From: Candidatus Omnitrophota bacterium | GTDB lineage: Bacteria; Omnitrophota; Gorgyraeia; 2-01-FULL-45-10 | Reading direction: 5' to 3' | Length of the DNA stretch: 64,000 bases | Assembly (NCBI GenBank): GCA_041650805.1 | Contig: JBAZKM010000003.1 | Location: 156,439-220,438, forward strand | In this document: piece by piece, positions 1 to 64,000 of the stretch | How the letters are laid out: each line of letters opens with the position of its first letter | How positions within the stretch are numbered: the first letter of the stretch is position 1 | Position numbers and translations under genes: made by a program | Notes under the pieces: generated by a model | The model's input: the letters and a program-made list of their open reading frames with translations, nothing else | Database searches by the model: none | Told to the model about the DNA's origin: nothing

Positions 1-2
1 CG

Positions 3-1814
3 GTCGCCGGCATGGAACCGGAAGAGGCGCTTGCGCGCTACAAGGCCGAAAAACGTATCAAAGGTTATGGTTCTACGCACTATATGAAGATGGCGGGATT
101 TTTGAAGGTCCTCCTCCTCGAACTCGCATCGATAGGCATCCCTGCCGGGCAGGTCGCAGATATTGAAGAAGATTATATGAAGATAACGGCCGGCCGGAAG
201 GATACTAAATATCTCTCCGCGACTCAGGACGAAGACAGTGCGGCGCTTATCTATACGCTTAAATTCAGATGGGCCTATCCCGGAGAAGAGGAGAAGGACC
301 GCGAAATAATATTTATAGAATGCGATATGACGCAGCCGGGCAGGTATCCAGATATTCTGAGAGAGGCAATCCGGGAAAAGTTCAATGCATACTATCAGCG
401 CGCAGGCCAGACGATGGCCGACAGCTATACCGCGTTTCTCGCGGAGGCGGCAAAAGGCATCGCCGCAGGCGGGTTTGTTGTCACTGACGACCGCGCATAT
501 CTCAGGGCTACCGAAGCGGACAATAAGGCGATAAGACGCGGTATCCTCGCTTCTCTCGGTTTCGCGGAACTTCCGCCGTCCGAAGATATGCGTAAGTGGG
601 AAGAGAGGATCCTGGCTGTCAACAGCGGCACCAGATACGGCTGGGACGTGGCGATAGAGACGGGTTCCGAATCGATCGGGAAGGTGTCTGCCTCTCCGGC
701 TGTCGGGGACAACGTCCCGATGGAAACGGAGACCGTCTCTGAAGACACTGCAGGGGCAAAAGCCGAGATTCCGAACTTCCTTTTTAGATCAGACACTACT
801 TTAGGAGATATTGAAAATTATTTTGACGCTTTAAGACAAGCGCTTTCGCAGGAAGGTCTTGATGCCGGTACGCGCAAAAAGATGTATAAGGCCGCCCAGG
901 TGGCTGTGGCGAAACTTAGGGTAGGGCTTGGATTGCTGAGAGACGGCAGGATGCTGGGGCATGAACCGTGCCTGGGTTGTGTCAATAACGGCGGTTGCGC
1001 CGTGGTGGCCGGACTTCTGGCCGGAGGTGTCCGTGGATCCGCTCCGGTTGACGACTGCGGAGCGATGAAGAAGCCGGCTATCTCGAACGATGACATCGGG
1101 TTGGCTATCATTGCGCTTGACACGTTCCTGAACGAAGTTAAGGGCGAGAACCGGCTAGAGACAAAGACGGCTCCCGACTCAAACCTCCAATCTCCAATCT
1201 CCAAGCTCCAAGCCCTCTTAGCATCTTCTCTTCAGTACGAGCGCGACAGGGCCGGCACACCCACAGACATAGTACCCGAAGGCCGTACGGTGATGCTCTC
1301 CGAAGGTCTCTTCGATATGGAGAAGAAGACAGAGCTTGTAGAGCTGATACTTAAGAATAGAGGCAGCAGTATACAGATACTCTCTGTAGATGAGCTCCGC
1401 CGCGGCGCCATAAGCGGGAGGGCCGCGAAGGATAATACCATAATAGTCCTTACAGAGGAGGAATTTAACGACCCGAAGGTCTGGAACGGCTATGCCAAGG
1501 AAGAGCGCGGTATAAATTCAAGCGTCCTGTTGCTGGATGATAATGCTAAATTTATAGGCACGAACTACCTCTACCTTGAAAGTGTCCTGAAACTATCGGT
1601 AGCTATAATGGCGGGCAACAGGGGTGCGGTCGGATCCTTCTATAAGCTCATAGCCGGAAGGCCGATAAGCGATGAGGCGCTCGCATCCCTCGGTATTGAC
1701 CCGGTCACCTTTGCCCTCAATGCGATACTGGAGTTCGATGAGATGCGGGTGAAGGATGCCGATGAGTTCGAACAGTATAAGCGCGCCATGGAGGTATTCC
1801 TGGCGGCGGCATAA
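3..1814 (+). CDS. Hypothetical protein, 5'-truncated at window edge. Its C-terminal ~200 aa is homologous to the C-terminus of the 7094-aa giant protein, so this is probably the tail of a paralogous large protein.
   Basis: Frame is open to the window start. The heptamer-encoded linker NLQSPISKLQA (nt 1184-1216) precedes a domain matching the giant's C-terminus (VLLLDDNAKFIG vs VIVLADNKFVSG; LSVAIMAG vs LAVAIALSS; similar length after the linker). Confidence 0.55.
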   Translation, partial: VAGMEPEEALARYKAEKRIKGYGSTHYMKMAGFLKVLLLELASIGIPAGQVADIEEDYMKITAGRKDTKYLSATQDEDSAALIYTLKFRWAYPGEEEKDREIIFIECDMTQPGRYPDILREAIREKFNAYYQRAGQTMADSYTAFLAEAAKGIAAGGFVVTDDRAYLRATEADNKAIRRGILASLGFAELPPSEDMRKWEERILAVNSGTRYGWDVAIETGSESIGKVSASPAVGDNVPMETETVSEDTAGAKAEIPNFLFRSDTTLGDIENYFDALRQALSQEGLDAGTRKKMYKAAQVAVAKLRVGLGLLRDGRMLGHEPCLGCVNNGGCAVVAGLLAGGVRGSAPVDDCGAMKKPAISNDDIGLAIIALDTFLNEVKGENRLETKTAPDSNLQSPISKLQALLASSLQYERDRAGTPTDIVPEGRTVMLSEGLFDMEKKTELVELILKNRGSSIQILSVDELRRGAISGRAAKDNTIIVLTEEEFNDPKVWNGYAKEERGINSSVLLLDDNAKFIGTNYLYLESVLKLSVAIMAGNRGAVGSFYKLIAGRPISDEALASLGIDPVTFALNAILEFDEMRVKDADEFEQYKRAMEVFLAAA

Positions 1815-2112
1815 TGTAGCTATCAGCCTTCAGCTTTCAGTTTTTTTAGCTTTTGCTGATAGCTGTAAGCTGACAGCTGAAAGCTTAAATTTAGCCCGGG
1901 CTAAGCTGGGATGGAGGGACCTTCCCCCGAGTTGGTGGACTCCATCCCAACCCGGGCTTTTTTTAAGCTATCAGCTATCAGTCGTCAGCTTTCAGCCTTG
2001 AAGTGAGACTCGTGAAGTTTCGTATAGATGGATCCATGGGGAGTCAACGTGCTTTTAAAAAGCACTATTGACTTTATTAGCTGACAGCTGATAGCTGATA
2101 GCTGAAAGCTAC
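1812..2112. repeat. Intergenic heptanucleotide (AGCTNTC) tandem arrays in inverted orientation, flanking an ~80-bp core that contains a palindrome (gtgcttttaaaaagcac).
   Basis: Forward arrays agctatcagccttcagctttcag (1820-1845) and agctatcagctatcagtcgtcagctttcagc (1961-1995). Reverse-complement arrays gctgatagctgtaagctgacagctgaaagct (1855-1888) and gctgacagctgatagctgatagctgaaagct (2081-2110). Confidence 0.8.
1905..1962 (+). terminator. Putative intrinsic terminator downstream of the first ORF.
   Basis: Perfect 10-bp stem tgggatggag/ctccatccca (1908-1917 and 1940-1949), followed by cccgggc and a T7 run. Confidence 0.5.
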
Positions 2113-2560
2113 CGGATGACATGACTTTCTCTTTTAACACTTCCTTATTCTTAGGCGACTTGACGCGGCCGAGGGTGAGGTGGGCGGCAAAAGGGCGGGA
2201 CTCTTTTGCAAATCCGATATTCGATAGCTCGTCATCGATCCGCCCGGCAAGCTCAACAGATTCTTTTGCTCCCTTGTCCAGGCCCACCCATATGACGCGA
2301 GGGGATTCGATCCGCGGGAACGCGCCGATCTCTTTTAAATTTATCTCAAACGGTTTCGTCCGGCTTCCGATATCGTCCAGGATGCTCTTTATCTTCCCGG
2401 CCTTCTCTTCCGTTATCTCTCCCAGGAATTTCAGTGTGAGGTGGATATTGCGGGGCTCGACCCACTTCACGTCAGCGCCGGCATATTTGAGGCGGGATTG
2501 TATCTGCGCGAGGGCGCCGCAAATATCGTCAGATATTTCGATGGCGATGAATGTACGCAT
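1985..2560 (-). CDS. thpR: RNA 2',3'-cyclic phosphodiesterase (2H phosphoesterase, LigT/ThpR family).
   Basis: Two H-x-T-x motifs (HLTLKFLGE and HLTLGR) in a ~190-aa protein. The C-terminal residues FKAES are encoded by the heptamer repeat. Confidence 0.8.
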   Translation of the reverse strand: MRTFIAIEISDDICGALAQIQSRLKYAGADVKWVEPRNIHLTLKFLGEITEEKAGKIKSILDDIGSRTKPFEINLKEIGAFPRIESPRVIWVGLDKGAKESVELAGRIDDELSNIGFAKESRPFAAHLTLGRVKSPKNKEVLKEKVMSSGSFQLSAISCQLIKSIVLFKSTLTPHGSIYTKLHESHFKAES

Positions 2561-2565
2561 TGACC

Positions 2566-3876
2566 CTATACGTTTCTTCTCACAAGCTCCAGCGCCGCCT
2601 GCGATGCCTGGAACTTTATCTCTTCGCGCGTTCCCTTGAATCTGAATTCTTTAACGAGAGCTTTCAGCTTTCTGCTTTCAGCTTTCAGCTTTTTACAATC
2701 GTCCATAGCCAAGGCGATATAAACTAAGCCGATGGGTTTCGACTTTGTACCGCCCGTAGGGCCGGCGATGCCCGTGAGAGATAATCCTATATCGGTGCCT
2801 GCGAGCCGCCTCACGCCTTCTGCCATTTCGAGCGCGACCTCGCGCGAAACGGCCCCATATTTCTTGAGGGTAAAGGGAGAGACACCTAGCATATTCACCT
2901 TGGACTCATTCGAATAAGCGATAATACCCATCATGAAATAACCGGAGCTCCCGCTTACGTTAGTAATACGGTGTGAAACGAACCCGCCCGTACAGGATTC
3001 GGCCGTTGCGATCGTCAGCTTCTTACGCTTCAAGGCATTTGCTACGGCGCCTTCGAGCGTATCTTCGTCATATCCGAATATATTACCCCTTAGCCGCGAA
3101 TGGATCTTACCCTCTATCCTTCCTATCACCCGCGCCGCTTCTCTGTCACTATCGGCCTTAGCCATTATCTTCAGGTCGACCTCGCCGAGCTTGGCGTATA
3201 TCCCGACTGTCGTAGGCGGCTTGAGGGAGAGGAGGTCCTTCGCCTTCGCATTGACCTGCGACTCCGCGAGTCCCGTGAGCTTGATCGTACGTGACCTCAG
3301 GGTATAGGGTATAGGGTTTAGGGCATAGTGTTTGAGCAGATAAGGGAGGATTTCGTGTTCCACCATCGGTTCAATTTCGCGCGGCGGCCCCGGGAGCGCG
3401 ATGATCACCTTACCGCGTACTTCCACGATCAATCCAGGCGCGGTGCCGACGCGATTCCGTATACGTTTTGCGCCTTCCGGGATATATGCCTGGCGGATGC
3501 TATCTCGAGGGGCCTTTATCCTGCGTAGTTTGAAGTAGCCGTTCAGGTCTTTCAGGACCGCCCGGTCCAGGATGAGTTCTCTTCCGGTAAGTTTTGCGAT
3601 CGTCTCTATCGTTATGTCATCTACGGTGGGGCCCAGCCCGCCCGAAGTTATTACGACGTCGGACCGGCCGAGCGCCTTCCGGATCGCCTCGGTGAGCCGT
3701 CCCGGATTGTCGCCTACGGTCGTGTGGTGAAATACGTCGATCCCGGCCTCTGCCAGTTTTTGTGAGAGAAAAGCGGCGTTTGTGTTGACGACGTGACCGA
3801 GCAGGAGCTCGGTGCCTATCGCTACGATCTCGGCGGTCATGGGGGTATTATAGCAGGGGCGAGTGACAGCGGTCAA
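2566..3876 (-). CDS. cinA: Competence/damage-inducible protein CinA (N-terminal MoCF-binding domain plus C-terminal CinA/PncC domain).
   Basis: N-terminal AEIVAIGTELLLG...VVITSGGLGPTVDDIT and C-terminal LTIATAESCTGGFVSHRITNVSGSS. Contains two heptamer-repeat-encoded in-frame segments (KLKAESRKLKAL at 2640-2690; NPIPYTL at 3300-3332). Confidence 0.85.
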   Translation of the reverse strand: MTAVTRPCYNTPMTAEIVAIGTELLLGHVVNTNAAFLSQKLAEAGIDVFHHTTVGDNPGRLTEAIRKALGRSDVVITSGGLGPTVDDITIETIAKLTGRELILDRAVLKDLNGYFKLRRIKAPRDSIRQAYIPEGAKRIRNRVGTAPGLIVEVRGKVIIALPGPPREIEPMVEHEILPYLLKHYALNPIPYTLRSRTIKLTGLAESQVNAKAKDLLSLKPPTTVGIYAKLGEVDLKIMAKADSDREAARVIGRIEGKIHSRLRGNIFGYDEDTLEGAVANALKRKKLTIATAESCTGGFVSHRITNVSGSSGYFMMGIIAYSNESKVNMLGVSPFTLKKYGAVSREVALEMAEGVRRLAGTDIGLSLTGIAGPTGGTKSKPIGLVYIALAMDDCKKLKAESRKLKALVKEFRFKGTREEIKFQASQAALELVRRNV

Positions 3877-3880
3877 GAGG

Positions 3881-3922
3881 TTAACGTTCAGCTTTCAGCC
3901 GTCAGCTATCAGCTTTCAGCAA
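3881..3922. repeat. AGCTNTC heptamer array (cinA upstream/divergent region).
   Basis: cagctttcagccgtcagctatcagctttcagc. Confidence 0.8.
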
Positions 3923-3987
3923 AAAAGTTAAAAAAAAGTGCAATAATATTTGAAATTTTAGCATCTATATAGGTAGAAGGGTAAATG

Positions 3988-4032
3988 GCGACTTAGCTAT
4001 CAGCTTTCAGCTGTCAGCTATCAGCAAAAGAA
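3988..4032. repeat. AGCTNTC heptamer array, forward orientation, on the left flank of the four-helix-bundle gene.
   Basis: tagctatcagctttcagctgtcagctatcagc. Confidence 0.8.
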
Positions 4033-4036
4033 GAAT

Positions 4037-4402
4037 ATGAAAGAGCAGAGATTTAGAAAGCTAGAAGTTTGGATCAAAGCAATGGATTTTGTTGAGATGA
4101 TTTATAAGATCACAAACAATTTTCCGCTAAGGGAGACGTATGGTCTTACAAGCCAATTGAGGCGAGCAACGCTATCTATAGCTCTGAATATTGCCGAAGG
4201 AAGCGGCTCTTCTTCCGATAGAGAATTTAGTAGATTCTTGAATATATCTTTGAGGTCATCTTATGAAGTTATGTGCGGCATCGAAGTGGTAAGGCGACTT
4301 AAGTATTGCGATGACAATGCAATAAGCATTTTATCGGACAGATGTGATGAGATATCGGCAATGTTGACCGGTTTAAAGAGAAAGCTGAAAGCTGACGGCT
4401 GA
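4037..4402 (+). CDS. Four-helix-bundle protein of the 23S rRNA intervening-sequence protein family (the family that includes DGR accessory protein Avd).
   Basis: 121 aa with the family signature ...ATLSIALNIAEGSGSSS...FLNISLRSSYEV. The C-terminus KRKLKADG is encoded by the heptamer repeat. Confidence 0.7.
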   Translation: MKEQRFRKLEVWIKAMDFVEMIYKITNNFPLRETYGLTSQLRRATLSIALNIAEGSGSSSDREFSRFLNISLRSSYEVMCGIEVVRRLKYCDDNAISILSDRCDEISAMLTGLKRKLKADG

Positions 4403-4420
4403 TAGCTGAAAGCTGAGGCC
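4383..4420. repeat. AGCTNTC heptamer array in reverse-complement orientation (right flank of the four-helix-bundle gene), forming an inverted pair with 3988-4032.
   Basis: agctgaaagctgacggctgatagctgaaagctgag. Confidence 0.8.
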
Positions 4421-4430
4421 CGAAAACGCT

Positions 4431-4459
4431 TTACAAGAAGGAGGTGACGCAGGTATAAT
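4431..4459 (+). promoter_or_regulatory. Sigma70-like promoter upstream of recA.
   Basis: TTACAA (4431-4436), a 17-nt spacer, and a perfect TATAAT (4454-4459). The AGGAG RBS lies 13 nt before the ATG at 4534. Confidence 0.5.
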
Positions 4460-4533
4460 ATATGCTCTATATTATGTTATATAAAGAACGGTGTAATTGA
4501 TCTGATCTGACTCAAAAAAAGGAGAGTTGAGCA

Positions 4534-5586
4534 ATGACTAAGACAAAGGTAAAGGAAGTTAAGGAGAGGGAACCGATAAGGGAAGATGCTAAGGATATAA
4601 GCCAGGAAGAGAAGACGAAGGCGCTGGACCTGGCTCTCGGGCAGATAGAGAAGCACTTCGGGAAGGGCGCCATAATGCGTCTCGGGCAGGACTTCAAGGT
4701 CGATGTCCCGGCCATCCCCACGGGTTCCATCGCCATAGACGTGGCGCTCGGCGTAGGCGGGGTCCCGCGCGGCAGGGTCGTGGAGATATTCGGGCCCGAG
4801 TCGAGCGGCAAGACGACGCTGACTTTGAGCATCATCGCGAATGCCCAGAAGGCAGGGGGGCAGGCGGCATTCATAGACGCGGAGCATGCGTTCGACCCGG
4901 CGTACGCAAAGAAGATAGGCGTGAACCTGGATAACCTTCTCATGTCACAGCCGGACACGGGCGAGCAGGCGCTCGAGATCACCGAGACGCTGGTGAAGTC
5001 GAACGCGATAGATGTCGTAGTTGTCGATTCTGTCGCGGCGCTGACGCCGAAGGCGGAGATAGAGGGCGATATGGGCGAATCGCACATGGGACTGCAGGCG
5101 AGGCTGATGAGCCAGGCGCTCAGGAAGCTCTCAGGGTCGATCTCCAAGTCGAAGACCTGCGTCATATTCATCAACCAGATAAGGGAGAAGATCGGCATCA
5201 TGTTCGGCAACCCCGAGACGACGCCCGGCGGCCGGGCGCTCAAATTCTACGCCTCGGTCAGGATAGACCTGCGGCGTATAGCGTCTCTGAAGAAAGGCGA
5301 TGATGCCGTCGGTAACAGGGTCCGCGCCTCTATCGTTAAGAACAAAGTAGCGCCGCCGTTCCGGAAGGCGGAGTTCGATATTATGTTCGACGAGGGGATC
5401 TCCAGGGCCGGCAGTGTGATAGATGTGGCGGAGACGCTCGGCATATTGACGAAGAGCGGTTCGTGGCTCATATACGGCGAAGAGAAGATAGGGCAGGGCA
5501 AGGAGAACGCGAGGACCTATCTCAGGGAGAACCCGAAGGTCCTGGCGAAGCTCGAGAAGGAGATCAGGGAGAAGGCGCTGAAATAA
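4534..5586 (+). CDS. recA: Recombinase RecA.
   Basis: Walker [24 protein letters not shown], and full-length colinearity (350 aa). Confidence 0.97.
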
Positions 5587-5594
5587 AGGTCAAG

Positions 5595-6065
5595 TTGGAA
5601 GAAGATAAGAAGAAGACGTTAGCGAAGAATAGCGCGTACCGGCTCCTGCGGGTGAGGCCGAGGAGCGAGGCGGAACTGCGCGGCCGTTTGAAAGAGAAGG
5701 GTTACGACGGCGTCACCATAGACGGGGCCGTAGAAGACCTCAGGACCAAGGGTTACGTAGACGACGAAAAATTTGCGCGGTTCTGGGTAGAGTCGCGCAT
5801 GCACCTCAACCCGGTCGGCGACGTGGTGCTGAAGCACGAGCTTAGGCGGAAGGGCATAAGCGATGCCGTCATAGACGCCGCCCTCGAGACGAAGGCAAAG
5901 GCCTATAACGAGTACGAGATCGCCCTCAGCATGGCGCGCGACAGGTTCGAGCGCCTGAAGAAACTCGACCGGCGCAAGGCGACGAAGCGCCTTTACGACT
6001 TCATGTTGCGCCGGGGCTTTGCGTACGAGACGGTGAGAAGAGTAATAGAAGAGTTAGCGAAGTAG
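5595..6065 (+). CDS. recX: Regulatory protein RecX.
   Basis: RecX-like helical repeats (AYRLLRVRPRSEAELRGRLKEKGY...) immediately downstream of recA. The start is uncertain (TTG 5595 chosen); the long ORF 5463..6065 overlaps the recA 3' end. Confidence 0.75.
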   Translation: MEEDKKKTLAKNSAYRLLRVRPRSEAELRGRLKEKGYDGVTIDGAVEDLRTKGYVDDEKFARFWVESRMHLNPVGDVVLKHELRRKGISDAVIDAALETKAKAYNEYEIALSMARDRFERLKKLDRRKATKRLYDFMLRRGFAYETVRRVIEELAK

Positions 6066-6069
6066 GTAT

Positions 6070-8658
6070 ATGAAGACCGACGATATACGAAGCTTATTTC
6101 TGGAGTTTTTCCGCGCCAAGGGGCACGAGATAGTGCCGAGTGATTTGCTCGTCCCGAAAGATGACCCGACGCTCCTCTTTACCGGCGCGGGGATGAACCA
6201 GTTCAAGGAGAAGTTCCTGGGCCGGAACGTCACGTACAGGCGCGCGGCATCGAGCCAGAAATGCCTGAGGACCGGCGACCTTGAGAACGTCGGAAAGACG
6301 TCGGGCCACCACACGTTCTTTGAGATGCTCGGCAACTTTTCGTTCGGGGACTATTTCAAGAAAGAGGCGATCTCCTGGGCGTGGGAGTTCATGACTGAGG
6401 AGCTGAAGATACCGGAAGGCCGGCTCCGGGCGTCGGTATATAAAGACGACGCCGAGGCATACGCCATCTGGAGGGACGTCATAAAGATGCCGGAGCGGAA
6501 GATAATAAAGTTCGGCGAAAAGGAGAACTTCTGGCCTTCCGAGGCGCCGACGAAAGGGCCCAACGGGCCGTGCGGGCCGTGTTCCGAGATATTCTACGAC
6601 TACGGCGATGACGTGGGGTGCAAAAAGCCGGGCTGTACGCCTGCGTGCGACTGCGGGAGGTTCATAGAAGTATGGAACCTCGTATTTACCCAGTTCGACA
6701 GGCGACCGGATGGAAAGCTTGAACCGCTCCCGAACAAGAATATCGATACCGGCATGGGGTTGGAGCGCCTGGCGTCGGTGATGCAGGGAGTGAAGACGAA
6801 CTTTGAGATAGACATCTTTGTGCCGATCGTTAAAGAGATAATCAAGGGTATAGGGTTTAGGGTATCGGGTATAGAAAAAGCTAGACCCGAATCCCCATAC
6901 CCCATACCCTATACCCTATACCCTAAGTTGAACGCCATCGCCGATCACATACGTGCGGTGGCATTCATGATCGCAGACGGCGTGATGCCGTCCAATGAAG
7001 AGCGCGGTTATGTGGCGCGCAAGCTCATCAGGCGGTCGCTTAACCACGCGATGGACCTGGAGATAAAAGTGCCTTTCCTTTACAAGCTCGTGAGCACCGT
7101 TTGCGAGGTGATGAAGATGCAGTACCCGGAGCTTTTGGAGAGAAGGGATGACATAGCTCAGGTCGTGAAGCGCGAGGAGGAGAACTTCCTCGTTGTGCTT
7201 GATACGCAGATACCTAAGGTGGAAGAAGCGTTTGAGAAATTTAAAGGTCATCAGGAATTGGCGGAGACGGCGTTCAATTTTTATGATACATACGGAATGC
7301 CGTATGACATGCTTGAGGAGATCGCCGAAAAATTTAAGTTAAAAATAGACAGGGCCGTCTTTGATAAACTTTTGGACAGGCAACGGACGCTTTCTCGCTC
7401 TAAGAGCAAGATAAAGGGCGAGATATTCTCCGAGACCTTCGCGAAGAAGGTGGAGTCGCTCGGTCTCAGGACAGAGTTTCTCGGTTATGAGAAGGCGAAG
7501 CTTGATGCGAAGGTCGCGGCGGTCCTCGAGGGCGGGGAAGTGATACTCGAGAGGACACCGTTCTACGGAGAATCGGGCGGACAGGCGGGTGACTGGGGCA
7601 CGATCGAGACGCCGTCCGGAAAGATGGAAGTGAAAGACGCGAAGAAGATAGGCGATACGATCGTCCATATAGGCATTATGGTCAAAGGAAGGATCGTCAA
7701 GGGCGAGACGGCCAGGGTCGCCATAGATGAAGAGGTGCGCCGCAGGGTGATGCGTAACCATACGGCGACCCATCTACTGCAGGCGGCCCTCCGCAGGGTG
7801 CTCGGTGAACATGTCCACCAGACGGGTTCCCTGGTGGATGCCGAACACCTGAGGTTCGATTTCACCCACATGAAGAAGATGGAGCCCCGCGAGATCGCCC
7901 GTGTCGAGGAGATAGTGAATGAGGCGATAAAGAAGGGCGTGGCTGTCGCAAAGGATATAAAAGATATAGATGATGCCAAGCAGAGCGGCGCCATAGCGCT
8001 CTTCGGCGAGAAGTACGGATCGAAGGTCCGCGTGATCTCGGTCGGGGACATATCCAGGGAGTTCTGCGGCGGGACACACGTCGATAACACAAAGGATATA
8101 GAGCTCTTCAGGATCACCGGCGAGAGCTCGATCGCATCCGGGGTCCGGCGTATCGAGGCGGTAACTGCGGACGCGGCCAGGAAATGGGCGGCGGACGAGA
8201 TCGAGGCCAGGGACGCAAAGCTCAAAGACGAGAAGCGCAAGGAAAAGGAGAAGACGGCAAAGGCCTCGCTCCTCAAGTCGGAATTGGAGAAGGTCGACTC
8301 ATATATAGCTAAAGGCATAGATGCGGGCGGCACCAGGGTCATAGCGGAGATAGTCCCGGGCGGCGTTATGGATATACTGCGCGCGCTGAGCGACGCCATA
8401 AAGTCGAAGGAGAGGTCCGCTGTCATAGTCCTGGCGTCTAAAGATAACGATAAAGTGTCGTTCGTGGTCTCGCTCACAAAGGACATCTTAGGCAGGAAGA
8501 CCCTTACGGCCAATGATATAGCGAAAGATATGGCGAAGTACTTAAGCGGCTCCGGCGGCGGAAGGCCGGATTTCGCTCAGGGCGGCGGAAAAGATCCGTC
8601 GAAACTTGACGAGGCGTTACGGAAAACGTTTGAACTGGTCAAAGAGAGGCTAAGATGA
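6070..8658 (+). CDS. alaS: Alanine--tRNA ligase.
   Basis: 862 aa with class II AlaRS core motifs, editing-domain HxxxH (HTATHLL), and C-terminal DHHA1-like GGGRPDFAQGGG. Carries a palindromic in-frame repeat insertion at 6841-6927. Confidence 0.95.
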   Translation: MKTDDIRSLFLEFFRAKGHEIVPSDLLVPKDDPTLLFTGAGMNQFKEKFLGRNVTYRRAASSQKCLRTGDLENVGKTSGHHTFFEMLGNFSFGDYFKKEAISWAWEFMTEELKIPEGRLRASVYKDDAEAYAIWRDVIKMPERKIIKFGEKENFWPSEAPTKGPNGPCGPCSEIFYDYGDDVGCKKPGCTPACDCGRFIEVWNLVFTQFDRRPDGKLEPLPNKNIDTGMGLERLASVMQGVKTNFEIDIFVPIVKEIIKGIGFRVSGIEKARPESPYPIPYTLYPKLNAIADHIRAVAFMIADGVMPSNEERGYVARKLIRRSLNHAMDLEIKVPFLYKLVSTVCEVMKMQYPELLERRDDIAQVVKREEENFLVVLDTQIPKVEEAFEKFKGHQELAETAFNFYDTYGMPYDMLEEIAEKFKLKIDRAVFDKLLDRQRTLSRSKSKIKGEIFSETFAKKVESLGLRTEFLGYEKAKLDAKVAAVLEGGEVILERTPFYGESGGQAGDWGTIETPSGKMEVKDAKKIGDTIVHIGIMVKGRIVKGETARVAIDEEVRRRVMRNHTATHLLQAALRRVLGEHVHQTGSLVDAEHLRFDFTHMKKMEPREIARVEEIVNEAIKKGVAVAKDIKDIDDAKQSGAIALFGEKYGSKVRVISVGDISREFCGGTHVDNTKDIELFRITGESSIASGVRRIEAVTADAARKWAADEIEARDAKLKDEKRKEKEKTAKASLLKSELEKVDSYIAKGIDAGGTRVIAEIVPGGVMDILRALSDAIKSKERSAVIVLASKDNDKVSFVVSLTKDILGRKTLTANDIAKDMAKYLSGSGGGRPDFAQGGGKDPSKLDEALRKTFELVKERLR
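6841..6927. repeat. Palindromic CCCTATA/GGGTATA heptamer-array insertion inside the alaS coding sequence.
   Basis: gggtatagggtttagggtatcgggtatag + 18-nt spacer + ccccataccccataccctataccctataccc; encodes KGIGFRVSGIEKARPESPYPIPYTLYP. Confidence 0.85.
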
Positions 8659-9875
8659 AGCTCGTGAAAGTCGGCTCAAAGCAGTTCCGGAAGCTGTGCG
8701 AGAGAAGCAGCTCGAGCAATAAGCGTGTCGCCGAGAGCGTACGCTCCATACTTGAGAACGTGAAGCTGTACGGCGACGATGCGCTCATAAGGTATACGCG
8801 GAAGTTCGATAAGGTTAAACTCGCCCCGAGGGACCTCAGGGTCTCCGCCTGCGAGATATCGGGCGCATACCAGGACATAAAGCCGGAATTCGTCACGACA
8901 TTCAAGGTCATAATAGAGAACATCAACAGGTTCTATAAGAAGCAGCTGAAGAAGTCGTGGAAGACCAAAGACGGCGACGGTGTGATACTGGGCGAAAAGA
9001 TCGCCCCTATAGATACGGTAGGGGTATATGTCCCGAGCGGCACGGTGCCGCTCGTATCGAGCGTCTATATGACCGTGATACCGGCAAAGATGGCGGGCGT
9101 GAAGAAGATAGTCCTGGTGACCCCGCCGAACGATTATAAGTCGGTGGACCCGCACATACTTGTAGTCGCCGACCTCTTAAAGGTGGACGAGGTCTATAAG
9201 GTCGGCGGCGCGCAGGCGATCGCGGCTATGGCGTTCGGGACGAAGACGATCCCGAGGGTCGACAAGATAGTGGGCCCCGGTAACGCCTATGTGACGGAGG
9301 CGAAGAGGCAGGTCTTCGGTTACTGCGATATAGACATGCTTGCGGGGCCGAGCGAGGTGGTCATCATCGCCAACCAGTTCTCCAACATAAATTACATAAA
9401 GGCGGACCTCGAGGCGCAGGCAGAGCATTTCATGGGGCTTGCCGTCCTGATAACGAATTCCAAGAAGATAGCCAAGATAGTCAAGAAGGAGACGTTCAAG
9501 GGATACGTAGTGCATGTCAAGAATATGGATGAGGCGGCCGACGTCGCCAATATGATCGCCCCGGAACACCTGGAAATATTGACGAATTCACCGGGCAGGA
9601 TCGTGAAGAGGATAAAGGACGCCGGCGCGATATTCCTCGGGCCGTATACACCGGTCGCGATAGGGGACTACGTAGCGGGACCGAGCCACGTCCTTCCTAC
9701 GGGCGGTAGCGCAAGGTTCTTCTCCGGCCTCGGGGTCTGTGATTTTTATAAGAGCACGCATATCATATCTTACACAAGGAAGGCCCTTGAAAAGGTGCGC
9801 GACCCGCTTGAGCGGATCGCCGGGATCGAAGGGCTCAAGAAGCACCTCGATTCGGTCAAAGTCAGGTTCGAGTAA
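8655..9875 (+). CDS. hisD: Histidinol dehydrogenase.
   Basis: GGAQAIAAMAFGT, PSHVLPTGGSARF; start overlaps the alaS stop (ATGA). Confidence 0.93.
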   Translation: MKLVKVGSKQFRKLCERSSSSNKRVAESVRSILENVKLYGDDALIRYTRKFDKVKLAPRDLRVSACEISGAYQDIKPEFVTTFKVIIENINRFYKKQLKKSWKTKDGDGVILGEKIAPIDTVGVYVPSGTVPLVSSVYMTVIPAKMAGVKKIVLVTPPNDYKSVDPHILVVADLLKVDEVYKVGGAQAIAAMAFGTKTIPRVDKIVGPGNAYVTEAKRQVFGYCDIDMLAGPSEVVIIANQFSNINYIKADLEAQAEHFMGLAVLITNSKKIAKIVKKETFKGYVVHVKNMDEAADVANMIAPEHLEILTNSPGRIVKRIKDAGAIFLGPYTPVAIGDYVAGPSHVLPTGGSARFFSGLGVCDFYKSTHIISYTRKALEKVRDPLERIAGIEGLKKHLDSVKVRFE

Positions 9876-9888
9876 AGGAGCTGATACG

Positions 9889-10503
9889 ATGCCAAAAACG
9901 ACACGCAGTGCCGCGATCAAACGCAAGACGAGAGAGACCGAGATAACGGGAAAGCTCACTATCGGCGGAGGCGGGAAGACGGATATAAATACCGGGATAG
10001 GGTTTCTCGATCACATGCTGACGCTCTTTGTCTTCCACGGTCTCTTCGACCTTACCCTTAAGGCAAAGGGCGACCTGAAGGTAGATATACACCATACCAA
10101 TGAAGATGCCGCCATATGCCTGGGGAAGGCCTTCAGGGAGGCCCTGGGCGATTGCAGGGGGATAAAGCGGTACGGCTCAAAGGAAGTGCCTATGGATATG
10201 GCATCGGCCAAGGTCACTGTCGATATAGGGGGCAGGTACGCCTTTCTGTGGCGGATCCCTGTAACGACAGCCCAGGAACAGACGGGCCGTGACGAGGGTT
10301 ATTCGCTCATGGACGGGAAAGATTTTCTCGATACGTTCGCCAAGAACGCGAACATCAACCTGCATATAGATGTGTATTCGGGAGAAGATGTGCACCATGT
10401 GCTCGAGGCGATATTCAAGGCGTTCGGGATCGCGCTGGATGAGGCGACACAGATCGATGCGCGGCGCAAGGGCGTACCTTCTACAAAAGGGACTATCGAC
10501 TAG
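9889..10503 (+). CDS. hisB: Imidazoleglycerol-phosphate dehydratase.
   Basis: IGPD motifs (RETEITGKLTIGGGG...GFLDHML...HHVLEAIFKAFG). The longer ORF from 9739 overlaps hisD; ATG 9889 gives a canonical ~204-aa protein. Confidence 0.9.
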   Translation: MPKTTRSAAIKRKTRETEITGKLTIGGGGKTDINTGIGFLDHMLTLFVFHGLFDLTLKAKGDLKVDIHHTNEDAAICLGKAFREALGDCRGIKRYGSKEVPMDMASAKVTVDIGGRYAFLWRIPVTTAQEQTGRDEGYSLMDGKDFLDTFAKNANINLHIDVYSGEDVHHVLEAIFKAFGIALDEATQIDARRKGVPSTKGTID

Positions 10504-11157
10504 ATGATAGCTATAATCGACTACGGGATGGGTAACCTGAGGAGCGTCCAGAAGGCGTTCGAGGTCACGGGCGCCGGGGCGAAGATCACCTCAAGGGCGG
10601 CCGACCTGGCGAAGGCGGAAAAGGTCGTATTCCCGGGCGTCGGCTCTTTTGGAGAGGCGATGGCGGAACTGAGGAGGCGTAAGCTCGTAGACCCGATAAA
10701 GGGTGCCATCGCAGAGGGCAAGCCGTTCCTCGGCCTCTGCCTCGGGCTTCAACTGCTTTTTGAACGGAGCGAGGAAGCGCCCGGCGTTAAGGGGCTGGGA
10801 GTGCTTAGCGGCAGGGTGAAACGTTTTAAGCCCGCAGTCCACAGCCCACGGCCCAATGCTCAAACGTTGAAAGTCCCGCATATGGGCTGGAATAGTATCA
10901 GCTTTCAGCTTTCAGCTTTCAGCTTTCAGCAAAATATCCTGAAAGGCATAGACAGAGGTTCGTACGTATACTTCGTCCATTCATATTACGTCGATCCGGA
11001 GGATAAGAGTGTGACGCTTACGACGACGGATTATGGTATCCGGTTCGTGTCGGGTATTTCGAAGGATAATCTATTCGGTCTTCAATTCCACCCGGAGAAG
11101 AGCCAGGATACAGGGTTGAAGATAGTGAAGAATTTTGTGAGGATAAAATGCAGATAA
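10504..11157 (+). CDS. hisH: Imidazole glycerol phosphate synthase, glutaminase subunit.
   Basis: GATase-1 with catalytic LGLCLGLQ and PHMGWN...FVHSY. Has an in-frame AGCTTTC heptamer array at 10896-10932. Confidence 0.93.
   Translation: MIAIIDYGMGNLRSVQKAFEVTGAGAKITSRAADLAKAEKVVFPGVGSFGEAMAELRRRKLVDPIKGAIAEGKPFLGLCLGLQLLFERSEEAPGVKGLGVLSGRVKRFKPAVHSPRPNAQTLKVPHMGWNSISFQLSAFSFQQNILKGIDRGSYVYFVHSYYVDPEDKSVTLTTTDYGIRFVSGISKDNLFGLQFHPEKSQDTGLKIVKNFVRIKCR
10896..10932. repeat. AGCTTTC x5 heptamer array inside the hisH coding sequence.
   Basis: tcagctttcagctttcagctttcagctttcagc, encoding SFQLSAFSFQQ between the GWN and FVHSY motifs. Confidence 0.85.
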
Positions 11158-11906
11158 TACCGGCAATAGACATAAGAGAAGGTAAAGTCGTAAGGTTGAT
11201 ACAGGGGGACGTGGGCCTTGAGACCGTCTATTCCGACTCGCCCGTCGCCATGGCGGAGAAGTGGGCGTCTTTCGGGGTCGGCCTGATCCATATAGTCGAT
11301 CTAGACGGCGCCCTCGAAGGATCGCTGAAGAATCTTCCTATAGTAAAAGAGATCGTCAGGAGCGTGAAAGCGAAGATAGAGCTGGGCGGCGGGATAAGGG
11401 ATGAAGCGACTATAAAGGCGGTCATAGACGCCGGTGTGGATAAGGTCATCATAGGGACGAAGGCGCTCGACGAACAATTCCTGGAAAAGGTGGCGAAGAA
11501 GTTCAGGGAGAGGATAATAGTCAGTGTCGATGCCAAAGAAGGTATGGTCCATTCCAGGGGGTGGGTATTCAAGACGAAGATAACCGCGGTCGATCTCGTT
11601 AAGAAGGCGGAGGGGCTCGGTATCGGCAGGATAAATTATACCGACATTTCGAAGGACGGCACGCTTGAAGGGCCGAACATAAAGAGCCTGCAGAAACTCG
11701 TGAATTCTACGGAGATCGATATAGTCGCGGCAGGCGGCGTCTCCACGATAGATGATATAAAGAACCTGAAACCGCTCGAGAAAGACGGCCTCGTGGGCAT
11801 AATCGTCGGTAAGGCGCTCTATGAGAATACGGTCGATCTCGCGGAAGCGATAAGGGTCTGCGGCGGTGCGGATCCGATGGTCAAAGGTCAAGGGGTAAGG
11901 GTCTGA
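11148..11906 (+). CDS. hisA: ProFAR isomerase (phosphoribosylformimino-AICAR-P isomerase).
   Basis: [17 protein letters not shown]..., a (beta/alpha)8 HisA. The C-terminal tail is encoded by GGGTAAG-type repeats (11880-11906). Confidence 0.92.
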
Positions 11907-11910
11907 CGGG

Positions 11911-12687
11911 ATGCTTACAAAGCGTATAATACCGTGTCTCGATGTAAAGAACGGCAGGGTCGTCAAGGGCGTGAACTTCGTCAACCTTAAGGACGCGGGA
12001 GACGCCGTCGAGAACGCGCGTTTTTACGATCGCGAAAAGGCGGACGAGCTTGTATTCCTCGATATAACGGCCAGCCACGAAAGGCGTAAGACCGTTATCG
12101 ACCTGGTGAAGAAGGTGGCGGACAGCGTATTCCTGCCTTTCACCGTAGGGGGCGGCATAGGGACGATCGACGATATCAGGAGCCTCCTTAACGCAGGTTG
12201 CGATAAGGTCTCGGTCAATACCGCGGCGGTGAAGCGGCCTGCGTTCGTGAGGGAGGCATCGCGGAGGTTCGGCAGCCAGTGTATCGTCGTGGCGATCGAC
12301 GCAAAGCGGTCCACAGTCCATGGTCCGCGGTCCACAGGAAAATGGGAAGTGTATATTAACGGGGGACGGACACCGACCGGGATAGATGCGGTAAAGTGGG
12401 CAAAGAGGGCCGAGAAGCTGGGCGCAGGCGAGATCCTCCTTACGAGCATGGACTACGACGGCACTAAAGCGGGTTATGATATCGAGCTTACCGGTCGCAT
12501 AAGCGAAGAGGTCGGCCTCCCGGTCATAGCTTCGGGAGGGGCCGGAACGCTTGAAGATCTGTACGATGCGCTTTCGAAAGGGAAGGCCGATGCGGTGCTG
12601 GCCGCGTCTATATTCCACTTCCGGGAATATTCTATCCCGGAGGCAAAGAGATATCTTAAGGGAAAGGGTGTAAGGGTAAGGTTATGA
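11911..12687 (+). CDS. hisF: Imidazole glycerol phosphate synthase, cyclase subunit.
   Basis: [16 protein letters not shown]..., [19 protein letters not shown]. Contains a GTCCACG repeat segment (STVHGPRST) at 12308-12338. Confidence 0.93.
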
Positions 12688-13067
12688 TAAAATTGACCGA
12701 GATGATAAAATTTAACGAGAAAGGGCTGGTCCCGGCGATAATACAGGACGAAAAGTCGGGCGAGGTCCTCACGCTGTGTTATATGAACCGTGAGGCGCTC
12801 GAAAAGACGTTCGAGGAGAAGAAGGTATGCGTCTACAGGCGCTCTAAAGGGCAGCTGATGATGAAAGGCGAGACGAGCGGCTGTATACAGAAAGTGAGGT
12901 CCGTCTGCATCGACTGCGAAGGGAACTCCCTCCTATTCAAGGTGGAGCAGGTCAGGGCCGGATGTCACGAAGGATACTTCACCTGCTACTTCAGGCAGGT
13001 GGATAAGGACGGGAATGTCAATATATCCTGCAAAAGGGTATTCGATCCGAAGGACGTGTATAAATAA
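12684..13067 (+). CDS. hisI: Phosphoribosyl-AMP cyclohydrolase.
   Basis: HisI signature [15 protein letters not shown] in a 127-aa protein; no fused HisE domain. Confidence 0.88.
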
Positions 13068-14548
13068 TGTACTATCCGGAAAAAGAAGAGTTCATGAAGC
13101 TGGCGAAGAAGGGGAACCTCATACCGGTATACCGTGAGGTCCTGGCCGATTTTGAGACGCCGCTGTCCGCCTTTGCCAGGATAGACAGGTCCGGCTATTC
13201 GTTCCTGCTCGAGTCCGTAGAAGGCGGAGAGAGGATAGCCCGCTATACCTTCCTCGGCAGCGCGCCATCGCTCGTCTTCTCGAGCAAGGGCAGGAAGATA
13301 GAGATAAAAGAAGGCAGGGCATCAAGAAGTTTCACGGCAAAGAAGGACCCGATAGAGGAATTGAAGGGGCTCCTCTCTGCTTACAGGTTCGTAAAGGTAA
13401 GGGGGCTTCCCAGGTTCTGCGGAGGGTTCGTAGGATTTTTCGGATACGATATGGTACGATTTATGGAGCGGCTTCCGGACAAGAATCCCGACGATCTCGG
13501 GATACCGGACTCCGTCTTCATGCTCACCGATACGCTTCTCATATTTGACCACGTCGACCATACGATAAAGGTCGTATCGAACGTCCATGTTAAGAATAAC
13601 GCCGGCGCGGCATATGACGAGGCCCTGGGAAAGATAGACGCCATAATAAGGGACCTGAAGTCCGTGCCCGGGAAGGGCGCGGCGTTCTCCCCGAAACAGA
13701 AGCCGGGGCCTATGGTGGTGAAGTCGAACATGACGAAGGCAGGGTTCGAGGGATCCGTAAGAAAGGCCAAGACATATATAAGAAAAGGCGACATAATACA
13801 GACGGTGCTATCGCAGCGGTTGAAGGTCTCGATAGGTGCGCGCCCGTTCGATATCTACAGGGCGCTCCGGTCCATCAACCCGTCCCCTTACATGTACTAT
13901 CTTAAACTGGGGGATTTTTCGCTCATCGGTTCGTCGCCCGAGATAATGGTCAGGTGCGAGAACGGGAATGTCGAGGTGAGGCCGATAGCCGGGACCAGGC
14001 CCAGAGGGAAGACGGAAGAGGAGGACCGGCATCTCATAGGGGAGCTCCTGGACGACCCCAAAGAGAAGGCCGAGCACATAATGCTCGTTGACCTCGGGAG
14101 GAACGACATAGGGAGGGTCTCGGACTATGACTCCGTAAAGGTCTCCGAGCTCATGACGGTCGAAAAATATTCGCACGTGATGCACATAGTGAGCGACGTC
14201 TCCGGCCGGCTCAGTAAGGGTAAGGATGCCTTCGATGTGATGCGCGCGACGTTCCCTGCAGGGACGGTCACGGGCGCGCCGAAAGTGCGGGCGATGGAGA
14301 TAATAGACGAGCTTGAGAATACAAGGAGGTCGTCATATGCGGGATGCGTCGGTTATTTCAGCTTTTCCGGGAACCTCGATTCCTGCATCACCATCAGGAC
14401 GATACTCGTGAAGGGGAAGACGGCTTACATACAGGCAGGGGCCGGCATAGTCGCGGATTCGAAGCCGGAGAAGGAATACCAGGAGACGCTGAATAAGGCA
14501 AAGGCGCTCCTCCGCGCGATCGAAATGGCGGAAAGGGGATTAGAATGA
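13067..14548 (+). CDS. trpE: Anthranilate synthase component I.
   Basis: 493 aa with a chorismate-binding-enzyme C-terminus ([24 protein letters not shown]). Confidence 0.93.
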
Positions 14549-15108
14549 TCCTCGTCATCGACAATTACGACTCGTTCACATATAACCTCGTCCAGTATCT
14601 GGGTGAACTGGGGGCGAAACTGGCTGTCTACAGGAACGACGCCCTTACGGTAGACCGGATAAAGAGGTTAAAGCCCTCGCGGATCGTCATTTCGCCTGGG
14701 CCCGGCCGTCCGAAGGATGCCGGCATATCCGAAGCTGTTATCGCCGAGTTCGGCAATGATGTGCCGATCCTCGGTGTCTGCCTTGGCCACCAGGCTATAG
14801 GAGAGGCCTTCGGAGGGAAGATAGTCGGCGCGAAATGCCTTATGCATGGCAAGACGTCGCTTGTCTATCACGACGGAAAGAAAATATTTAAAGGCGTGAA
14901 AAACCCGTTCGAAGCGACCAGGTACCACTCGCTCCTCGTGGAGAGGAAGAGCTTCCCTAAGGTCCTTAAGATCACCGCGGAGACGAAAGCGAAAGAGATA
15001 ATGGCCCTTGAGCACAGGCGGTACCCCGTATACGGCGTCCAATTCCACCCGGAATCTATATTGACAGGCGAAGGGAAACGCATATTGAAGAATTTCTTAA
15101 CCTTATGA
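14545..15108 (+). CDS. trpG: Anthranilate synthase component II (glutamine amidotransferase).
   Basis: [32 protein letters not shown]. Confidence 0.93.
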
Positions 15109-16157
15109 TAAGAGAGGCGATAGAAAAGGTCGTAAGGCGGATCGATCTTACCGAAGACGAGATGCGCGGGGTCTTCGGGGAGATCATGAGCGGCAAGGCC
15201 ACGCCTTCACAGATCGGCTCCTTCATCACGGCGCTCCGGATGAAGGGTGAAACGGTCGAAGAGATAACCGGCGCGGCGAAAGTGATGAGGGAAAAGTCAG
15301 CCAGGATAAAGACGCCCGGGAGCTCGATCGGTATGGACCGGGACGATATAAATATAGACGAAGAGACGATCATAGACACCTGCGGTACGGGAGGGAGCGG
15401 CACCAACACTTTCAACATATCCACGACGGTCGCCTTCGTCGTTGCCGGGTGCGGGCTCAAAGTGGCAAAGCACGGCAACCGGGCCGCATCCAGTAAATGC
15501 GGCAGCGCGGACGTACTTGAGGCGCTGGGCCTTAAGCTCGACAAGGGCCCGGAAAAGGTAGAGGCGTGCCTGCGGGAGGTGGGCATAGGTTTCATGTACG
15601 CGCCTCTCTTCCACGGGGCCATGAAATATGCCATAGAGCCGAGAAGAGAGATAGGCATCCGCACCATATTTAACCTGCTCGGCCCGCTCTCAAATCCGGC
15701 TAATGCGACCAGCCAGGTGCTCGGTGTTTACGACGCGCGCCTTACCGGGACCATAGCGACGGTCCTCAGGAACCTCGGCGCCAGGAGGGCATTCGTCGTG
15801 CACGGTATGGATACGCTGGATGAGATAACGATAACGGGGAAGACCATGGTCTCGGAGCTTAAGAACGGGAAGATAAAGACATATTATGTGACCCCGGAGA
15901 AATTCGGTATGAAGAGGGCCCCCATGGAGGAGATAAAGGGCGGGAGCGCGATCGAGAATGCCGAGATAGTCCTGTCCGTACTGAGCGGCGAACGGGGCCC
16001 GCGGAGGGATGTCGTCCTGCTCAATGCCTCCGCGGCGCTGGTCGCCGGTTCCAAGGCGAAGAATTTCAAGGATGGGATAAAGATGGCCGAAGAGTCGATC
16101 GACTCGGGCCGCGCCGTTGATAAGCTGCACCGGCTCATAGAGTTCACTAACCGATGA
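15105..16157 (+). CDS. trpD: Anthranilate phosphoribosyltransferase.
   Basis: [38 protein letters not shown]. Confidence 0.93.
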
Positions 16158-16930
16158 TACTGTCGCGCATAGTAGAAGAGAAGAGGAAGGTGGTAGAGGA
16201 GGCGAAGCGGGCCAGGCCGCAGGATGAGCTCGTAAAAGAGGCGAATCAGATCTGCGTCAAGAGCACTTTCAGGAAGAATATAGCCCGGCCTCACCACATG
16301 AACCTTATAGCGGAGATCAAGAAGGCCTCGCCTTCGAAAGGCATCCTGAGGGGCGATTTCAACCCCGTTAAGATAGCCATAACCTATCAGGCGAACGGGG
16401 CGAGCGCGATATCCATACTGACGGATGAGCGTTTCTTCGAAGGGCGGCTCGATTACATAAAGAAGGTCAAGGAGAACGTCTCGCTGCCCATCTTAAGGAA
16501 AGATTTCATAATAGACGAATACCAGATATACGAGACGGTCGTCTCGGGCGCCGATGCCGTCCTCCTTATATGCGAGATACTGTCGTCCAACGAGATAACG
16601 GGGCTATACAACCTTGCTACTTCGCTCGGGCTCGACTGTCTTGTCGAGGTGCACAACGAAGAGGACCTTGAGAAGGCGGTAGCGACCGGCGCCGCTATCA
16701 TAGGGATAAATAACAGGGACCTCCATACTTTCAGGATAGATCTCGGGACGACACAAAAATTGATGCGCCTCATCCCTCCTCATAAGACGATAGTCTCGGA
16801 GAGCGGGATAAGGACATATGAGGATGTGATGTCCCTTAAGTCGATCGGGGTGAGCGCCGTCCTTATAGGCGAGGCGTTCATGGAGGCGGAAGATATAGCA
16901 GGGAAGATGCGGGAGATAATGAGGTATTAA
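16154..16930 (+). CDS. trpC: Indole-3-glycerol phosphate synthase.
   Basis: [34 protein letters not shown]. Confidence 0.92.
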
Positions 16931-16939
16931 AAGCCATAT

Positions 16940-17560
16940 ATGATTAGAATAAAGATCTGCGGGATAACGAATAAGGAAGATGCGATACGGGCGACCGGGC
17001 TGAAGGTCGACATGCTCGGGTTCGTATTCTATAAAAGGTCTAAAAGGTATGTCGACCCGGCCACCGTGCGGGATATAGCCAATGAGCTGCCTCCGTCCAT
17101 AGGCCGCGTAGGCGTCTTCGTGGACGAGTCGGCGGAGAAGGTGCGCGAGATCGCGGAGGATGCCGATATAAATATGCTCCAATTCCACGGCGACGAAACT
17201 CCGGAATATTGCGCCGCCTTTAAGGATGGTTACAGGGTCATAAAGGCGTTCAGACTGAAAGACAGAAAAGGGCTGGAGAACGTGAACAGGTACGACGCGG
17301 ACCTCTACCTCCTGGACACATACGATAAAGATGCCGAAGGCGGGACCGGGAAGGTCTTTGACTGGAAGATCGCAGAGGATTACGAGTTCCTTAAGCCTAC
17401 GATACTCTCCGGAGGCCTCGATCCGAAGAACGTGACCAGGGCGATCCGTACGGTCTGCCCGTACGGTGTCGACGTGTCGAGCGGCGTGGAGAAGTCGCCC
17501 GGTAAAAAGGACTTTGAGCTCATGAAGCGGTTCGTAGAGGCGGTCAGAAAGGCGGAGTGA
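16940..17560 (+). CDS. trpF: Phosphoribosylanthranilate isomerase.
   Basis: [10 protein letters not shown]..., ~206-aa PRAI positioned between trpC and trpB. Confidence 0.9.
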
Positions 17561-18732
17561 TGTTACCTGATAAGAGAGGATATTTTGACGGTTTTGGCGG
17601 CAGGTTCGTCCCCGAGACGCTGATGGCGGCCCTTGCCGGGCTGGAGCGTGAATACAGGAGGGCGAGGTCCGATAAGCGGTTCAGGGCGGAGCTGGCATAT
17701 TACCTGAAGGAGTACGCCGGGCGGCCGACGCCTCTCTATCTTGCCGGACGCCTCACCGGGAAGGCGGGAGGGGCCAGGATATACCTGAAGCGCGAAGACC
17801 TCCTTCATACGGGCGCGCATAAGATCAATAATACGCTGGGCCAGGTGCTCCTCGCCGTGCGTATGGGCAAGAAGCGCATAATAGCGGAGACCGGCGCTGG
17901 GCAGCACGGGCTGGCTACCGCGACCACGAGTGCCCTCTTCGGCCTCGAATGCGAAATATTCATGGGTGAAGAGGATATAAAGCGGCAGTCGGTCAACGTC
18001 TTCAAGATGCGCCTCCTCGGCGCGAAGGTGACCCCGGTCCACAGCGGCTCAAAGACGCTGAAGGACGCTATGAATGAGGCGATGAGGGACTGGGTCACGA
18101 ATGTCCGCACTACCTATTACGTGATAGGTTCCGTCGCGGGACCGCATCCGTATCCGGTCATGGTCAGGGATTTCCAGTCGGTTATAGGCGTTGAAACAAG
18201 GAGGCAGGTCCGGGCTAAAGAAGGGAAGATGCCGGATTATATCGTTGCCTGCGTGGGCGGAGGCAGCAATTCCATGGGCATATTCTACCCGTTTTTGCAC
18301 AGTCGCGTTAAGCTGGTCGGAGTGGAAGCCGCAGGGCTTGGCCTCGGGACCGGTAAGCACGCGGCGACGCTCTCCAGGGGGTCTGTAGGCGTGCTCCACG
18401 GTTCGAAGAGTTATGTATTGCAGGATGGTGACGGCCAGATACGGATAGCGCACTCTATCTCGGCCGGCCTCGACTACCCCGGCGTGGGACCGGAGCATTC
18501 ATATCTTAAGACGACGGGCCGCGCGGAGTACGCAGCGGTTACGGATAAAGAGGCGCTGGAGGCCTTTGAGACGCTGACGAAGACCGAGGGGATAATACCG
18601 GCGCTCGAATCGTCTCACGCCGTCTATTATGCTATGCGGCTGGCGAAGCGGTTACCTAAGACGAAGACGATCATCGTATGCCTCTCAGGGAGGGGCGATA
18701 AGGATATCGACATCGTCCGCGGAGTTCTGTAA
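17557..18732 (+). CDS. trpB: Tryptophan synthase beta chain.
   Basis: HTGAHKINN (PLP lysine), [10 protein letters not shown], 391 aa. Confidence 0.95.
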
Positions 18733-18750
18733 ATTTTTTGAGGAGATATT

Positions 18751-19173
18751 ATGACAGGAGTAAGCATAAGACCGAATCTGCAGTTCTCTGTACTATGTGA
18801 TGATGTGAGGCGCGAGGATAACGGGAAGTTCATGCTCCTCGGCCTTTTCGAAGCGATAAACGCTAAGACCTTCCCGGCAACGCACCATACGCTATTTGTG
18901 GTGAACCGGTGGTGCAAGGGCGAGGGCAGTTTCGTCCAGAGGATACGCATAGTCAACACGAAGGACAAGTCGCTCATCTTCCAGACGGACGACCAGCCGT
19001 TCGAGCTCGCCGATATCGACGCGCACCATACGCTTATATCGAAGTTCAATAACCTCGTCTTCCCCAATGCGGGAAAATACTGGGTCGAGGTCATGATAGA
19101 CGGGGATCTTCTTCTGAACTACCCGATCATGCTGCGGGAGATAAAACAGTCCGAGAACGGAAAAGAGATATGA
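18751..19173 (+). CDS. Hypothetical 140-aa protein inserted between trpB and trpA.
   Basis: Intact ORF with host-like codon usage and an RBS-like GAGGAG 7 nt upstream; no recognisable motif. Confidence 0.5.
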   Translation: MTGVSIRPNLQFSVLCDDVRREDNGKFMLLGLFEAINAKTFPATHHTLFVVNRWCKGEGSFVQRIRIVNTKDKSLIFQTDDQPFELADIDAHHTLISKFNNLVFPNAGKYWVEVMIDGDLLLNYPIMLREIKQSENGKEI

Positions 19174-19965
19174 AGAACAGGATAACCGCCAGGTTCAGGG
19201 CCCTGAAGGCGCGCGGGCAGAGAGCGTTCATAGCATATATAACGGCGGGTGACCCGGACCTTTCTGCGACCAGGGATATGGTGACGGAACTCGAGAGGTC
19301 GGGTGTAGATATCGTGGAGCTGGGGATACCCTTTTCCGACCCGATAGCGGACGGCCCGACGATCCAGGCGGCATCTCACAGGGCGCTCCGGAAGGGCGCG
19401 AGCTTAAGCAGGATATTCGGTATGGTGGCCTCATTGCGCAAGGTTACGGATATACCTATCGTCTTCATGACATACTATAATCCCGTGCTCGCGTACGGGC
19501 TGCGGCGTTTCGTAGCCGACTGCAGGCGTAAAGGGGTCGACGGCGTGATAGTCCCTGACCTCCCTTTTGAAGAGGCAACGGAACTTGTAAAGGCCGCCCG
19601 GGCGGTTGGGCTGGCGACGATACAACTGGTCGCTCCAACTTCTACCGGGGAGAGGATAAAGGAGATAGCGAGACGTTCCACAGGATTTATATATTACGTA
19701 TCGCTCACCGGGGTAACCGGCGCGCGCAAAGGCGTCCCGAAGGACCTTGCGGCCAGGGTGAAGGCCATAAAGTCCGTATCGAAAAGCCCTGTATCGGTAG
19801 GTTTTGGCGTAGCGACGCAGGAACAGGCCCGCGCGATCGCAAAAGTTGCCGACGGTGTCATAGTCGGCAGCGCTATAGTTAAGATTATCGAACGCAACCG
19901 GAAAGACAGGAAGGGGTTATTGTCGAGGGTTTCGAAATTTGCGGGATCACTGGCGAGGGCGGTGC

Positions 19966-19979
<14 letters not shown>
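19170..19979 (+). CDS. trpA: Tryptophan synthase alpha chain.
   Basis: AFIAYITAGDPDL, VELGIPFSDPIADGPTIQ, YYVSLTGVTG. Confidence 0.93.
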
Positions 19980-20906
<927 letters not shown>

Positions 20907-20910
<4 letters not shown>

Positions 20911-21320
20911 GGATCATGGCGCTCGACGTTGGGACCAGACGGATAGGGGTGGCCCTGAGCGATGAGCTTTTGATAACTGCCCAGGGGGCCGAGACGATAG
21001 AGAGAAAAGAGCCGGACCGTGACATGGCGCTCATAAAGGACTTTGCTTCGAAGAATTCGGTAGGCGAGATAGTGGTGGGGTTGCCGCTCAATATGAACGG
21101 CAGTTACAGCGCCAAGACCAAAGAGGTGGTGCAGTTCATGGACGGGTTGTCAAGGTCGGTGGGTCTGCCCATAACCACGTGGGACGAGCGGCTCACTACC
21201 GTCCAGGCCGAACGGGCGATGCTCGAGGCGGACCTGAGCAGGGCAAAGAGGAGGCGCCGCGCGGACAAGGTCGCCGCCCAGATCATATTACAGAGTTATC
21301 TCGACTCTAGAAAGAAATGA
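20907..21320 (+). CDS. ruvX: Putative pre-16S rRNA nuclease / Holliday junction resolvase-like YqgF.
   Basis: MRIMALDVGTRRIGVALSD...; ATGA overlap with the upstream stop. The longer ORF from 20790 is an overlap artefact. Confidence 0.85.
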
Positions 21321-21323
21321 ACG

Positions 21324-22595
21324 ATGCATAAACTGGATACGTTACCGAACGGGCTGGGGATAGCGGTGAAGCCGATGGAGCATATGGAGTCGGTCGCTAT
21401 CGGGATATGGATAAAGGCGGGCGGCCGTTACGAAGATGAAAAGAACAACGGTATAAGCCATCTACTTGAACATCTCCTCTTTAAGGGCACGAAGACGCGC
21501 GATATGAAGAAGATAAAAGAGGAGATCGAGGGCCGCGGCGGAAGTTTCAACGGTTTTACGGCCGAAGAGTTCACCTGTTATCTCGTCAAGGTACTTGCCA
21601 AGGATGCCGGTCTCGGGATAGACATATTGAGCGACATGGTGCTTAACCCGCGGCTCGACGAGGAAGAGGTCGAGAAGGAGAAGGGCGTAGTGGCGGAAGA
21701 GATAAATATGTATAAGGATATGCCGGCCCACCATGTCCATGAGATACTGACAGAGATGTTGTGGCCGGGCGAACCTCTGGGGCTTCCTCTTGCCGGCACC
21801 GCGGAATCGGTGAATTCTCTGACGAGGAAAAAGATCGTCTCTTATAAAGAGCTATATTATAATCCCAAAAATATGCTGATAGTCAGCACCGGCCGTATAG
21901 GTGAAGCCGAGATGCTCGAGCTTGCCCGGGAACATCTGGGGTCCCCCGCGGGCGCCGGTAAGGACGCCCCGGGTTTCGAAAAGGCCAGGGACCGCAGACC
22001 GAAGCGCACGGTGCGCATCGATCCCAAGAAGACGGAGCAGGTGCACATCGCCATAGGGCTCCATGCGATGAACCGCTTCCACCCGGACAAGCATATCCTG
22101 TCGACGCTCAATATACTCCTGGGGGCCAATATGTCTTCGCGCCTCTTCCATATCGTGAGGGACGAGATGGCGCTCTGCTATGAGATATCTTCCAGCGCGC
22201 GGTTATATCATGACGCAGGTGCGCTTGTCATAAGCGCGGGCGTGGACGAACGGAAGCTTAAGAAGTGCCTCGAGGTGATCCTGAGAGAACTGGGGCGGCT
22301 CAAGAAGGAGAGCGTCTCCGCGGAAGAATTGAAGAGGGCAAAGGAATATTACAAGGGGCAGCTCCTCTTTGCGCTCGAGGATACCATGAGTTACATGCTG
22401 TGGCTTGGCGAAAAGATGACGACCGGAGAGCGGGAGTTCAGCGTAAAGAAGATACTGGACAGGATAGATAGTGTCACCCGGGATGACATCAGGAGGGTAT
22501 CCGGCGATATATTTAAAGAGGACAATCTTAACCTGGCCGTCATAGGGCCGGTCAAAGACAAGAAAGGCCCCGGAGAGGTGCTTCACCTGGAATGA
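21324..22595 (+). CDS. M16-family (pitrilysin-like) zinc peptidase.
   Basis: Inverted zincin motif HLLEHLLFKGT (HxxEH), 423 aa. Confidence 0.85.
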   Translation: MHKLDTLPNGLGIAVKPMEHMESVAIGIWIKAGGRYEDEKNNGISHLLEHLLFKGTKTRDMKKIKEEIEGRGGSFNGFTAEEFTCYLVKVLAKDAGLGIDILSDMVLNPRLDEEEVEKEKGVVAEEINMYKDMPAHHVHEILTEMLWPGEPLGLPLAGTAESVNSLTRKKIVSYKELYYNPKNMLIVSTGRIGEAEMLELAREHLGSPAGAGKDAPGFEKARDRRPKRTVRIDPKKTEQVHIAIGLHAMNRFHPDKHILSTLNILLGANMSSRLFHIVRDEMALCYEISSSARLYHDAGALVISAGVDERKLKKCLEVILRELGRLKKESVSAEELKRAKEYYKGQLLFALEDTMSYMLWLGEKMTTGEREFSVKKILDRIDSVTRDDIRRVSGDIFKEDNLNLAVIGPVKDKKGPGEVLHLE

Positions 22596-23311
22596 AAGGC
22601 TCTATACGTCTTTTTAAGGTATTCGATATCTCAATAAACATCCACATCACGTTTATCCTGCTTCTGGCGCTATTCCTTACGGGCGGTGTAAGGTGGCTTG
22701 TCCTCATGATAGGTGTCTTCTTCTTCGTCACACTGCATGAGCTGTGCCATTCGCTCGTAGCAAAGCATTTCGGCATAACGGTCCGTGAGATAACGCTCCT
22801 TCCGATAGGCGGGGTAGCGTCTATGGCGAAGATGCCGAAGAGACCGTACCAGGAATTCCTGATATCGATAGCCGGTCCGGCGTTCAATATACTGGTAGTC
22901 GCGGCCCTTTATATTCCCCTGAATTATATCCTGGGCCCGGAGGTCTTATTCCATCCTCTTTCGACGGCGACCTGGCCGCTTACCGCGGCCTATCTTTACT
23001 GGATAAACCTCATCCTGGCCCTCTTCAACCTGATACCGGCGTTCCCCATGGACGGGGGGAGGATATTGCGTTCGCTCCTGGCCCGGAAGATAGGCTACAG
23101 GAAGGCGACGAAGTTTGCCGTGAACCTGGGCCATATCTTCGCCCTCTTCTTTGCATACTTTGGCGTGGTGCGCTTCAACCTCATGCTGGTCGCCATAGCG
23201 CTCTTCATCTATATGGCCGCATCTACCGAAGAGGCGCAGCTCGATATCAGGACGATGCTGGAAAAAGACAGGGATGACAATACATTACCGCATGATCCAC
23301 ATAAGATGTGA
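22592..23311 (+). CDS. Site-2 protease family (M50) membrane metalloprotease.
   Basis: Multi-TM protein with HELCHS (HExxH) and NLIPAFPMDGGRIL (LDG motif). Confidence 0.8.
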   Translation: MKGSIRLFKVFDISINIHITFILLLALFLTGGVRWLVLMIGVFFFVTLHELCHSLVAKHFGITVREITLLPIGGVASMAKMPKRPYQEFLISIAGPAFNILVVAALYIPLNYILGPEVLFHPLSTATWPLTAAYLYWINLILALFNLIPAFPMDGGRILRSLLARKIGYRKATKFAVNLGHIFALFFAYFGVVRFNLMLVAIALFIYMAASTEEAQLDIRTMLEKDRDDNTLPHDPHKM

Positions 23312-23326
23312 AAGAGAGGTAAGACG

Positions 23327-23968
23327 ATGAACAGGATACTGATAGCTCCGAGCATACTTTCGGCGGACTTCTCCAAACTGGGCCAGGAGATAAAAGACGT
23401 CGAAAAGGGCGGCGCCGACTGGATACACGTCGACGTGATGGACGGCCACTTCGTCCCCAATATCACCATGGGGCCGCTCGTGGTCAGGTCGGTGAGGCCC
23501 GTGACTAAACTGCCGATCGATGTCCATCTCATGATAAAGAACCCGGAGAGATATATCGAGAGTTTTGCCAAGGCAGGAAGTGATATCATAACCTTCCATA
23601 TAGAAGCGGAAGGGGACCCTAGAGAGATCATACGCCTCATAAGGTATTATAAGAAGAAGGCCGGGGTCTCCATACGCCCTAAGACGGACCTGGGGCCAAT
23701 AAAGGCCATACTGGCAATGGTGGATATGGTCCTTGTTATGACGGTGGAGCCGGGATTCGCGGGGCAGGAGTTCATGCCCGGATGCGCGGATAAGATAGCC
23801 GAACTGAGGAAGATGTTCAGGAAGGATATAGAGGTCGACGGCGGCATAAATGAGATGACCGCTAAAGAAGTGGTCGCGAAAGGGGCTAACGTGCTGGTGG
23901 CGGGTTCTTCCGTATTCGGCACTAAGGATTACGCCTCGGCTATAAGGAAACTTAGAGGAGGGATCTAG
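23327..23968 (+). CDS. rpe: Ribulose-phosphate 3-epimerase.
   Basis: IAPSILSADFSKLGQEI..., HVDVMDGHFVPN, MTVEPGFAGQ. Confidence 0.93.
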   Translation: MNRILIAPSILSADFSKLGQEIKDVEKGGADWIHVDVMDGHFVPNITMGPLVVRSVRPVTKLPIDVHLMIKNPERYIESFAKAGSDIITFHIEAEGDPREIIRLIRYYKKKAGVSIRPKTDLGPIKAILAMVDMVLVMTVEPGFAGQEFMPGCADKIAELRKMFRKDIEVDGGINEMTAKEVVAKGANVLVAGSSVFGTKDYASAIRKLRGGI

Positions 23969-23969
23969 C

Positions 23970-25382
23970 GTGGGTGCTATAAAATTCGGGACGGACGGCT
24001 GGAGGGCCGTGATAAGCGAGGACTTCACCTTTGACAACGTTAAGAAGGTCGCTCAGACGATCGCTCAATACACCAAAGGGAAGGAGTTCAAAGGCCGGCG
24101 GGGCGTGGTGGTGGGATATGACACGAGGTTCCTGTCGGATAAATACGCGGAATTGGTCGCATGCGTCCTCGCGGCGAACGGCATAAAGACGATACTCACT
24201 TCGAAGGCGACGCCTACCCCTTCGATAAGTTACGCCATAAAGGACAGGAACCTTACCGGCGGCGTGGTCATCACCGCCAGCCACAATCCTGCCCGGTATA
24301 ACGGCATAAAGTATAAGGCATTCTACTCCGGTTCCGCCGGCCCGGAGATCACGAAGGCGCTCGAAGGCCATCTCGGCACGCCCGTGAATTATATGACCCT
24401 CGGCGAAGCTAAGGATAAAGGTCTTGTGGAAGTGGCGGATATTATCCCGCGCCATCTTGATTTTGTGAAGAGATATGTGGACCTGCCGCTCCTGAAGAGA
24501 TCCTCTCTCAAAATACTGGTCGACTCCATGTACGGCGCGGGGGACGGTTATATACAGGACCTCCTGAAAGGCGGGAGGTGCAGGGTAGATACCATACATA
24601 ATGAATACAATCCGGGGTTCGGCGGCATAAACCCCGAACCGATCATGCCGAACCTGAAAGAACTCGCCGATAAGACGAAAAGATCAAAGTACGATATCGG
24701 CGTAGCGACAGACGGGGACGCGGACCGCCTGGGCATCTCCGGGCCGGACGGCAAGCTCCTCACCGGGCACAAGGTGATGTCGCTCCTTCTCCTGCATCTC
24801 TTCGAGGACAGGAAGATGCGCGGAGATGTGATACAGACGATATGCGGGACGGTCCTGATCAACAAGATATGCAAGAAATACAGGATAAAGATGCACGAGA
24901 CGCCCGTCGGGTTCAAGTACATATGCGATATCATGCGGAAAGAGGACGCCCTAATAGGGGGCGAGGAGACGGGCGGCGTGGCGTTCAAGGGTTACATACC
25001 CGAAAGGGACGGCATCCTTTCGGGCCTGCTTATCCTGGAGATGATGGTGATGAGGAAGAAGAAACTGCCGGAGATATTGAGGGCCATCGATAAGGAGTAC
25101 GGTACGTATGAATACCGCCGCCTCGATGCCAAATATCCGGACGAGAAGAAACCGAAGCTGATGGAATTTCTGAAAGAGAACCCGCTTAAAGAGGTGGCCG
25201 GTAAGAAGGTCGTGCAGGTGAAAGATACGGACGGGTACAAATTCATCTGTGAGGACGAGTCGTGGCTAATGCTGCGCCTATCCGGCACGGAGCCGATACT
25301 CAGGATATACTCCGAGGCGTCGAGCGGGACGAAGGCGTTGAAGATACTCGAATTCGGGAAGAAAGTGGCATACAGTATATAG
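23970..25382 (+). CDS. Phosphoglucomutase/phosphomannomutase family protein.
   Basis: Active-site [25 protein letters not shown] start. Confidence 0.88.
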
Positions 25383-25401
25383 GGCCAAGGGTCAAGAAAA
25401 T

Positions 25402-27195
25402 ATGGATAAGAGTTTAATACGAAATTTTTCTATCATCGCGCATATAGACCACGGGAAGTCGACGCTCGCGGACAGGATCCTCCAATTTACCGGAGCGATA
25501 AGCGAGCGGGAATTCCACGACCAGGTCCTCGACGACATGGACCTCGAGAGAGAGCGCGGCATAACGATAAAGGCGAGCGCGGTGCGCATACCGTACAAGG
25601 CGAAGGACGGCACCACTTATGAGCTTAACCTTATAGATACGCCCGGCCACGTCGACTTCACCTATGAGGTATCTAAATCGATAGCCGCCTGCGAAGGGGC
25701 GCTCCTGGTCGTCGACGCCGCCCAGGGGGTCGAGGCGCAGACGGTGGCGAACCTCTATCTGGCGATGGAGCACAATCTCGTCATCATACCGGTCATAAAC
25801 AAAATAGACCTCGCCAATGCGCAGATCGACAGGGTGAGTCACGAGATATCCGACATACTCGGGCTCGACAAAGACGAGATAATACTGGCCAGTGCAAAGC
25901 TCGGAAAAGGCACCGGTGATATACTGGAGGCGATCGTAAAGAGGATCCCTCCGCCGAAAGGCGAAAAGACGAACCCCCTGCAGGCGCTCGTCTTCGATTC
26001 GAGGTTCGATACCTATAAGGGAGTGGTCATACTGTTAAGGATAGTGAATGGGGTCCTGAGGAAGGGCATGAAGATACTGATGATGTCCCATAAGACCGTG
26101 CACGAGATACAGGAGATAGGCGTCTTCTCGCCGAAGGCCGAGACGATCGATGAACTGTCCTGCGGAGAGGTCGGCTACATAACCTGTAATATAAGGGATG
26201 CGCGCGATGTCGCCGTCGGCGACACCGTTACCGATCTTGACAACCAGGCCCACGCGCCGCTCCCCGGATATAAGAAGGTGCAGCCGATGGTCTTCAGCGG
26301 GATATACCCCGCCAATTCCGCCGACTTTCCGGCGCTCAAAGAAGCGATCGAGAAACTGCGGCTTTCCGACGCGTCATTCGTATACGAACCGGAGAAGTCG
26401 GTATCGCTCGGGATGGGGTTCAGGTGCGGCTTCCTGGGGCTTCTCCATATGGAGATCGTGGAAGAACGGCTGGAGCGCGAGTTCGACCTGAACCTCGTAG
26501 TCACAACGCCGAGCGTAATATACAAGATAACGAAGAAGGACGGCGAAGTGATAGATATCGACAATCCAATGAAACTGCCGAATTCCTCGGAGATAGAAGA
26601 GGTGACGGAGCCGTACGTGCGCGCCTATATAATAACCCCCAAGGAATCGATGGGCAATATGCTTGAACTTGCCGAATCGAGGCGCGGCTCATATGTCTCC
26701 ACCGAATACCTTGACGAAACGCGCGTCCAGATAGTGTATGACCTGCCCCTCTCCGAGGTCATCATCGATTTTTATGACAGGATAAAATCGATCACGCGCG
26801 GTTACGGATCGCTCGATTATGAGCTACTCGACTACCGCACGACCAGCATAGTCAAGCTGGATATACTGATAAACGGGGACCCGTACGACGCCTTCTCCTC
26901 GATCGTATATAAGGATAAGGCATACGCGAAGGGGAGGGCCGTCATAGAGACCCTTAAAGAGAATATACCGCGCCACCTCTTCCAGATAGTCCTGCAGGCC
27001 GCGGTCGGCGGCCAGGTCATGGCCCGCGAGACGATAAAGGCGGTGGGGAAGAACGTCACGGCCAAGTGCTACGGCGGCGACATCACAAGGAAGCGTAAGC
27101 TCTGGGAGAAGCAGAAAGAAGGGAAGAAGAAGATGAAGCAGTTCGGAAAGGTCGAGATCCCGCAGGAGGCGTTCATCGCCGCATTGAAGGCGTAA
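25402..27195 (+). CDS. lepA: Elongation factor 4 (LepA).
   Basis: [21 protein letters not shown]-domain and LepA-specific C-terminal domain, 597 aa. Confidence 0.96.
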
Positions 27196-27206
27196 GTTAT
27201 CCACAG

Positions 27207-27234
27207 GGTGGGGGACGTTTAAACGTCCCCCACC
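27207..27234. promoter_or_regulatory. Perfect 28-nt palindrome (14-bp stem) between lepA and lepB.
   Basis: ggtgggggacgtttaaacgtcccccacc; no downstream T tract. Confidence 0.5.
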
Positions 27235-27264
27235 AGGATGGGGAGATACGAAGAAAGGAAAAAG

Positions 27265-27843
27265 ATGGAACCAAAAGTCAAGTCCCAGGTCAGGGAGTGG
27301 ACGGAGTCGATAATAATAGCCGTTGTGCTTGCCCTCATAATAAGGACGTTCCTTATACAGGCGTTCAAGATACCGTCGGGCTCGATGATACCCACCCTGG
27401 AGGTCGGTGACAGGATATTCGTCAGCAAGGTAGTGTACGGGCCTAAGATACCGTTCACCGACATGCGGATCCCCGGTTTCGCGAAGCCGGCCCGCGGCGA
27501 TATCATCGTCTTCGTCTCGCCGGAAGCCCCGAAAAAGGATTTTGTCAAACGGCTCATCGCGCTATCGGGCGAGAAGGTGGAGATAAAGGATAGCATGATA
27601 TATATCGACGGAAATCCCGTAAAGAGCCCGCCGTCGCTGGCGGCGGTTTCGTACTATAACAGGGGCGATTACGGCAAAGAGGGTGACAGGATAGAGGTGC
27701 CGGAAGATTCATATTATGTCCTGGGGGACAATAGCGCAAGTTCCCGCGACTCGCGGTACTGGGGGTTCGTCCCCGCAAAGAATGTCATAGGGAAGGCGGT
27801 CTGTATCTACTGGCCCCTTAACCGGATAAGGATACTGAGATGA
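27265..27843 (+). CDS. lepB: Signal peptidase I.
   Basis: IPSGSMIPTLEVGDRIFVSK (Ser box), GDNSASSRDSRYWGFV. The ATG 27265 is preceded by an AGGAAA RBS; the alternative ATG 27238 sits inside the hairpin. Confidence 0.88.
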   Translation: MEPKVKSQVREWTESIIIAVVLALIIRTFLIQAFKIPSGSMIPTLEVGDRIFVSKVVYGPKIPFTDMRIPGFAKPARGDIIVFVSPEAPKKDFVKRLIALSGEKVEIKDSMIYIDGNPVKSPPSLAAVSYYNRGDYGKEGDRIEVPEDSYYVLGDNSASSRDSRYWGFVPAKNVIGKAVCIYWPLNRIRILR

Positions 27844-28412
27844 CGGAAAAGAAGCAGGGGATAAACCTTGCCAACAAGATATCGATAGCGCGCATAATAC
27901 TCATCCCGTTCTTCATAGCGGCCGTCGCCTATTCCCGCATGGATATAGCGCTCCTCTTCTTCGCTATTGCCATGATATCCGACGGTGTGGACGGTTTCAT
28001 AGCCAGGGCGCTCCATCAGAAGACGGAGCTCGGCACCATCCTGGACCCCGTGGCGGATAAGCTCTTATTGACGAGCGCGTTCATATGTCTTTCGATAGTC
28101 AAGACGATACCGCCGGAGATACGGCTCCCCCCTTACGTGCCTATAATAGTCATCTCCCGGGATGTAATTATCATCCTCGGCTCTGTCATGGTATATATGC
28201 TTAAGGGGGACCTCAAAGTGGGGCCGAGCGCGGTCGGGAAGGTCACCACGTTCTTCCAGATGATGACCGTTGTGAGCGTCCTCCTACGGTTCGAATATTC
28301 CATCTTTGTGTGGAACGTCGCGATAGCGCTCACCGTGATATCCGGTATAGATTATATCGTCAAGGGGAGCCGCCTGCTGGGTGATAATCACGTAGTCACG
28401 AAGAAGGAGTGA
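27840..28412 (+). CDS. pgsA: CDP-diacylglycerol--glycerol-3-phosphate 3-phosphatidyltransferase (CDP-alcohol phosphatidyltransferase).
   Basis: DGFIARALHQKTELGTILDPVADKLL (D-G-x2-A-R...G-x3-D-x3-D). Confidence 0.85.
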   Translation: MTEKKQGINLANKISIARIILIPFFIAAVAYSRMDIALLFFAIAMISDGVDGFIARALHQKTELGTILDPVADKLLLTSAFICLSIVKTIPPEIRLPPYVPIIVISRDVIIILGSVMVYMLKGDLKVGPSAVGKVTTFFQMMTVVSVLLRFEYSIFVWNVAIALTVISGIDYIVKGSRLLGDNHVVTKKE

Positions 28413-29047
28413 CCATGGCCCCATTCATAGCTATGCCGCTCGCCATAATAGCGGCCTACCTGATCGGCTCTATACCGGCGAGCTTCATCCTGGCAAAGGC
28501 CGTCAAGGGGGTGGACATACGGGACCACGGTTCGGGGAACGTCGGGGCGACCAACGTCCTGCGGGTTGCCGGGAAGGTGCCGGCGGTCATAGCGCTCATC
28601 CTGGATATATTGAAGGGGGTCATATCGGTCACCGTCATAGCCGGATATTCCTACCAGTTTCTCCCGGATGTCGAGTATGACTTCTACAGGCCGCTCCTGG
28701 GGTTCGTTACGATATGCGGCCATGTCTGGCCCGTATTCCTTAACTTCAAGGGAGGGAAAGGGGTGGCGACTACCCTGGGGGTTGTGGCGGTCATAGCGCC
28801 TCTCCCGTTTTTGCTTTCAGGCCTGGTGTGGCTTGCGGTATTCGTCCTCACCAGCTACGTTTCGCTCGCCTCTATCGTCCTTGATATATTTCTGCCCGTC
28901 TTCGCCGTGCTCCTGAACGAGTCGATCTATACGGTACTCTTCTTCATCCTCATAGCCGCCTTATCGATATACAAACACTCCGGCAACATAAAGCGCCTCG
29001 TCAGAGGCCAGGAATCGAAGACCCTCCTATCTCGCAGCAAGAAGTGA
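28409..29047 (+). CDS. plsY: Glycerol-3-phosphate acyltransferase PlsY.
   Basis: GSGNVGATNVLR motif in a 5-TM protein. Confidence 0.9.
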   Translation: MTMAPFIAMPLAIIAAYLIGSIPASFILAKAVKGVDIRDHGSGNVGATNVLRVAGKVPAVIALILDILKGVISVTVIAGYSYQFLPDVEYDFYRPLLGFVTICGHVWPVFLNFKGGKGVATTLGVVAVIAPLPFLLSGLVWLAVFVLTSYVSLASIVLDIFLPVFAVLLNESIYTVLFFILIAALSIYKHSGNIKRLVRGQESKTLLSRSKK

Positions 29048-29095
29048 TAACTCCACAGATAATCGTTAGGTTATAAAAAACCTAGAAACATCGCT

Positions 29096-29123
29096 TTGAC
29101 ATATATAAATTAGGTGATATACT
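29096..29123 (+). promoter_or_regulatory. Strong sigma70-like promoter with extended -10, upstream of the giant gene.
   Basis: TTGACA (29096-29101), 16-nt spacer, TGaTATACT (29115-29123), inside an AT-rich 120-nt intergenic region. Confidence 0.5.
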
Positions 29124-29170
29124 TTATGGTAATTTGTTAAAATAAGAGAAAGCTTATAATATAACCAAAT

Positions 29171-29275
29171 ATGTTTATCACACTGAAACAATCTAATAAT
29201 ATCGCAAGGCGACTGGTATCGGTAATACTGATCGCCTCTTTTCTATTTACCAATTCCGATCTCTCTTTGGCCCGG
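29171..29275 (+). other. N-terminal signal peptide / membrane anchor of the giant protein.
   Basis: MFITLKQSNNIARRLVSVILIASFLFTNSDLSLAREIF: positively charged n-region, a 15-aa hydrophobic core, and an A-x-A-like site. Confidence 0.6.
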
Positions 29276-32200
29276 GAGATATTCTCTGACCGTACAACCC
29301 TCTCGCCGGCCTCCCGCTTCAACCCGCTCGCTAAGATAAGAGAGAAGGATGACGGCACGTTCGATATTGTCCGGGATGAGGAAGGGCGAAGAGACCTCAA
29401 GGATGGATTCAAGGCCGATGCCGAATTCCTGTATCTATCCCGACTGATAGGCGATGCCCTGGGCGATGCGGTCCGTATGAAATTGACCTACGAAGGATTG
29501 CGTATCCTGATAGAGAGGGACCTGCGCGACACGAAGACCGAATTCGAGCATTTTGATCCCGCCAGGCTATACAGAAGAGACGATTCCTATTATCTCCCGT
29601 ACAAAAGCGCCCTTACCGGCGGCGATCTGCTGCTGCGGTACTTTGTTAGCTCCACCGGCCATAAATTCCCTGACGCCGTAAAGGTCGCCGACCTCGGTGA
29701 GGGGGATTTTGTCTGGATGGAGACGATATCTGCGGATGGCATAGAGGCCTCGGCGCCAAATGCCGTGCTTCTAAAAAGGCCGGTCGATATCATAGATCCC
29801 GGGGAGATAAAGACGGGAAGGGATCTGGTCCGTATCATAGATGAGGTCCTGAGGGCGCCGCATCCCGCAGAGGCGCTTCAAGCCGCCTGCCATTCGCTGG
29901 CCATAACCGGTCACGCTATACTTGCCGGATACGAAGAGTATCTTAATGACGAAGGCCTTGGCGTAAAGAATGCCTTTTCGGATATGCTCAGGAAGGTTGA
30001 GTCGGGAAAGCTCGTTTGGACCAAAGACGATTTCGGCGAATTCAAGAAGCTGGTGAAAAAGATACCCACCATAGATGATCCCAACGAAGACCTGTTTGTG
30101 GATGTCCTGACAGATTTTACCCCGGACATGATACGGTTATTGGCAAATAGCGGCTACGATCACAGTTTTAACCTCCAGCTCACAAAGGGGTGCGGTAACC
30201 AGTGCCTAATATGCGGTGTCTCCAAGGCGCGCGGCGCGATGCACCACATACCATTCCCCATAGCGGCGAAACTGCTTCGTAAAGTCAACAGGTACCAGTC
30301 TAAGCTGATGCCGTATTTTGACAGCGATGCGCTCCATTATCGCGACAGTGTAGTAAACGCCACATATGCGGATATAGTCAGTTTTGCCAGGAGATCCGGT
30401 TTCACATGGGTCCCTACGGTTACTCACGGCATAGGCGGGGCAAAGGCAAAAGGATCCGGCGACATCGTCAGGGAGGCGCGCAATTATCTTACCATAAGCG
30501 TTCATGTTTATCATCATCCGGTGATGGAGTACGTAAAATCGAAATTGGAAGGGAAGATGACCGATGAGGCCCTGGCCAAGAGGAGAGAGTCCATCATAAA
30601 CATGTACGCGGATAGATTTGTCTATCTTATACAGGGGGCGATCGATTCAGGAAAAGGGTTCCAGATAAGGTTATTCCGGCCGAATCCCGACGTCGAGTAT
30701 ATGCTTCAACGCCACCTGTACGCATATGCTGCCGTAAAGGAGATCCAGGCTATACAGGATGAAGTATGGAGCCGTGTAAAAGGACGTATACCTTTGGACA
30801 TGGATAGGACCAGTGATACCCACGTTGTCTGGATCGATGACGCCGCCCGTTTCCTGAAAGATCTTGGAGTGCCGGAGGATATCATAGCGAATACTCAAAA
30901 GGCATATGACGATAACATTTATAACGGCGCAAGCATAGTAGGGGATCACTATTCCCTCATAGCGGGGCCTGATGGCTCAGTCACCATGCAGGTCAGAGAA
31001 GGGAATAACCTGCGATTCAGGACGGTGGGTGAGATGTTTGAAGGGCCCGCTTCCGAAGGGTTTGGATCGTTTGTACAGGCGCTCAAGATCATATCGTCCT
31101 TCGATTACGATAATCCTAAGTCATCGAGAAATTCGTATGTATCTTCCGCTAAGATGAAAGATATCGGCACGGATATCGAGGGCCTTATCCTGAGAGAGTT
31201 GAGGAAGGAGATCGCCCGTAACCCTTATTCAGACGAAGAGGTGGCTGAAAAAGTTAAAGAGATAACCGTTTACCGGACGATGGGGGATTTTTATAAGCTC
31301 TTATTTAGCTTTTACCTAAACCAGGACGAGATAAGGCGGCTATCGCATGATCCGACAGAAGGGGGTGCCGCCTTGCTGTATCAGCGCCTTAAGGATGTCC
31401 CATTCCCCGTGAAGATGGAGTTCAATATTGTGATGCAGGATAACGAATTATGCGTCTTCAGTTATTCCCCCATGGACGCAGGCAGGCCGGGATTCGAAAA
31501 GGACCTTTACAATTCTACACGTCGTTTCGAACTTCCGGTCCGCGCGTTTGCCTCACGGTCTGAAGCTGCGCAAAGGCCGCCGTTCCCGGGCCACGGTCCG
31601 GGCTCGCCGCACATTACTCAGGGACCGGATGAGCCGGCACCGCTGATCTCCCGGGTAGATGAGCTCTGGGGCGACAGGCCCGTCAGGGTGCGAAAGATCA
31701 TAGCCGCTATACTGGGAGATATGAGAGGTCCTTTGACCGCGATCTCTGTAAGACAGGCAGCGGGCAATATCCTCCGCGATAACCTGATGAATGCCAAGGC
31801 CCGTCAGGGTGCCGTAGATGCGATAACATTCCGCAAATGGATCTCGAGAACCGGCCTTATTTCGGACCTTCTTGCTCCGGCAGATATCGGGGAATCGGAC
31901 GTAGCCGAGATATTTCTGCGTCACGGTCTGAAATTCGACAGGGACCTGCGGCGCAGGCTTTGCGGGCCGTTCCGCGATGAGATATCGCTTATAAAAAAGG
32001 CGATGAACGCTCTTCAGGAAGCTTATGACCCGCTACTTTCGGATACGTCTCCGGACGAAAGGTCCAAACAGGAATTTGAGGAAAAATATGAATTCAGGGC
32101 ATATGAAAAAGGCACTTCATTTGTGCCTGTTCTGGGTATCCTGTGGGCGGTGAGAGACCAGGATGTCGTATCAATATCCTACCGCATCGCAAACCGGATA

Positions 32201-50200: not shown

Positions 50201-50455
50201 GGCAGTGCCTTCCTCGCCGGTGTCGATACCGCTAACTTTACGACGGTTTCATACCGGCCGCAGATAGACCTGCTCGAGATGCTGGCTGTGGCGATAGCGC
50301 TCTCTTCCGATAAAGAGCTCATGACCGACTCCGAGATAGAGAAGCGCCTCGGTTTCAGGCGCATCAATAAGCGCATGATCGTCTACCTGCCCGAAGCACA
50401 CCCCATAAACACCGAAGAATACCGCTTCCAGCTGGTTGCTCTCCAAAATGCATAA
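29171..50455 (+). CDS. Giant 7,094-aa multi-domain protein. Order: N-terminal signal/anchor, radical-SAM motif, GNAT, SAM-MTase, wHTH + degenerate Fic/Doc, kinase-like, HD, zincin-like peptidase, ~35x 31-residue repeats, AT-rich module, Rossmann-like region, and a conserved C-terminal domain.
   Basis: Single uninterrupted 21,285-nt ORF in GC-rich DNA. Domain motifs are listed as separate features. Recurring linker motifs delimit the modules. Confidence 0.9.
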   Translation: MFITLKQSNNIARRLVSVILIASFLFTNSDLSLAREIFSDRTTLSPASRFNPLAKIREKDDGTFDIVRDEEGRRDLKDGFKADAEFLYLSRLIGDALGDAVRMKLTYEGLRILIERDLRDTKTEFEHFDPARLYRRDDSYYLPYKSALTGGDLLLRYFVSSTGHKFPDAVKVADLGEGDFVWMETISADGIEASAPNAVLLKRPVDIIDPGEIKTGRDLVRIIDEVLRAPHPAEALQAACHSLAITGHAILAGYEEYLNDEGLGVKNAFSDMLRKVESGKLVWTKDDFGEFKKLVKKIPTIDDPNEDLFVDVLTDFTPDMIRLLANSGYDHSFNLQLTKGCGNQCLICGVSKARGAMHHIPFPIAAKLLRKVNRYQSKLMPYFDSDALHYRDSVVNATYADIVSFARRSGFTWVPTVTHGIGGAKAKGSGDIVREARNYLTISVHVYHHPVMEYVKSKLEGKMTDEALAKRRESIINMYADRFVYLIQGAIDSGKGFQIRLFRPNPDVEYMLQRHLYAYAAVKEIQAIQDEVWSRVKGRIPLDMDRTSDTHVVWIDDAARFLKDLGVPEDIIANTQKAYDDNIYNGASIVGDHYSLIAGPDGSVTMQVREGNNLRFRTVGEMFEGPASEGFGSFVQALKIISSFDYDNPKSSRNSYVSSAKMKDIGTDIEGLILRELRKEIARNPYSDEEVAEKVKEITVYRTMGDFYKLLFSFYLNQDEIRRLSHDPTEGGAALLYQRLKDVPFPVKMEFNIVMQDNELCVFSYSPMDAGRPGFEKDLYNSTRRFELPVRAFASRSEAAQRPPFPGHGPGSPHITQGPDEPAPLISRVDELWGDRPVRVRKIIAAILGDMRGPLTAISVRQAAGNILRDNLMNAKARQGAVDAITFRKWISRTGLISDLLAPADIGESDVAEIFLRHGLKFDRDLRRRLCGPFRDEISLIKKAMNALQEAYDPLLSDTSPDERSKQEFEEKYEFRAYEKGTSFVPVLGILWAVRDQDVVSISYRIANRIADDYRKARKAGRESIFPLIRNTRIRARLLERTAVDIPLAIHIFNDELDSRERGFFLGLIREYFGGEMVSAVSAVMSGRGMDDAVALAGRDRQFIIFSINFFLKSVFFYKSVDMGQLEKLIPDIPVNMGYEDILTAGIRERFSSIGPGTAWAETPEAGGLIGTFGRVNPETAFVPIGKFWPRDRIAYLTEDNSFALMRRRGGHAGYAGVAVDEEDRELLSEGGAVIPGTSTDGSRFVLIQRMIPVGERKVFAWKLKERGISAYSLPLGFITIERDGRRYRDYYPHLDCCLNVIARDFTEDGRVKILIDPLYYKSVKDDPEFRRLLREQGFLPDDVIIISEEDSGLNLANFAETISGDGRRILIFNAGAASTLSRIPLKAGSYEELPEPLYLLAQSGGLQRCASNLFPREEVPLPGAPSYKVDGTAFPPDVIEAIYRSFSDDGRFSRFLEAFRKCGIEIVQITANRYSDKTEALKTMLPYEAAIYVAPREGTEEVLNEILKGFEVILADLRSNWGGIIIDAGPDGENGIRERPPFPGHGPGTPHIAQGPDEPEDLLSPEPQAPGSKPITDAERLNKLDRKLSYIALGVSVPAFLAMLAGIMMGSDIGVAIVGVSSIIGSAALGTTALLRVKWILEPGERKETGGTTPVRVDITEERSERIEVTIERVPGEESEIHIVAKDPEGKEAGRATYMIRSEDAIQLLSIDVFESKKRRSGIGEQLMLRIKDEMVEAGRSEIFLFCLQSNAGAIRFYDKMGERLGMAMTKEDAIFHDQPPAAYKITYRITNDKRQKTNNGNPARNSGPDTITIKPVPPGTFPDLDARGTPQDRPGDQEKRRAQQQKLAVQLLQKEFARKEALVKYGIYTAAELAVVEGLYRRFAVGEDLSHFSPYEKVFIWQYMILMDMHSSSFRMLEEEVNRLAEDLEIDGLYVGFEWNDHMAPEDKVRTVENNISIRPGMRMLDIGCGKGSVIIELARRHAGVEFIGIDANPRNISNALTRLMEMGPEAPRNVRFHMLDCREPVADKAIPRRGIPYGEGAFDVISLMEGVFDEAHSSDSAERLLWREAIRVAGKDGGIVAFFGLAGKNKFEESLPEGVYAEMKDNTFFSIGGRNTRYYFPSWTREDEPSPYRREKTEFCVWRLALRHGEELPGHQVTMSPVASGLQTETAPGPSQPVQQDLPFETEGTPPPASDPSSGRRTQGNFGPGAMNVDEPLGRTSPLSEHAQETLFTARLHFSGEGFTAEDLLGKVASSGTGRILSDLDELERNGYIEAVGSGKTPGFRLTAEATFALITMEYNLSPIYIGELGRRGVDLPADIDNPDELASHIIEFTKGDARIDAKTTLHMILDLTNLLEWEYVYLQALEMKKAGKNWALIDTVGLEEALDKLRPLVSRRLLEVQDLEVGWIGHGLEAARTPPETDDFQKAASLVNRYVTGGLAAGEEELKEIHSVVSEHLKVFSAGRSRNVRRGEYRAYEDAYRDLTYFPLAEKVPDAMAAVFRLIKVPEFMGLHPVEQAAITFYLIHNIQPFDNGNTRTASLFMDCLLMKNNYPPFVISEYNERRFHEVIKFMRRPEPERFNEGSMTQSEFVNDPMKLLGSPDALAKIRRYAREFTAFLAEETARELVLQPPSPGSQTQGSPGHQVTRSPVRGDEGRLAEEAASASGTPDLSGYEPRWVTGVKEVGSDPAGPYEIFIDHGRNYGNYTDVNEALYNGKRYMAKWVSGHGEREGLIASQARVLNYLKDVLSDADLARISMPEYIQLEDGTRMLLFEKFTAGSTMNDIMESGFLALSNKRASLLRAVREIACAVKALHDVNVYHGDITLKNVWVFEDGRIKLFDFDFATMGTAGLRQRGLNLWFVSPERLERAFGKKEATIDKKAAVTDEVCSIGVIMTAVLTGELLFNHVVTGEKAGRKRPMRYDPRTALNAVGVPGRIVEVAVRALADSKDRFQTVDELIRALDGSETPSEPIGKTSPDAGKETFPKDPEPVSGTPETAALRDAIEAAIPQGIGFYKKRNPGQPDETTRRKIDEQNSLAEPLLTRTIERLRAHYPDIAEMLADLYPRVLPYYIAGMDVNYIQHHATVIDFASEIAVGERLDEKESAILILAALFHDSGNGLTTLSKVTATAVHNMPVTTPGERAAREGVIEQAVAFRKEHMEIGAGIVREIIEPYRARAPDILPGEDVSEIERLVLHHDDLKIPLWQENVDTTWLTAKDDRSLQFLMEADALWMLTPLGIRSDIDKSEGEPLSPSAQASFNVGLFRKWKELYDRAFDAETVNGYGFRDGTLLRSHAAYLIYQRLIEEAANDPENVPGRRTTPGNLGPGAMNIDEPFEARGPGPAPKTADRRPADTDFVEKVLDTQISMHGLQRLFDEGLLDKRIALAWYRALVSKGGLTDKELSDEIDGEMDYMPPDELYGALKDRGLNPKNRIVAIEADRVLKGYFDHLRREHGIVLPYGYLSIEDNVVFMPKRKLKRYYDAPKAVTDSFLHKVIISNEFKGKELLTYLIHEGLHLNAVGFYLQGVGGMRGSHLNEGMAEYLTRDAMEFMGVDGGSGLWRKTTAEWKVKAVRIVESMIRYMGERSTLIRAFFNGGIDTLPIIPMTLAKAVIKEKTQVYYDGNKMPFSAARRVIREKTPKDIPDDEIYILAEHDRNGYMLISRYTAAEGNEKGPGLQIVLSSIGVIPEDAPALLSVEAVTGYRALDMSDSMSLLEFFTALERATRTASESDLFFAAGKWESLKASVTAPTLSRVVLEITPYIERGLSLAMERCKAAKREKDDHLSAEAEFDDTADMDEDELAEHFAEKALNGEMPKGLENIFEPQDDDEGGSASDVTVRTASYWRTTPGNLGPGAMNIDEPFGSHKDGPLSIEEAVKRIEALLEDAPRQRSISTKEAVTNVLMSIARDGEFVFNRKQANRVASVRRFGDKLPLLKFLVTYKIKTEDGDRYVFNGGHVAIISPSSRTNQDAERLIVALKDMGITEGAHLAIITASSRSEDEIKKIVPFLRAHGITANSHIASILKSSRDEAEIGGLVSFLGDLGITEPAHITRILTTSRGRKEIEGMVTMLKGLGIVKGAHISYIVQTSRTEAEVKNLIDFLDGLGIRGGFAVASIVHSAREKDDISAIIETLRAAGITEDAHIAMILMSKRTGDEIAGILAKLKKHKIADGVSCSIILRSSRKEEDIEGIVKALKKCGMKSIHIALVISASRTKDQIEKAIRSLALYEIKNPSHIASILACSRSNKEIRMLVSMLVACGITDGAHIALIASTKRSTSEVRRLTGHLRRSGITHPFHIAAIIQSSRPEQGIMSLIEMLKASGITGGASIAMISGSSRSEAEISSVVSSVRSLGIVNSCNIATVVASSRKEEDIERLIRSFRRAGFEEPAHISLMIHSSRTEGEIAEIIAGLDAINISEHSAVARIIHSSRSKAEIEDLVKLLVENNIEKDGHIARIIGSSRPKVEVRSIIKTLKALGIVKPFDMAFIIQGKRSEDDIKEIISMLRKHGINKGFHIAVAIHCSRPKEGIERLLKTLAGQGITGGLDTALVIRSTRDEKEIPDIIETLKAAGIRKSFYLAEVLASSRTKSEIREIVRTLKALGITDAGSIAIVLKGSRSKKAINEMVPVLKAAGFSDERDLAHILLSGRTLAEINVTVSRLKACGIIKSSHIAHLLRTDRPIEEMERIIASLRDSGIRDASAMTRILMGGRSASEIKGLISELCSVSITTPKNIAVIARSDRSTKEMKELVGILNAAGIRDETAVTRIIACDRSNNEIRSVIPALRSLGITKEFHMAMVISTSRTVEDIKKVVEAARSSGINESFHLALVAGSSRRLSDIEGLFRSLEAEGITDQYHKACVVHSERTNAEISSGIALLKSIGVKAPAKIARLLSTSHSDEEFRSTVTLLEGVGITDINRIISILELRRPPAEVGDAFELLRQAGITDNTMSFPIIKRRSAEEIEGIVSLLKYKGIVNTGEIAIVLRSKRSREEIEITLKMLQRFGISESVPRALIIKSRHTAREIEDLIPALRQAGITRSAQIAGILYGEGSKEEIEEKITQKTLPEKEKAAPAPAEVMAQDMAEEMSAQEETMVAPEPVGVSKGKRVMPTLYKTLQSVGLLPKDAARLPADIEKRYSALSITDSMLFLKFFTIMKRVIAQYADGREEAPDEDVFVVASEAWRNIGAIKAGSDVHAIAQSIKGPAEDALAAAMRAIEKAREETARKNLMEERATEEEDEDVLAEQFAESALRGEVPEDLEEALEEVRGELTEQSSAEVLPEPDSELSMEESDAPSAGRTTPGNLGPGAMNIDEPFEAQGPQPTAQSPELPVPDSGLQARPFADVTVTPVVGEAAGVTLRGLYSIPAIPDETTAQPFFSVIMHERYYKEFTEKVVDFLRALEESMNTPKETREEKSKVLQKKYSLHDAMTKSLHKWAEYTLQNTNADGPLYAPGKGFSLYAIILACNTISDFYPQFTHIKPEEWLCYEIASYGKLPLNEKNRNILIKANGYLERVLADEDRTNQICRDLYGEDYRVINLVLKWLGNIAEITAHPAERNKARNFLTYFIKQLLRENRDILEAFASFVFDRFEKAKKQRSGSEENHGIKIAIVLTGAEHLGQWLRIKSKLLGKEIAFQDLSLTLSMFMHLEYINDAGDSGSYILGQSSKESLKQSLHEIGITPSDTRHLILVDTGFEGSINKYIVYPLKEMGVSEELLLLFRKDERSVNTYGFNQEQGWEGSEKRLRKLAHIIDDGFEASTLSPTQFSDITDKKLASTQRPWFCELIKREIELFAYTTSEGLSATQPDIAEDDLVGAAPLTARPFALFPAAGATAEVSTTPAGGVPQSDVSQTVQQIAPETFSGPIGKASPDAGEDTFPKDSEAVSVANEEQEGLIQLYRRLYPVVFEFADQAGIVTGDKVVVIGTHVDWQCGIACALKGADVISIGLESDEDEREFKAADEVRESIEKNGGQYRIMRPYDYLKVPVPESSIKIIVAQNVIDDPEANSPAIVRKMLRDVQDGGYIAVSFLCDEQIWYTNIKRQAERLGFILQESVFADFTGMSGTSYIFRVIKNAPGLTAQSSQPTAQSPVLQAQGSPVTSHQSPVQERGQTPSALSSASAETLEAKSGISKVMLWRRDSTGEGGVVEAADDEIRETAQEIAAGKYKFTYLITGNILSLGIVEDDKKTHHDKVKKPNIEDRPLKGDKMDGQFLILPWEIERRTYAEWREQYIRFARFLIEQGILASEPLQVALKASGVIPKIFEPDPMPETLGELANMSLSNEIAPSSQLPTPNSILQAPSPNLTLQAQESTVHGPRSTKGAPVVVEDKEYGVTLLDDYYTYLPRETYGLSLLGTKVGISNTRYAVVRLKDTTINVATHHSAGYIFPVMAAKDGLINGDEVLLHIDFARHPDDADLILSPPPLGNDIGEHLAFLGPYKDKGFLGPENYLTALKKAFPDLVPVFLKDEDDGHYSWGGIEWAYQGSVIDFLAQIQDKTGGARFPWLARGKIASIDLDIFRCLKDDTTKTEQLLDAIADVAAPAKLIMIFTSPGYLDKEFAITLAERLVEKIARNLQDLAGNDRDVSVNGEGRGQGSQVLVKDIQKRGQTPSTEEHLTRLDNVYFGAFPYNGDTSYVKNEESHVRVPRSRPGRGDMLVDVNSATIFEYGLIESKIKTSPLKVMVSDETDGKVANCHQGEAILIKTENANDVLGTLFLEECDAIGGRTVIKGEPYLFLYHKNDSFRNKSFSTFVQWLLKMSDSVQDLECCISMRRGLDERCAAEYENFQETIADLSSLYPGVRVHAVRSRQEPGLFGSMVVSKYGVTCRTAKYTGRTRRDDATADWANAEVAMVPFAVGSSPKTQEPVFGAHDAQTPNSQPPTPNLTLQAPNSKLQANWPVRLVDTIKIRAMEAKEEGQKLIVGVGTSWIPGYAEQGEEHNGLNPILSELRNLRALDNIVFVDAPDNELAQELIKKADGSKTDYKNVIVLADNKFVSGELKASTEIEKAALDGFRSLANGSAFLAGVDTANFTTVSYRPQIDLLEMLAVAIALSSDKELMTDSEIEKRLGFRRINKRMIVYLPEAHPINTEEYRFQLVALQNA
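30150..30800 (+). other. Radical-SAM-like region of the giant protein.
   Basis: NLQLTKGCGNQCLICG contains CxxxCxxC (Cys codons at 30191, 30203, 30212). Confidence 0.45.
31573..31637 (+). repeat. Linker motif A, copy 1: RPPFPGHGPGSPHITQGPDEP.
   Basis: Near-identical at nucleotide level to 33790-33852. Confidence 0.85.
33790..33852 (+). repeat. Linker motif A, copy 2: RPPFPGHGPGTPHIAQGPDEP.
   Basis: ccgccgttcccgggccacgg...cagggaccggacgaacc. Confidence 0.85.
34165..34495 (+). other. GNAT N-acetyltransferase domain of the giant protein.
   Basis: Motif A RRSGIGEQLM (R/Q-x-x-G-x-G/A), with the beta-strand pattern IHIVAKD...LLSIDVF before it and AIRFYDKMG after it. Confidence 0.6.
35040..35470 (+). 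other. Class I SAM-dependent methyltransferase domain of the giant protein.
   Basis: Motif I MRMLDIGCGKGSVIIELA; acidic post-I residue in FIGIDAN; motif II-like AFDVISLMEGVF. Confidence 0.6.
35776..35830 (+). repeat. Linker motif B, copy 1 (divergent): RRTQGNFGPGAMNVDEPLGRTSP.
   Basis: Related to the three near-identical copies at 39121, 40712 and 45055. Confidence 0.8.
35870..36900 (+). other. Winged-helix + Fic/Doc (Fido)-like domain with a degenerate active-site motif.
   Basis: ILSDLDELERNGYIEAVGSG (wHTH), then AITFYLIHNIQPFDNGNTRTASLF. The canonical HPFx(D/E)GNGRxxR has H->Q and G->T (nt 36769-36798). Confidence 0.45.
37250..37990 (+). other. Protein-kinase-like (ePK/APH superfamily) domain of the giant protein.
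   Basis: AxK YMAKWV; catalytic-loop-like HGDITLKNVWV; DFG-like KLFDFDFA; SPERLE. Confidence 0.55.
38086..38165 (+). repeat. Linker motif C, copy 1: PIGKTSPDAGKETFPKDPEPVSGTPE.
   Basis: Near-identical to 46738-46815 (PIGKASPDAGEDTFPKDSEAVS). Confidence 0.8.
38380..38800 (+). other. HD-domain phosphohydrolase region of the giant protein.
   Basis: LAALFHDSGNG (H..HD) and LVLHHDDLKIP. Confidence 0.55.
39121..39180 (+). repeat. Linker motif B, copy 2: RRTTPGNLGPGAMNIDEPFEA.
   Basis: ~50-nt near-identity with the copies at 40712 and 45055. Confidence 0.9.
39480..39960 (+). other. Zincin-like metallopeptidase (Peptidase_MA-like) region.
   Basis: HEGLH (39706-39720), with NEGMAEYL 25 residues downstream (HExxH + EGxAEY). 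Confidence 0.45.
40712..40765 (+). repeat. Linker motif B, copy 3: RTTPGNLGPGAMNIDEPFG.
   Basis: actacaccgggcaacctcggccccggcgcgatgaatatcgacgagccgttc. Confidence 0.9.
41030..44340 (+). repeat. Array of ~35 tandem 31-residue repeats (~1,100 aa) within the giant protein.
   Basis: Consensus G-I-T-x-x-x-H-I-A-x-I-L-x-S-S-R-S-x-x-E-I-x-x-L-V-x-x-L-x-x-x. The Arg is invariant in nearly every unit. Positions 3-7 and the three residues before the Arg are hypervariable. Confidence 0.85.
45055..45125 (+). repeat. Linker motif B, copy 4: RTTPGNLGPGAMNIDEPFEAQGPQPTAQSPE.
   Basis: Followed by a heptamer-encoded PELPVPDSGLQA linker. Confidence 0.9.
45290..46610 (+). other. Compositionally distinct AT-rich module inside the giant ORF (probable acquired cassette).
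   Basis: ~1.3 kb of visibly lower GC (A/T-rich codons, K/N/I/Y-rich peptide), bounded upstream by linker B copy 4 and downstream by linker C copy 2. Confidence 0.6.
46738..46815 (+). repeat. Linker motif C, copy 2: PIGKASPDAGEDTFPKDSEAVSVANEE.
   Basis: atcgggaaagcgtctcccgatgcgggcgaagacaccttcccgaaggat. Confidence 0.8.
49840..50455 (+). other. Conserved C-terminal domain of the giant protein, shared with the C-terminus of the ORF at 3..1814.
   Basis: Begins after the heptamer-encoded linker PNLTLQAPNSKLQA; colinear similarity to the ORF1 tail. Confidence 0.5.
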
Positions 50456-50975
50456 AAAAGCGTAAATTTTTACGGGTCCTGCCGCTCCCTCGCCTTTTGT
50501 TTCTATAGGGCATTCAACGCTCTCGAGGCGTACCAATGACCGATCGTGGATCCCAGGCGCCGTAGTGCCCTATACTCCAAAAGGCTCGGTCGCGTCACCC
50601 GTAAAAATTTTACCTAGTTCATATAGTAAAAAATTTTTCGTCTCTCATCGAAGGGGCCCCCGATGGTGGGGTATCGACCGGGACCTGAATCCAAATTTTG
50701 ACAGGGCAAAATTTGGATATCGTATCATCAGACGAATATCCAGAATTTGCCATGACAAATTCTGGATGAAAATCGCGAGCGGGCACGGATCCCGCCAAAC
50801 ACCTTTAAAAGAGCGTCTATTGACATAACAGGGCTACCCGACTCGTTTGGCGGGAGAGCGAGCGATTTTCCGGAGTCACATTTTCCTCGCCGGGGAAAAT
50901 GTGACGTTCCCGGGAGATACCCCACCGGAGAGGGGACACGTGGAAAAGACGAAAAATTTGACCTTAAAATTTTAC

Positions 50976-51004
50976 TTGACATATATATACTATTATTGTA
51001 TATA
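50976..51004 (+). promoter_or_regulatory. Sigma70-like promoter of the rimP-nusA-infB operon.
   Basis: TTGACA (50976-50981), 17-nt spacer, TATATA (50999-51004). Shares the TTGACATATATA start with the giant-gene promoter. Confidence 0.5.
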
Positions 51005-51023
51005 TAGTACATACTTTTCTTAA

Positions 51024-51068
51024 AGGAGGAAAAGTGGGTTTAAGCATTGTTTAGACCCATTTTTTTTT
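51024..51068 (+). terminator. Leader element: RBS + 6-codon ORF (GTG..MGLSIV) embedded in a hairpin followed by a T9 run (candidate attenuator upstream of rimP).
   Basis: AGGAGG 51024-51029; GTG 51034; stem gggtttaag/tttagaccc (51036-51058) with loop cattg; T9 at 51060-51068. Confidence 0.45.
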
Positions 51069-51090
51069 GCCCCAAAATCGGAGCCTACAA

Positions 51091-51543
51091 ATGGATGTAA
51101 TAGATAGAGTTAAGGAGTTGATAGCTAAGTATTTAGAAGAAAACGCCATCGAACTCGTGGAGATAACTTACAGGCGCGAACAGCCGGGGATGGTGCTGCG
51201 GCTGCTCGTTGATAAAGAGGGAGGTATCACCATCGCCGAGTGCGAGGAGCTGAATAATCACCTCAGCGAGGCCCTAGATAAAGAGGATATCATAAGCGAC
51301 CGCTACCTGCTTGAGGTCTCATCGCCCGGGCTCGACAGGCCTATGAAGACGGACAGGGACTTCGAGCGCGCCATGGGTAAGGTGCTTGATATAACCACTT
51401 ATGAGCGTATAGACGATAGGAAGACACATGAGGGGAAGCTCGTAGGCATGGACAGGGAGAACGTTGTAATAGAGTCGAACGGCCTGAGCACGGTCATACC
51501 CAGGGCGAAGATCGCCCGCGCGGTGCTTAAGGTAGAGATCTAA
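51091..51543 (+). CDS. rimP: Ribosome maturation factor RimP.
   Basis: MDVIDRVKELIAK...LEVSSPGLDRP. ATG 51091 with a GGAG RBS; the TTG 51067 alternative lies in the T-run. Confidence 0.88.
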   Translation: MDVIDRVKELIAKYLEENAIELVEITYRREQPGMVLRLLVDKEGGITIAECEELNNHLSEALDKEDIISDRYLLEVSSPGLDRPMKTDRDFERAMGKVLDITTYERIDDRKTHEGKLVGMDRENVVIESNGLSTVIPRAKIARAVLKVEI

Positions 51544-51556
51544 CGAGAGGTCAATC

Positions 51557-52756
51557 ATGAACGAAGAACTGATCGCAGTACTTGAACATATGGAGCGCGA
51601 GAAGGGCATCGACAAAGAGCTGCTCTTTAAGGCGATAGAGTCCGCCCTTGTCAGCGCCGCCAGGAAGATACTCGGGAATAAAGAGGCCGATGTGACCGTC
51701 ACCGTAGACAGGGCCACGGCCGAGATAAAGATCCTGAGCGACGGCAAGGAGATAAATTCCGCGGAGTTCGGGAGGATCGCCGCCCAGACTGCCAAGCAGG
51801 TCATAATACAGAAGATACGGGAGGCGGAGCGCGATATAGTGCTTGAGGATTATACCAAGCGTGTCGGCACCATCACCAACGGCGCCGTCCACAGGTTCGA
51901 AAAGGGCGATATCGTAGTGGACCTGGGGAAGACCGAGGCGATACTGCCGAAGTCCCAGCAGTGCCCTCGGGAAAGGTACAGGCAGGGTGACAGGGTACGG
52001 GCATACATACTGGAGGTCAACAAGACCTCTCACGGCCCGCAGGTGATCCTGTCGCGTTCCGATGCGTCCTTCGTGAAGAAGTTATTCGAGATAGAGGTGC
52101 CGGAGATCACCGAGGGGATAGTGGAGGTCAGGGCCATATCCCGCGAGGCCGGCGAAAGGACGAAGATCGCCGTATGGTCCAAGGACGAGAAGGTGGATGC
52201 GGTAGGGGCATGCGTGGGCATGCGCGGCTCGCGTGTAAAGGATATAGTGCGGGAACTCCAGGGCGAAAGGGTCGACATAGTACGGTGGTCGGACGACATA
52301 CGGGAGTACGTCAAGGCGGCGCTCTCCCCGGCAGAGATCCAGGAGATGAAGATCGACAAGGCCAATAAGAAGGTCGAAGCGATCCTGCCCGATGACCAGC
52401 TCTCGATAGGGATAGGTAAACACGGACAGAACGTGCGCCTTGCCTCGAAACTGACCGGTTGGGAGATAGATATACGGGGCAAAGAACCGAAGGTTAAGGT
52501 CGAGGTTAAGGCTGAGGAAGCGGTTCAGGAGGAAGCCGGGAGTTTGGAGTCAGGGGTTGGGAGTAAAGAAAAAACTAAAGAGATAAAGATCACGGACCTG
52601 GAAGGTGTCGGAGCGAAGACAGGCAAGGTCCTGACAGAGGCCGGTTACGATACGGTGGAGAAGATAAAGGCCCTTACGATAGAAGACATGACGAAACTCG
52701 AAGGCATAGGGAAGAAGACGGCGGAGAAGATACTGAAGTCGGCAAAGGAGCTATAG
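51557..52756 (+). CDS. nusA: Transcription termination/antitermination factor NusA.
   Basis: N-terminal domain, S1 domain, two KH domains (GACVGMRGSRVK), C-terminal HhH repeats. Confidence 0.95.
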   Translation: MNEELIAVLEHMEREKGIDKELLFKAIESALVSAARKILGNKEADVTVTVDRATAEIKILSDGKEINSAEFGRIAAQTAKQVIIQKIREAERDIVLEDYTKRVGTITNGAVHRFEKGDIVVDLGKTEAILPKSQQCPRERYRQGDRVRAYILEVNKTSHGPQVILSRSDASFVKKLFEIEVPEITEGIVEVRAISREAGERTKIAVWSKDEKVDAVGACVGMRGSRVKDIVRELQGERVDIVRWSDDIREYVKAALSPAEIQEMKIDKANKKVEAILPDDQLSIGIGKHGQNVRLASKLTGWEIDIRGKEPKVKVEVKAEEAVQEEAGSLESGVGSKEKTKEIKITDLEGVGAKTGKVLTEAGYDTVEKIKALTIEDMTKLEGIGKKTAEKILKSAKEL

Positions 52757-54984
52757 TGAAGAAAGAGAAAGAAGTTAAAAAGAAGAGACCGGTGGCTAAA
52801 GCAGCGGAAGTTAAACCGAAGACGAAGAAAGTTGCGGCGAAGACGGCTTCCGTGAAGAAAAAGGCACCTGTCAAAAAGGTTATCGAGAAAGAAGCGCCTG
52901 TTCTTAAAGCAGCGAAGATCGAAGTCAAAAAAGAGGCGCCGAAAGTATCGATAAGACCGCAGGCCCCGGTCACGCCAACGGTAACGGTCAAGAAAGAGGT
53001 CCCGCCGGCCCCAAAGCCGGTCATGCCGCCGAAACCTATTCCCGCGGAAAAACCTCTGCCTCCAAAGCCGGTACAAAAGGCGGCGCCTGCCGCTCCTGTT
53101 ATAAAGGAGAAGGCGGCCCCGCCTCCTCCGCCTAAGCCCGAATTGAAACCGCCACCGCCGCCTGAAGTGAAGATAGAGGTGAAACCGCAGGCAGCCGAGC
53201 CGCCCAAACCCAGGATACTGGAATTCGAAGTCCCCATCTCACTGAAAGATCTGGCCCTGAAGATCGGTGTCAGGGCCAATGAGCTCATATTGAAATTGAT
53301 GGCGAAGAATATCATGGTCACCATAACCCAGAATATAGCCGAAGACCTCGTTGAAAATATATTGAAGGAGTACAACATAGAATACAGGAAGCCGGCCAAA
53401 GTCGAAGAGCAGGTCGCGAGAGAGCACATGGAGGCGGAGGAGAAGCAGGACCTGCAACACATCGTATCGCGCCCGCCTGTGGTCACGTTCATGGGCCACG
53501 TCGACCACGGCAAGACGAGCCTCCTCGACTTCATACGCAAAACGCGTGTCGCGGACAAGGAGAAGGGCGGCATAACCCAGCATATAGGCGCATACGAAGC
53601 GAAGATAAAAAAGGGTTCGGTGACCTTCCTCGACACGCCCGGTCATGAGGCCTTCACGGCCATGAGGGCGCGCGGGGCCAACGCTACCGATGTCGTGGTC
53701 CTGGTAGTCGCCGCCGACGACGGCATCATGCCGCAGACGAAAGAGGCGATCGACCACGCAAGGGCGGCGGGCGTCCCTATAGTGGTGGCCATAAATAAAT
53801 GCGACCTGCCGTCGGCCAACATAGAGAAGGTCAAAGGGCAGCTATCGCAGGTAGGCCTGAGCCCGGAGGGCTGGGGCGGGAAGACGATCACCGTCCCCGT
53901 ATCCGCCAAGACGGGCGAAGGGGTAGATGCTCTTCTTGAGATGCTCCTCCTGGAATCGGAGCTCCTTGAATTAAAGGCAAACCCGCACCTCAGGGCGCGC
54001 GGTGTCGTCATAGAGGGAAAGCTGTCGAGCGGCCAGGGGCCGGTCGCAACCGTCCTGGTGAAGAACGGTACTCTGAAGGTCGGGGACATGGTATTGAGCG
54101 GCATGCACTACGGCAGGGTCAAGGCGATGATGGACCACACGGGCAAACGCATATCAGAGGCACCGCCCTCGAAGCCGGTCAGCATACTCGGCCTTTCCGG
54201 GGTCCCGATGGCCGGAGATGAGTTCTTCGCCGTAAAAGACGAGAGGAAGGCGCGCACGCTCTCACTCCTGAAGCAGGATGAGGCGCGCACGAGGAAGATG
54301 AAGCTGTCGAGAAGGGTGACGCTCGAAGATTTCTACAAGCAGATGAAGAACGGCGCCGCGAAAGAGCTGGCCATAATACTCAAGGGCGATGTCCAGGGAT
54401 CGATCGAGGCGCTCCAGCAGTCGCTTATGGACATGGGCACATCGGAGGTCAAGGTCCATATCATCCACTCCGATGTCGGGAATATCAATGAGTCCGACAT
54501 CATGCTTGCGATGGTGTCGAACGCGGTCATCATGGGTTTCAACGTGAGGGTGGATGAGGGGGCCGAGGCCCTGGCCGCCAAAGAGGACATAGAGATAAAG
54601 CTGTACGGTATCATATACGAGGCGATCCAGGATGTTATGGCGGCCATGGAAGGGCTTCTGGAACCGTTCTCCAAGGAGGTCTTCCTGGGCCGCGCGGTCG
54701 TCAAGCAGGTCTTCAAGGTATCGAAGGCCGGTACGATAGCGGGCTGTTCGGTGGTCAAGGGAAAGATAGCCAGGAGCGGCCTGACGAAATTGATACGCAA
54801 TAAAGAGGTCATATACCAGGGCAAGATAGCGTCGCTCAAACGTTTCAAGGACGACGCGCGTGACGTAGCCGAAGGGTTCGAATGCGGCATAGGTCTGGAT
54901 AGGCACGATGATATTCGTGAAGGCGATATCATCGAGCAGCACCAGATCGAGAAGGTGGCCCGGCGGCTTGAGGCGAGGAAATAG
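52756..54984 (+). CDS. infB: Translation initiation factor IF-2.
   Basis: K/P/A-rich N-terminus; G domain VVTFMGHVDHGKTSLLD, DTPGHEAF, NKCD; 742 aa. Confidence 0.95.
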   Translation: MKKEKEVKKKRPVAKAAEVKPKTKKVAAKTASVKKKAPVKKVIEKEAPVLKAAKIEVKKEAPKVSIRPQAPVTPTVTVKKEVPPAPKPVMPPKPIPAEKPLPPKPVQKAAPAAPVIKEKAAPPPPPKPELKPPPPPEVKIEVKPQAAEPPKPRILEFEVPISLKDLALKIGVRANELILKLMAKNIMVTITQNIAEDLVENILKEYNIEYRKPAKVEEQVAREHMEAEEKQDLQHIVSRPPVVTFMGHVDHGKTSLLDFIRKTRVADKEKGGITQHIGAYEAKIKKGSVTFLDTPGHEAFTAMRARGANATDVVVLVVAADDGIMPQTKEAIDHARAAGVPIVVAINKCDLPSANIEKVKGQLSQVGLSPEGWGGKTITVPVSAKTGEGVDALLEMLLLESELLELKANPHLRARGVVIEGKLSSGQGPVATVLVKNGTLKVGDMVLSGMHYGRVKAMMDHTGKRISEAPPSKPVSILGLSGVPMAGDEFFAVKDERKARTLSLLKQDEARTRKMKLSRRVTLEDFYKQMKNGAAKELAIILKGDVQGSIEALQQSLMDMGTSEVKVHIIHSDVGNINESDIMLAMVSNAVIMGFNVRVDEGAEALAAKEDIEIKLYGIIYEAIQDVMAAMEGLLEPFSKEVFLGRAVVKQVFKVSKAGTIAGCSVVKGKIARSGLTKLIRNKEVIYQGKIASLKRFKDDARDVAEGFECGIGLDRHDDIREGDIIEQHQIEKVARRLEARK

Positions 54985-54985
54985 C

Positions 54986-55969
54986 ATGGAGAAGCGGATA
55001 CTGAGCGGGATGAGGCCTACGGGGAAACTGCACATAGGCCATCTTGTGGGCGCCCTGACGAACTGGGCGAAACTGCAGGATTCGTACAAATGTTTTTACA
55101 TGATCGCGGACTGGCATGCCCTTATGAGCGAGTACGAGAATCCCAAGGGGATGAGCGAGAATAGTTTCGAAGTGGCCCGCGACTTCATAGCCGCCGGCCT
55201 TGACCCGGAAAGATCGGTGATATTCATCCAGTCGCATGTGCCGGAGCACCTGGAGCTTGCCATGGTATTCTCGGACATCACGCCCCTGTCGTGGGTGGAG
55301 CGCTGCCCTACATATAAGGAGCAGCTGCGCGAGCTTAAAGGGCGCGAACTTACCACTTACGGTTTCCTGGGCTACCCGGTGCTCCAGGCAGCGGACATAG
55401 CCGTTTACCGGGCAGGCCATGTCCCTGTCGGGATAGACCAGCTTCCGCACCTGGAGCTGACGCGGGAGATCATACGCAAGTTCAACACCCTGTATAAGAA
55501 GAACGTATTCCCGGAGCCGGAACCGATCCTGACGAAGACGCCGAAGCTTCTGGGCCTGGACAACAGGAAGATGTCGAAGAGTTATAAGAATTTCATCGCG
55601 CTGGCCGATACGCCCGAGGTCGTTTCCAAAAAAGTGGCGCAGATGATAACCGATCCCGAGAGGATAAAATTGGCCGACAAGGGCCATCCCGACATATGCA
55701 ATGTCTTCAGCTACTATATGATATTCGGCAGCGAGACGCTCAGAAAAGACGCCAGGTACTGGTGCGAGAACGCAAAGAAGGGGTGCACGGAATGCAAGAA
55801 GTGCCTGGCCGGTGTCATCATAGAGACCCTTGAGCCGATACGCGAAAGGCGCTCTGTGCTTTCGGATGACAATATAGCGGATATATTAAAGGAAGGGGCA
55901 AAGAAGGCCCGTGCCGCGGCCTCGGAGACGATGGACGAGGTTAAGCGGCTTATAAATTTCGTAAAATGA
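54986..55969 (+). CDS. trpS: Tryptophan--tRNA ligase.
   Basis: HIGH (KLHIGHLVG) and KMSKS (RKMSKSYKN). The ATG 54986 follows the infB stop; the longer ORF from 54908 overlaps infB. Confidence 0.93.
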   Translation: MEKRILSGMRPTGKLHIGHLVGALTNWAKLQDSYKCFYMIADWHALMSEYENPKGMSENSFEVARDFIAAGLDPERSVIFIQSHVPEHLELAMVFSDITPLSWVERCPTYKEQLRELKGRELTTYGFLGYPVLQAADIAVYRAGHVPVGIDQLPHLELTREIIRKFNTLYKKNVFPEPEPILTKTPKLLGLDNRKMSKSYKNFIALADTPEVVSKKVAQMITDPERIKLADKGHPDICNVFSYYMIFGSETLRKDARYWCENAKKGCTECKKCLAGVIIETLEPIRERRSVLSDDNIADILKEGAKKARAAASETMDEVKRLINFVK

Positions 55970-56730
55970 CTTACAAAGTAAAGCTCGAAGTATTCGAAGG
56001 TCCGCTCGATCTCCTTCTCTATCTTATCAAAAAAGAGGAGATCGACATCTATGATATACCGATCACGAAGATCACGGACCAGTACCTGGAGTATATCGAG
56101 CTGATGCAATTGCTCGATCTTAATATAGCGGGCGAGTTCCTGGTGATGGCCGCGACGCTCATACACATAAAGTCGAAGATGCTCCTCCCGCCGGACCAGC
56201 AGGAAGGCGAAGGCGAAGAAGAGCAGGACCCGAGGGCGGAGCTCGTGAAACGCCTCCTCGAGTACAAGCAGTTCAAGGAAGCGGCCTCCGAGCTGTCGCA
56301 GATGGAATCGCACCACAAGCATTTTTTCGCGCGTGCCGGGACGCCTCCGGATGATATCGAAGCCCTCCCGCCCGCCGACATAGGCAAGGTGGAATTCTTC
56401 GAGGCCAGCTTATTCGACCTGATCACCGCGTTCACCAAGATATTGAAAGACATCCCGAAAGATGTCTTTCACAAGGTGATCAAGGACGAATTCACCGTCT
56501 CGGAAAAGATACACGACGTCCTGCACATGCTGGTAGACAGGCCTAAGATGTATTTCACGGACCTCTTCAGGGCGGCTAAGAGCAAATTTGAGATAATAAC
56601 CATATTCCTGGCGGTGCTCGAGCTCATCCGTCTCAAGGAGATAGTGGTGAGACAGACGTCGCAGTTCGGTGAGATAGAGATAATAAGGAACGTGGAACCT
56701 GTAAAACCTTCGGGTGGGACTAATGGATAA
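55966..56730 (+). CDS. scpA: Segregation and condensation protein A.
   Basis: LEVFEGPLDLLLYLIKKEEIDIYDIPI. Confidence 0.9.
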   Translation: MTYKVKLEVFEGPLDLLLYLIKKEEIDIYDIPITKITDQYLEYIELMQLLDLNIAGEFLVMAATLIHIKSKMLLPPDQQEGEGEEEQDPRAELVKRLLEYKQFKEAASELSQMESHHKHFFARAGTPPDDIEALPPADIGKVEFFEASLFDLITAFTKILKDIPKDVFHKVIKDEFTVSEKIHDVLHMLVDRPKMYFTDLFRAAKSKFEIITIFLAVLELIRLKEIVVRQTSQFGEIEIIRNVEPVKPSGGTNG

Positions 56731-57388
56731 AGAAGAAGCCAAAAGGATAATCGAGGCATTGCTATTCGTGAGCGACAAACCGGTGTCGATCGACGCCCTG
56801 CGCGAAGTGCTCAAGGGTATAGAGGCGACCGAGATACGGGGATTGATAGAGGCGCTTAACGGAGAATATGCCTCCTCCGCGAGGAGTTTCAGCATAAAGG
56901 AGATAGCCGGCGGTTTCCAGATGATGACCGACCCTATCTATTCGAAATCGATATCGGCGCTCTATAAGAGGCCGCCGGACCGGCTCACCGGCCCGGGGCT
57001 TGAGACGCTCGCCATCATAGCGTACAAGCAGCCTATAACGCGGAACGAGATAGAGGCGATAAGGGGTGTCAACGTAGACGGCGTATTGGGCACGCTGGAA
57101 GAACGCGGGCTGATCAGGACCAGGGGGCGTCTGGAGGCGCCCGGCCGCCCGATGCTTTACGGCACTACGAGCGAATTCCTGCAGCACTTCGGTCTGAAGT
57201 CGCTAGAGGAGCTGCCCAAGCTGAAAGAGTTCAAGGAGAGCGACCTAGATTTTGTCAGAGAATCGGAAAAACATCAGGTGATCGATAAAACGAGCGGGAA
57301 GGCGGAAAGCGTTCCGGTAGAGGAACCGTCCGGCATTGTCAAGGAGGAGAATAGCGATGGACCTAAAGAGATTGCGCCGAATAGTTGA
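56723..57388 (+). CDS. scpB: Segregation and condensation protein B.
   Basis: Tandem winged-helix ScpB (EALLFVSDKPVS...AIIAYKQPITRNEIE). Confidence 0.9.
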   Translation: MDKEEAKRIIEALLFVSDKPVSIDALREVLKGIEATEIRGLIEALNGEYASSARSFSIKEIAGGFQMMTDPIYSKSISALYKRPPDRLTGPGLETLAIIAYKQPITRNEIEAIRGVNVDGVLGTLEERGLIRTRGRLEAPGRPMLYGTTSEFLQHFGLKSLEELPKLKEFKESDLDFVRESEKHQVIDKTSGKAESVPVEEPSGIVKEENSDGPKEIAPNS

Positions 57389-58427
57389 CGCGATAGACGC
57401 CGGGATATTGAAGCTTCTGAATAAGAGGGCAAAGGTCATATCCGATATAGGCAGGATAAAGGCAAAGAGCAGGAGATCGGTATATGTGCCGCACCGGGAG
57501 GCGGAGGTATATGATAAGCTGGTCTCGAAGAACAGGGGGCCGCTCCCGAACGAATCTGTCATAGCCGTGTTCAGGGAGATAATGTCCGGGTCTCTCGCCC
57601 TGGAAAAGCCGACCGTCATCGCATACCTGGGGCCCGAGGCCACTTTCACCCATATGGCGGCTCTTAAGAAGTTCGGCTCCAGTGTCACATACAAGAGCTG
57701 TGACACCATAACCGATGTATTTTCCGAGGTGGAGAAAGGCCGGGCCGATTACGGCGTCGTCCCGATAGAGAATTCGTGGGAGGGGGCCATAAGCCATACC
57801 CTCGACATGCTCATAGATTCGGACCTAAAGGTCTGTTCGGAGATATTCCTGGATATATCGCACAGCCTTCTATCCAGGGAGGCGGACAAGAGCAGGATAA
57901 GAAGGATATATTCGAAACCCGAGGTCTTCGGCCAATGCAGGATATGGATAGAGTCGAATATGCCGAAGGCTGAGCTCGTGGATGCCTCGAGCACGACAAA
58001 GGCCGCCGAGATAGCTTCCGGCCAGAAGGGGTCCGCCTGCATAGCGAGCGAACTCGCCGCAGGACATTACGGGCTTAAGGTCCTTGAGAGCGGCATAGAG
58101 GATAGCGCCCATAATGTGACGCGCTTCCTTGTCATAGGTAAGACGGACGCGGAACGGACGAAGAACGACAAGACGTCCATAATGCTCTCCGTGAAGGATA
58201 AGGTAGGAGCGTTGCACGACATACTCGTGCCGTTCAAAAGATACGGGATAAACCTGACGAAGATAGAATCGAGGCCTTCAAAGGTGAGGGCCTGGGAGTA
58301 CTATTTCTTTGTCGATCTCGAAGGTCATTACAGCGATCCGAAAGTATCCAGGGCGCTCGATATGCTGAGGAAGAACTCTGCGCACCTCAAGATACTCGGA
58401 TCGTATCCGGCGGGAAATGGAGCATAA
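57357..58427 (+). CDS. pheA: Bifunctional chorismate mutase / prephenate dehydratase (P-protein) with C-terminal ACT domain.
   Basis: N-terminal CM domain (LKRLRRIVDAIDAGILKLLNKRAKV), PDT domain, and ACT domain (SIMLSVKDKVGALHDIL). Confidence 0.9.
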   Translation: MDLKRLRRIVDAIDAGILKLLNKRAKVISDIGRIKAKSRRSVYVPHREAEVYDKLVSKNRGPLPNESVIAVFREIMSGSLALEKPTVIAYLGPEATFTHMAALKKFGSSVTYKSCDTITDVFSEVEKGRADYGVVPIENSWEGAISHTLDMLIDSDLKVCSEIFLDISHSLLSREADKSRIRRIYSKPEVFGQCRIWIESNMPKAELVDASSTTKAAEIASGQKGSACIASELAAGHYGLKVLESGIEDSAHNVTRFLVIGKTDAERTKNDKTSIMLSVKDKVGALHDILVPFKRYGINLTKIESRPSKVRAWEYYFFVDLEGHYSDPKVSRALDMLRKNSAHLKILGSYPAGNGA

Positions 58428-58434
58428 CTAAATA

Positions 58435-58510
58435 GTCACCAAGTCACCAGGTCACAAAGTCACCAGTGAAAGCTTTTACGGGTGACGTGGTGACCTGGTG
58501 TCCTGGTGAC
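58435..58510. repeat. ~75-bp imperfect palindromic intergenic element built from GTCACCA heptamers (copy 1).
   Basis: gtcaccaagtcaccaggtcacaaagtcaccagtgaaagcttttacgggtgacgtggtgacctggtgtcctggtgac. It shares the 31-nt core caaagtcaccagtgaaagcttttacgggtgac with 60639-60708. Confidence 0.85.
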
Positions 58511-58527
58511 CAAATAAGCTATATACT

Positions 58528-59619
58528 ATGAAAAATCTTGTGCGAAAGAACATACTGGGCGTCAAACCGTACGTCCCCGGGAAACCGATAGAGGAAGTCG
58601 AGAGGGAGCTGGGCCTTAAGGACGTCATCAAGCTGGCGTCCAACGAGAGCTGCCTCGGCCCTTCGCCCAGGGCGCTGGCCGCGGTAAGGAAGAACCTGGG
58701 TAAGATAAACCGGTATCCTGACGCCTCATCTTTCTATCTTAAGGAGAGGACGGCGAAGTTCCTCGGCGTGAAGCCGGATAATCTCGTATTCGGGAACGGT
58801 TCTGATGAGATCATCTGCCTTGCGCTCAGGGTCTTTGCCGGGGAAGGCGACGAGGTCATAATAGCCCGTCCCACCTTCCTTATCTATGAGATCGCCTCTC
58901 AGATCCAGAACGCTACGGCAAAGTTCGTTCCCCTGACGGCCGATTTCAGGTATGATCTCAACGCGATGAAGAGGGCGGTAACCGCAAAGACGAAGATCAT
59001 CTTCATCGCCAACCCGGATAACCCGACAGGCACCTATGTCACGAAGGCGGAGCTTGACGAATTCTTCGACGGGCTTCCCGATAAGGTGGTCGTATTCCTG
59101 GATGAAGCGTATTTTGAGTTCGCCGATCACGGCCGGAAGGACTATCCGAACGGTCTCGATTATATCAAGCGCCCGAACGTCATAGTATCGAGGTCTTTTT
59201 CGAAGGCGTACGGCCTCGCCGGCCTCAGGGTAGGTTACGGCGTAGCCAACCCCGGTATCATAAGTTACATCGAGCGTGTGCGAGAGCCGTTCAACGTGAA
59301 TATACTGGCCCAGGCAGGGGCTCTTGCCGCCCTTGACGATGCCGCCTTCCTCAAGAGGAAGCTGGCGCATGTGGCCAAAGAGAAGGAATTTCTCTATTCT
59401 GCCTTCGGCTCCATGGGACTCCGGTATGTCCCGAGCGCGACGAATTTTATACTCGTAGACGTAAAGAAGGACTGCAAGACCGTCTTCGGCGGACTGCTGA
59501 AGAGGGGCGTGATAGTGCGCGATATGAAGGCGTGGGGCATGGATACGTTCATCCGCGTCACGGTCGGCACGCGTGCGGAGAATCGTAAGTTCATTAAAGC
59601 GCTCAGGGGGGCATTATGA
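58528..59619 (+). CDS. hisC: Histidinol-phosphate aminotransferase.
   Basis: NPDNPTGTY, SFSKAYGLAGLRVGY (PLP lysine), 363 aa. Confidence 0.92.
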   Translation: MKNLVRKNILGVKPYVPGKPIEEVERELGLKDVIKLASNESCLGPSPRALAAVRKNLGKINRYPDASSFYLKERTAKFLGVKPDNLVFGNGSDEIICLALRVFAGEGDEVIIARPTFLIYEIASQIQNATAKFVPLTADFRYDLNAMKRAVTAKTKIIFIANPDNPTGTYVTKAELDEFFDGLPDKVVVFLDEAYFEFADHGRKDYPNGLDYIKRPNVIVSRSFSKAYGLAGLRVGYGVANPGIISYIERVREPFNVNILAQAGALAALDDAAFLKRKLAHVAKEKEFLYSAFGSMGLRYVPSATNFILVDVKKDCKTVFGGLLKRGVIVRDMKAWGMDTFIRVTVGTRAENRKFIKALRGAL

Positions 59620-60632
59620 TAATAGTATTGCGGCCCGACGCAACGAAGAAACAGCTGGACCACATAGTCGCCAGGATAAAGAAACTTAAACTGAAACCGT
59701 GGATATCCAAAGGCGTAGAGCGGACAATCATCGGGGTGATAGGGGAAGAGGACGTGATACGCGCTCAGCCGCTGGAAGTATTCCCCGGCGTAGAGCGAGT
59801 ATTGTCGATACTGAAACCGTACAAGCTGGCGTCACGCGATCTCAATAAAGAGGGAACCGTAGTCGATGCCGGCGGCGGTGTGAAGGTGGGCGGCAAAGAG
59901 ATAGTCGTGATGGCCGGTCCGTGTTCGGTCGAGAACAGGCCGCTGCTGCTGGAGATAGCGCGGGCGGTAAAAAAGGCGGGCGCCAAAGTGCTGCGGGGCG
60001 GCGCATTCAAGCCCAGGACGTCACCGTACGCGTTCCAGGGGCTCGGCCTGAAAGGGCTCAAGCTTCTTGCGGAGGCGAAGACCGAGACGGGGCTCCTTAT
60101 CGTCACCGAGCTGATGGATATACGGGACCTCGATGCCGTGCTGAAGTATGCCGACATAATACAGATCGGCGCCAGGAACATGCAGAACTTCAACCTCCTG
60201 AAAGAGGTCGGGAAGTCGAAGAAGCCCGTGCTCCTCAAGCGCGGTATGGCGAATACGGTGAAAGAGTTCCTGATGTCAGCCGAATATATACTTTCAGAAG
60301 GTAACTTTAAGGTCATACTCTGCGAGAGGGGTATAAGGACGTTCGAGGATGCCACGCGTTTTACGCTCGATATAAGCGCCGTGCCTGTCGTAAAGAACCT
60401 GAGCCACCTGCCCATAATCGTAGATCCGTCGCACGCGACCGGTAAGTGGGGGCTTGTGGGCGCATGCGCGAAGGCAGGGTTGGCCGCAGGGGCGGACGGC
60501 CTCATAATCGAAGTCCACCCTAATCCGGAAGAGGCATTTTCTGACGGAGAACAGTCGCTCTATCCTAAAAACTTCGCGTCTCTCATGGGCGAACTGCGCA
60601 AGGTAGCGAAGGCGGTAGGAAGGGAGATGTAA
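59616..60632 (+). CDS. aroF: 3-deoxy-7-phosphoheptulonate (DAHP) synthase, class I-beta.
   Basis: GPCSVENRPLLLEIARAVKKAGAKVLRGGAFKPRTSPYAFQGLG, VDPSHATG. The symbol follows common annotation usage. Confidence 0.85.
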   Translation: MIIVLRPDATKKQLDHIVARIKKLKLKPWISKGVERTIIGVIGEEDVIRAQPLEVFPGVERVLSILKPYKLASRDLNKEGTVVDAGGGVKVGGKEIVVMAGPCSVENRPLLLEIARAVKKAGAKVLRGGAFKPRTSPYAFQGLGLKGLKLLAEAKTETGLLIVTELMDIRDLDAVLKYADIIQIGARNMQNFNLLKEVGKSKKPVLLKRGMANTVKEFLMSAEYILSEGNFKVILCERGIRTFEDATRFTLDISAVPVVKNLSHLPIIVDPSHATGKWGLVGACAKAGLAAGADGLIIEVHPNPEEAFSDGEQSLYPKNFASLMGELRKVAKAVGREM

Positions 60633-60638
60633 CATTCA

Positions 60639-60708
60639 TGTCACAAAGTCACCAGTGAAAGCTTTTACGGGTGACCTGGTGACGGGTGACCTGGTGACCG
60701 AGAGGCTA
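60639..60708. repeat. GTCACCA-heptamer palindromic intergenic element (copy 2).
   Basis: tgtcacaaagtcaccagtgaaagcttttacgggtgacctggtgacgggtgacctggtgac. Confidence 0.85.
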
Positions 60709-60709
60709 T

Positions 60710-61567
60710 ATGATTCGATTTAATAAGGTCGCGATAATCGGCGTAGGATTGATGGGCGGCTCGATCGGGCTGGCAGTGAAGAAGCGAAGAGTGGCCGGAG
60801 AGGTCATCGGCGTCTTCAGGCATGCCTCCACTTTGAGGAGGGCCCTGAAGAGAAGGGCCGTAGACCGCGGGACCCTGAGCATAGAGGAGGGCGTAAAGGA
60901 CGCCGACCTAATTATAATAGCAACGCCCGTATATTCCATACCGCCGCTTGCGGCAAAAGTGATGCGTTATGCGAAGAAGGGGGCCATGATCACCGATGCA
61001 GGCAGCACGAAGAAGTGGCTGGTGGGAGAAGTCGAGAGGAAACTCGGTAGTTCCCGCCGGGTATTTTTCGTAGGGTCCCATCCTATGGCCGGGTCGGAAC
61101 ACGCAGGGGTTGAGTTCGCCAGGGACAACCTCCTGGCCGATGCCCCGTGCATAGTGACGAGGACCCCGAAGACCGACAGGCGCGCCCTCGGGGCCGTCAT
61201 CAACTTCTGGTCGGCGCTGGGCGCAAGGGTCGCCATTATGGACCCTTCCGCACACGACAGGAACATATCGTTCGCAAGCCATCTGCCGCACCTGGTCGCT
61301 TTCGGCGTCATAGGGGCCGTCCCGGAGAAGTATTTCCTCTATTCGGCGGAGGGCTTTAAAGACACTACGAGAGTGGCATCGAGCGACCCCAGGATGTGGA
61401 CGGATATCTTCCTGACCAACAGAAAAGATGTCCTGAGGTCGGCCCGCATGTTCAAGGGCTACCTCGGCGAGATAGTACGGGTGGTGAAGAACGGAGATTC
61501 CAAGAAGCTCTTCCGCCTGCTTAAGAGCGCAAAGATGAAGCGCGACAAATTCTTTTATGGGAAATAA
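60710..61567 (+). CDS. tyrA: Prephenate dehydrogenase.
   Basis: VAIIGVGLMGGSIGLAV NAD(P)-binding, HPMAGSE. Confidence 0.88.
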   Translation: MIRFNKVAIIGVGLMGGSIGLAVKKRRVAGEVIGVFRHASTLRRALKRRAVDRGTLSIEEGVKDADLIIIATPVYSIPPLAAKVMRYAKKGAMITDAGSTKKWLVGEVERKLGSSRRVFFVGSHPMAGSEHAGVEFARDNLLADAPCIVTRTPKTDRRALGAVINFWSALGARVAIMDPSAHDRNISFASHLPHLVAFGVIGAVPEKYFLYSAEGFKDTTRVASSDPRMWTDIFLTNRKDVLRSARMFKGYLGEIVRVVKNGDSKKLFRLLKSAKMKRDKFFYGK

Positions 61568-62252
61568 GAGCCCGCGGACGCTCGTGATAGCAATAGACGG
61601 GCCTGCGGGGAGCGGAAAGAGCACCGTCTCCAAGCTTATAGCTAAAAAGCTCGGCATACTGTATGTAGACACAGGGGCCATGTACAGGGCGCTTACCCTT
61701 AAGGCGATGCGGGAACGTATAGACCTCAAAGATGAAGATGCCCTGGTATCATTGGCCCGTTCCACCGGCATAGACCTTGGCGAAGGGGCCGGGCGCCTCA
61801 GGGTGCTGCTTGACGGAGAAGACGTGGCGGGCCTCATACGCACGCCGGAACTGACCGCAAATATAAAGTACATAGCGCGGGTGCCGGGGGTGAGGCACGA
61901 GATGGTGAGACTCCAGCGCGCCATAGGCAAACGGCAGGGCGCCGTCCTGGAGGGAAGGGATATAGGCACGGTCGTATTCCCGGACGCCGACCATAAATTC
62001 TATCTTGACGCAAGCGTCAAAGAGAGGGCCAGGCGCAGGCACAGGGAGTTGCTTGAGTCCGGCGAAAAGGTCAGCGTTGAGGAGATAGAGAAAGATATAG
62101 TCGTAAGGGACGAATCGGACATAAAGAGGGAGGTCGGCGCGCTCAAAAAGGCCGACGACGCCGTTCTCATCGATACGACGGGCCTCACGATAAATGAGGT
62201 AGTAGAGAAGATATTAAGTCATATACCCGATACCCTATACCCTATACCCTGA
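61557..62252 (+). CDS. cmk: Cytidylate kinase.
   Basis: IAIDGPAGSGKSTVSK, VDTGAMYRA. The C-terminal residues DTLYPIP are encoded by the CCCTATA repeat (62225-62250). Confidence 0.92.
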   Translation: MGNKSPRTLVIAIDGPAGSGKSTVSKLIAKKLGILYVDTGAMYRALTLKAMRERIDLKDEDALVSLARSTGIDLGEGAGRLRVLLDGEDVAGLIRTPELTANIKYIARVPGVRHEMVRLQRAIGKRQGAVLEGRDIGTVVFPDADHKFYLDASVKERARRRHRELLESGEKVSVEEIEKDIVVRDESDIKREVGALKKADDAVLIDTTGLTINEVVEKILSHIPDTLYPIP

Positions 62253-62255
62253 CGC

Positions 62256-63128
62256 ATGCGTATACGTCTCGCTAAGCGGATCGGCTTCTGTTTCGGCGTT
62301 AAGCGCGCCATAGAGATGGCGGAGAAGGCGCTTGAATATAATGATGATGTATATTCGCTCGGCTCGGTCATACATAACCGGCAGGTAGTGAAGAAGTTGT
62401 CGGATAAAGGGCTTAAGGTAGTGCGGGGCATAGACGGCATAAAAGGCGGGACGGTCGTCGTTTCGTCCCACGGCATAAGCCCTGCGGTCGCCGGGCGGAT
62501 AAGAGAAAAGGGATTAAAGCTGATCGACACGACGTGCCCCTTCGTCCTGAACGCGCAGAGGATAGCGAAGTCGCTCGGAGACGAAGGCTACCGCGTAGTG
62601 ATAGTCGGCGATTCGGAACACCCCGAAGTCAAAGCGCTCAGGGGCTTTGTCCCCGACGTGTGCGTGGTGAAGAACAAAAAGGAGGCGATGCGTCTCGCAG
62701 TCAGGCCGCATTCGAGGATAAGCGTGATATCGCAGACGACACAGTCGACGGCGAACTTTCTCGATGTGGTCAGGGTCATAACCGGCAAAAAACCGGGAGA
62801 ACTGAAAGTAATAAATACGATCTGTAAAGACGTGGAAGAGCGGCAGAACTCCGCCGTCGCGCTGGCGCGCAAGGTTGACGCCATGCTTGTTATAGGCGGG
62901 AGGAACAGCGCGAACACAAGACGGCTTTTCGAGCTATGCCGTAAGATATGCAGGAATTCTCACCTTCTCGAGACGGAACGGGATATAAGGAGAGGGTGGT
63001 ACGATACGGCGGAATGCGTAGGCATAACGAGCGGCGCTTCAACGCCGGATTGGATAGTCAAACGGGTAGTAGAGGTAATACGCGTAAAGCATAAAGCGAA
63101 AAGTGCGAAACGGTTAAGGAAGAAGTGA
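62256..63128 (+). CDS. ispH: 4-hydroxy-3-methylbut-2-enyl diphosphate reductase.
   Basis: MRIRLAKRIGFCFGVKRAI, TTCPFV, 290 aa. Confidence 0.92.
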   Translation: MRIRLAKRIGFCFGVKRAIEMAEKALEYNDDVYSLGSVIHNRQVVKKLSDKGLKVVRGIDGIKGGTVVVSSHGISPAVAGRIREKGLKLIDTTCPFVLNAQRIAKSLGDEGYRVVIVGDSEHPEVKALRGFVPDVCVVKNKKEAMRLAVRPHSRISVISQTTQSTANFLDVVRVITGKKPGELKVINTICKDVEERQNSAVALARKVDAMLVIGGRNSANTRRLFELCRKICRNSHLLETERDIRRGWYDTAECVGITSGASTPDWIVKRVVEVIRVKHKAKSAKRLRKK

Positions 63129-63258
63129 GTAAATCCATCCGCCTTCGCCAAAGGAGATATTCAAAGCAGCTAAGCTTCGGCGGATGCCCGCCGAAGCAGA
63201 TCTTCTCTGAATAACAAAAGATGCGAAGGCGGGCAAATAGAAAGGGGACGTGGGCGTA

Positions 63259-64000
63259 ATGATCAAAGAGAATGACACAATGAATGATACAGAAGAGACG
63301 GATGAAACCAAGGAGGTGAGGACCGACGATTTTGCCCGGCTGTACGGCGAGAGCATAACCAATATCAAGGAGGGGCAGATAGTCAAGGGCAGGATAATCG
63401 CCATCACGCCTAAGGACGTCATAGTCGACATCGGGTACAAATCGGAAGGCGCGATCTCGCTATCGGAGTTCGGCGATCCGGACGCTATAAAGGTAGGAGA
63501 CGAGGTCGACGTATACCTGGAATCGAAAGAGGACGATAACGGCATGGTGGTCCTCTCGAAGCAGAAGGCCGAACGCGCGGTAGGATGGGAGATGGTGATA
63601 TCGCGCTACGGCGAGGGTGACCTGGTGGACGGCAAGGTGACCAGGGAGGTAAAGGGCGGGTTCATGGTCGACATCGGAGTAGAGGCCTTTTTGCCTGCCA
63701 GCCTGGCGGCTCTCAAGAGCTTCGGCAATACAAGGCAGTTGATAGGGCAGGCGTTCCAGTTCAAGATCGTGAAGATCAACAAACCCAGGAAGAATATAGT
63801 CGTTTCGCGTAAGGACGCTTTGCAGCAGCAGAGAGAAGAAGACAAGAAGAAGATGCTGGAGACGCTGCAGAAGGGTGCCGTCGTCAGCGGGATCGTGAGG
63901 AATATCACCGACTTCGGGGCCTTCGTGGACCTGGGGGCGGGGATGATCGGGCTCCTGCACATCACCGATATGAGCTGGGGCAGGGTGTCCCATCCCAGCG
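63259..64000 (+). CDS. rpsA: 30S ribosomal protein S1 (N-terminal part; continues past the window end).
   Basis: S1 domains (IKEGQIVKGRIIAITPKDVIVDIGYKSEGAISLSEF...; DLVDGKVTREVKGGFMVDIG...). This ORF is absent from the track because no stop occurs in the window. Confidence 0.88.
   Translation, partial: MIKENDTMNDTEETDETKEVRTDDFARLYGESITNIKEGQIVKGRIIAITPKDVIVDIGYKSEGAISLSEFGDPDAIKVGDEVDVYLESKEDDNGMVVLSKQKAERAVGWEMVISRYGEGDLVDGKVTREVKGGFMVDIGVEAFLPASLAALKSFGNTRQLIGQAFQFKIVKINKPRKNIVVSRKDALQQQREEDKKKMLETLQKGAVVSGIVRNITDFGAFVDLGAGMIGLLHITDMSWGRVSHPS

What the first reader, a model, noticed from the sequence alone, without database searches (positions are those of the whole stretch)
3..1814. Second family member: the window begins inside another large ORF whose C-terminal domain matches the giant's C-terminus
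Both proteins end with a heptamer-repeat-encoded linker (NLQSPISKLQA vs PNLTLQAPNSKLQA) followed by a ~200-aa domain with colinear similarity (VLLLDDNAKFIG~VIVLADNKFVSG; LSVAIMAGN~LAVAIALSS). A conserved C-terminal domain on otherwise different large proteins is the pattern of a secretion/sorting domain, as for C-terminal secretion signals in type I/IX systems. It could equally be a shared anchoring domain. It also shows that the giant gene belongs to a paralogous family.
Basis: partly seen in the sequence, partly recalled or inferred. Interest (0 to 1): 0.7.

Follow-up and report, generated by a model that had tools for sequence, protein, structure and literature searches.

The report
Shared end-caps on Omnitrophota giant proteins
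The window opens inside a second giant gene whose last ~190 residues form an undescribed end domain found across Candidatus Omnitrophota; its claimed match to the 7,094-residue giant's end is mostly a DNA-repeat artefact, and the two proteins are linked through their starts instead.

Summary
Bases 3-1814 are the 3' end of a 6,252/6,263-aa gene (NCBI MFA5146368.1, Candidatus Omnitrophota MAG).

**Linker.** The shared peptide (NLQSPISKLQA / PNLTLQAPNSKLQA) is real. It is encoded by CTCCAAN heptanucleotide arrays that litter this genome, so it is not evidence of protein homology.

**C-terminal domains.** The two ~200-aa domains are no more similar than shuffled controls (z = -0.5). Profile-profile comparison is only marginal (P ~0.02-0.03).

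**What is there instead.**
- ORF1's last ~190 aa define a domain family ("C-cap A") with 85 clusters, ending within 2 aa of the C-terminus in 94 of 95 hits. It has no Pfam, NCBIfam or PDB match.
- The predicted fold is alpha/beta (pLDDT 85), with a nearly invariant ...E-x-Φ-L-Φ-A-A-COOH end.
- The 7,094-aa giant ends in a different domain ("C-cap B", 6 members).
- Both giants start with a related Sec-like leader (0 of 120 shuffles reach the observed score). One protein combines the giant-type start with the ORF1-type end.
- Caps are conserved while the middle is entirely replaced, even between two probably adjacent paralogues.

No secretion genes lie in the window. A sorting role for the C-cap is plausible but not shown.

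The parts
3..1814 (+). 3' end (603 codons plus stop) of a 6,252/6,263-aa giant gene (ORF1; NCBI MFA5146368.1, Candidatus Omnitrophota MAG)
   Evidence: Open frame. 100% identical to P0002 residues 5651-6252. Accession.
1185..1211 (+). Heptanucleotide array (CTCCAAT/G, ~3.9 copies), translated in frame as ...LQSPISKLQA. It forms the junction between cargo and C-cap A.
   Evidence: Tandem-repeat; DNA. Similarity between ORF1 and its paralogue P0003 begins exactly after ...KLQA.
1239..1811 (+). C-cap A: a ~190-aa C-terminal alpha/beta domain ending ...MEVFLAAA-COOH
   Evidence: Family HMM matches ORF1 residues 413-603, E 5e-60. 85 clusters. AlphaFold2 pLDDT 85.2, pTM 0.79. Conserved end motif.
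1985..2560 (-). thpR/ligT-like 2',5' RNA ligase family gene; part of the conserved neighbourhood downstream of C-cap A genes
   Evidence: Pfam LigT_PEase, E 5e-31. Same arrangement in L002 and L008.
2566..3876 (-). cinA; part of the conserved neighbourhood
   Evidence: Pfam CinA, MoCF_biosynth and CinA_KH. cinA follows the C-cap A gene in L001, L002, L007 and L008.
4534..5586 (+). recA; part of the conserved neighbourhood
   Evidence: Pfam RecA, E 1e-139. recA also follows in L001.
29171..50455 (+). 7,094-aa giant gene (NCBI MFA5146399.1). Cargo chain: GNAT, methyltransferase, Fic, protein kinase, HD, and ~37-aa repeats.
   Evidence: ORF list, translation, Pfam, accession.
29171..29758 (+). 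N-cap of the giant: Sec-like leader, a ...TLSPASRFNP motif, and a ~150-aa domain
   Evidence: BLASTP to P0033 residues 1-177, E 2e-11. BLASTP to P0001, E 9e-6. hhalign to the family-A N-cap P = 3.5e-4, with 0 of 120 shuffles reaching the score.
49768..49833 (+). Heptanucleotide arrays (AACTCCC, then CTCCAAG), translated as ...TPNSQPPTPNLTLQAPNSKLQA. They form the junction between cargo and C-cap B.
49844..50452 (+). C-cap B: a ~200-aa C-terminal domain of the giant, in a separate small family (P0001, L010-L013)
   Evidence: The AlphaFold2 model is low-confidence (pLDDT 54).

Best explanation
ORF1 and the 7,094-aa giant are two members of an Omnitrophota-specific class of "capped" modular proteins.

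Architecture:
- A conserved N-terminal leader that looks like a Sec signal peptide: a basic n-region, a ~15-residue hydrophobic core, then ...A-W-A|Y-P-D.
- A short ...L-A-P-x-S-F-F motif and a ~150-aa N-domain.
- A highly variable chain of cargo domains, from 0 to more than 6,000 aa. Most are cytoplasmic-type enzymes and regulators.
- A conserved ~190-200-aa alpha/beta domain at the exact C-terminus.

ORF1 carries the common C-cap (type A). The giant carries a rarer type (B) that is at best a very distant relative.

Caps are kept while cargo is swapped by recombination. In this genome the cargo/cap joints sit on in-frame heptanucleotide arrays. That explains why both C-caps are preceded by the same peptide.

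Shown: the architecture, the two domain families, the relatedness of the leaders, the cap/cargo mosaicism, and the repeat origin of the linker.

Inferred: the proteins are exported by Sec, and the C-cap, with its invariant free ...L-Φ-A-A-COOH end, is then used as a docking, sorting or retention module rather than as an enzyme.
For: - ORF1 is the tail of a 6,252-aa protein.
- C-cap A: 85 clusters, 60 of them at E <= 1e-10. 94 of 95 hits end within 2 aa of the C-terminus.
- 8 of 9 genome loci are Candidatus Omnitrophota MAGs.
- No Pfam, NCBIfam or PDB sequence match.
- Terminal motif: Ala at -1 in 91/94, Leu at -4 in 91/94, Glu at -7 in 89/94.
- 35 of 85 members show the ...W-A-Y-P-D leader. 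Several have that as their only hydrophobic segment.
- ORF1 and P0003 share only their caps, and their similarity begins exactly at ...KLQA.
- Positional orthologues lie next to thpR-cinA-recA in four other MAGs, with unrelated cargo.
- Links from family B to family A: related N-caps; the P0033 chimera; P0001, a 345-aa cargo-less version of the giant; the same order of predicted strands and helices; the tail motif P-[IVMFL]-[DN]-x-x-[ED]-[LFY] in 5/6 B and 12/84 A tails, against 3 hits in 276,621 background residues; terminal Ala in 5/6 B.
- Heptamer arrays give identical peptides in unrelated genes and are absent from all 13 related loci.
Against: - Homology of C-cap A and C-cap B is not established: pairwise z = -0.5, no HMM hit, hhalign P = 0.033 and probability 1.5%.
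- The type-B model is low-confidence (pLDDT 54).
- The tail motif was defined after seeing both families.
- Export is inferred from sequence features alone; no signal-peptide predictor was available.
- Cargo domains such as RpiA, Rpe, sugar-acid kinase, histidine-kinase ATPase, methyltransferases, Fic and sigma-70-like regions need cytoplasmic cofactors. That argues for a cytoplasmic location unless they act inside another cell.
- No secretion genes lie in the window.
- Conserved synteny with housekeeping genes fits a core cellular role as well as an effector role.
- Many short family members may be fragments from contig ends.
- Adjacency of MFA5146367 and MFA5146368 is inferred from consecutive accessions only.
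Confidence: 0.55

Rival explanations
1. The two C-terminal domains are the same domain (clear paralogues), and it is a secretion signal of the type I or type IX kind.
For: - Both domains sit at the extreme C-terminus, behind the same linker.
- The order of predicted strands and helices is similar.
- hhalign P = 0.033, and 3 of 150 shuffles reach the score.
- A shared tail motif and a terminal Ala.
Against: - Pairwise similarity is at shuffle level, and the family-A HMM gives no hit on the giant.
- The linker is a repeat artefact.
- No match to the T9SS C-terminal domain or to RTX models.
- The predicted fold is a three-layer alpha/beta sandwich, not a beta-sandwich or a disordered tail.
- An N-terminal Sec-like leader is unlike type I substrates.
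- No ABC/MFP or Por genes lie in the window.
Confidence: 0.15
2. The capped proteins stay in the cytoplasm, tethered to the inner membrane by the N-terminal helix. They act as scaffolds that string metabolic and regulatory enzymes together in a very small cell. The C-cap is then an oligomerisation or regulatory domain, not a sorting signal.
For: - Cargo is dominated by cytoplasmic-type enzymes: RpiA, Rpe, a PLP-dependent enzyme (NCBI's name for the paralogue MFA5146367.1), sugar-acid kinase, Pgl-like, LOG-like, CMP kinase, NTP-transferase, histidine-kinase ATPase, and HTH and sigma-70 regions.
- The locus is conserved next to core genes thpR-cinA-recA.
- The C-cap has a flavodoxin-like fold, as many cytoplasmic regulatory domains do.
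Against: - The leader has its basic residues before the hydrophobic stretch and acidic residues after it.
- The hydrophobic stretch is only ~13-15 residues, followed by an A-x-A site. This is the signature of a cleaved signal peptide with the C-terminus outside.
- Complete replacement of cargo between close paralogues is unusual for core metabolism.
Confidence: 0.25
3. The resemblance between the two giants is entirely coincidental. They are unrelated large genes that both acquired the same genome-wide repeat.
For: - The linker is repeat-derived.
- The C-domains are not significantly similar.
- BLASTP between the two whole proteins finds only one weak kinase-kinase match.
Against: - N-cap profiles align at P = 3.5e-4, far above all 120 block-shuffles.
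- P0033 joins the giant-type N-cap to the ORF1-type C-cap.
- Both giants carry the junction peptide T-I-T-x-x-P-P-G-T-F-P.
- Both have the same overall layout.
Confidence: 0.05

Closest known systems
Type IX secretion C-terminal domain (T9SS CTD) proteins of Bacteroidota
   Same: - An N-terminal Sec-type leader combined with a conserved domain at the extreme C-terminus.
- Very diverse cargo in between.
- Restricted to one phylum.
   Different: - The T9SS CTD is an ~80-100-aa beta-sandwich. C-cap A is a ~190-aa predicted alpha/beta domain with no match to the CTD models.
- No T9SS genes were seen in the window.
- Cargo here consists of cytoplasmic-type enzymes.
- A conserved N-domain is also present.
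MARTX toxins (multifunctional autoprocessing repeats-in-toxin)
   Same: - Very large proteins with conserved N- and C-terminal regions.
- These regions bracket an array of effector-like enzyme domains that is reshuffled between strains.
- Repeated short junction peptides lie between modules.
   Different: - No RtxA repeats and no cysteine protease domain were found.
- MARTX toxins use type I secretion and have no Sec leader.
Omnitrophota giant proteins described so far (Archaeovorin-type and Dockerin-type; West-Roberts et al. 2023, bioRxiv 10.1101/2023.11.21.568195; Seymour et al. 2023, PMC10066038)
   Same: - Same phylum.
- Multi-kilo-residue ORFs with few annotated domains.
- Thought to relate to a host-dependent lifestyle.
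   Different: - Those proteins are described as having many transmembrane helices, SecA_DEAD domains, C39/S8 peptidases, adhesion and carbohydrate-active domains, and a neighbouring type II-like secretion locus.
- None of these features was found here.
- The papers call giant ORFs "poorly conserved". In term searches of these papers I found no mention of a conserved C-terminal or N-terminal cap.
Short tandemly repeated heptanucleotide sequences (STRR) of heterocystous cyanobacteria (from my own knowledge, not tested here)
   Same: Genome-wide tandem arrays of 7-nt units belonging to a few sequence families.
   Different: - A different phylum and different repeat units.
- Here the arrays are often in frame inside coding genes (alaS, hisH, hisF, cinA, thpR and the giants) and encode loops and linkers.

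Membership tests
C-cap A (new family defined here from ORF1's last ~190 aa) | A significant match to the family HMM that ends at the protein's C-terminus | tested here: met
   ORF1 matches at residues 413-603 of 603, E 5e-60. 94 of 95 family hits end within 0-2 aa of the C-terminus.
C-cap A, applied to the 7,094-aa giant | A significant match to the family HMM at the C-terminus | tested here: not met
Capped-protein class (shared N-terminal leader and N-cap) | Basic n-region, short hydrophobic core, then an ...L-[AS]-P-x-S-x-F motif about 15-25 aa later, related at profile level | tested here: met
   Family-A N-caps against the giant/P0001/P0033 N-caps give hhalign P = 3.5e-4. None of 120 block-shuffles reaches the score (31.1 against a maximum of 19.8). 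ORF1's own N-terminus comes from P0002, not from the window.
T9SS C-terminal sorting domain | Match to the CTD models, with a beta-sandwich fold of ~80-100 aa | tested here: not met
T9SS C-terminal sorting domain | T9SS machinery genes present in the genome | not testable with these tools
   Only 64 kb of the 224-kb contig is available. None were found in the window.
Type I (RTX-type) secretion substrates | Nonapeptide RTX repeats, no N-terminal signal peptide, adjacent ABC/MFP genes | tested here: not met
   No RTX/HemolysinCabind hits. A Sec-like leader is present. Neighbours are his, trp and aro genes, nusA and infB.
MARTX toxins | RtxA A/B/C repeats and a cysteine protease domain (Peptidase_C80) | tested here: not met
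   Neither appears in the Pfam scans of either giant.
Archaeovorin/Dockerin-type Omnitrophota giants | SecA_DEAD domain, numerous transmembrane helices, neighbouring type II-like secretion locus (as described in 10.1101/2023.11.21.568195) | tested here: not met
   No SecA_DEAD hit. A hydropathy scan finds only 4 hydrophobic segments in the giant and 6 in ORF1's full protein. No secretion genes lie in the window.

The most novel reading that the evidence does not exclude
Omnitrophota have a phylum-specific two-cap delivery system. A conserved Sec-type leader with its N-cap, together with a C-terminal alpha/beta cap whose free ...L-Φ-A-A-COOH end is read by a dedicated receptor or protease, would mark chains of cytoplasmic-type enzymes for export and delivery into host or prey cells. 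Short nucleotide repeats (heptamer arrays in this genome) would serve as the recombination joints that let cargo be swapped between capped genes.
Probability: 0.2. Interest if true: 0.85.

Novelty: new variant of a known kind. Interest (0 to 1): 0.6.

Why it matters
The papers I consulted describe Omnitrophota giant proteins as poorly conserved and of unknown function (PMC10066038; 10.1101/2023.11.21.568195).

This work suggests that a large subset, from about 1,000 to about 7,000 aa, shares two conserved end modules and an almost invariant free C-terminus. That gives three practical handles:
- HMMs that can list every capped protein and its cargo in any Omnitrophota genome.
- Defined sequences for localisation and processing experiments: the A-W-A|Y-P-D site and the C-terminal A-A-COOH.
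- A concrete model for how giant genes grow, by cargo insertion and exchange between fixed caps.

There is also a methodological warning. In genomes rich in short tandem repeats, identical peptides in different proteins can be pure DNA-repeat products.

Tried and rejected
EXTENDING THE CONTIG
- An exact 40-mer from the window start was not found in genome contigs or metagenome contigs.
- The look-up of encoding contigs found no record for cinA, recA, P0002, P0003 or P0087.
- The upstream part of ORF1 is therefore known only as protein (P0002/P0087), and P0003's DNA was not seen.

HOMOLOGUE SEARCHES
- The word-indexed search with whole ORF1 gave nothing. Only the exhaustive representative search found the family.
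- The word-indexed search with the giant's C-terminus found one protein, both as a single sequence and as a 2-sequence profile. The metagenome scan added four loci.

STRUCTURE
- The AFDB50 fold library was unavailable.

OTHER CHECKS
- PDB sequence search found nothing.
- HMMs of the last 32-110 residues gave only scattered weak cross-family hits (best E 0.0065).
- A search of the paper library found nothing on heptanucleotide repeats in Omnitrophota.

REJECTED IDEAS
- That the linker is a conserved family feature. It is absent from all 13 related loci.
- That the repeated junction peptides are family-wide. They occur only in this genome's giants.
Full report
**1. What is at 3-1814**

Frame 3 is open from the first full codon to a stop at 1812-1814, giving 603 codons. 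The rest of the window is an ordinary bacterial chromosome. From recA (4.5 kb) to about 63 kb the identified genes are on the + strand; thpR and cinA upstream of recA are on the - strand. Identified genes include thpR, cinA, recA, alaS, the his and trp operons, lepA, lepB, pgsA, plsY, nusA, infB, trpS, scpAB and aro genes. A 7,094-aa ORF lies at 29171-50455.

An exhaustive HMMER search with the last 203 residues of ORF1 found a 6,252-aa protein, P0002, that is 100% identical. ORF1 corresponds to its residues 5651-6252. The cluster look-up gives these names:
- ORF1 is NCBI MFA5146368.1 (6,263 aa), from a Candidatus Omnitrophota MAG, on a 224,400-bp contig.
- The window's giant is MFA5146399.1.

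The first claim, that the window begins inside another large ORF, is therefore correct.

**2. The linker**

NLQSPISKLQA and PNLTLQAPNSKLQA do match (9/14 identities, E 0.013). At the DNA level both are tandem arrays of the heptamer CTCCAAN, at 1185-1211 and 49768-49833.

Heptamer and octamer arrays of a few unit families are scattered across the whole window. They occur between genes and in frame inside genes. Because 7 x 3 = 21 nt, an array read in one frame gives a 7-residue periodic peptide. As a result, unrelated proteins share identical peptides:
- STVHGPRST occurs in hisF, in an NTP-transferase and in the giant (GGTCCAC arrays).
- PIPYTL occurs in cinA and alaS, with PIPYT in the NTP-transferase (AGGGTAT arrays).
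- SFQLSA occurs in thpR and hisH.

None of 13 related loci from other genomes contains such arrays. Other family members have no comparable linker before the domain. The linker match is therefore a property of this genome's DNA repeats and not evidence of protein homology.

The array is still informative as a joint. ORF1 and its paralogue P0003 are 94% identical from ...KLQA|LLASS to the end and are unrelated immediately upstream of that point.

**3. The two ~200-aa domains**

Direct comparison fails:
- BLASTP gives no alignment beyond the linker.
- Local and global alignment scores are at or below the mean of 1,000 shuffles (z = -0.54 and -0.24).

Profile methods also fail or are marginal:
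- An 84-sequence HMM of ORF1's domain does not hit the giant with all filters off.
- hhalign gives P = 0.43 against a 2-sequence profile of the giant's domain and P = 0.033 (probability 1.5%) against a 6-sequence profile.
- Three of 150 column-shuffled controls reach the observed score.

Some weaker features are nonetheless shared:
- The predicted order of elements is the same through the first two-thirds of each domain: strand-helix-strand-helix-strand-helix-strand, then a long helix. The model of the giant's domain is poor, however (pLDDT 54).
- A tail motif, P-[IVMFL]-[DN]-x-x-[ED]-[LFY], lies about 10-25 residues from the end in 5 of 6 type-B tails and 12 of 84 type-A tails. It occurs only 3 times in 276,621 background residues. 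The motif was defined after seeing both families.
- The last residue is Ala in 91 of 94 type-A proteins and 5 of 6 type-B proteins.

**4. What ORF1's domain is (C-cap A)**

- Distribution: the search found 85 clusters at 50% identity (60 at E <= 1e-10), in proteins of 101-6,932 aa. 94 of 95 domain hits end within 0-2 residues of the C-terminus.
- Taxonomy: 8 of 9 loci recovered from species-representative genomes are Candidatus Omnitrophota MAGs. The ninth is a 3.2-kb contig binned as Planctomycetia.
- Known families: no Pfam, NCBIfam or PDB sequence match.
- Structure: AlphaFold2 with a 25-sequence alignment gives a confident model (pLDDT 85.2, pTM 0.79). It shows a four-stranded parallel alpha/beta unit followed by a helical part.
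- End motif: [MV]-E-x-[YFL]-L-[IVA]-[AS]-A-COOH, nearly invariant.

**5. What the giant's C-terminus is (C-cap B)**

It has one database relative, P0001 (345 aa; E 6e-17 pairwise), and four metagenomic relatives, L010-L013. All six proteins end with this domain.

P0001 also matches the giant's N-terminus (E 9e-6). It looks like a cargo-less version of the giant, with the N-cap joined directly to the C-cap.

**6. The real link between the two giants**

- Leader: 35 of the 85 family-A proteins start with a conserved leader. It has basic residues, a ~15-residue hydrophobic core (...IRIIAAILIAAFLAQ), then D-I-A-W-A|Y-P-D, and about 10-15 residues later ...K-L-A-P-x-S-F-F.
- The giant, P0001, P0033 and L012 have the same layout, for example ...SLA|REIFSDRTTLSPASRFNP in the giant.
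- Profile comparison of the two N-cap sets gives P = 3.5e-4. None of 120 block-shuffled controls comes near the score (31.1 against a maximum of 19.8).
- P0033 (1,013 aa) has a giant-type N-cap (BLASTP E 2e-11 over 190 aa). It also has a type-A C-cap (E 1.5e-18). Its cargo is a histidine-kinase ATPase.

The caps are therefore interchangeable modules on one scaffold class. The statement that the giant belongs to a family with ORF1 holds at that level, but not through the C-domains.

**7. Caps fixed, cargo free**

ORF1's full protein and P0003 share only their ends:
- residues 29-243 (69% identity);
- the last ~205 residues (94%);
- the 4-6 thousand residues in between are unrelated.

P0003 is MFA5146367.1, the accession just before ORF1's, so it is probably the adjacent gene.

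In four other Omnitrophota MAGs a type-A capped gene lies directly upstream of cinA: of thpR(-)-cinA(-) in L002 and L008, and of cinA(+) in L001 and L007, followed by recA in L001. The window has ORF1, then thpR(-), cinA(-) and recA.

Full-length capped proteins of about 2,000 aa in other Omnitrophota loci (L003, L007, L008, L009) have both caps and unrelated cargo: LOG-like domains; HATPase with CMP kinase and NTP-transferase; TPR; or nothing recognisable. L007 and L008 lie at the cinA-linked locus.

Cargo elsewhere in the family includes sugar-acid kinase, Pgl/NagB-like, RidA, GT2 and sigma-70 region 2. ORF1's own cargo includes HTH domains, methyltransferases, kinases, Rpe and RpiA. The giant's cargo includes GNAT, methyltransferase, Fic, protein kinase and HD domains.

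**8. How it probably works**

Shown: the architecture, the two domain families, the mosaicism and the repeat-encoded joints.

Inferred: the leader has the marks of a cleaved Sec signal peptide. Its basic residues lie before the hydrophobic core, the core is short, and an A-x-A site follows. Many members have no other hydrophobic segment. These proteins are therefore likely to be exported.

A globular domain fixed at the exact C-terminus, with an invariant non-polar free end, is then most simply read as a docking, sorting or retention module. This would be analogous in logic to the T9SS C-terminal domain, but it is not a member of that family. No catalytic-type Cys, His or Asp is among the nearly invariant positions.

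The main difficulty is the cargo. It consists of enzymes that need ATP, SAM, acetyl-CoA or sugar phosphates. That fits either delivery into another cell or a cytoplasmic, membrane-tethered scaffold. Delivery into another cell would be consistent with the host-dependent lifestyle proposed for the phylum (PMC10066038). I rate the export/sorting reading somewhat above the cytoplasmic-scaffold reading, but neither is demonstrated.

No secretion-system genes lie in the 64 kb.

**9. Comparison with what is known**

The capped proteins lack the features reported for Archaeovorin- and Dockerin-type Omnitrophota giants: SecA_DEAD domains, many transmembrane helices, and an adjacent type II-like secretion locus.

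Term searches of the two giant-gene papers and the phylum survey turned up no mention of conserved terminal caps, and giant ORFs are called poorly conserved.

MARTX toxins are the closest analogy in layout, with conserved ends and a reshuffled effector array, but their defining repeats and protease domain are absent.

**10. Verdict**

The finding points to an apparently undescribed, phylum-wide pair of end modules on large Omnitrophota proteins. It also shows a clear example of DNA repeats mimicking protein similarity.

Noticed in passing
window 3299-3333 (cinA), 6845-6925 (alaS), 10829-10930 (hisH), 12307-12335 (hisF), 19985-20011 and 20501-20531 (NTP-transferase), 2078-2110 (thpR): Heptanucleotide tandem arrays sit in frame inside housekeeping genes. 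In alaS an inverted pair, (AGGGTAT)4 ... (ATACCCT)4, replaces a variable loop just before the conserved ADHIR motif. The same array families give identical peptides in unrelated proteins, for example STVHGPRST and PIPYTL.
   Followed up: partly
window 1818-1889, 1966-1996, 3887-4025, 4380-4416, 58434-58511, 60637-60699: Intergenic arrays of the same 7-8-nt unit families (AGCTTTC/GCTGAAA; GTCACCA/GGTGACC) often occur as inverted pairs just after genes. They could form long hairpins and may act as terminators. The 47-nt stretches at 58448-58494 and 60637-60683 are 96% identical.
   Followed up: no
window 35777-35850, 39128-39201, 40706-40779, 45056-45129 (giant residues ~2210, 3327, 3853, 5303): A junction peptide, R-T-T-P-G-N-L-G-P-G-A-M-N-I-D-E-P-F, recurs four times between cargo modules. 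By eye, all five differences between copies 2 and 3 within the core peptide are synonymous (DNA), which suggests selection on the peptide. It might be a processing or docking site. It is found only in this genome's giants.
   Followed up: partly
window 31574-31635 and 33788-33849; 38072-38151 and 46733-46812: Two further repeated junction peptides occur in the giant: R-P-P-F-P-G-H-G-P-G-[ST]-P-H-I-x-Q-G-P-D-E-P (twice, 89% DNA identity) and G-K-[TA]-S-P-D-A-G-x-[ED]-T-F-P-K-D (twice, 88%).
   Followed up: no
giant residue ~1819 (window ~34625); ORF1 full-length residues 3489, 3820 and 4663 (outside the window): The junction peptide T-I-T-x-x-P-(V)-P-P-G-T-F-P-[ED]-x-[ED]-x-R-G occurs once in the giant and three times in ORF1's full protein. 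This hints at sequence exchange between the giant genes of this genome.
   Followed up: partly
window ~40950-44300 (giant residues ~3930-5050): A long run of about 30 tandem repeats of ~37 aa (G-I-T-x-x-x-H-I-A-x-I-x-x-S-S-R-S-x-x-E-I...). Pfam scores part of it as mTERF-like (E 2e-14).
   Followed up: no
window 4500-64000: Every identified gene from recA onward is on the + strand. GC skew is positive in all 2-kb windows from 4 kb onward and AT skew in all but one, giving a purine-rich coding strand.
   Followed up: no
L001, L002, L007, L008 (positions ~6000-9900 in each): Conserved neighbourhood across Omnitrophota MAGs: capped large protein, then (thpR), cinA and (recA), while the cargo of the capped protein differs completely between genomes.
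   Followed up: partly

Follow-up and report, generated by a model that had tools for sequence, protein, structure and literature searches.

Tandem heptamer arrays in an Omnitrophota genome: probable STRR-type modules of a system linked to intervening-sequence-protein cassettes

What are the tandem heptanucleotide repeats that occur, in several unit families, both between and within the genes of a 64-kb stretch of a Candidatus Omnitrophota genome (hereafter the window, i.e., the whole 64,000 nucleotides analysed), and what spreads them? A first-pass annotation of the sequence had described such families as pervasive and had ascribed them to a dedicated mutational process. TRF listed approximately 30 arrays of period 7 in the window, matching nearly every position in that annotation, as well as AGCCCAC and GCTCACA arrays (at 10829, 45111, and 47386). 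The count of heptamer repeats against shuffled controls that the annotation had proposed, here performed on the window with first-order Markov simulations preserving its dinucleotide frequencies, gave 10 exact period-7 runs (at least 12 matches) versus 0.0 simulated, with no exact runs at any other period from 1 to 13; the 6 runs of period 14 and the single run of period 15 overlapped period-7 arrays, to which TRF assigns periods of 7/14 and 8/15. A mismatch-tolerant scan found 21–23 arrays in the 64 kb (0.33/kb), versus 20 arrays (0.015/kb), with period 7 not favoured, in a control of 79 unrelated alaS loci (1.37 Mb). The pervasive heptamer families are thus real, and period 7 alone is enriched against both the simulations and the control loci. 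Table 1 lists the arrays, many of which form inverted pairs that yield hairpins of 28–38 bp.

Certain particulars of that annotation required amendment. The supposed GTCACCA arrays at 35632, 37095, and 58434–58511 are indeed tandem, but with a period of 8 (GGTCACCA) and not 7; the arrays at 33866–33895 (CTCCAAG/CCCAACT) and 11880–11906 (GGGTAAG) are weak or degenerate; and the AGCTNTC stretch at 1812–2112, taken as intergenic, is partly coding, since the real gene of that region is the minus-strand ligT (1985–2560), the plus-strand ORF at 2121–2639 being spurious. The GGGTAAG segment at 12658–12685, considered a heptamer insert in hisF, is instead the native conserved C-terminus of HisF, whose KGV.VRL motif is present in all the orthologues and in PDB 4EVZ.

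Table 1. Heptamer arrays, hairpins, and the IVP gene of the window
Feature	Position	Strand	Remarks
CTCCAAT/CTCCAAG array, 5 units	1178–1213	+	In frame in ORF 12–1814, aa 389–401, DSNLQSPISKLQA
AGCTNTC / GCTGANA inverted pair	1818–1889		Hairpin begins 4 nt past stop codon of ORF 12–1814; RNA fold −33.7 kcal/mol, z = −4.7
Two inverted AGCT-family arrays (1966–1996, 2079–2110)	1966–2110	-	One in ligT variable loop (aa ~151), the other across ligT stop codon; fold −59.9 kcal/mol, z = −8.6
AGCTTTC array	2659–2692	-	Clean 11-codon (33-nt) insertion in cinA, KKLKAESRKLKA; T>A change eliminates in-frame TGA
AGGGTAT (= CCCTATA) array	3299–3333	-	In frame in cinA, aa 182–193, ALNPIPYTL
Two direct AGCTNTC arrays (3887–3920, 3995–4025)	3887–4025	+	Upstream of IVP gene; cassette left arm(s)
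Four-helix-bundle protein gene (23S rRNA intervening-sequence protein, IVP; PF05635 / TIGR02436)	4037–4402	+	119.5 and 115.6 bits; E = 9e-21
GAAAGCT array, 5.3 units	4380–4416	+	Cassette right arm; codes for last IVP residues (RKLKADG) and holds TGA stop
AGGGTAT x4 / CCCTATA x4.7 hairpin	6845–6925	+	In frame in alaS, aa 258–286, hot-spot loop; fold −42.7 kcal/mol, z = −6.7; in-frame TAG of left arm eliminated by substitutions
AGCCCAC array (10829–10855) and TCAGCTT array (10898–10930)	10829–10930	+	In frame in hisH, aa 109–143
Degenerate AAGGGTC-type array	11880–11906	+	Codes for C-terminal extension of HisA; L002 and L003 have homologous arrays that are clearer
Degenerate GTCCACG array	12307–12335	+	In hisF; seven residues longer than HisF-LUCA
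ACCCTAT array	19985–20011	+	trpA / NTP-transferase junction; read in N-terminal extension of the transferase
GGTCCAC x4.4 array, perfect	20501–20531	+	Within NTP-transferase
Two period-8 GGTCACCA arrays (35632–35665, 37095–37125)	35632–37125	+	Inter-domain stretches of giant gene
Array cluster (45111–45146, 47386–47424, 47443–47472, 48016–48039, 48085–48111, 49768–49799, 49805–49833)	45111–49833	+	C-terminal part of giant gene; TRF, mismatch-tolerant scan
Hairpin AGTCACCA x4 / GGTGACCT x4	58434–58511		Intercistronic, pheA / aminotransferase gene; fold −50.5 kcal/mol, z = −8.7
Second copy of the 58434–58511 element	60639–60708		DAHP synthase gene / tyrA gap
TATACCC x4 array	62222–62250	+	Codes for cmk C-terminus, HIPDTLYPIP*

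The arrays of the AGCTNTC family constitute the terminal inverted repeats of a cassette of about 430 nt in the cinA–recA spacer, which encloses the gene at 4037–4402; the product of this gene and the pentameric XCC0516 (PDB 2GSC) are homologues. The segments 3887–3917 and 4380–4410 are 94% complementary, with their irregular units matching, and the fold of 3880–4425 is closed by the right-arm stem (z = −5.3). The AGCT-family arrays are clustered around this gene (p ~ 2e-4), while syntenic loci without an IVP gene contain just 0–1 of them. The window has a single IVP gene, most of its arrays and five of its six families being without one nearby. This bracketing, along with the inverted-pair hairpins and the conservation of array sites in relatives, is an addition to what the first-pass annotation had described.

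The arrangement recurs in other phyla. Five Omnitrophota-type loci have inverted AGCT-family arrays at both ends of the IVP gene; both arrays pass the threshold of the scan in four of them (the window, L086, L088, and L090), and in L089 the upstream arm is visible by eye only. Upon scanning these five together with 17 plasmid loci from cyanobacteria, Azospirillum, Riemerella, and Gemmatirosa, we found a downstream array in all 22 and an upstream array over threshold in 18. In 20 of 24 IVP loci—a set to which two metagenomic loci were added, and from which Nostoc C052 was dropped because it represents the same plasmid region as that of N. punctiforme—the complementarity of the upstream and downstream flanks lay beyond the 95th percentile for mismatched pairs. 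Of the 6 arrays in a 50-kb stretch of Nostoc with 59 genes, taken as a control, two flank the sole IVP gene; and among 80 metagenome loci containing (GTCCACG)3, three IVP genes were present, each adjoining arrays of that family. In L139 and L166 these arrays stand in inverted orientation on either side of the gene, L116 having been judged from the array list only. The unit, moreover, varies with the IVP lineage: all 18 pairs of IVPs with at least 58% identity have the same or a related unit, which correspondence extends across cyanobacterial orders (Nostoc 7120 with Stanieria; Calothrix with Pseudanabaena).

On these grounds we consider it rather probable that an IVS-like element system, selfish or regulatory, is built from STRR-type modules of some 4–5 heptamers (sometimes octamers; ~30 nt). 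In its complete form the element would be the ~430-nt cassette, with two inverted arrays around the four-helix-bundle gene (IVP/S23p, PF05635), the arms of which, once transcribed, would form a duplex of 28–38 bp; in Coxiella, whose 23S rRNA IVS has this layout, the duplex is cut by RNase III. Hairpins lacking the ORF and arms standing singly, whether of this or of another unit family, would be derivatives dispersed as blocks by copying, which blocks would come to lie between cistrons and in those protein loops or linkers that tolerate them; selection would then retain only frame-preserving copies free of stop codons; and an established site would persist as a hot spot, where the unit sequence would be replaced or homogenised within each genome. 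Under this proposal the solo arrays may have IVP cassettes as their source or be dependent on them; RNase III may cut the arrays in this organism; and the pentameric IVP might recognise its cognate heptamers. Several points weigh against it: most arrays of the window lie away from any IVP gene, as noted above; control loci such as Geobacter L011 contain hairpins but no IVP gene; efficient cutting by RNase III would make a 28-bp duplex in the alaS mRNA deleterious; and the Coxiella S23p is apparently not expressed (PMC4990558).

The coding arrays agree with the expected retention of readable copies. In-frame arrays are present in cinA, ligT, alaS, hisH, hisF, the NTP-transferase, cmk, and the giant gene (product, 7094 aa), and 14 of the 16 internal coding arrays lie in the stop-free orientation, the remaining two having stop-removing substitutions. 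Both the read-through into recurrent peptides—e.g., PIPYTL(Y)—and the inter-domain position of the giant-gene arrays, as first described, were borne out, the latter with respect to Pfam domains. In the orthologue comparison suggested along with that description, the 33-nt cinA insert is missing from all five orthologues compared, and the alaS, hisH, and ligT sites are occupied in relatives. In seven syntenic Omnitrophota genomes arrays stand at these same sites (the ligT hot spot being common to the window and L086) with units that differ between genomes; at alaS aa259 an array occurs in 7 of 8 genomes, the unit varying between genomes and being common within a genome; and a seven-residue period marks the AlaS loop in 24 of 120 orthologues, versus 22 of 4873 control windows. 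As a point against the proposal, these sites may owe their persistence to selection on old arrays and not to seeding time and again.

The alternative that survives best, though we deem it unlikely as a complete account, is that the arrays are host cis-regulatory elements under selection that punctuate operons—through mRNA processing or stability, translational coupling, or sites for host regulators such as S1, Csp, or CsrA—and that the IVP genes merely share the same gaps. Arrays do lie 0–7 nt from start and stop codons and fill the intercistronic gaps, successive gaps of an operon are occupied in L090 and L004/L086, the sites are conserved across genomes, and similar proposals have been published (PMC4679880, PMC2700814). 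That alternative, however, leaves unexplained the arrays in protein loops and linkers, the adherence of the unit to IVP lineage rather than to host, and the abundance of AGCT-family arrays solely in the syntenic loci that hold an IVP gene. The two explanations are compatible and not exclusive.

Quite improbable, by comparison, is the notion of ordinary microsatellites, formed neutrally by in-place slippage of chance proto-repeats and unconnected with any element or gene. The head-to-tail structure would agree with that origin, as would a one-unit difference between Coxiella strains, and slippage is shown by some long arrays, such as that of 86 nt in L003 and those of metagenome loci, which reach 22 units. 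The arrays of the window are nevertheless not plain slippage microsatellites: their size is narrow (3–5.6 units, median 4.4, mode 4–5), only periods 7/8 are enriched, the irregular units match between inverted partners, the same units reappear at numerous unlinked positions and in more than one genome, the hairpins at 58434–58511 and 60639–60708 have an identical 36-nt core that includes the loop, IVP genes are systematically bracketed, and the cinA insert, whose length is not a multiple of 7, has no intermediates. From the identical units at many sites, the shared hairpin core, and that cinA insertion we conclude that more than local slippage spreads the arrays, and we infer a copying mechanism for their dispersal. 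The dedicated process proposed at the outset is thus still an inference, and no evidence of a repeat-expanding enzyme emerged.

Equally improbable is the reverse order of events, in which the heptamer hairpins came first and mobile IVP genes homed into their loops, so that the arrays would be the target and not the element. The ORF-less hairpins of the same build (in alaS and at 58434 and 60639) could be read in that manner, as could the replacement by IVSs of hairpin loops (tetraloops) in 23S rRNA (PMC4990558). The co-variation of unit and IVP clade argues against such an order; and IVP homologues of 55–75% identity, in hosts of 37–53% GC, all possess AGCT-type arms, also where neighbouring arrays are of other families (L089), and the cinA–recA spacers of L001, L002, and L084 resemble empty sites, lacking both arms and ORF. 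An assembly or sequencing artefact, for which we found no support beyond the often short contigs bearing IVP homologues—as would befit an assembly-breaking repeat—can be practically dismissed because similar arrays recur at corresponding gene positions in assemblies made independently and drawn from four sources (NCBI, JGI, ENA, and Logan) and occur in finished cyanobacterial plasmids, and the reading frames of the window are intact, with the same ORFs as NCBI annotates in the source MAG.

Short palindromes that spread within a genome are known in other guises. Rickettsia palindromic elements (RPE) can lie in frame in essential genes at tolerated surface positions, and REPs at the 3' ends of operon genes; RPEs, REPs, and MITEs all have a defined non-tandem sequence, with target-site duplications in MITEs and a RAYT transposase for REPINs. 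In the window, in contrast, the arms consist of tandem heptamers, with a unit that varies from lineage to lineage. As further points against the proposal, we saw no target-site duplication, conserved flank, or transposase at the arrays, and the evidence of mobility consists of presence/absence differences only. With the Avd protein of diversity-generating retroelements the IVP shares a four-helix-bundle pentamer superfamily; its match to bAvd PF22296 was weak and below the cut-off (E = 6e-4), and the window yielded neither a reverse transcriptase nor a template/variable repeat pair.

The cassette resembles the 23S rRNA IVS of Coxiella burnetii and Leptospira in its length, in the PF05635 ORF in the loop, and in a terminal inverted-repeat stem of ~28 bp; unlike that IVS, it lies in a protein-gene spacer—other cassettes being in some instances within protein-coding operons—has arms composed wholly of heptamers, and has many ORF-less relatives dispersed in the genome, some in coding sequence. 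In Coxiella the stem measures 28 bp, 3–4 tandem GACAGAT units immediately precede the S23p ATG, the copy number differs between strains, and RNase III cuts at the first repeat (PMC4990558).

The repeat system itself is of a known kind, so that the insertion of heptamers in coding sequence, at first thought unusual, has precedents: dispersed tandem heptamers, some intragenic and with a preference for four units, are documented in Calothrix/Nostoc, Xanthomonas (GGGNATC, as in Nostoc), Geobacter (G. metallireducens GGGACCG and MTYCTGA), and Beggiatoaceae (TAACTGA) (PMC4692102, PMC2700814, PMC4679880). Like the STRR heptanucleotides of heterocystous cyanobacteria and those related heptamers, the window arrays have many dispersed copies, frequent convergent pairs, and locations only a few nt from stop or start codons; they differ in phylum, in unit sequence (STRR1-3 units are absent from the window), and in that about half lie in frame in housekeeping genes at conserved hot spots. 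The link to PF05635 cassettes is newly seen, being absent from the three papers cited on those heptamers (PMC4692102, PMC2700814, PMC4679880); yet a supplementary table in one of them places XCC0516, the homologue of the window IVP, next to a 4-unit GGGAATC repeat (PMC4692102).

Tandem Repeats Finder (TRF) returned about 30 period-7 arrays, which matched nearly all of the coordinates where the first-pass annotation had placed heptamers; the arrays claimed at 33866 and 11880 are weak, several of the supposed GTCACCA heptamers have a period of 8, and the segment 12658–12685, taken for an insert, is the native C-terminus of HisF. The claim of a density above expectation was borne out within the 64-kb window, in which there were 10 exact period-7 runs with 12 or more matches, as against 0.0 in first-order Markov simulations preserving the window dinucleotide frequencies. 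Across the same 64 kb the other periods from 1 to 13 gave no such runs, and the six runs of period 14 and the single run of period 15 overlap period-7 arrays, TRF likewise reporting such stretches as 7/14 and 8/15. A mismatch-tolerant scan of the window found 21–23 arrays per 64 kb (0.33/kb) versus 20 in 1.37 Mb (0.015/kb) among 79 unrelated alaS loci, which controls came from an AlaS-alignment profile search of contigs with patterns too universal, almost all being non-Omnitrophota, and show no preference for period 7. The window modules comprise 3–5.6 units (median 4.4, about 30 nt), a minority having a period of 8 instead of 7. An assembly artefact as the source of the arrays is excluded.

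Knowledge of dispersed heptamer repeats goes back to 1990 and that of the 23S intervening-sequence (IVS) proteins to 1993, and we know of no established mechanism or function for either. The classical organisms of the STRR-type repeats are the heterocystous cyanobacteria; dispersed heptamers are described from cyanobacteria, Xanthomonas, Geobacter, and Beggiatoaceae, with a preference for four units, inverted pairs, and occasional intragenic copies. The arrays of the window resemble the STRR type in their head-to-tail 7-nt units, their length of a few units, and their many dispersed copies above chance (64 kb), but differ in the sequence of the unit and in the host, a Candidatus Omnitrophota bacterium and not a heterocystous cyanobacterium; no dimer of the canonical STRR1–3 (CCCCAGT, TTGGTCA, CAACAGT) was present on either strand of the window. 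Per base, the intergenic space is strongly enriched in arrays, yet about half of the arrays read in frame; the intergenic ones begin 4–7 nt past stop codons or overlap them. The listed stretch 1812–2112 lies partly inside ligT on the minus strand, and the plus-strand ORF at 2121–2639 is spurious.

The in-frame peptides described for cinA, alaS, hisH, hisF, the NTP-transferase gene, cmk, and the giant gene could all be read as such, in ORFs that agree with the NCBI annotation; these are housekeeping genes, and all the frames are kept. A phase-variable contingency locus would be an SSR of a unit not divisible by 3 whose changing copy number turns a gene on and off; for the source genome, every cluster in the databases is a singleton. 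In the giant gene the arrays are located between the recognised domains, as their proposed role of linkers had implied. In cinA, an AGCTTTC array encodes a clean insertion of 11 codons, which proved to be missing from five orthologues when presence and absence were compared, and whose 33 nt are a multiple of 3 and not of 7. Fourteen of the 16 internal arrays of the window stand in a stop-free tandem orientation, and the remaining two (cinA 2659 and alaS 6845) carry point changes exactly at the would-be TGA or TAG of the perfect array. The cinA insertion and this avoidance of stops argue that the blocks were inserted ready-made and then passed through purifying selection, and not that they grew unit by unit in place. 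Compared with solved structures, the alaS segment has 17 residues more than its counterpart in E. coli AlaRS, and that of hisF seven more than in HisF-LUCA. Among metagenome arrays 43 of 65 were in a stop-free frame, which figure is inflated by high GC. The arrays are thus modules that have been copied, inserted, and filtered by selection; in Omnitrophota this repeat system remodels loops in essential enzymes and provides linker sequence for giant genes, and annotators should treat low-complexity patches of this sort as genuine.

Seven syntenic Omnitrophota loci (AlaS 66–71% identical) again contained arrays of period 7 only. Residue 259 of alaS bears an array in seven of eight genomes and residues 108–136 of hisH in six of eight, other common sites being the ligT loop, the 3′ ends of hisA and hisI, and the hisD–hisB gap. 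The units vary among genomes (AGGGTAT, GTCCACG, CGTACAG, GTCACCA, CGAACGA, AGCTGTA), and the sites of one genome tend toward a common unit family. The array loop of alaS is hypervariable across 120 AlaS orthologues, 24 of which contain at least three consecutive i = i+7 identities in the loop, versus 22 of 4873 control windows. Such hot spots might be old sites whose sequence is overwritten, through gene conversion or re-seeding, by whichever families are active in a given genome. The cinA–recA spacer also varies in content, containing a gene for the 23S rRNA intervening-sequence protein (IVP) in the window and in the relative L086, ORF6N genes in L085 and L087, and nothing in L001, L002, and L084, while downstream the promoter region of recA is conserved; the ORF6N cassettes had no arrays nearby at the scan threshold. 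AGCTATA/AGCTGTA arrays surround hisB in L004, and their family occurs in the hisD–hisB gap of L086 too. Locus L004 is labelled Planctomycetia, a label that may be doubtful, since its alaS–hisD–hisB–hisH order is Omnitrophota-like. Restriction-modification genes (an N6_N4 methyltransferase and a MjaI-type endonuclease) lie within the his or trp operon of L003 and L087.

Positions of arrays, cassettes, and accompanying genes in the window and in the comparison loci of relatives
Locus	Feature	Position (nt)	Strand	Remarks
Window	600-aa ORF	12–1814	+	No family match
Window	Inverted pair	1818/1855		
Window	Inverted pair	1966/2079		
Window	ligT	1985–2560	−	
Window	Spurious ORF	2121–2639	+	
Window	Content of cinA–recA spacer	3877–4533		IVP gene
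Window	Inverted arrays	3887 + 3995 vs 4380		
Window	Outer arms of cassette	3887–3917/4380–4410		31 nt, 94% complementary, irregular units matched
Window	IVP gene	4037–4402	+	Stop codon within right arm
Window	Inverted pair	6845/6893		Within alaS
Window	DUF6941 gene	18751–19173	+	Between trpB and trpA of the tryptophan operon
Window	Giant gene	29171–50455	+	Single ORF, 7094 aa
Window	Inverted pair	58434/58481		Intercistronic
Window	Inverted pair	60639/60667		Intercistronic
Window	Weak fold	60636–60706		−25.8 kcal/mol, z = −2.2
L001	Second giant ORF	1–4565		Ends upstream of ligT
L084	Second giant ORF	1–6233		Ends upstream of ligT
L085	Second giant ORF	1–5327		Ends upstream of ligT
L085	Three ORF6N genes	6746–8288		cinA–recA spacer
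L086	IVP gene	6536–6895		cinA–recA spacer
L087	One ORF6N gene	1004–1522		cinA–recA spacer
L087	Restriction-modification genes	12630–15793		
L003	Weak Y1 transposase match	239–910		IS200/RAYT-like
L003	Restriction-modification genes	6679–8669		
L004	Inverted AGCTATA/AGCTGTA arrays	12634–13322		Flank hisB, in hisD–hisB and hisB–hisH gaps

As RNA, the inverted pairs fold at −33.7 to −59.9 kcal/mol, with z-scores of −4.7 to −8.7 versus shuffles, there being one weak exception (see Table). A 36-nt core, loop included, is identical in the hairpins at 58434 and 60639, which marks the two as copies of a single element. Several known elements were considered and rejected: a MITE, in that the arms are inverted but the 28 arrays examined showed neither a target-site duplication nor a conserved flank; a REP/REPIN-RAYT system, for lack of any Y1_Tnp in Pfam scans of the 44 window ORFs; a diversity-generating retroelement, there being no RT domain in the window and a bAvd match of the IVP below the cut-off; and, as a general account, the published G-quadruplex explanation (PMC4692102), because AGCTTTC and GTCACCA units form the same modules of 4–5 units. 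The weak Y1 match in L003 adjoins recA, is absent from the other loci, and has no heptamer arrays detected beside it.

In one of the heptamer families, inverted arrays make up the two ends of an IVS-like cassette. The small gene between cinA and recA, which encodes a four-helix-bundle protein, belongs to PF05635/TIGR02436 (119.5 bits for a cut-off of 33.8, and 115.6 bits for a cut-off of 24), is homologous to XCC0516 (PDB 2GSC, E = 9e-21) and to the 2RLD protein—both PDB entries containing five chains, and XCC0516 having been published as a pentamer—and has AGCTNTC arrays on both sides; the fold of the cassette closes on the outer arms (z = −5.3). The cassette thus resembles the S23p-type IVS in combining a PF05635/TIGR02436 ORF with an inverted-repeat stem of the ~28-bp type, whereas that IVS sits in helix 9, 25, or 45 of the 23S rRNA and scanning the window with Rfam and for tRNAs gave no matches, rRNA included. 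In the Coxiella IVS, 3–4 tandem GACAGAT units precede the S23p ORF inside a 28-bp terminal stem, the strains vary by one unit, and the RNase III cut falls at the first repeat (PMC4990558, which notes heptamers for this one IVS). That RNase III excises the element from its transcript is established for Coxiella only (PMC4990558). By that analogy the paired arms are predicted substrates of RNase III in the source organism, and cutting would free the cassette, or the cistrons, from operon transcripts.

The same architecture recurs among close homologues. In four more cassettes known from DNA, like arms abut the ORF, with both sides above threshold in three and the upstream arm of L089 visible only by eye; the gaps occupied are tight ones in unrelated operons (cinA–recA, T2SS E–F, DUF72–QRPTase, glycosyltransferases) in hosts of 37–49% GC. 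Among the 120 closest homologues (55–75% identical), 58 of 121 sequences have LK[AT][DE] within the last 12 residues, this motif being the translation of (AGCTGAN)n, and in some homologues an N-terminal extension reads LSAFSSQLS; their contigs are mostly shorter than 3 kb, as expected if the repeat breaks assemblies. In 149 diverse IVP representatives the termini gave a weak signal of seven-residue periodicity, since for the most part the arrays fall outside the ORF. In the 64 kb of the source genome, which contains one IVP gene, four of five merged AGCT-family loci lie within 2.5 kb of it (p ~2e-4); in L086 all eight arrays are of that family, and each of six syntenic loci without an IVP gene has 0–1. 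Hairpins of Geobacter, Bryobacterales, and others had no adjacent IVP gene by tblastn (first 83 loci) or by the IVP HMM (all loci), indicating that arrays can exist without an IVP gene nearby; ORF-less hairpins and solo arms might be derivatives or by-products of IVP cassettes. By PADLOC the IVP is not a known defence protein, and no relatives were found among IMG/VR and INPHARED phages, so that no viral vector is evident.

The architecture extends well beyond Omnitrophota. A tblastn search with the IVP against 72,556 plasmids matched 37 records, mostly of heterocystous cyanobacteria, from which sample, biased to cyanobacteria, 18 loci were taken: Nostoc, Calothrix, Trichormus, Anabaena, Scytonema, Aulosira, Stanieria, Geminocystis, Picosynechococcus, Pseudanabaena, and Leptolyngbya, together with the non-cyanobacterial Azospirillum, Riemerella, and Gemmatirosa. 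Inverted period-7 arrays (period-8 in three cases) of 4–5 or more units flank the ORF in nearly all of these, the unit varying from locus to locus. Across 5 Omnitrophota-type and 17 plasmid loci, a downstream array was above threshold in 22/22 and an upstream one in 18/22; in a set of 24, obtained by adding two metagenomic loci and omitting Nostoc C052 (identical in plasmid region to N. punctiforme), the complementarity of the two sides exceeded the 95th percentile of mismatched locus pairs in 20. As a control, a 50-kb region of Nostoc punctiforme with 59 genes contains six arrays, two of which exactly flank its single IVP gene. In every one of the 18 IVP pairs at least 58% identical, the two units are the same or related, also between different cyanobacterial orders; the unit descends along with the protein lineage. 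A metagenome scan with (GTCCACG)3 gave 80 loci of 39–74% GC, which range implies that this unit is shared far beyond Omnitrophota; three of the loci contain an IVP gene by HMM, in each case adjoining GTCCACG-family arrays. L139 and L166 have inverted arms to either side of the gene, and L116 was judged from its array list only. Arrays on GTCCACG-family contigs reach 22 units, and TCAGAAT/TCAGGAG units are found again on plasmids of Nostocales, in Bryobacterales (locus L052), and in the MTYCTGA class published for Geobacter. A GGGAATC repeat of four units is on record between bccP and XCC0516, with a 17-nt overlap into the latter gene (PMC4692102, supplementary table). The PF05635 family comprises 18,526 clusters at 50% identity.

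How these arrays arose admits of several explanations. The notion of host regulatory "punctuation" is compatible with the insertion of modules and cassettes and suits the intercistronic copies, but leaves both the copies in protein loops and the co-variation of unit and lineage unexplained. A homing of ORFs into pre-existing hairpins is weakened by that same co-variation and by the empty cinA–recA spacers, which are without both arms and ORF. Pure slippage fails, as it accounts neither for the shared units and the size mode nor for an insert of 33 nt, inverted arms that match, and cores that are identical. On balance, we regard as probable the overall picture of heptamer modules accompanied by a system of IVS-like IVP cassettes.

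A pentameric IVP might recognise 4–5 tandem units, though we consider such specific recognition of the repeat by the protein rather unlikely. Similarly tentative, and in our judgement doubtful, is the wider conjecture that STRR-type heptamers and PF05635 IVPs are two halves of one system, in which the pentamer would recognise its own heptamers, one unit per protomer, and promote or regulate their spread or processing; a heptamer for each protomer would account for modules of 4–5 units. Were that conjecture true, IVP cassettes would constitute a new and widespread class of selfish or regulatory elements, which also write peptide patches into proteins. In the full-text literature, most subscription journals being outside that scope, we found neither heptamer repeats of Omnitrophota nor a generalised link between IVPs and heptamers, whose novelty is thus unproven.

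IVP genes within cas operons have been described with no mention of repeats (PMC3936711). In the cyanobacterial loci of Nostoc edaphicum (L100), Anabaena sp. 90 (L101), Picosynechococcus (L105), and Pseudanabaena (L106), IVP cassettes occupy the cas6–cas4 gap, the gap from cas10/cmr2 to cmr3, and the one separating the two ribonucleotide reductase genes. The "CRISPR association" of the family may accordingly reflect insertion into any tight operon gap. If the association between IVPs and heptamers holds genome-wide, the "CRISPR-associated" IVP genes would be recast as generic intercistronic cassettes, and the heptamer and IVP questions would become simply testable.

As to its setting, the AlaS of the window is 100% identical to a protein from a Candidatus Omnitrophota MAG, encoded there on a contig of 224 kb. 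The window contains ligT–cinA, recA–recX–alaS, the his and trp operons (with a DUF6941 gene in the latter), the giant multi-enzyme gene, nusA–infB, and aromatic amino-acid genes. The giant gene, of the Omnitrophota type, encodes GNAT, SAM-methyltransferase, Fic, protein-kinase, and HD domains, followed by mTERF-like and radical-SAM-like matches. In relatives a second giant ORF, of 8,000–9,600 aa, ends at the position of the 600-aa ORF, which is therefore likely to be the 3′ part of a further giant gene. The plus strand holds 42 of the 44 window genes, and the whole window has a strong plus-strand purine excess (G>C, A>T).

Follow-up and report, generated by a model that had tools for sequence, protein, structure and literature searches.

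Introduction

The S23p proteins, encoded by the intervening sequences (IVSs) of 23S rRNA genes, have had structures solved since 2006 and are present in genomes in thousands of copies. The IVSs that encode them are known from Coxiella burnetii, where the element occupies helix 45, as well as from Leptospira, Brucella and Xanthomonas, the sites in the 23S rRNA being helix 25 or helix 45. Other systems of interest here are Avd of the diversity-generating retroelements (DGRs), which is a pentamer; the RAYTs, i.e. HUH/Y1 transposase genes flanked by REP/REPIN repeats; the MITEs of the Correia/ERIC type, the transcribed hairpins of which are cut by RNase III; and TRAP, a ring that binds (G/U)AG repeats in the trp leader.

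Concerning the IVS of Coxiella, it is closed by a 28-bp terminal stem and carries three to four GACAGAT heptamers before the ATG of S23p, the ORF itself being preceded by AGAAGA, and RNase III cuts at the first heptamer (PMC4990558). The S23p from Xanthomonas has been described as a homopentameric toroid, and the way in which IVSs arise and move is an unsettled question (PMC4990558). The four-helix bundles of the 'S23 ribosomal protein family' share the conserved motif xxxRxxxSxxxNxxE (PMC3936711), and Avd is, according to the title of PDB entry 8UBE, part of the DGR ribonucleoprotein reverse transcriptase. As for dispersed repeats, the TAACTGA direct repeats of Beggiatoaceae lie near start codons genome-wide (PMC4679880), and contiguous heptamers are found genome-wide in Nostoc PCC 7120, their binding partner being explicitly given as unidentified (10.1101/2022.06.06.494920).

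The present study deals with one small gene in a 64-kb stretch of DNA from a Candidatus Omnitrophota bacterium, the whole of which is referred to below as the window. An original prediction, made from the sequence alone, had taken it for an Avd/IVS-family gene bracketed by inverted heptamer arrays, possibly the orphan of a DGR on a MITE-like cassette.

Results

Layout of the cassette and its insertion between cinA and recA

The gene for a 121-aa four-helix-bundle protein (PF05635/TIGR02436, S23p/XCC0516 subfamily) occupies positions 4037–4402 of the forward strand, exactly as originally predicted. It is bracketed by arrays of the heptamer AGCTNTC: the 5′ arm on the forward strand (3995–4025; AGCTATC AGCTTTC AGCTGTC AGCTATC AGC) consists of 4.4 units—or of five, over 3993–4027, if counted as TCAGCTN—and the 3′ arm (4380–4416, reverse strand) of 5.3 reverse-complement units. 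The prediction had recognized both arrays and their orientation, its limits (3988–4032 and 4383–4420) being a few bases too generous. The heptamers of the 5′ arm stop 11 nt short of the ATG, the spacer in between (AAAAGAAGAAT, 4026–4036, forward strand) containing a weak purine-rich Shine-Dalgarno-like stretch. The final seven codons of the gene and its TGA stop (4400–4402) lie in the 3′ arm; the array thus provides the C-terminal codons (KLKADG) together with the stop, in agreement with what had been read from the sequence.

The five nearest relatives (loci L081 and L083–L086; RecA 80–86% identical) have kept both blocks flanking this region, with nothing between them, and the spacer between cinA and recA in the window is the only one with sequence there. 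The inserted cassette covers 3995–4416 (forward strand, ~420 nt), its ends being uncertain by 2 nt because AG is present at each junction; when the empty sites (L083, L086) serve as the reference, this ambiguous AG is the only possible target-site duplication. Against the nearest relatives, the segment 3995–4416 is therefore inserted sequence, the gene and both arms missing together from the orthologous spacer, and the cassette gene was found in none of 80 recA loci (0/80), which bears out the proposal that the unit had been dropped between cinA and recA. Since the cassette is absent from the relatives' spacer and homologues 60–75% identical are found at unrelated sites, the gene does not hold a conserved position in relatives, a point that the prediction had raised against itself and that was looked at here.

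The cassette lies just downstream of a conserved block common to the relatives (TTGCAA...TATATAGG, 3928–3976, forward strand) and directly upstream of the recA promoter TTTACA-18-TATAAT (4430–4459, forward strand), also conserved in them. The upstream block is a possible candidate source of cassette transcription; it does not read as a canonical sigma-70 promoter, the spacings being wrong, and no strong sigma-70 promoter was predicted for the cassette gene. The flanks are thus the control regions of cinA and recA, not the 23S rRNA helices 25 or 45. As had been noticed before, there is no rRNA nearby: neither rRNA nor any other Rfam family was detected in the window at gathering thresholds, only sub-threshold hairpin look-alikes appearing at E ≤ 1, and universal rRNA probes matched none of the 80 related loci. 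No RNase III site, recombinase or reverse transcriptase (RT) was shown in the 64-kb window.

The encoded protein

The assignment of the protein to the IVS/S23p four-helix-bundle family with an Avd-like fold has been upheld. It matches PF05635 with an E-value of 9e-35 (119.5 bits; cut-off 33.8) and TIGR02436 with one of 1e-33 (115.6 bits; cut-off 24), and the closest solved structure is 2GSC (XCC0516; E 9e-21, 39% identity). The AF2 model (pLDDT 95) consists of four long helices and superimposes with a TM-score of 0.92–0.95 on 2GSC and of ~0.8 on 2RLD, both PDB entries containing five chains each. The motif (G)xxRxxxSxxxNxxE of helix 2 is present as QLRRATLSIALNIAE, its first position being Q, not G, and S47, N51 and E54 are invariant across 49 homologues. 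In the alignment of homologues, the N-terminus is conserved from M1 and W12 is invariant, so that the 106-aa database call (P0001) begins too late. At the other end, the C-terminal KKLKA(D/E)S is kept in homologues carrying the same AGCTNTC unit.

The protein contains no catalytic motif of a known recombinase, nuclease or polymerase and matches no transposase family; PADLOC gave no match either, and there is no second copy of the gene in the 64-kb window. A scan of viral contigs yielded a single distant relative (32%), so that no phage vehicle is evident.

Arms and predicted RNA fold

The arms act like terminal inverted repeats, as had been suggested: positions 3987–4025 are predicted to pair with 4382–4420 in a stem of ~34 bp with single-base internal loops (3987–4420, forward strand), by which the whole ORF would be closed into a loop. 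The predicted RNA fold of the cassette has a minimum free energy of −140.7 kcal/mol (z = −5.07), none of 100 shuffles being as stable. The mismatches in 36 stems were G-U 29 times and A-C 28 times, i.e. with no preference, and ~14% of the stem positions were unpaired, many as A-A. As G-U is not favoured over A-C, the data do not demonstrate that selection acts on an RNA helix of the sense strand, and the RNA-stem step of the model given below stays conditional; binding sites for a protein or a DNA-level feature would explain the matched arms equally well.

With regard to the unit itself, AGCTNTC is almost invariant at positions 1, 2, 3 and 6 and nearly random at position 5; 17 of the 28 arrays analysed have five units and eight have four. 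The polarity of the AG core is constant: read along the sense strand, 52 of 56 consensus units from the 5′ arm contain AG, compared with 20 of 56 that contain CT; with the AGCT units set aside, there are 33 that contain AG alone and two with CT alone (p = 4e-8, a value inflated, like the other array and cassette statistics given here, by phylogenetic non-independence). The idea that the 5′ arm supplies stops in every frame was rejected, the AGCTNTC arm being open in all three sense frames and TAG occurring in only 17 of 40 non-AGCT units.

Relatives across phyla

The survey covered 88 relatives from Omnitrophota, CPR, Nitrospirota, Bacteroidota and cultured Nostoc/Anabaena. A stem score of at least 12 was reached in 36 of 83 cassettes (43%), compared with 0.3% of control positions within the same loci, and the arms of a cassette match each other better than those of other cassettes (a rotation distance of 1.93, the shuffled value being 3.23; 0 of 5000 shuffles), although phylogenetic non-independence makes both contrasts look stronger. 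Paralogues sharing one locus bear different heptamer units, while the AGCTNTC unit is found also in records labelled Omnitrophota, Daviesbacteria and Gottesmanbacteria, with a protein identity of 53–73%. In the cultured cyanobacteria Nostoc punctiforme and Trichormus variabilis, plasmids carry five TCAGGAG/TCAGAAT units ahead of the ATG and an inverted arm that contains the stop codon. The gene and the arms thus travel together across phyla, each gene lineage with its own heptamer in both arms, and the bracket of heptamer arrays is the normal build of the PF05635 gene family and no oddity of the gene studied here. It should be noted that the arms of more distant members from Bacteroidota are short or degenerate.

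The arms comprise ~4–5 units across the relatives, the mode in the AGCTNTC family being five. The stop codon lies within the 3′ arm in the AGCTNTC subfamily and in both cyanobacterial examples, and the start codon of the next gene falls inside the 3′ arm, or within ~6 nt of it, at three loci (L001, L002 and L008). The cassettes are tightly placed between co-directional host genes: 54 of 75 point in the same direction as both neighbours, with median gaps of ~50 and 46 nt. The neighbours are housekeeping genes, for instance T2SS E/F, DUF72/nadC and rpsP/trmD, and not RTs. Identical proteins in differing contexts were not found, P0097 (15 contigs) and P0055 (12 contigs) each being confined to one site; as identical proteins always occur in one context, there is no sign of current hopping.

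Arrays without a gene

Searched with a pattern of two and a half AGCTNTC units, the window gives 23 matches, the number expected from shuffles being 0.01. Beyond the two arms, arrays of this unit are found at 3887–3920, plus six at 1818–2692 and 10895–10932, all of which the prediction had passed over, like the other array families described below. The first of them (3887–3920, forward strand) is a solo array without a partner, located upstream of the cinA promoter; in L081 and L084 this position yielded no array. A gene-less hairpin (−33.7 kcal/mol) is present at 1818–1889, with the forward arm at 1818–1844 and the reverse arm at 1855–1889, and a similar one is situated 800 bp away from the cassette in L161. 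A further inverted pair (1966–2110) surrounds the last ~25 codons of thpR, its inner arm substituting thpR codons with the length unchanged. The array at 2659–2692 (forward strand) lies inside cinA, where it is read as an in-frame 11-aa insertion, KKLKAESRKLK, absent from five orthologues, its would-be TGA being altered to AGA, and an array of five perfect units (10895–10932, forward strand) is found inside the ORF 10504–11157. None of the AGCTNTC arrays of the window is farther than 6.7 kb from the cassette (P about 5e-6).

In total, some 30 arrays from at least six families were counted in the window, including at least five heptamer or octamer families besides AGCTNTC. Many arrays of these other families lie inside ORFs, and no cognate gene is found for them within the 64 kb; the arrays of at least five other families being gene-less, arrays exist independently of the gene. 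Some array positions coincide exactly with gene ends (1818, 19985, 58433 and 62222). Relatives without the gene nearby also bear arrays, such as L092 with a solo AGCTNTC array upstream of recA. Apart from the cassette gene, no whole gene in the window is bracketed by arrays.

Discussion

The cassette most closely recalls the S23p IVSs of 23S rRNA, since an ORF of the same protein family, terminal inverted repeats giving a stem of ~28–34 bp around it, tandem CAG-core heptamers (GACAGAT in Coxiella) directly ahead of an ATG with a weak Shine-Dalgarno and a total size of about 420–440 nt are found in both. It differs in being located outside rRNA, in an intergenic spacer, its relatives lying inside protein-coding operons; moreover, RNase III cleavage belongs to the Coxiella IVS, whereas for the cassette we infer it. 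The proteins XCC0516 (2GSC) and BT_0352 (2RLD) resemble the window protein in sequence, fold and motif, and neither has a described flanking repeat. The IVSs of rRNA look like a special case of a PF05635 cassette with matched, polar heptamer arms of roughly five units; a search of the accessible literature found no paper stating that a PF05635 gene comes with its own heptamer arms and that the rRNA IVSs are a special case of it.

Based on the above results, it is rather probable that 3995–4416 represents a free-standing S23p-type, IVS-like cassette that entered the spacer as one unit, this assessment applying also to the pairing in the transcript and the recognition of arrays by a protein ring outlined here. 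The cassette would be transcribed from host signals, in the present case maybe from the conserved upstream block, and the arms would pair in the transcript, the interrupted stem of ~34 bp isolating the ORF. Such a stem may be a substrate of RNase III, as it is in true 23S rRNA IVSs, and the tolerance thereby gained would let the element occupy transcribed DNA, while ribosomes translating into the 3′ arm would open the stem and continue to the next gene. The ring protein, if a pentamer like its homologue 2GSC in the crystal, may recognize its own arrays of five units, each heptamer being read by one protomer; both this binding and a correspondence of a pentamer with five units are suggested here by the numbers only. 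Recognition of this kind could serve self-regulation and/or the copying of the cassette and its arrays to new sites.

An ordinary resident gene, the boundaries of which were settled by arrays from a genome-wide STRR-like heptamer population, would leave a similar picture, and the about 30 arrays of the window, several of them exactly at gene ends, the arrays of relatives without the gene nearby (e.g. L092 upstream of recA) and the genome-wide heptamers near start codons in Beggiatoaceae and Nostoc (PMC4679880, 10.1101/2022.06.06.494920) agree with it. This is quite improbable, however, because the gene and both arms are jointly absent from the orthologous spacer, the bracket, seen in 0.3% of same-locus controls, occurs in 43% of the 83 relatives—a contrast inflated by shared ancestry—the arms match each other and not those of neighbouring paralogues, the same unit tracks the same protein subfamily across phyla and the cassette gene is the only whole gene of the window to be bracketed. 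The dispersed repeats, among which the cyanobacterial STRR also count, do share with the cassette arrays of a few 7-nt units adjoining start codons, occasionally within ORFs, but those of the cassette are arranged as a matched inverted pair with a PF05635 gene between them, and PMC4679880 and 10.1101/2022.06.06.494920 make no link to PF05635 (the terms 'four helix' and 'S23' being absent). The position between the conserved upstream block and the recA promoter might also suggest a host regulatory device, a structured leader and a small protein recruited for the control of recA; this we hold to be very improbable, as the recA control region is the same in the nearest relatives, which lack the cassette, homologous cassettes adjoin unrelated genes and the complete recA promoter is retained downstream. 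Even more remote is the orphan Avd with RT and template elsewhere, as envisaged by the original prediction. Its appeal lies in the four-helix-bundle fold shared with 4DWL and 8UBE (TM 0.74–0.86 at 7–8% identity) and in weak sequence matches (bAvd Pfam, E 6e-4; PHROG 'Avd protein of DGR', E 4e-6), but the profile scores are below the cut-offs (NF033474, 18.9 against 80; PF22296, i.e. bAvd, 20.8 against 40), the identity to Avd (4DWL) is 7% compared with 39% to 2GSC, the relatives stand beside housekeeping genes and not RTs, and the window holds neither TR/VR nor an RT-like ORF. Concerning the latter, which accords with the prediction's own remark that no RT is nearby, a crude motif test found no ORF of at least 200 aa with both Y/F-x-DD and [ILV]GxxxSQ in the 64 kb, nor did the six-frame translation of the window contain a stop-to-stop segment of at least 250 aa with Y/F-x-DD. 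The cassette belongs to no diversity-generating retroelement.

The remaining explanation places the emphasis on the arrays: the cassette would be the master copy of a RAYT/REPIN-like system of protein plus repeats, in which the ring binds the arrays and drives or maintains their spread, the processing of an RNA stem being secondary. Single genes bracketed by an inverted repeat that is also dispersed gene-less, as hairpin-forming pairs, are indeed common to both systems; RAYT is, however, an HUH/Y1 transposase, whereas the window protein matches only PF05635 and bAvd, and the repeats of the cassette are tandem heptamer arrays, not REP palindromes. Several observations speak for a master copy, namely the clustering of AGCTNTC arrays around the cassette and of gene-less hairpins near cassettes, the arrays inserted into or overwriting coding sequence when compared with orthologues, the modal array of five units next to a homologue (2GSC) described as a homopentamer, the AG core of fixed polarity with the remaining positions lineage-specific, and a vacancy in Nostoc for the partner of its heptamers (10.1101/2022.06.06.494920). 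With no catalytic motif of a known recombinase, nuclease or polymerase in the protein, and with five other array families that have no gene within 64 kb, we regard it as unlikely. The MITE-like character proposed originally has been abandoned: the Correia/ERIC-type elements resemble the cassette in their terminal inverted repeats, transcribed intergenic insertion and mRNA stem (predicted for the cassette), and the gene-less hairpins at 1818–1889 and 58433–58511 recall them, but they are non-coding, multicopy and accompanied by target-site duplications, whereas the cassette is protein-coding, is present with its gene once in the window, shows at most the ambiguous AG as a duplication and has relatives whose identical proteins are confined to single sites. 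By way of analogy only, TRAP offers a ring oligomer with evenly spaced AG-core motifs upstream of a start codon, an equality of repeats and subunits being what is proposed here; its fold, a β-sandwich 11-mer, is unrelated.

Conclusions

The IVS-like cassette preferred here joins two problems, the function of the S23p/IVS proteins and the binding partner of dispersed heptamer repeats, the recurrence of the cassette build across many bacterial phyla making the protein a possible partner of such repeats. The findings matter for annotation as well: the cassettes occur inside operons, and housekeeping proteins such as CinA and AlaRS contain peptide insertions encoded by heptamer arrays. It is a tentative and rather doubtful further step to see in the S23p/PF05635 rings in general the sequence-specific partners of heptamer arrays, the bracketed gene being the autonomous copy and the gene-less arrays spreading and overwriting coding sequence. 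If the rings do read the arrays, one protomer would read one 7-nt unit via the AG core and the lineage-specific positions, the heptamer-binding factor sought in Nostoc would have been named, and the IVSs of 23S rRNA would be just one landing site among many.

Arms and fold of the cassette

Each of the two arms of the cassette (3995-4416) has about five units; the arms match each other and are polar. The 5' arm, AGCTATC-AGCTTTC-AGCTGTC-AGCTATC-AGC (3995-4025, forward), ends 11 nt ahead of the ATG, while the 3' arm (4380-4416, AGCTNTC units in reverse complement) codes for the final seven codons and the stop (TGA); that this array gives the C-terminal codons and stop was part of the original prediction. 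The array pattern, two and a half units long, has 23 matches in the window versus 0.01 expected from shuffles. In the predicted RNA fold of 3985-4425, a stem of ~34 bp with single-base loops encloses the entire ORF (z-score -5.07; 0/100 shuffles fold equally well), the framing of the gene by inverted heptamer arrays being thus confirmed.

The encoded protein

The ORF (4037-4402, + strand) translates into 121 amino acids matched in profile searches by Pfam 23S_rRNA_IVP (PF05635; E 9e-35) and by NCBIfam TIGR02436 'four helix bundle protein' (E 1e-33), so that the predicted membership of the intervening sequence (IVS)-type four-helix-bundle family stands; the gene is one further member of a very large family. 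Its nearest solved structure by sequence is XCC0516 (2GSC; E 9e-21), described as a homopentamer (PMC4990558). The AlphaFold2 model (pLDDT 95), consisting of four long helices, compares with 2GSC at TM 0.92-0.95 and 39% identity, and with BT_0352 (2RLD) at TM ~0.8. Conservation of the frame extends from the first ATG onwards (W12 is invariant across 49 homologues), so that the 106-aa version in the database (P0001) begins too late.

Insertion into the cinA-recA spacer

No PF05635 gene was found within 3.5 kb in any of 80 metagenomic loci that code for the nearest RecA proteins. Of the nearest five, four (L081, L083, L084 and L086; RecA 81-86% identical) have thpR and cinA adjoining recA, as in the window; in the fifth, L085, just the end of thpR is visible. 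All five keep two conserved blocks in the spacer ahead of recA: TTGCAA...TATATAGG (3928-3976 in the window), the spacings of which do not suit sigma-70, and the recA promoter CTTTACA-N18-TATAAT, near-consensus for sigma-70 and found by alignment and promoter scan (TTTACA-18-TATAAT at 4430-4459). Only in the window do ~420 nt, from the first heptamer to the last, lie between the two blocks; an AG dinucleotide leaves the junctions uncertain, and comparison with the relatives' spacers gave no clear target duplication. The cassette is an insertion that entered as a unit, and the idea of an element dropped between cinA and recA held good. Homologues 60-75% identical occupy unrelated sites, i.e. SPOR/miaA, rpsP/trmD, T2SS-E/T2SS-F, panC/panD, selA/selB, rluB/aspS and DUF72/nadC. 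The cassette encodes no mobility enzyme and identical cassette proteins are always found at one site, which argues that movement is rare.

The relative L092 (RecA 74%) carries, just 5' of recA, a lone reverse AGCTNTC array (3361-3389) without a gene; this is either what is left of a 3' arm or an indication that the spacer draws arrays.

The heptamer bracket as a family property

A survey of 83 cassettes—from 80 genome loci and the window—with a mismatch-tolerant stem score gave values of at least 12 in 36 cassettes, compared with 0.3% of same-geometry control positions within the same loci; the stems have a median of 27 bp and a maximum of no more than 37 bp. The heptamer varies by lineage: records labelled Omnitrophota, Daviesbacteria and Gottesmanbacteria have AGCTNTC, Nitrospirota have CAGACGA or AGAACAA, and others have TAGTAGA, AGTTGTT, AGTCCAC, TAGTCTT or GTTCGGT. 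The arms of one cassette nevertheless agree in unit (rotation distance 1.93 versus 3.23 when shuffled among cassettes; 0/5000 shuffles attain the observed value), and two paralogues in one locus have differing units, each matched across its own two arms. The bracket is therefore a property of the PF05635 family.

Textbook cassettes are borne by two cultured and genetically tractable cyanobacteria, on plasmids of Nostoc punctiforme (L178, pNPUN02, NPUN_RS35280) and Trichormus variabilis (L179, plasmid C, AVA_RS28115): five units TCAGGAG/TCAGAAT run up to the ATG, and the stop codon lies within the inverted arm, which in N. punctiforme is immediately adjoined by the ATG of the next gene. The unit CAGGAGT recurs, as an array without a gene, in a Nitrospirae locus (L010:171-210). 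The cassette build has variants, as seen from Nostoc PCC 7120 (L177, pCC7120gamma), where a copy lies between IS elements and its 3' repeats appear direct rather than inverted, and from L046, L048 and L053, where a direct array is followed by a separate hairpin.

Cassettes are co-directional with both neighbours in 54 of the 75 cases having both resolved; the stop codon upstream is a median of ~50 nt away, and the start codon downstream a median of 46 nt. The downstream start codon in each of L001, L002 and L008 lies inside the 3' arm or at most ~6 nt from it, with no Shine-Dalgarno sequence visible. Universal rRNA motifs occur in none of the related loci.

Concerning the arms themselves, 17 of 28 AGCTNTC arrays have five units and eight have four; positions 1, 2, 3 and 6 of the unit are almost invariant and position 5 is near random (1.71 bits). 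The 5'-arm consensus unit contains sense-strand AG in 52/56 cassettes, across all lineages, CT in 20/56 and any other dinucleotide in at most 31/56; of the units other than AGCT ones, 33 contain AG without CT and two CT without AG (p = 4e-8, ignoring relatedness). The inside-outside polarity of the arms is thus fixed, and their core is a common one. Among stem mismatches G-U is not favoured over A-C (29 versus 28), which gives no sign of selection for a sense-strand RNA helix; the arm pattern agrees no less well with repeated binding sites.

Alternative explanations

That genome-wide repeats flank the gene by chance is contradicted by the rarity of such stem scores in the within-locus controls, by the matching of arms within one cassette and by the joint absence of gene and arms at the empty site. 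The orphan accessory protein (Avd) of a diversity-generating retroelement (DGR), suggested originally, was not borne out either: the model resembles Avd (4DWL, 8UBE) at TM 0.74-0.86, but at only 7% identity; the Avd models PF22296 (20.8 bits, cut-off 40) and NF033474 (18.9, cut-off 80) score below their cut-offs; a crude motif scan of the window revealed no RT-like ORF (none of at least 200 aa with both RT motifs sought); and the relatives have housekeeping neighbours. A role of the cassette in regulating recA is contradicted by relatives which lack it and share the recA control region. A protein-plus-repeat system of the RAYT/REPIN kind is supported by the clustering of AGCTNTC arrays no more than 6.7 kb from the cassette (P about 5e-6), by the presence of gene-less hairpins close to cassettes and by the entry of arrays into coding sequence; we consider it less probable than a free-standing cassette of the IVS kind.

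Other arrays in the window

Further AGCTNTC arrays comprise a gene-less hairpin (1818-1844 and 1855-1889), a pair at the thpR 3' end (1966-1996 and 2078-2110), one in cinA (2659-2692; cinA on the minus strand), and those at 3887-3920 and 10895-10932. At least five further heptamer/octamer families are present (AGGGTAT, CTCCAAN, GGTCCAC, AGCCCAC and GTCACCA/GGTCACCA), making ~30 arrays of at least six families between 1178 and 62252, every array having 3-5.3 units. The majority lie within ORFs in a stop-free orientation, and several coincide precisely with the ends of genes; the 64-kb window revealed no four-helix-bundle gene cognate to the non-AGCTNTC families.

Read in frame, the cinA array inserts 11 aa (KKLKAESRKLK) that five orthologues lack, with a would-be TGA unit altered to AGA. 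In alaS, an inverted AGGGTAT array pair (6845-6927) occupies a variable loop (…RPESPYPIPYTLYP…); the same loop of L083 AlaS holds an AGCTNTC-type peptide, LSAISAF…GSFQPSA (protein sequence only), and is short in other relatives. The loop appears to be a hot spot of array hairpins within an essential gene. At the thpR 3' end one array replaces ten codons (FQLSAISCQL) with the length unchanged, and a second, inverted one gives the final codons and stop; because the replacement is length-neutral and relatives hold partial unit matches (CAGTTATC, CAGCTCAT) at its edges, patch-wise conversion seeded by short homology is suggested rather than simple insertion. A giant ORF (29171-50455, + strand; 7,094 aa) with kinase, Fic, methyltransferase, GNAT, HD and mTERF-like matches, and a Radical_SAM match slightly under cut-off, holds nine heptamer/octamer arrays. 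The ORF 12-1814 (+ strand, 600 aa), without a Pfam match, contains a CTCCAAT array, and the gene-less hairpin begins 3 nt past its stop. Another gene-less hairpin (L161:9164-9216) has a loop, TTAGAAGAATTAA, sharing AGAAGAAT with the pre-ATG spacer of the cassette at 3995-4416; this may mark a deletion derivative, or the match may be coincidental.

Relation to 23S rRNA intervening sequences

The IVS of Coxiella burnetii is a 428-nt element in helix 45 of the 23S rRNA. Its terminal stem measures 28 bp, and GACAGAT heptamers, three or four in number, precede the start codon of its protein S23p; it is cut by RNase III at the first heptamer, and the source paper calls unknown both how it arose and what S23p does (PMC4990558). 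PF05635 ORFs have also been reported in rRNA insertions of CPR bacteria (10.1101/2024.02.27.582315) and between cas genes (PMC3936711).

The cassette would be transcribed from host signals; by analogy with rRNA IVSs, its arms would pair and RNase III would process them; ribosomes entering the 3' arm may open the stem and go on to the next gene. The protein, a putative ring, may bind its own five-unit arrays, as suggested by the homopentamer of 2GSC, the modal five units, the AG core with lineage-specific positions and its being the sole cassette product.

Searches of the open literature turned up no statement that PF05635 genes in general bear heptamer-array arms; what would be new is the cross-phylum bracket architecture and the link it suggests, not the gene instance itself. 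Since the window element has all the testable IVS features except location in rRNA, it is read as a free-standing cassette of the IVS kind, and the rRNA IVSs would be one of several landing sites for such cassettes.

Follow-up and report, generated by a model that had tools for sequence, protein, structure and literature searches.

An in-frame palindrome of heptanucleotide arrays in an Omnitrophota alanyl-tRNA synthetase gene is probably a passenger copy of a dispersed repeat

The alaS gene of a Candidatus Omnitrophota bacterium carries an in-frame palindrome of 81–87 nt, which is probably not part of alanyl-tRNA synthetase (AlaRS) proper but a passenger, one copy of a heptanucleotide-array element that is dispersed in the genome and is here tolerated and translated. 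Compared with known repeats, it is best read as a variant of kinds already described, namely the STRR and other heptamer SSRs on the one hand and in-frame palindromes like the Rickettsia palindromic elements (RPEs) on the other. The 64-kb stretch of DNA that we analyzed, referred to here as the window, contains about 30 short arrays of period 7 or 8 with 4–5 units each, drawn from a few recurring unit families, and the wider lineage carries a few such families per genome, mostly of period 7 and some of period 8, whose arrays of 4–5 units (28–35 nt) occur singly or as inverted hairpin pairs, both between genes and in frame.

The host gene (6070–8658, + strand) is an open reading frame of 862 aa whose product is 100% identical to a Candidatus Omnitrophota MAG protein named alanine–tRNA ligase at NCBI, contains the Pfam domains PF01411, PF07973 and PF02272, and matches AlaRS structures in the PDB with an E value of 7e-129. 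The element spans 6845–6925 (81 nt, or 81–87 nt depending on how it is delimited) and consists of two opposed heptamer runs separated by a spacer, all given here on the + strand. The left arm at 6845–6874, assigned by TRF as (AGGGTAT)x4.3, reads as the units GGGTATA, GGGTTTA, GGGTATC and GGGTATA followed by a G, and is translated as KGIGFRVSGIE. The 18-nt spacer at 6875–6892, AAAAAGCTAGACCCGAAT, makes up the hairpin loop region, and its 3′ part represents two decayed units. The right arm at 6893–6925 is (CCCTATA)x4.7 by TRF, is translated as SPYPIPYTLYPK, and runs in the stop-free orientation, as judged by stop content. Read from position 6841, which is in frame with the ORF, the element encodes IKGIGFRVSGIEKARPESPYPIPYTLYPK and occupies residues 259–286 of AlaRS with the frame kept. 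A preliminary description of this DNA had given its sequence, coordinates and translation correctly, and its assignment to a CCCTATA heptamer family and its placement within an uninterrupted reading frame likewise hold.

The best inverted arms lie at 6845–6872 and 6897–6924, are 28 nt long and 93% complementary, and stand 24 nt apart, which bears out the earlier proposal that the inverted arrays form a hairpin across the 18-nt spacer. The predicted RNA fold has an energy of −42.7 kcal/mol as opposed to −21.8 ± 3.2 kcal/mol for 200 shuffles, none of which was as stable (z = −6.5), and the predicted DNA fold has an energy of −23.9 kcal/mol (z = −7.5). Rfam returned only sub-threshold matches of the window to eukaryotic miRNA hairpins, which are generic stem-loops, and no family at gathering score; no tRNAs were found in the window. 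The left arm additionally contains four G-tracts (G3N4 x3 G3) that constitute a G4-type motif at 6846–6869, and canonical G3N4 x4 motifs of the element occur on both strands. A perfect GGGTATA array would place an in-frame TAG in alaS. Specifically, the C at 6866, within the codon TCG at 6865–6867 (+ strand), is the variant base of the third unit, GGGTATC, and its reversion to A yields IKGIGFRV*GIE, so that a single base change within the array abolishes the stop that the perfect array would create.

PDB alignments and an AlphaFold model place the insert after the catalytic core for aminoacylation and before the helical domain that recognizes the tRNA, as had been claimed from the DNA alone. 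The model, which is moderate overall (mean pLDDT 78, with further low-confidence stretches elsewhere), shows the insert as a coil between helices 251–260 and 281–302, with pLDDT below 50 at residues 266–275. Solved AlaRS structures are about 16–17 residues shorter at this site, and in outgroup phyla the loop is conserved and fixed in length. Across 120 Omnitrophota orthologues, by contrast with this fixed length, the loop is hypervariable, and heptamer or octamer arrays of other units are frequent there; at the DNA level, 11 of 31 loci have period-7 arrays in the loop and 2 of 31 have period-8 arrays, and at the peptide level a 7-aa periodicity was detected in 21 of 110 loops, with 1.85 expected. 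The orthologous sites hold single arrays, hairpins, units that are not G-rich, octamers, or no array at all. Many of the alaS arrays begin at an ancestral AAG-GG codon pair and have a GGGT core in common, with variable 3′ bases, and the alaS of another MAG (L008) contains a hairpin of the same architecture as the one described here.

The closest relative, L081, has a single left GGGTATA array at the same alaS codon, and the spacer and right arm are absent from it, which leaves a 39-nt gap in the alignment, i.e., the window copy is 39 nt longer. L081 escapes the same stop by a different substitution (CAG), and the GGG tracts are invariant between the two genomes while the bases between them vary, at 72% amino acid identity. 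From these alignments the palindrome looks composite, with a left array common to L081 and a spacer and right arm that are not. The element was thus rightly recognized as extra, non-conserved sequence, relative to the solved structures, the outgroup phyla and L081. Four genomes that are 92–93% identical to one another have three unrelated arrays in this loop, and the array swaps among them coincide with recombination tracts of 100–800 nt, so that part of the apparent turnover is import and not new insertion; this mosaic weakens the idea that the swaps are due solely to arrays being rapidly written anew. A neighbor-joining tree of the 120 AlaRS sequences was star-like and did not pair the query with its best match, and it was therefore left out of gain and loss counting in favor of pairwise identities.

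As the right arm is taken from a single assembly (one MAG), and a second contig with the element sequence was not found, the palindrome, or at least that arm, might be thought an assembly artefact, to which repeats and palindromes are prone. This is very improbable, given that the frame is open across both arms with the stop-abolishing variant at exactly the base where it is needed, that the independent L081 assembly has an orthologue of the left arm, that L008 has its own alaS hairpin, and that dozens of independent assemblies contain arrays of this kind.

The element is also not the one-off insertion that was initially described, since heptamer arrays of several unit families are present across the genome and it is one of them. 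A strict scan of the window for periods 5–12 detected nine arrays, all of period 7, and none in shuffles, and the heptamer motif matched 14 times with 0.75 expected (13 with 0.07 expected in a further count). By a crude gene map, 23 of 32 period-7/8 arrays in the window are inside ORFs, with in-frame examples in hisH, hisF, cinA, an NTP-transferase gene and a 7094-aa ORF, and others are intergenic hairpins. Alignment to orthologues revealed a 33-nt in-frame insertion in the CinA domain, (AGCTTTC)x4.9 at 2659–2692 (+ strand), which has clean edges, is unique to the window genome, and bears a T-to-A change that abolishes an in-frame TGA. hisH contains two in-frame arrays within 10829–10930 (+ strand), an AGCCCAC-type array at 10829–10855 and (TCAGCTT)x4.7 at 10898–10930, and both sites are array hot spots in other species too. 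In hisF, (CGGTCCA)x4.1 at 12307–12335 (+ strand) supplants a conserved CKxKT+ loop and, by orthologue alignment, turns 24 nt into 30 nt, and the NTP-transferase gene has a perfect (GGTCCAC)x4.4 in frame at 20501–20531 (+ strand). The hisH and hisF loops resemble the alaS loop in this respect, as seen in the orthologue alignments. Among interior arrays of families whose two orientations differ in stop content, eight are in the stop-free orientation and three are not. The intergenic hairpins, for which no strand is assigned, include an inverted pair of AGCTNTC arrays at 1818–1889, immediately 3′ of a stop codon, and an octamer hairpin (AGTCACCA / GGTGACCT) at 58434–58511 with a second copy at 60641–60699, the two having about 35 identical nt in common, loop included. 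We rejected a role of the intergenic hairpins as intrinsic terminators, as no T-run follows them, and an origin of the arrays as transposon footprints with 7-bp target duplications, as identical units occur at unrelated loci.

The GGGTATA family itself accounts for five arrays in the 64 kb, three of them besides the alaS pair and all of these single. The first, at 3299–3333 (+ strand), is in frame in cinA, a gene on the − strand, and gives the peptide KHYALNPIPYTL; the second, at 19985–20011 (− strand), lies between trpA and the NTP-transferase gene, where it is read as an N-terminal extension of the NTP-transferase; and the third, at 62222–62250 (− strand), forms the last codons of the gene at 61557–62252. 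The third differs from the alaS left arm by one base, both containing the GGGTATC variant unit, and the cinA copy and the 19985–20011 copy also have a pattern of unit variants in common. These two matches speak for dispersal and rest on few positions. No second copy was found in the 64-kb window either of the whole alaS element or, at up to three mismatches, of its spacer, and two metagenome scans, one with the left flank of the element and one for a paired GGGTATA...CCCTATA architecture, gave no matches, so that any mobility of the alaS hairpin itself is conjectural.

These observations bear on whether a discrete RPE- or MITE-like palindromic mobile element of about 87 nt entered alaS once as a unit. 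Its palindromic form, its frame and its location in a loop would fit such an event, as would the duplication of whole hairpins, loop included, elsewhere in the window, and a 59-nt array hairpin present in one of the four close relatives (L082) and absent from the other three. We nevertheless consider it distinctly unlikely, because at this codon L081 carries the left arm by itself, the spacer does not recur in the window, the three GGGTATA arrays that the window has outside alaS are unpaired, orthologue loops hold arrays of many other units, and neither a target-site duplication nor a terminal signature can be seen; the duplication expected of MITEs was likewise not visible at the 33-nt cinA insertion or the 59-nt L082 insertion. 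Both RPEs and the alaS element are palindromic, translated, in frame in unrelated housekeeping genes and at positions compatible with the fold (PMC10969869). The likeness to RPEs drawn in the preliminary description is thus a fair functional analogy, that of a stable palindromic hairpin inserted in frame at a fold-tolerated position of a housekeeping enzyme, but membership does not follow. RPEs are about 100–150 bp long, have family-specific consensus sequences and conserved peptides, and are found in Rickettsia only, whereas the arms of the alaS element are tandem heptamers, recur on their own, and are replaced by unrelated units at the same site in relatives; dispersed whole-element copies with a consensus and a conserved peptide were not found, the spacer being unique in the window and the paired metagenome scan empty. 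Nor was it an insertion into an otherwise fixed gene, in view of the hypervariable loop in the 120 orthologues, the left arm in L081 and the lack of a second whole copy in the window.

Beyond the window, strong period-7 arrays are a feature of the phylum, with 62 in 530 kb of Omnitrophota loci compared with 5 in 777 kb of outgroup loci, and 54 of these 62 have 4–5 units. When the four genomes of 92–93% identity are compared, arrays or hairpins make up most of the larger indel blocks that were detected. We found no report of such heptamer arrays for Omnitrophota in the literature. An origin in place without any mobile part, by replication slippage of a heptamer followed by fold-back or template switching to give the inverted arm, would be consistent with the AAG-GG start and GGGT core of the alaS arrays, which fit concerted evolution in place. 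Many bacteria have an excess of heptamer SSRs, which has been attributed to slippage (PMC4679880, PMC6344855); the former paper cites Mrazek 2007, where it was proposed that the polymerase favors a length of about 7 nt. We think this unlikely as the explanation here, since the same few units recur at many unrelated loci of one genome and share internal variants, copy number is held tightly to 4–5 and is not broadly spread, hairpins with identical loops exist at two loci, and arrays of the same unit stand on both sides of PF05635 genes, mostly inverted (see below).

The STRR of Nostocales, the GGGNATC repeats of Xanthomonas and Nostoc, the TAACTGA repeats of Beggiatoaceae and the 'LSSR' of Mrazek 2007 all have a 7-nt unit in short arrays, with a favored unit dispersed in many copies per genome, as is the case here. 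The alaS element matches them in its head-to-tail 7-nt units (4.3 and 4.7 copies by TRF) and in the recurrence of the same unit at many loci, and departs from their predominantly intergenic location, the alaS copy being intragenic. Those repeats, where they fall within ORFs, are described mostly from the ends of proteins or from hypothetical ones, and translation of a copy, or its overlap with a stop codon, is occasional (PMC4679880). In the window, 23 of 32 arrays are inside ORFs, conserved enzymes among them, at recurrent hot-spot loops; in addition, several unit families coexist in the window and inverted pairs are common. The function of STRR-type heptamer repeats is unknown (PMC6344855), and some heptamer repeats prefer about four units and have G4-type G-tracts (PMC4692102).

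The alaS element might also be kept for a function, for example as an mRNA hairpin or G-quadruplex that slows the ribosome between two domains, an RNase III site that tunes the AlaRS level, a site for an array-binding protein, or a contingency switch prone to slippage. The stem is very stable, the G3N4 x4 motifs are on both strands, the GGG tracts are unchanged relative to L081 while the bases between them vary, and a large proportion of species have arrays in the alaS loop; the preference for four units among G4-forming heptamers elsewhere (PMC4692102) points the same way. However, the orthologous sites are so varied, from single arrays to octamers to none, that no structure is conserved, the like behavior of the hisH and hisF loops points to tolerance and not to an alaS-specific role, and a cell would pay dearly for a switch that shifts the frame of many housekeeping genes, making this quite improbable. 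The conservation of the GGG tracts with L081 could still reflect selection on the array itself, e.g., through a G-quadruplex, and this would conflict with a strictly neutral passenger. As a general explanation of the arrays we rejected the G-quadruplex, since most unit families are not G-rich, though it may apply to the GGGTATA family.

A PF05635 gene of the window (4037–4402; Pfam E value 9e-35), encoding a four-helix bundle of the 23S rRNA-IVS or Avd-like kind, lies between inverted AGCTNTC arrays (3995–4416 overall, + strand), forward at 3995–4025 and reverse at 4380–4416, with another at 3887–3920, and the reverse array provides the stop codon of the gene. The corresponding cinA–recA spacer of L081 lacks the PF05635 gene. 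All nine independent Omnitrophota PF05635 cassettes are flanked by heptamer arrays, eight of them inverted, and the unit family of the arrays tracks the protein subfamily. C-terminal tails coded by arrays were found in 63 of 120 homologues of one PF05635 subfamily compared with 0 of 120 of the other. Plasmid-borne homologues from cyanobacteria and Azospirillum show the same architecture in at least 13 of 15 cases, over a background of 4 arrays per 50 kb. In Calothrix brevissima a PF05635 gene is flanked by AGGGTGT/AGGGTAT units, near-identical to the alaS unit, and in L016 one is flanked by AAACCCT/AGGGTTT. The heptamer-repeat system and a small four-helix-bundle protein appear to be partners. 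In the 64 kb of the genome that was analyzed, GGGTATA arrays were not seen on the sides of any PF05635 gene, and the alaS arms enclose no ORF, such that the alaS element could at most be a gene-less derivative of a PF05635 cassette. To our knowledge, PF05635 proteins have no known catalytic activity, and therefore cannot alone explain insertion.

We tentatively propose, with somewhat more doubt than confidence, that the heptamer arrays are cis-elements of a cross-phylum element, a PF05635 gene within inverted arrays of subfamily-specific units, each protein subfamily recognizing a unit of its own, and that orphan arrays, including the AlaRS hairpin, are its gene-less derivatives. The logic is that of REPs, REPINs and RAYTs, where a hairpin arises from a pair of inverted short repeats around a small spacer, as in the alaS element, many copies are orphans, and the partner gene is itself flanked by inverted repeats with family-specific pairing. 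REPs differ from the alaS element in that they are extragenic and are not tandem heptamers. RAYT is a Y1 transposase with known cleavage chemistry, whereas PF05635 is a small four-helix bundle, and neither RAYT nor other transposase was detected among the 20 of about 40 window proteins that were scanned. The window cassette shares its protein family with the S23p/PF05635 ORFs of 23S rRNA intervening sequences and with Avd of diversity-generating retroelements. In 23S rRNA intervening sequences the ORF is enclosed by inverted repeats able to pair into a stem, which is the same architecture. Cassettes of the window type are located between protein-coding genes and not in rRNA, have no reverse transcriptase nearby, and have inverted repeats made of heptamer arrays. 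A resemblance of PF05635 to Avd has been described (PMC10053308).

Returning to the reading of the alaS palindrome as a passenger copy, an older forward GGGTATA array, common to L081, is joined in the window genome by the spacer and an inverted array, and the hairpin results. The propagating unit would be the DNA (or RNA) array, copied between loci and then shuffled between lineages by homologous recombination; copying between loci is suggested by the shared variant patterns, the duplicated whole hairpins and the clean presence or absence of arrays in close relatives. Selection has apparently acted as a filter only, passing arrays with a length that is a multiple of three, a stop-free orientation, or one substitution that abolishes a stop, and the peptide is presumably a neutral, disordered linker. 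In the most speculative step, the arrays would be cis-elements of the PF05635 four-helix-bundle cassettes, and orphan hairpins such as the alaS one may be gene-less derivatives, as REPINs are to RAYT genes.

The arrays show that conserved housekeeping enzymes (AlaRS, HisH, HisF and CinA) acquire non-triplet, 7-nt repeats with the frame kept and with selection editing single bases against stops, an unusual and continuing process by which essential proteins gain new linker peptides and vary in length. One AlaRS loop serves as a clade-wide sink for repeat elements, which is useful for the annotation, alignment and phylogeny of Omnitrophota and shows, from nature, where AlaRS tolerates insertions. 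Short heptanucleotide arrays are a long-noticed, unexplained 'prime-number periodicity' of prokaryotic genomes, and the recurrent flanking of PF05635 genes by subfamily-specific, usually inverted arrays in Omnitrophota, cyanobacteria and Azospirillum offers a concrete hypothesis, open to experimental test. If it is true, it would supply STRR-type repeats with their first protein partner and a testable mechanism, give a role to the many stand-alone PF05635 genes, and mean that orphan arrays propagate within genomes, to the point of giving essential enzymes new linker peptides.

The alanyl-tRNA synthetase gene alaS (window 6070..8658, 862 aa) contains a left array, (AGGGTAT)x4.3 at 6845-6874, and a right array, (CCCTATA)x4.7 at 6893-6925, separated by an 18-nt gap. 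The best inverted arms, 28 nt each, lie at 6845-6872 and 6897-6924 and show 93% complementarity; the element is translated in frame as IKGIGFRVSGIEKARPESPYPIPYTLYPK, so that the preliminary description of the arrays, arms, hairpin and reading frame was accurate. Folding calculations bear out the hairpin, giving -42.7 kcal/mol for the RNA vs -21.8 +/- 3.2 in 200 dinucleotide shuffles (z -6.5), and -23.9 kcal/mol for the DNA (z -7.5). The window contains 13-14 occurrences of the heptamer motif vs 0.07-0.75 expected; both arrays of the element belong to a unit family with copies dispersed over the genome. The spacer that forms the hairpin loop contains AAAGCT, as do the loops of several other hairpins.

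At the protein level, the window AlaRS is 100% identical to the alanine--tRNA ligase of a Candidatus Omnitrophota MAG, and its next-nearest relatives are ~71% identical. Alignment with solved bacterial AlaRS (9jc7, 3hxu, 1riq) places a gap exactly at the insert, where the window protein has 28 residues vs ~11-12 in the structures, and in outgroup phyla (Planctomycetota and others) this loop is fixed in length with conserved residues. An AlphaFold2 model (mean pLDDT 78) shows the insert as a coil between helices 251-260 and 281-302, with pLDDT <50 at residues 266-275, which we take as supporting evidence only because the model has further weak stretches. The element is real and translated, a non-conserved insertion in an inter-domain coil that tolerates it, and we infer that its peptide acts as a neutral linker.

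The closest relative, GCA_041643025.1 (locus L081), has an AlaRS ~72% identical to that of the window and carries one forward array, AGGGTATAGGGCATAGGGTACAGGGTTTAG, at the same codon, without the 39 nt that match the window spacer and inverted arm. Since the left array occurs there alone, the alaS palindrome is composite. In a perfect GGGTATA array, each reading frame meets a TAG; this is avoided in the window by GGGTATC (codon TCG) and in the relative by GGGTACA (codon CAG), and reverting the single variant base in the window array restores the stop, while the inverted right arm lies in a stop-free orientation. Similarly, orthologue alignment shows a clean 33-nt insertion in CinA, found only in the window genome, in which a single T-to-A change removes a TGA, showing that stops in arrays are removed by point changes. 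The relative also has an extra (AAAGCTC)x5.6 array at 12104-12142, in the C-terminal part of alaS, where the window has none.

Across essentially every one of 120 Omnitrophota sequences, this loop is the sole AlaRS segment that varies in both length and sequence. Many loops show a 7-residue periodicity, e.g. TRDEGRETRDEGR, RFQSGIVRFQSGIG and QRPQTVDQRPQTKDQ, the signature expected of a translated 7-nt repeat, which we observed in 21 of 110 loops vs 1.85 in shuffles. The DNA of 31 alaS loci agrees with an array origin: loops contain (GGGTCCA)4 (L002), AGCTKTC (L001, L004), AAAGCTC (L013), AGTCACA (L018, L023) or octamer arrays (L005, L025), and L008 has a hairpin, (TCGTCCA)4-loop-(CGAAGGA)n at -34.6 kcal/mol, built on the same plan as the window element. 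Deeper-branching Omnitrophota have short, array-free loops (L022, L024, L034, L040). Arrays comparable to the alaS element occupy the AlaRS loop and other protein loops clade-wide. A local role for the element, whether as a G-quadruplex built from its four invariant G-tracts, in ribosome pausing or in RNase III control, is a candidate explanation, but the absence of a conserved structure at the site in orthologues argues against it. Different repeat-derived inserts, with peptides such as ..EAISxSKIAS..PRNDV/ARS and ..VIASEAKQS..GLAMT, occur in the loop of four AlaRS orthologues (P0046, P0052, P0105, P0026) and at query position ~391-397 in two others (P0089, P0092), suggesting that a second family of palindromic elements exploits these same tolerant sites.

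TRF detects ~30 period-7/8 arrays in the 64 kb, and a strict scan detected only period 7 (nine arrays), with periods 5, 6 and 8-12 absent. Their unit families are AGCTNTC, GGGTATA, GGTCCAC/AGCCCAC, GGTCACC(A) and CTCCAAN, and many lie in frame within genes: two in hisH, at sites where several species have hot spots, one in hisF, where the conserved loop CKxKT+ is replaced, two in cinA, a perfect (GGTCCAC)4.4 in an NTP-transferase gene, and at least nine heptamer or octamer arrays in an uninterrupted 7094-aa ORF at 29171-50455 (+). The arrays of this giant ORF span 35.6-49.8 kb, mostly in its last third; in L081, the same neighborhood is preceded by a gene of 8447 aa. Some arrays make up the ends of genes: the NTP-transferase appears to start upstream of array 19985-20011 (region 19966-20030), which is read as an N-terminal extension, and array 62222-62250 encodes the last residues (HIPDTLYPIP*) of gene 61557..62252. 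Intergenic array hairpins stand just after stop codons at 1818-1889, 58434-58511 and 60641-60699, and the last two, which are octamer hairpins, share ~35 identical nt (58451-58485 and 60641-60675), including the loop GTGAAAGCTTTTACG. Nearly all window genes are on the + strand; no tRNA genes were found in window 1-64000, and no Rfam family reached gathering score anywhere in it. In 530 kb of Omnitrophota loci there are 62 strong period-7 arrays, 54 of them with 4-5 units, vs 5 in 777 kb of outgroup loci.

Arrays of one family at unrelated loci have internal variant patterns in common: the alaS left arm differs from array 62222-62250 by one base, and the pattern TATA-TATA-TTTA is found both at 3299 and at 19985. 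Arrays make up most of the differences among four syntenic genomes with 92-93% identity over recX..hisI. The alaS loop holds (GGTCCAC)4, (CAAAGTGY)3.5 or (AGARACA)4.5; only one of the genomes has a 59-nt array hairpin in its hisB-hisH spacer, and one lacks a block of arrays, 95 nt long, that lies between alaS and hisD. AlaRS pairs 90-94% identical elsewhere have unrelated loop arrays, and one loop type is met again in lineages with no more than 66-79% identity. In L082-L085, alaS is a recombination mosaic: the genomes are 95-100% identical just upstream, and identity falls to 43-80% for 100-800 nt around the variable loop and from it downstream (alignment columns ~1220-2060), so that recombination imports explain part of the array swaps. 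We infer that arrays spread as nucleic-acid elements and that recombination shuffles them.

The preliminary description likened the element to Rickettsia RPEs, palindromes tolerated in frame (PMC10969869). The likeness holds for this way of working, but no whole-element copies of the alaS element, the feature that defines RPEs, were seen in the window, and it is therefore not a member of that family. It belongs to the broad class of heptanucleotide tandem arrays, which includes STRR, the LSSR of Mrazek 2007 (as cited in PMC4679880) and GGGNATC repeats (PMC4692102). From that class it differs in that arrays here often lie in frame in conserved enzymes, show hot-spot behavior, belong to several unit families that coexist, and are frequently paired in inverted orientation. 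REPINs have a similar architecture, but the gene flanked here is not a RAYT.

That gene, at window 4037..4402, encodes a PF05635 protein (23S rRNA-IVS protein, Avd-like four-helix bundle). It lies between inverted AGCTNTC arrays (region 3887-4416), takes its stop codon from the downstream array (4380-4416) and is missing from the corresponding spacer in L081. All other Omnitrophota homologues with available DNA are also array-flanked: by inverted AGCTNTA (L001 6490-6907), by upstream GGGTCCA and downstream CTGGACC (L002 6413-6862), AAACCCT and AGGGTTT (L016 14543-15012), GGGKCAA and TTGMCCC (L092), or AGCTNTC and GANAGCT in three different gene neighborhoods (L086, L087, L089), and by long arrays that point the same way on either side (L090). 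The unit family varies with PF05635 subfamily (AGCTNTC, AGCTNTA, GGGTCCA/GGGKCAA, AAACCCT). Among 120 homologues of the window protein, 63 end in ..KLKADS or ..KLKAES, which are translated array, vs none among as many homologues of the L002 protein (120), whereas GP/DP tails coded by TGGACCC occur in eight of the latter and none of the former. Many homologues are on very short contigs, as expected if flanking repeats break assemblies.

A tblastn search of 72,556 plasmids yielded 25 records with a PF05635 homologue, 22 of them cyanobacterial, mostly Nostocales. Among 15 inspected (L093-L107; Nostoc, Calothrix, Trichormus, Anabaena, Scytonema, Aulosira, Geminocystis, Pseudanabaena and Azospirillum), at least 13 lie between inverted heptamer arrays that share one unit, the units being TCAGGAG, TCAGAAT, AGTAGGG, GTGACAG, AGGGTGT, AAAAGGG and, in Azospirillum, GAGGACG; the background in one such plasmid is four period-7 arrays in 50 kb. 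Several cassettes are inserted into CRISPR-cas operons, separating cas6 from cas4 (L097, L102) or cas10 from cmr3 (L100). We found no paper tying PF05635 or S23p proteins to heptamers, or on heptamer repeats in Omnitrophota. By the logic that linked RAYTs to REPs, we speculate that PF05635 proteins may be array-specific partners of heptamer arrays and that orphan hairpins could be gene-less derivatives, which by analogy to rRNA intervening sequences might be processed as RNA stems. If confirmed, the partnership between PF05635 proteins and arrays would be of wide interest.

Follow-up and report, generated by a model that had tools for sequence, protein, structure and literature searches.

An open reading frame of 7,094 codons among housekeeping genes

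Within the window (the whole 64-kb stretch of DNA that was analyzed, to which all nucleotide coordinates refer), an open reading frame on the forward strand begins with ATG and runs through 7,094 sense codons without an internal stop, as follows.

29096..29123, +, sigma-70-like promoter TTGACA-16-TATACT with TG extension, about 48 nt upstream of the ATG
29171..50455, +, ORF encoding 7,094 amino acids, stop codon included

A preliminary description of this DNA had reported a single uninterrupted ORF of 21.3 kb, beyond chance length, and this is borne out: at the ORF's own base composition, the probability of a stop codon is 0.049 and that of 7,094 sense codons is about 1e-154. A 7,094-residue product is also called in an independent ENA assembly (ERZ27247363, contig k141_648330, whose start lies about 1.6 kb inside the window). 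Two loci of this contig match the window with no mismatches over 21,794 and 15,473 nt, a comparison that spans the first 8.0 kb and the last 1.9 kb of the giant gene (9.9 kb in total), and the exact protein sequence is a cluster representative (P0003) in a library of 1.84 billion proteins. It is almost certainly a real gene, and a single one, of an uncultivated member of the Omnitrophota. The notion that it is a chimeric assembly, or a decaying pseudogene open by luck, has next to no probability: the DNA comes from a metagenome, its base composition is mosaic, and its many short repeats could potentially mislead an assembler, but so long an open frame is not expected by chance, six Pfam domains share one frame, the DNA is identical, over the 9.9 kb compared, in a second contig with different ends, and the repeats, at only 30 to 80 nt, fall well short of the length of the unique modules that separate them.

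The flanking genes are of the housekeeping kind, with a glmM-like gene, lepA, lepB, pgsA, and plsY upstream and rimP, nusA, infB, trpS, scpAB, and aromatic amino-acid genes downstream; the earlier placement between plsY and a rimP operon is thus confirmed, rimP-nusA-infB being evident in the gene calls. A GC content of about 56% had been assumed throughout, whereas that of the ORF itself is about 0.51, against about 0.54 to 0.57 in its flanks. As for the strong promoter ascribed to the gene, the element with its extended -10 is indeed present (11/12), but it is a consensus match only. Rfam and tRNA scans of the 64-kb window gave no match.

The host belongs to the Omnitrophota, its LepA being 82 to 84% identical to that of Omnitrophota metagenome-assembled genomes (MAGs), and it shares the synteny lepA-lepB-pgsA-plsY with its relatives. 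Downstream of these four genes, the relatives carry ordinary genes, and the giant gene is absent from the syntenic site. A tblastn search with the giant against 80 loci of relatives found no match, and residues 1 to 3880 have no relative among the GTDB species representatives.

Enzyme modules, solenoid, and orphan modules

The chain is composed of about 17 (at least 16) gene-sized cassettes, numbered M1 to M17 in series. Together with two hydrophobic segments, the assigned modules are as follows.

29171..29272, +, candidate Sec-type signal peptide or signal anchor (K6, R13, R14; hydrophobic aa 15-27; SLA/RE)
29780..31558, +, M1 (aa 204-796), divergent radical-SAM-like module with CGNQCLIC at aa 341-348, ending in ...LPVRAF
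31685..33784, +, M2 (aa 839-1538), a 700-aa module without Pfam or PDB match
33938..34090, +, internal two-helix transmembrane (TM) hairpin (aa 1590-1640) with K/R-rich flanks on both sides
34217..34459, +, GNAT acetyltransferase with RRSGIG acetyl-CoA motif, RimI-like (PF00583, 30.7 bits against a cut-off of 20.7)
35051..35419, +, class-I SAM methyltransferase with LDIGCGKG motif I (PF13847, 43.1 bits; PF13649, 34.2 bits)
36509..36820, +, Fic domain with degenerate active site QPFDNGNTRTAS, XopAC/AvrAC-like (PF02661, 42 bits against a cut-off of 24)
37469..37900, +, protein kinase with HGDITLKN catalytic loop and DFD replacing DFG, Bud32/MAD6-like or eukaryote-like (PF00069, 52.8 bits)
38411..38869, +, HD phosphohydrolase with LFHDSG (PF01966, 29.5 bits against a cut-off of 22)
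39251..40039, +, M8 (aa 3361-3623), candidate gluzincin-type metallopeptidase with LIHEGLHLN ... LNEGMAEYL
40172..40699, +, M9, acidic helical module, copy 1, paralogous to M11
41099..44350, +, solenoid of about 35 copies of a 31-residue mTERF-like repeat (PF02536, 67.3 bits)
44471..45046, +, M11, acidic helical module, copy 2
45179..47374, +, M12-M13 (aa 5337-6068), orphan modules of foreign composition, split by linker D12b
47486..48004, +, M14 (aa 6106-6278), orphan module
48119..49756, +, M15-M16 (aa 6317-6862), orphan modules
49841..50452, +, M17, C-terminal domain ending in ...LVALQNA

Segment-wise profile searches return significant matches for the GNAT, methyltransferase, Fic, kinase, HD, and mTERF segments, and the GNAT, class-I methyltransferase, Fic, kinase, and HD modules named in the preliminary description all score above the Pfam gathering thresholds. 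Combined with self-BLAST, these searches uphold the view of a chain of unrelated enzyme domains with reused linkers, free of NRPS, PKS, RHS, or adhesin logic. A wHTH, by contrast with these enzymes also claimed earlier, has no profile match in the giant. The Fic domain had been called degenerate, and its sequence agrees: compared with HxFx[DE]GNGRxxR, its motif QPFDNGNTRTAS has lost the catalytic His (now Gln) and carries Asn for [DE], Thr for the second Gly, and Ser for the final Arg, so that the module is a member of the fold but probably inactive as an enzyme. PADLOC matches to the PD-T4-6/mad6 kinase, SoFic, and the mad2 methyltransferase represent generic superfamily likeness without system context, and a defence system was rejected on this ground. 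The radical-SAM, GNAT, methyltransferase, and kinase modules need cytoplasmic cofactors and fit poorly with simple export.

In the solenoid, the repeat xLkaxGItxxxHIAxIixSSRsxxEIexlvx keeps a strict period of 31 residues (autocorrelation peak at lag 31, and a listing of the repeats in register), as had been proposed. It is bracketed by one copy each of the duplicated acidic helical module, which self-BLAST aligns at aa 3668-3870 (M9) and aa 5101-5320 (M11). This duplication escaped the preliminary description, as did M2, the TM hairpin, and about six orphan modules at the C terminus.

Hydropathy peaks at aa 15-33 and at aa 1590-1640, the second peak being the hairpin. The signal peptide predicted earlier for the N terminus is supported both by this profile and by homologs, which begin with signal or lipobox sequences.

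For M1, several lines of evidence converge on a divergent radical-SAM fold, which we regard as moderately supported. The AF2 model has a pLDDT of 87.5, and its four best Foldseek matches in the PDB are all radical-SAM enzymes (SkfB, viperin, NifB, and anSME; probability of 0.99 to 1.0), albeit with weak E-values (7e-3 and above) and TM-scores of 0.35 to 0.46. The CxxxCxxC motif on which the assignment was originally based lies within a homolog consensus of LQLTxGCxNQCxxC. PF04055 gives no match to M1 of the giant at its gathering score; in homologs it appears below threshold (P0033, 25.9 bits, below 29.5; also P0023). M2 has homologs in the protein library; in their alignment (A3 numbering) three residues, D157, D178, and N216, never vary, and H155 and C271 recur in at least 90% of rows. 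M2 might have a guanidino-modifying fold of the Cys-His-Asp type.

M8 was described as a zincin with HExxH...EGxAEY, and the motifs are present, HEGLH at aa 3513 and NEGMAEY 21 to 25 residues further on. Both are conserved in another protein, P0002, whose residues 1041 to 1288 are 28% identical to M8 (E = 2e-18). Searches of Pfam, NCBIfam, and the PDB gave no match to M8 and no peptidase-family profile, its AF2 model (pLDDT of 37) is unusable, and no relative was found in JGI metagenomes. The zincin assignment thus stands at the level of the motif HEGLH...LNEGxxEY, as a candidate.

The C-terminal third includes the compositionally foreign stretch noted before: GC3 is 0.32 and 0.38 in M12-M13 (aa 5337-6068), against 0.46 to 0.67 in the other modules and 0.71 to 0.74 in four housekeeping genes of the window, and no homolog of M12-M13 was found. 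M14 and M15-M16 have neither profile nor homology matches, and sequence and profile searches against the PDB with the unannotated modules found none. M17 is homologous to the C-terminal domain of a long protein, P0065 (29% identity, E = 9e-9). The preliminary description had instead seen a paralog-conserved C-terminal domain, which is not supported for the paralog within the window (ORF 12..1814): all that BLASTP aligns between the two is a heptamer-encoded linker, and the hhalign probability is 0.1%.

Three kinds of junction between modules

Modules are joined by selected peptide motifs, by an in-frame palindromic DNA element, and by heptamer or octamer arrays. That several of these linkers are DNA elements by nature had been overlooked. 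Their positions, together with that of a related element elsewhere in the window, are as follows.

641..748, -, third copy of D12, inverted, in frame (ETGSESIGKVS...) inside ORF 3..1814 (hairpin z = -3.7)
31571..31684, +, D14a, RPPFPGHGPGSPHITQGPDEP
33785..33898, +, D14b, RPPFPGHGPGTPHIAQGPDEP
35635..35665, +, octamer tandem array, read as PGHQVTMSPV
35777..35850, +, D4a, RRTQGNFGPGAMNVDEPL, a diverged copy
37095..37125, +, octamer array, GGTCACCA x3.9, read as GSPGHQVTRSPV
38072..38151, +, D12a, palindromic 80-nt element, read as ETPSEPIGKTSPDAGKETFPKDPEPVS (hairpin z = -2.6)
39128..39201, +, D4b, RTTPGNLGPGAMNIDEPF
40706..40779, +, D4c, RTTPGNLGPGAMNIDEPF
45056..45145, +, D4d (RTTPGNLGPGAMNIDEPF), followed by an AGCCCAC heptamer array
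46733..46812, +, D12b, second copy of the palindromic element (hairpin z = -4.1)
47386..47472, +, heptamer arrays GCTCACA, CACAGCC, and GTCACCA, read as LTAQSSQPTAQSP...GSPVTSHQSPV
48016..48111, +, heptamer arrays CTCCCAA and GTCCACG, read as ...STVHGPRST
49768..49833, +, heptamer arrays AACTCCC and CTCCAAG, read as TPNSQPPTPNLTLQAPNSKLQA

(i) The peptide motifs, identified by repeat comparison, are D4, PGNLGPGAMNIDEP (i.e., PG(N)LGPGAMNIDEP), with four copies, and D14, PGHGPGxPHIxQGPDEP, with two. They are 18 to 21 residues long, rich in Pro, Gly, and Ser, and occupy only 6 of about 16 junctions. In residue numbering, these junctions fall at aa 801-838 and 1539-1576 (D14) and at aa 2196-2225, 3313-3349, 3844-3870, and 5293-5326 (D4). 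Copies b to d of D4 differ at synonymous sites (pS of 0.15 to 0.38) with a pN of 0, and D14a and D14b likewise (pS of 0.37, pN of 0.043), a pattern that points to peptide motifs under purifying selection; this selection could instead reflect a structural or docking role.

Within a set of 123 proteins (173 k residues), the words [ST]PP?HI[ATGS][EQ] and NLGP[GD]A are confined to the giant and P0002, and the same two proteins, from genomes of 54% and 41% GC, are the only ones with HEGLH...LN[ED]G..EY, a co-occurrence with n = 2 in which P0002 was itself found via M8. It may alternatively be read as a lineage-specific fashion in linkers. A concatenated query of the linker peptides against an index of 5.8 billion proteins returned no other protein, nor did it return the giant and other long relatives, so that very long proteins may be missing from it; the back-translated D4 motif had no match in JGI metagenomes. 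With the linker peptides absent from other indexed proteins and from these metagenomes, the generality of the motif is not demonstrable.

(ii) The palindromic element D12 occurs three times in the 64-kb window, in two orientations and in frame in two ORFs. With a pS of 0.15 and a pN of 0.13, its peptide shows no selection. Rickettsia palindromic elements are selfish palindromic DNAs inserted in frame into protein genes of Rickettsia. D12 shares their length (about 80 to 90 nt), long hairpin, occurrence in both orientations, in-frame position, and lack of peptide selection, a likeness at the level of features; unlike them, it has only three copies in 64 kb and sits at inter-module junctions.

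(iii) The tandem arrays found by repeat scanning belong to families that extend well beyond the giant. The GGTCACCA family also fills intergenic spacers at 58434-58511 and 60637-60700, the array at 48016..48111 recurs with its peptide inside HisF and an NTP-transferase, and, overall, the genes for AlaRS, HisH, HisF, an NTP-transferase, and CinA contain in-frame heptamer arrays. The tandem-repeat spectrum of the genome consists mainly of short arrays, three to five copies of a 7-nt unit, many of them in intergenic spacers. Gain or loss of a single unit in a 7- or 8-nt array of the giant would alter the reading frame and so truncate its chain behind defined modules. The idea that heptamer linkers are fossil intergenic spacers is weakened by the in-frame arrays within these enzymes.

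Heptanucleotide tandem repeats are known in cyanobacteria as STRR. Arrays of the heptanucleotide TAACTGA have been described from Beggiatoaceae, cyanobacteria, and Bacteroidetes (PMC4679880). The arrays found here are similarly short, built of 7-nt units, and in many cases intergenic; they differ in comprising several unit sequences and in lying often in frame in coding DNA, both at the junctions of the giant and in segments that encode the catalytic domains of housekeeping enzymes. Such in-frame invasion of housekeeping enzymes by heptamer arrays, together with the palindromic element, makes for an unusual case of genome-wide selfish or slippage DNA.

Assembly of the chain and its possible processing

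A library search with residues 200 to 1399 yielded 122 matches, including the giant itself and two chance matches to NRPS proteins (P0084 and P0112). M1 is found as a stand-alone protein (P0001, P0005, P0024, and P0033) and, at differing positions, inside P0004, P0007, P0009, P0010, P0014, and P0096; M2 likewise stands alone in P0011, P0021, P0025, and P0036 and is embedded in P0013, P0017, P0043, and P0082. This distribution marks both as shuffled cassettes. M1 always ends in ...LPxRAF, a border kept to within a few residues, after which stand-alone proteins run for another 15 to 25 residues and long proteins go on with a linker. Because M1, M2, M8, and M17 occur alone or differently placed in other proteins, the M1 border is conserved, the modules differ in composition, and the gene is absent from the syntenic site, cassettes most likely accreted and fused to form the chain. 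Other long proteins have punctuation of their own: R[SA]E[LMIVAT]R recurs 14 to 22 times in each of P0013, P0017, P0043, and P0082, SSSPV is found in P0010, and KPMPQEE in P0009. We considered RSE[LMIV]R as an in-frame reading of a Shine-Dalgarno (SD) sequence plus start codon and dropped this idea, Ala being frequent at position 4 (RSEAR five times in P0013).

Giant proteins of Omnitrophota have been described as "Archaeovorins" (West-Roberts et al. 2023, bioRxiv 10.1101/2023.11.21.568195) and as class-1 "multi-enzyme" long proteins (Nielsen & Lui 2026, bioRxiv 10.64898/2026.06.07.730766). Their published listings comprise 5,761 Omnitrophota proteins with a length of 10 kAA or more. In these catalogues, methyltransferase, GNAT, HD, and radical-SAM domains are among the commonest, HEAT-type or other repeat scaffolds occur, and 94% of the proteins have a TM helix or signal peptide (10.1101/2023.11.21.568195; 10.64898/2026.06.07.730766). 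The present protein agrees with them in its phylum, its N-terminal signal or TM anchor, its tiling of unrelated Pfam domains with none dominating, its internal repeat scaffold, and its mostly unique sequence, and it raises the same question of whether the chain is cleaved. It differs in length, its 7,094 residues falling below the catalogue thresholds of 10,000 aa (Nielsen & Lui) and 30,000 aa (West-Roberts), which are not biological criteria. Unlike Archaeovorins, it has no glycosyl transferase or hydrolase, NUDIX, SecA-like, C39, or S8 domain in Pfam and NCBIfam searches, and its housekeeping flanks are without secretion, pilus, or CAZyme/glycoside-hydrolase genes. Its Fic, kinase, and mTERF-like modules and its explicit repeated linker motifs also set it apart from the catalogued giants, and neither paper mentions linkers, fusion, intergenic DNA, or palindromes. 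Very probably, it belongs to this Omnitrophota class of cassette chains; it is a small member of an already described kind of protein and not a unique oddity, and its repeated, conserved linkers are the new point.

Two other systems invite comparison. Viral polyproteins (those with 3C-like or NIa-Pro proteases) resemble the giant in having gene-sized units in one ORF and a recurring short motif that co-varies with a protease; here, however, the gene is on a bacterial chromosome, a minority of junctions carry a selected motif, and processing is only proposed. MARTX toxins are very long secreted chains of unrelated effector enzymes, between which an in-chain protease cuts. The giant likewise has multiple unrelated enzymes on one very long chain with a candidate in-chain protease; unlike MARTX, it lacks RTX or glycine-rich repeats, a cysteine protease domain (Pfam, NCBIfam), and a T1SS context, and cleavage is only proposed, the candidate being the HExxH module.

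Our best overall explanation, to which we give about an even chance, is a cassette-chain gene whose product is exported and processed at its linkers. The giant would be exported or inserted into the membrane via its N-terminal signal, and the selected linker motifs would mark sites for recognition or processing, cleavage at which would divide the chain into individual enzymes and make it a bacterial polyprotein. M8 would be the best protease candidate, with RTTPGNLGPGAMNIDEPF or PGHGPGSPHITQGPDEP as the proposed cleavage sequences. The freed or tethered enzymes would then modify proteins or nucleotides, either where the bacterium meets a host or prey cell or within that cell, which would accord with the episymbiotic lifestyle that has been suggested for the phylum. 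The parts of this explanation are of unequal strength: the linker motifs are rather likely to be functional peptides, they are perhaps cleavage sites, and that M8 cuts them is doubtful. Equally doubtful, if plausible from the motifs at hand, is the full version of a self-processing polyprotein, in which M8 would cut at PG(N/H)xGPG...DEP linkers and lineage-specific border motifs (such as R-S-E-[LMIV]-R and SSSPV) would form an Omnitrophota cleavage code, each with its cognate protease.

The chain may also remain unprocessed, as an intact membrane-tethered assembly line whose linkers are flexible Pro/Gly spacers, kept alike by recent duplication or gene conversion and by a need for disorder and protease resistance. 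We consider this somewhat unlikely. The Pro/Gly/Ser-rich composition of the linkers suits it, as do the long solenoid between duplicated acidic modules, which resembles a spacer or scaffold, and the fact that no recognized protease family was detected (Pfam, NCBIfam); the published view leaves both options. A sequence-specific role is nevertheless argued for by D4, with its pN of 0 against a pS of up to 0.38 across three copies, and by the PHI and NLGPxA words kept in P0002 even though the shared domain is only 28% identical, while D12 and the heptamer linkers of this protein show the pattern of spacers free of selection (pN close to pS). In addition, an N-terminal signal and an internal hairpin with positive flanks on both sides conflict in one chain and are hard to satisfy uncut; they are easier to reconcile if the modules are separated.

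Less probable still is that the protein is a train of effectors, MARTX-like or polymorphic-toxin-like, whose kinase, GNAT, methyltransferase, HD, and Fic modules act inside a host or prey cell. These enzymes need ATP, SAM, and acetyl-CoA, which an exported protein would meet only inside another cell; the family model nearest to the Fic domain is that of the XopAC/AvrAC type III effectors, an episymbiotic or predatory way of life is assumed for the phylum, and an N-terminal signal and conserved inter-module motifs are present. Yet the Fic module no longer has an intact catalytic motif, a radical-SAM module with its Fe-S cluster is hardly to be expected as a passenger outside the cell, the housekeeping flanks are devoid of the secretion and pilus genes usual beside Omnitrophota giants, and Pfam, NCBIfam, and PADLOC searches detected no RTX, CPD, or translocation domain, T1SS, T3SS, or T6SS marker, or toxin family.

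It is very unlikely that the gene is an operon, fossil or functional, that has lost its stops and whose modules are made by internal initiation or by RNA processing at D12-like linkers. The stand-alone cassettes elsewhere, the long hairpin of D12, the in-frame ATG in every D4 copy, and the linker array families that also fill true intergenic spacers would accord with it, but heptamer arrays, which also run in frame through AlaRS, HisH, HisF, and an NTP-transferase, do not mark DNA that was once intergenic, and D4 and D14 are selected as peptides and unstructured as RNA. We rejected internal initiation: no SD-like motif lies ahead of the ATG in D4 or of other starts that follow a linker, and the 31 SD-plus-start candidates are scattered, away from any module-border pattern.

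The giant multi-enzyme proteins of Omnitrophota are a recognized puzzle, of which this protein is a comparatively small and clean example, with stand-alone cassettes that allow module borders to be defined to within a few residues and with peptide-selected linkers beside plainly neutral DNA linkers in one protein. The pairing of a linker motif with the in-chain HExxH module is a candidate one that offers a concrete proteomic and biochemical test, and we suggest screening the thousands of catalogued giants for over-represented k-mers at domain borders. If the self-processing reading is true, border punctuation motifs would be the long-sought cleavage-site code of the Omnitrophota giants.

Setting of the giant gene

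The gene of the following list, which the preliminary description had presented as one uninterrupted ORF encoding 7,094 aa, holds up on reading of the ORF, on a chance estimate and in a second assembly.

29171-50455, + strand: giant ORF, ATG start, 7,094 sense codons
29096-29123: promoter-like TTGACA-16-TATACT with a TG extension, 5' of the giant

With the base frequencies of the ORF itself, chance would place a stop codon about every 20 codons and would leave 7,094 codons open with a probability of ~1e-154. An independent ENA assembly (ERZ27247363; 66-kb contig k141_648330) has different ends, starting ~1.6 kb inside the window and extending ~4 kb past it; two of its loci, which take in 8.0 kb at the start of the giant gene and 1.9 kb at its end, show 0 mismatches, and its gene caller also predicts the 7,094-aa product. 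The exact sequence is, moreover, a cluster representative (P0003) in a library of 1.84 billion representative proteins. Given the chance estimate, the matching assembly and the library entry, an artefact is very unlikely, and we give it practically no weight. A Logan contig (run SRR8542065) matches neighboring window DNA, outside the giant gene. The ORF has a GC content of ~0.51, not the ~56% first claimed; annotation of the flanks confirms plsY immediately 5' and the rimP operon 3' (plsY, giant, 635-nt spacer, rimP-nusA-infB-trpS), and the strong promoter attributed to the gene corresponds to a promoter-like site.

The noncoding spacer between the giant and rimP (50456-51090) contains a long-range inverted repeat (GTAAATTTTTACGGGT at ~50461 and ACCCGTAAAAATTTTAC at ~50598), additional hairpins and a promoter-like TTGACA...TATACT near 50977, and has no Rfam match at gathering thresholds.

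The window's LepA is 82-84% identical to that of several “Candidatus Omnitrophota” MAGs, which keep the lepA-lepB-pgsA-plsY block, followed by ordinary-sized genes. A tblastn comparison of the giant with 80 such loci gave no match, and its aa 1-3880 have no relative among the GTDB species representatives; by these comparisons, the gene is a lineage-specific insertion within a housekeeping region.

Because giant genes are already described from Omnitrophota, this one adds a small example to something known. West-Roberts et al. 2023 (bioRxiv 10.1101/2023.11.21.568195) reported “Archaeovorins” with methyltransferases, peptidases, radical-SAM, GNAT and more, and Nielsen & Lui 2026 (bioRxiv 10.64898/2026.06.07.730766) catalogued 916 proteins of their own of at least 10 kAA (versus 7,094 aa here), with transmembrane helices or signal peptides in 94%, a “multi-enzyme” class in which methyltransferase, GNAT, HAD and HD are among the commonest co-occurring domains, and singletons making up ~80% of the 30%-identity clusters of all 5,761 such proteins. 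Methyltransferase, GNAT and HD domains occur both in the published giants and here, as do radical-SAM domains, here in predicted form.

Modules of the chain and their origins

Profile searches on ten overlapping segments, judged by Pfam curated cut-offs, place the following domains.

~aa 1683-1763: GNAT (Pfam, 30.7 bits)
~aa 1961-2083: class-I methyltransferase (Pfam, 43.1 bits)
~aa 2447-2550: Fic (Pfam, 42 bits)
~aa 2767-2910: protein kinase (Pfam, 52.8 bits)
~aa 3081-3233: HD (Pfam, 29.5 bits)
within aa 3977-5060: mTERF-like repeats (Pfam, 67.3 bits)

All six exceed the cut-offs; the first five were named in the preliminary description. GNAT, methyltransferase and HD each have an intact motif, and the kinase retains HGDxxxxN and the metal-binding Asp; the Fic domain, described as degenerate, indeed has QPFDNGNTRTAS in place of the canonical HxFx[DE]GNGRxxR and, judged by this motif, is very likely inactive. 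The expected 35-copy solenoid is recovered as ~35 units with a strict 31-residue period, and an acidic helical module of ~200 aa occurs once on each side of it (aa 3668-3870 and 5101-5320). Hydropathy agrees with the signal-bearing N-terminus (signal-like segment, aa 15-33) and marks an internal two-helix hairpin (aa 1590-1640), K/R-rich on both flanks. Residues 1-1560, 3320-3880 and 5090-7094 have no profile or PDB sequence match. The best PADLOC/NCBIfam matches of the methyltransferase (window 35051-35419) and kinase (window 37469-37900) modules are the MADS defense components mad2 (3e-14) and MAD6 (3e-16), probably generic superfamily similarity.

The first module, M1 (aa 204-796), bears the proposed radical-SAM CxxxCxxC as CGNQCLIC. 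An exhaustive HMMER search of aa 200-1399 against the 1.84 billion representatives returned 122 matches, the giant itself counted; in two M1 homologs, PF04055 falls just below threshold, its match starting at the cluster-binding motif. The best PDB matches of an AlphaFold2 model (17-sequence alignment; pLDDT 87.5, pTM 0.88) are radical-SAM enzymes, namely SkfB, viperin, NifB, viperin-like and anSME (Foldseek probability 0.99-1.0 for the four best and 0.84 for anSME, rank 21), with weak E-values of 7e-3 and above and TM-scores of 0.35-0.46. We regard M1, with moderate confidence, as a divergent radical-SAM domain.

Module M8 (aa 3361-3623), proposed to be an HExxH zincin, has HEGLH and, 21-25 residues on, NEGMAEY. 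Its sole detectable relative, P0002 (a 3,596-aa partial Omnitrophica protein from a genome of 41% GC; 28% identity, E 2e-18), also keeps LIHEGLHLN and LN[ED]G..EYL. Because M8 matches no peptidase profile and its structure model from two sequences was unusable (pLDDT 37), the zincin assignment stays at the motif level.

M1 stands alone in proteins of 640-710 aa (P0001, with a lipoprotein-type signal at its N-terminus, P0005, P0024 and P0033) and is embedded at varied positions elsewhere (3845 in P0004, 1558 in P0007 and P0014, 654 in P0009, 3361 in P0096, twice in P0010); M2 (aa 839-1538) stands alone in P0011, P0021, P0025 and P0036 and is embedded in P0013, P0017, P0043 and P0082. By this distribution, both are shuffled units. 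M1 has a conserved C-terminal border, ...LPxRAF; stand-alone proteins end 15-25 residues beyond it, and long proteins add a Pro/Gly/Ser-rich linker and another module. The last module, M17, is 29% identical to the C-terminal domain of P0065 (E 9e-9). Four of the window's housekeeping genes have a GC3 of 0.71-0.74, compared with 0.46-0.67 for most giant modules and 0.32-0.38 for M12-M13, in line with the compositionally foreign module noted earlier. From this shuffling and mosaic composition, the chain evidently grew as cassettes the size of genes, differing in origin, were added to it.

M2 (window 31685-33784) matches neither Pfam nor PDB sequences. In its C-terminal half, D157, D178, N216 and N219 are invariant among 19 homologs (alignment A3), and H155 and C271 (in ...GGLxRC...) are conserved in at least 90%, a set that we take to resemble the Cys-His-Asp center of guanidino-group-modifying enzymes.

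Linker classes between modules

Self-comparison and DNA repeat finding bear out the suggestion of reusable linkers: the junctions draw on few sequences, of three classes. The first comprises D4 (RTTPGNLGPGAMNIDEPF, four copies, a to d) and D14 (RPPFPGHGPGxPHIxQGPDEP, two copies), which have in common PGx(x)GPG...I...DEP. Nucleotide differences among D4 copies b-d are all synonymous (pS 0.15-0.38, pN 0), the D14 copies have pS 0.37 and pN 0.043, and neither linker folds better than shuffled controls; with pN far under pS and no excess folding, both behave as peptides under purifying selection. The second, D12, a palindrome of ~80 nt, occurs twice in the giant and once, inverted, in ORF 3..1814. 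Since it forms a long hairpin (z -2.6 to -4.1), reads as ETxSExIGKxS in both orientations and has a pN (0.13) close to its pS (0.15), it is a DNA element tolerated in frame and can be compared with the palindromic elements of Rickettsia.

The third class consists of ten heptamer/octamer tandem arrays read through as linkers. Period 7 dominates the window's tandem repeats (28 of 57 TRF rows), and some relatives also have many heptamer arrays. Such arrays also occupy true intergenic spacers and lie in frame in housekeeping enzymes, as 3-5 heptamer copies within Pfam-matched catalytic domains.

6845-6925: AlaRS
10829-10930: HisH-like GATase
12307-12335: HisF
20501-20531 and 19985-20011: NTP-transferase
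3299-3333 and 2659-2692, - strand: CinA

In three proteins, namely the giant, HisF and the NTP-transferase, a GGTCCAC array is translated into STVHGPRST. Present in spacers and in these enzymes alike, the arrays are a genome-wide phenomenon rather than vestiges of old gene borders. As 7 has no factor in common with 3, an array encodes one and the same cyclic 7-residue peptide in each of the three frames, and slippage by one unit would shift the downstream frame.

Inverted pairs of heptamer or octamer arrays (e.g., AGCTTTC with GAAAGCT, GTCACCA with GGTGACC) lie in spacers at 1818-1889, 3887-4416, 58434-58511 and 60637-60700; they would form long hairpins between consecutive genes and could serve as terminators or RNA stabilizers. 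ORF 3..1814 (+), open at the window edge, encodes the C-terminal 603 or more residues of a second modular protein starting 5' of the window; within the ORF, aa 13-218 correspond to P0091 and aa 427-603 to the C-terminus of the 3,029-aa P0073, and the module joints are the inverted D12 and a CTCCAAT heptamer linker.

D4 and D14 were not found in JGI metagenomes or in a word-indexed set of 5.8 billion proteins, which may miss very long proteins. Among 123 collected proteins (173 k residues outside the giant), [ST]PP?HI[ATGS][EQ] and NLGP[GD]A are confined to the giant and P0002, the only pair with M8. R[SA]E[LMIVAT]R recurs in P0013, P0017, P0043 and P0082 (5,930-7,652 aa) 14-22 times per protein, at intervals that reach ~1,500 residues but are mostly a few hundred, and has the look of a motif marking module borders or cleavage sites; other recurring words are SSSPV in P0010 and KPMPQEE in P0009. 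About half of the collected long proteins end in a hydrophobic stretch and then ...xA or ...AA-COOH (e.g., LQNA, SQSA, ESAA, AAAA, AWAA, ARAA and RQAA; P0003, P0004, P0006, P0009, P0013, P0017, P0019, P0043, P0055, P0065, P0069, P0073, P0075, P0082, P0121 and the edge ORF 3..1814), which may be a common C-terminal signal or degron.

Proposed fate of the chain

We propose that this real chain of cassettes would be exported or membrane-inserted via its N-terminal signal, that D4 and D14 would be processing or recognition sites, with M8 as the candidate protease, and that the enzymes would act at or within a partner cell. The proposal as a whole has, in our estimate, an even chance of being right; the cleavage step is more doubtful. 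Separation of the modules is favored by the clashing topology signals of an uncut chain (an N-terminal signal together with an internal hairpin that has positive charge on both flanks) and by the gene-like autonomy of the cassettes. Against processing weigh the selected motifs standing at only 6 of ~16 junctions, the co-occurrence of the linker words with M8 in two proteins (n = 2) and the candidate status of M8 as protease. Among the rival readings, we consider an intact scaffold unlikely yet the strongest competitor, an effector train of the MARTX kind improbable, and a stop-less operon with internal initiation scarcely credible. The preliminary description, a secreted multi-enzyme giant with an effector-like toolkit, is confirmed as an observation and supported in part as an interpretation.

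Both preprints (West-Roberts et al. 2023; Nielsen & Lui 2026) leave cleavage of the chains open, and neither mentions linkers; because this giant has module borders that can be defined, and linkers of contrasting kinds, whether Omnitrophota giants are cut, and where, becomes directly testable.
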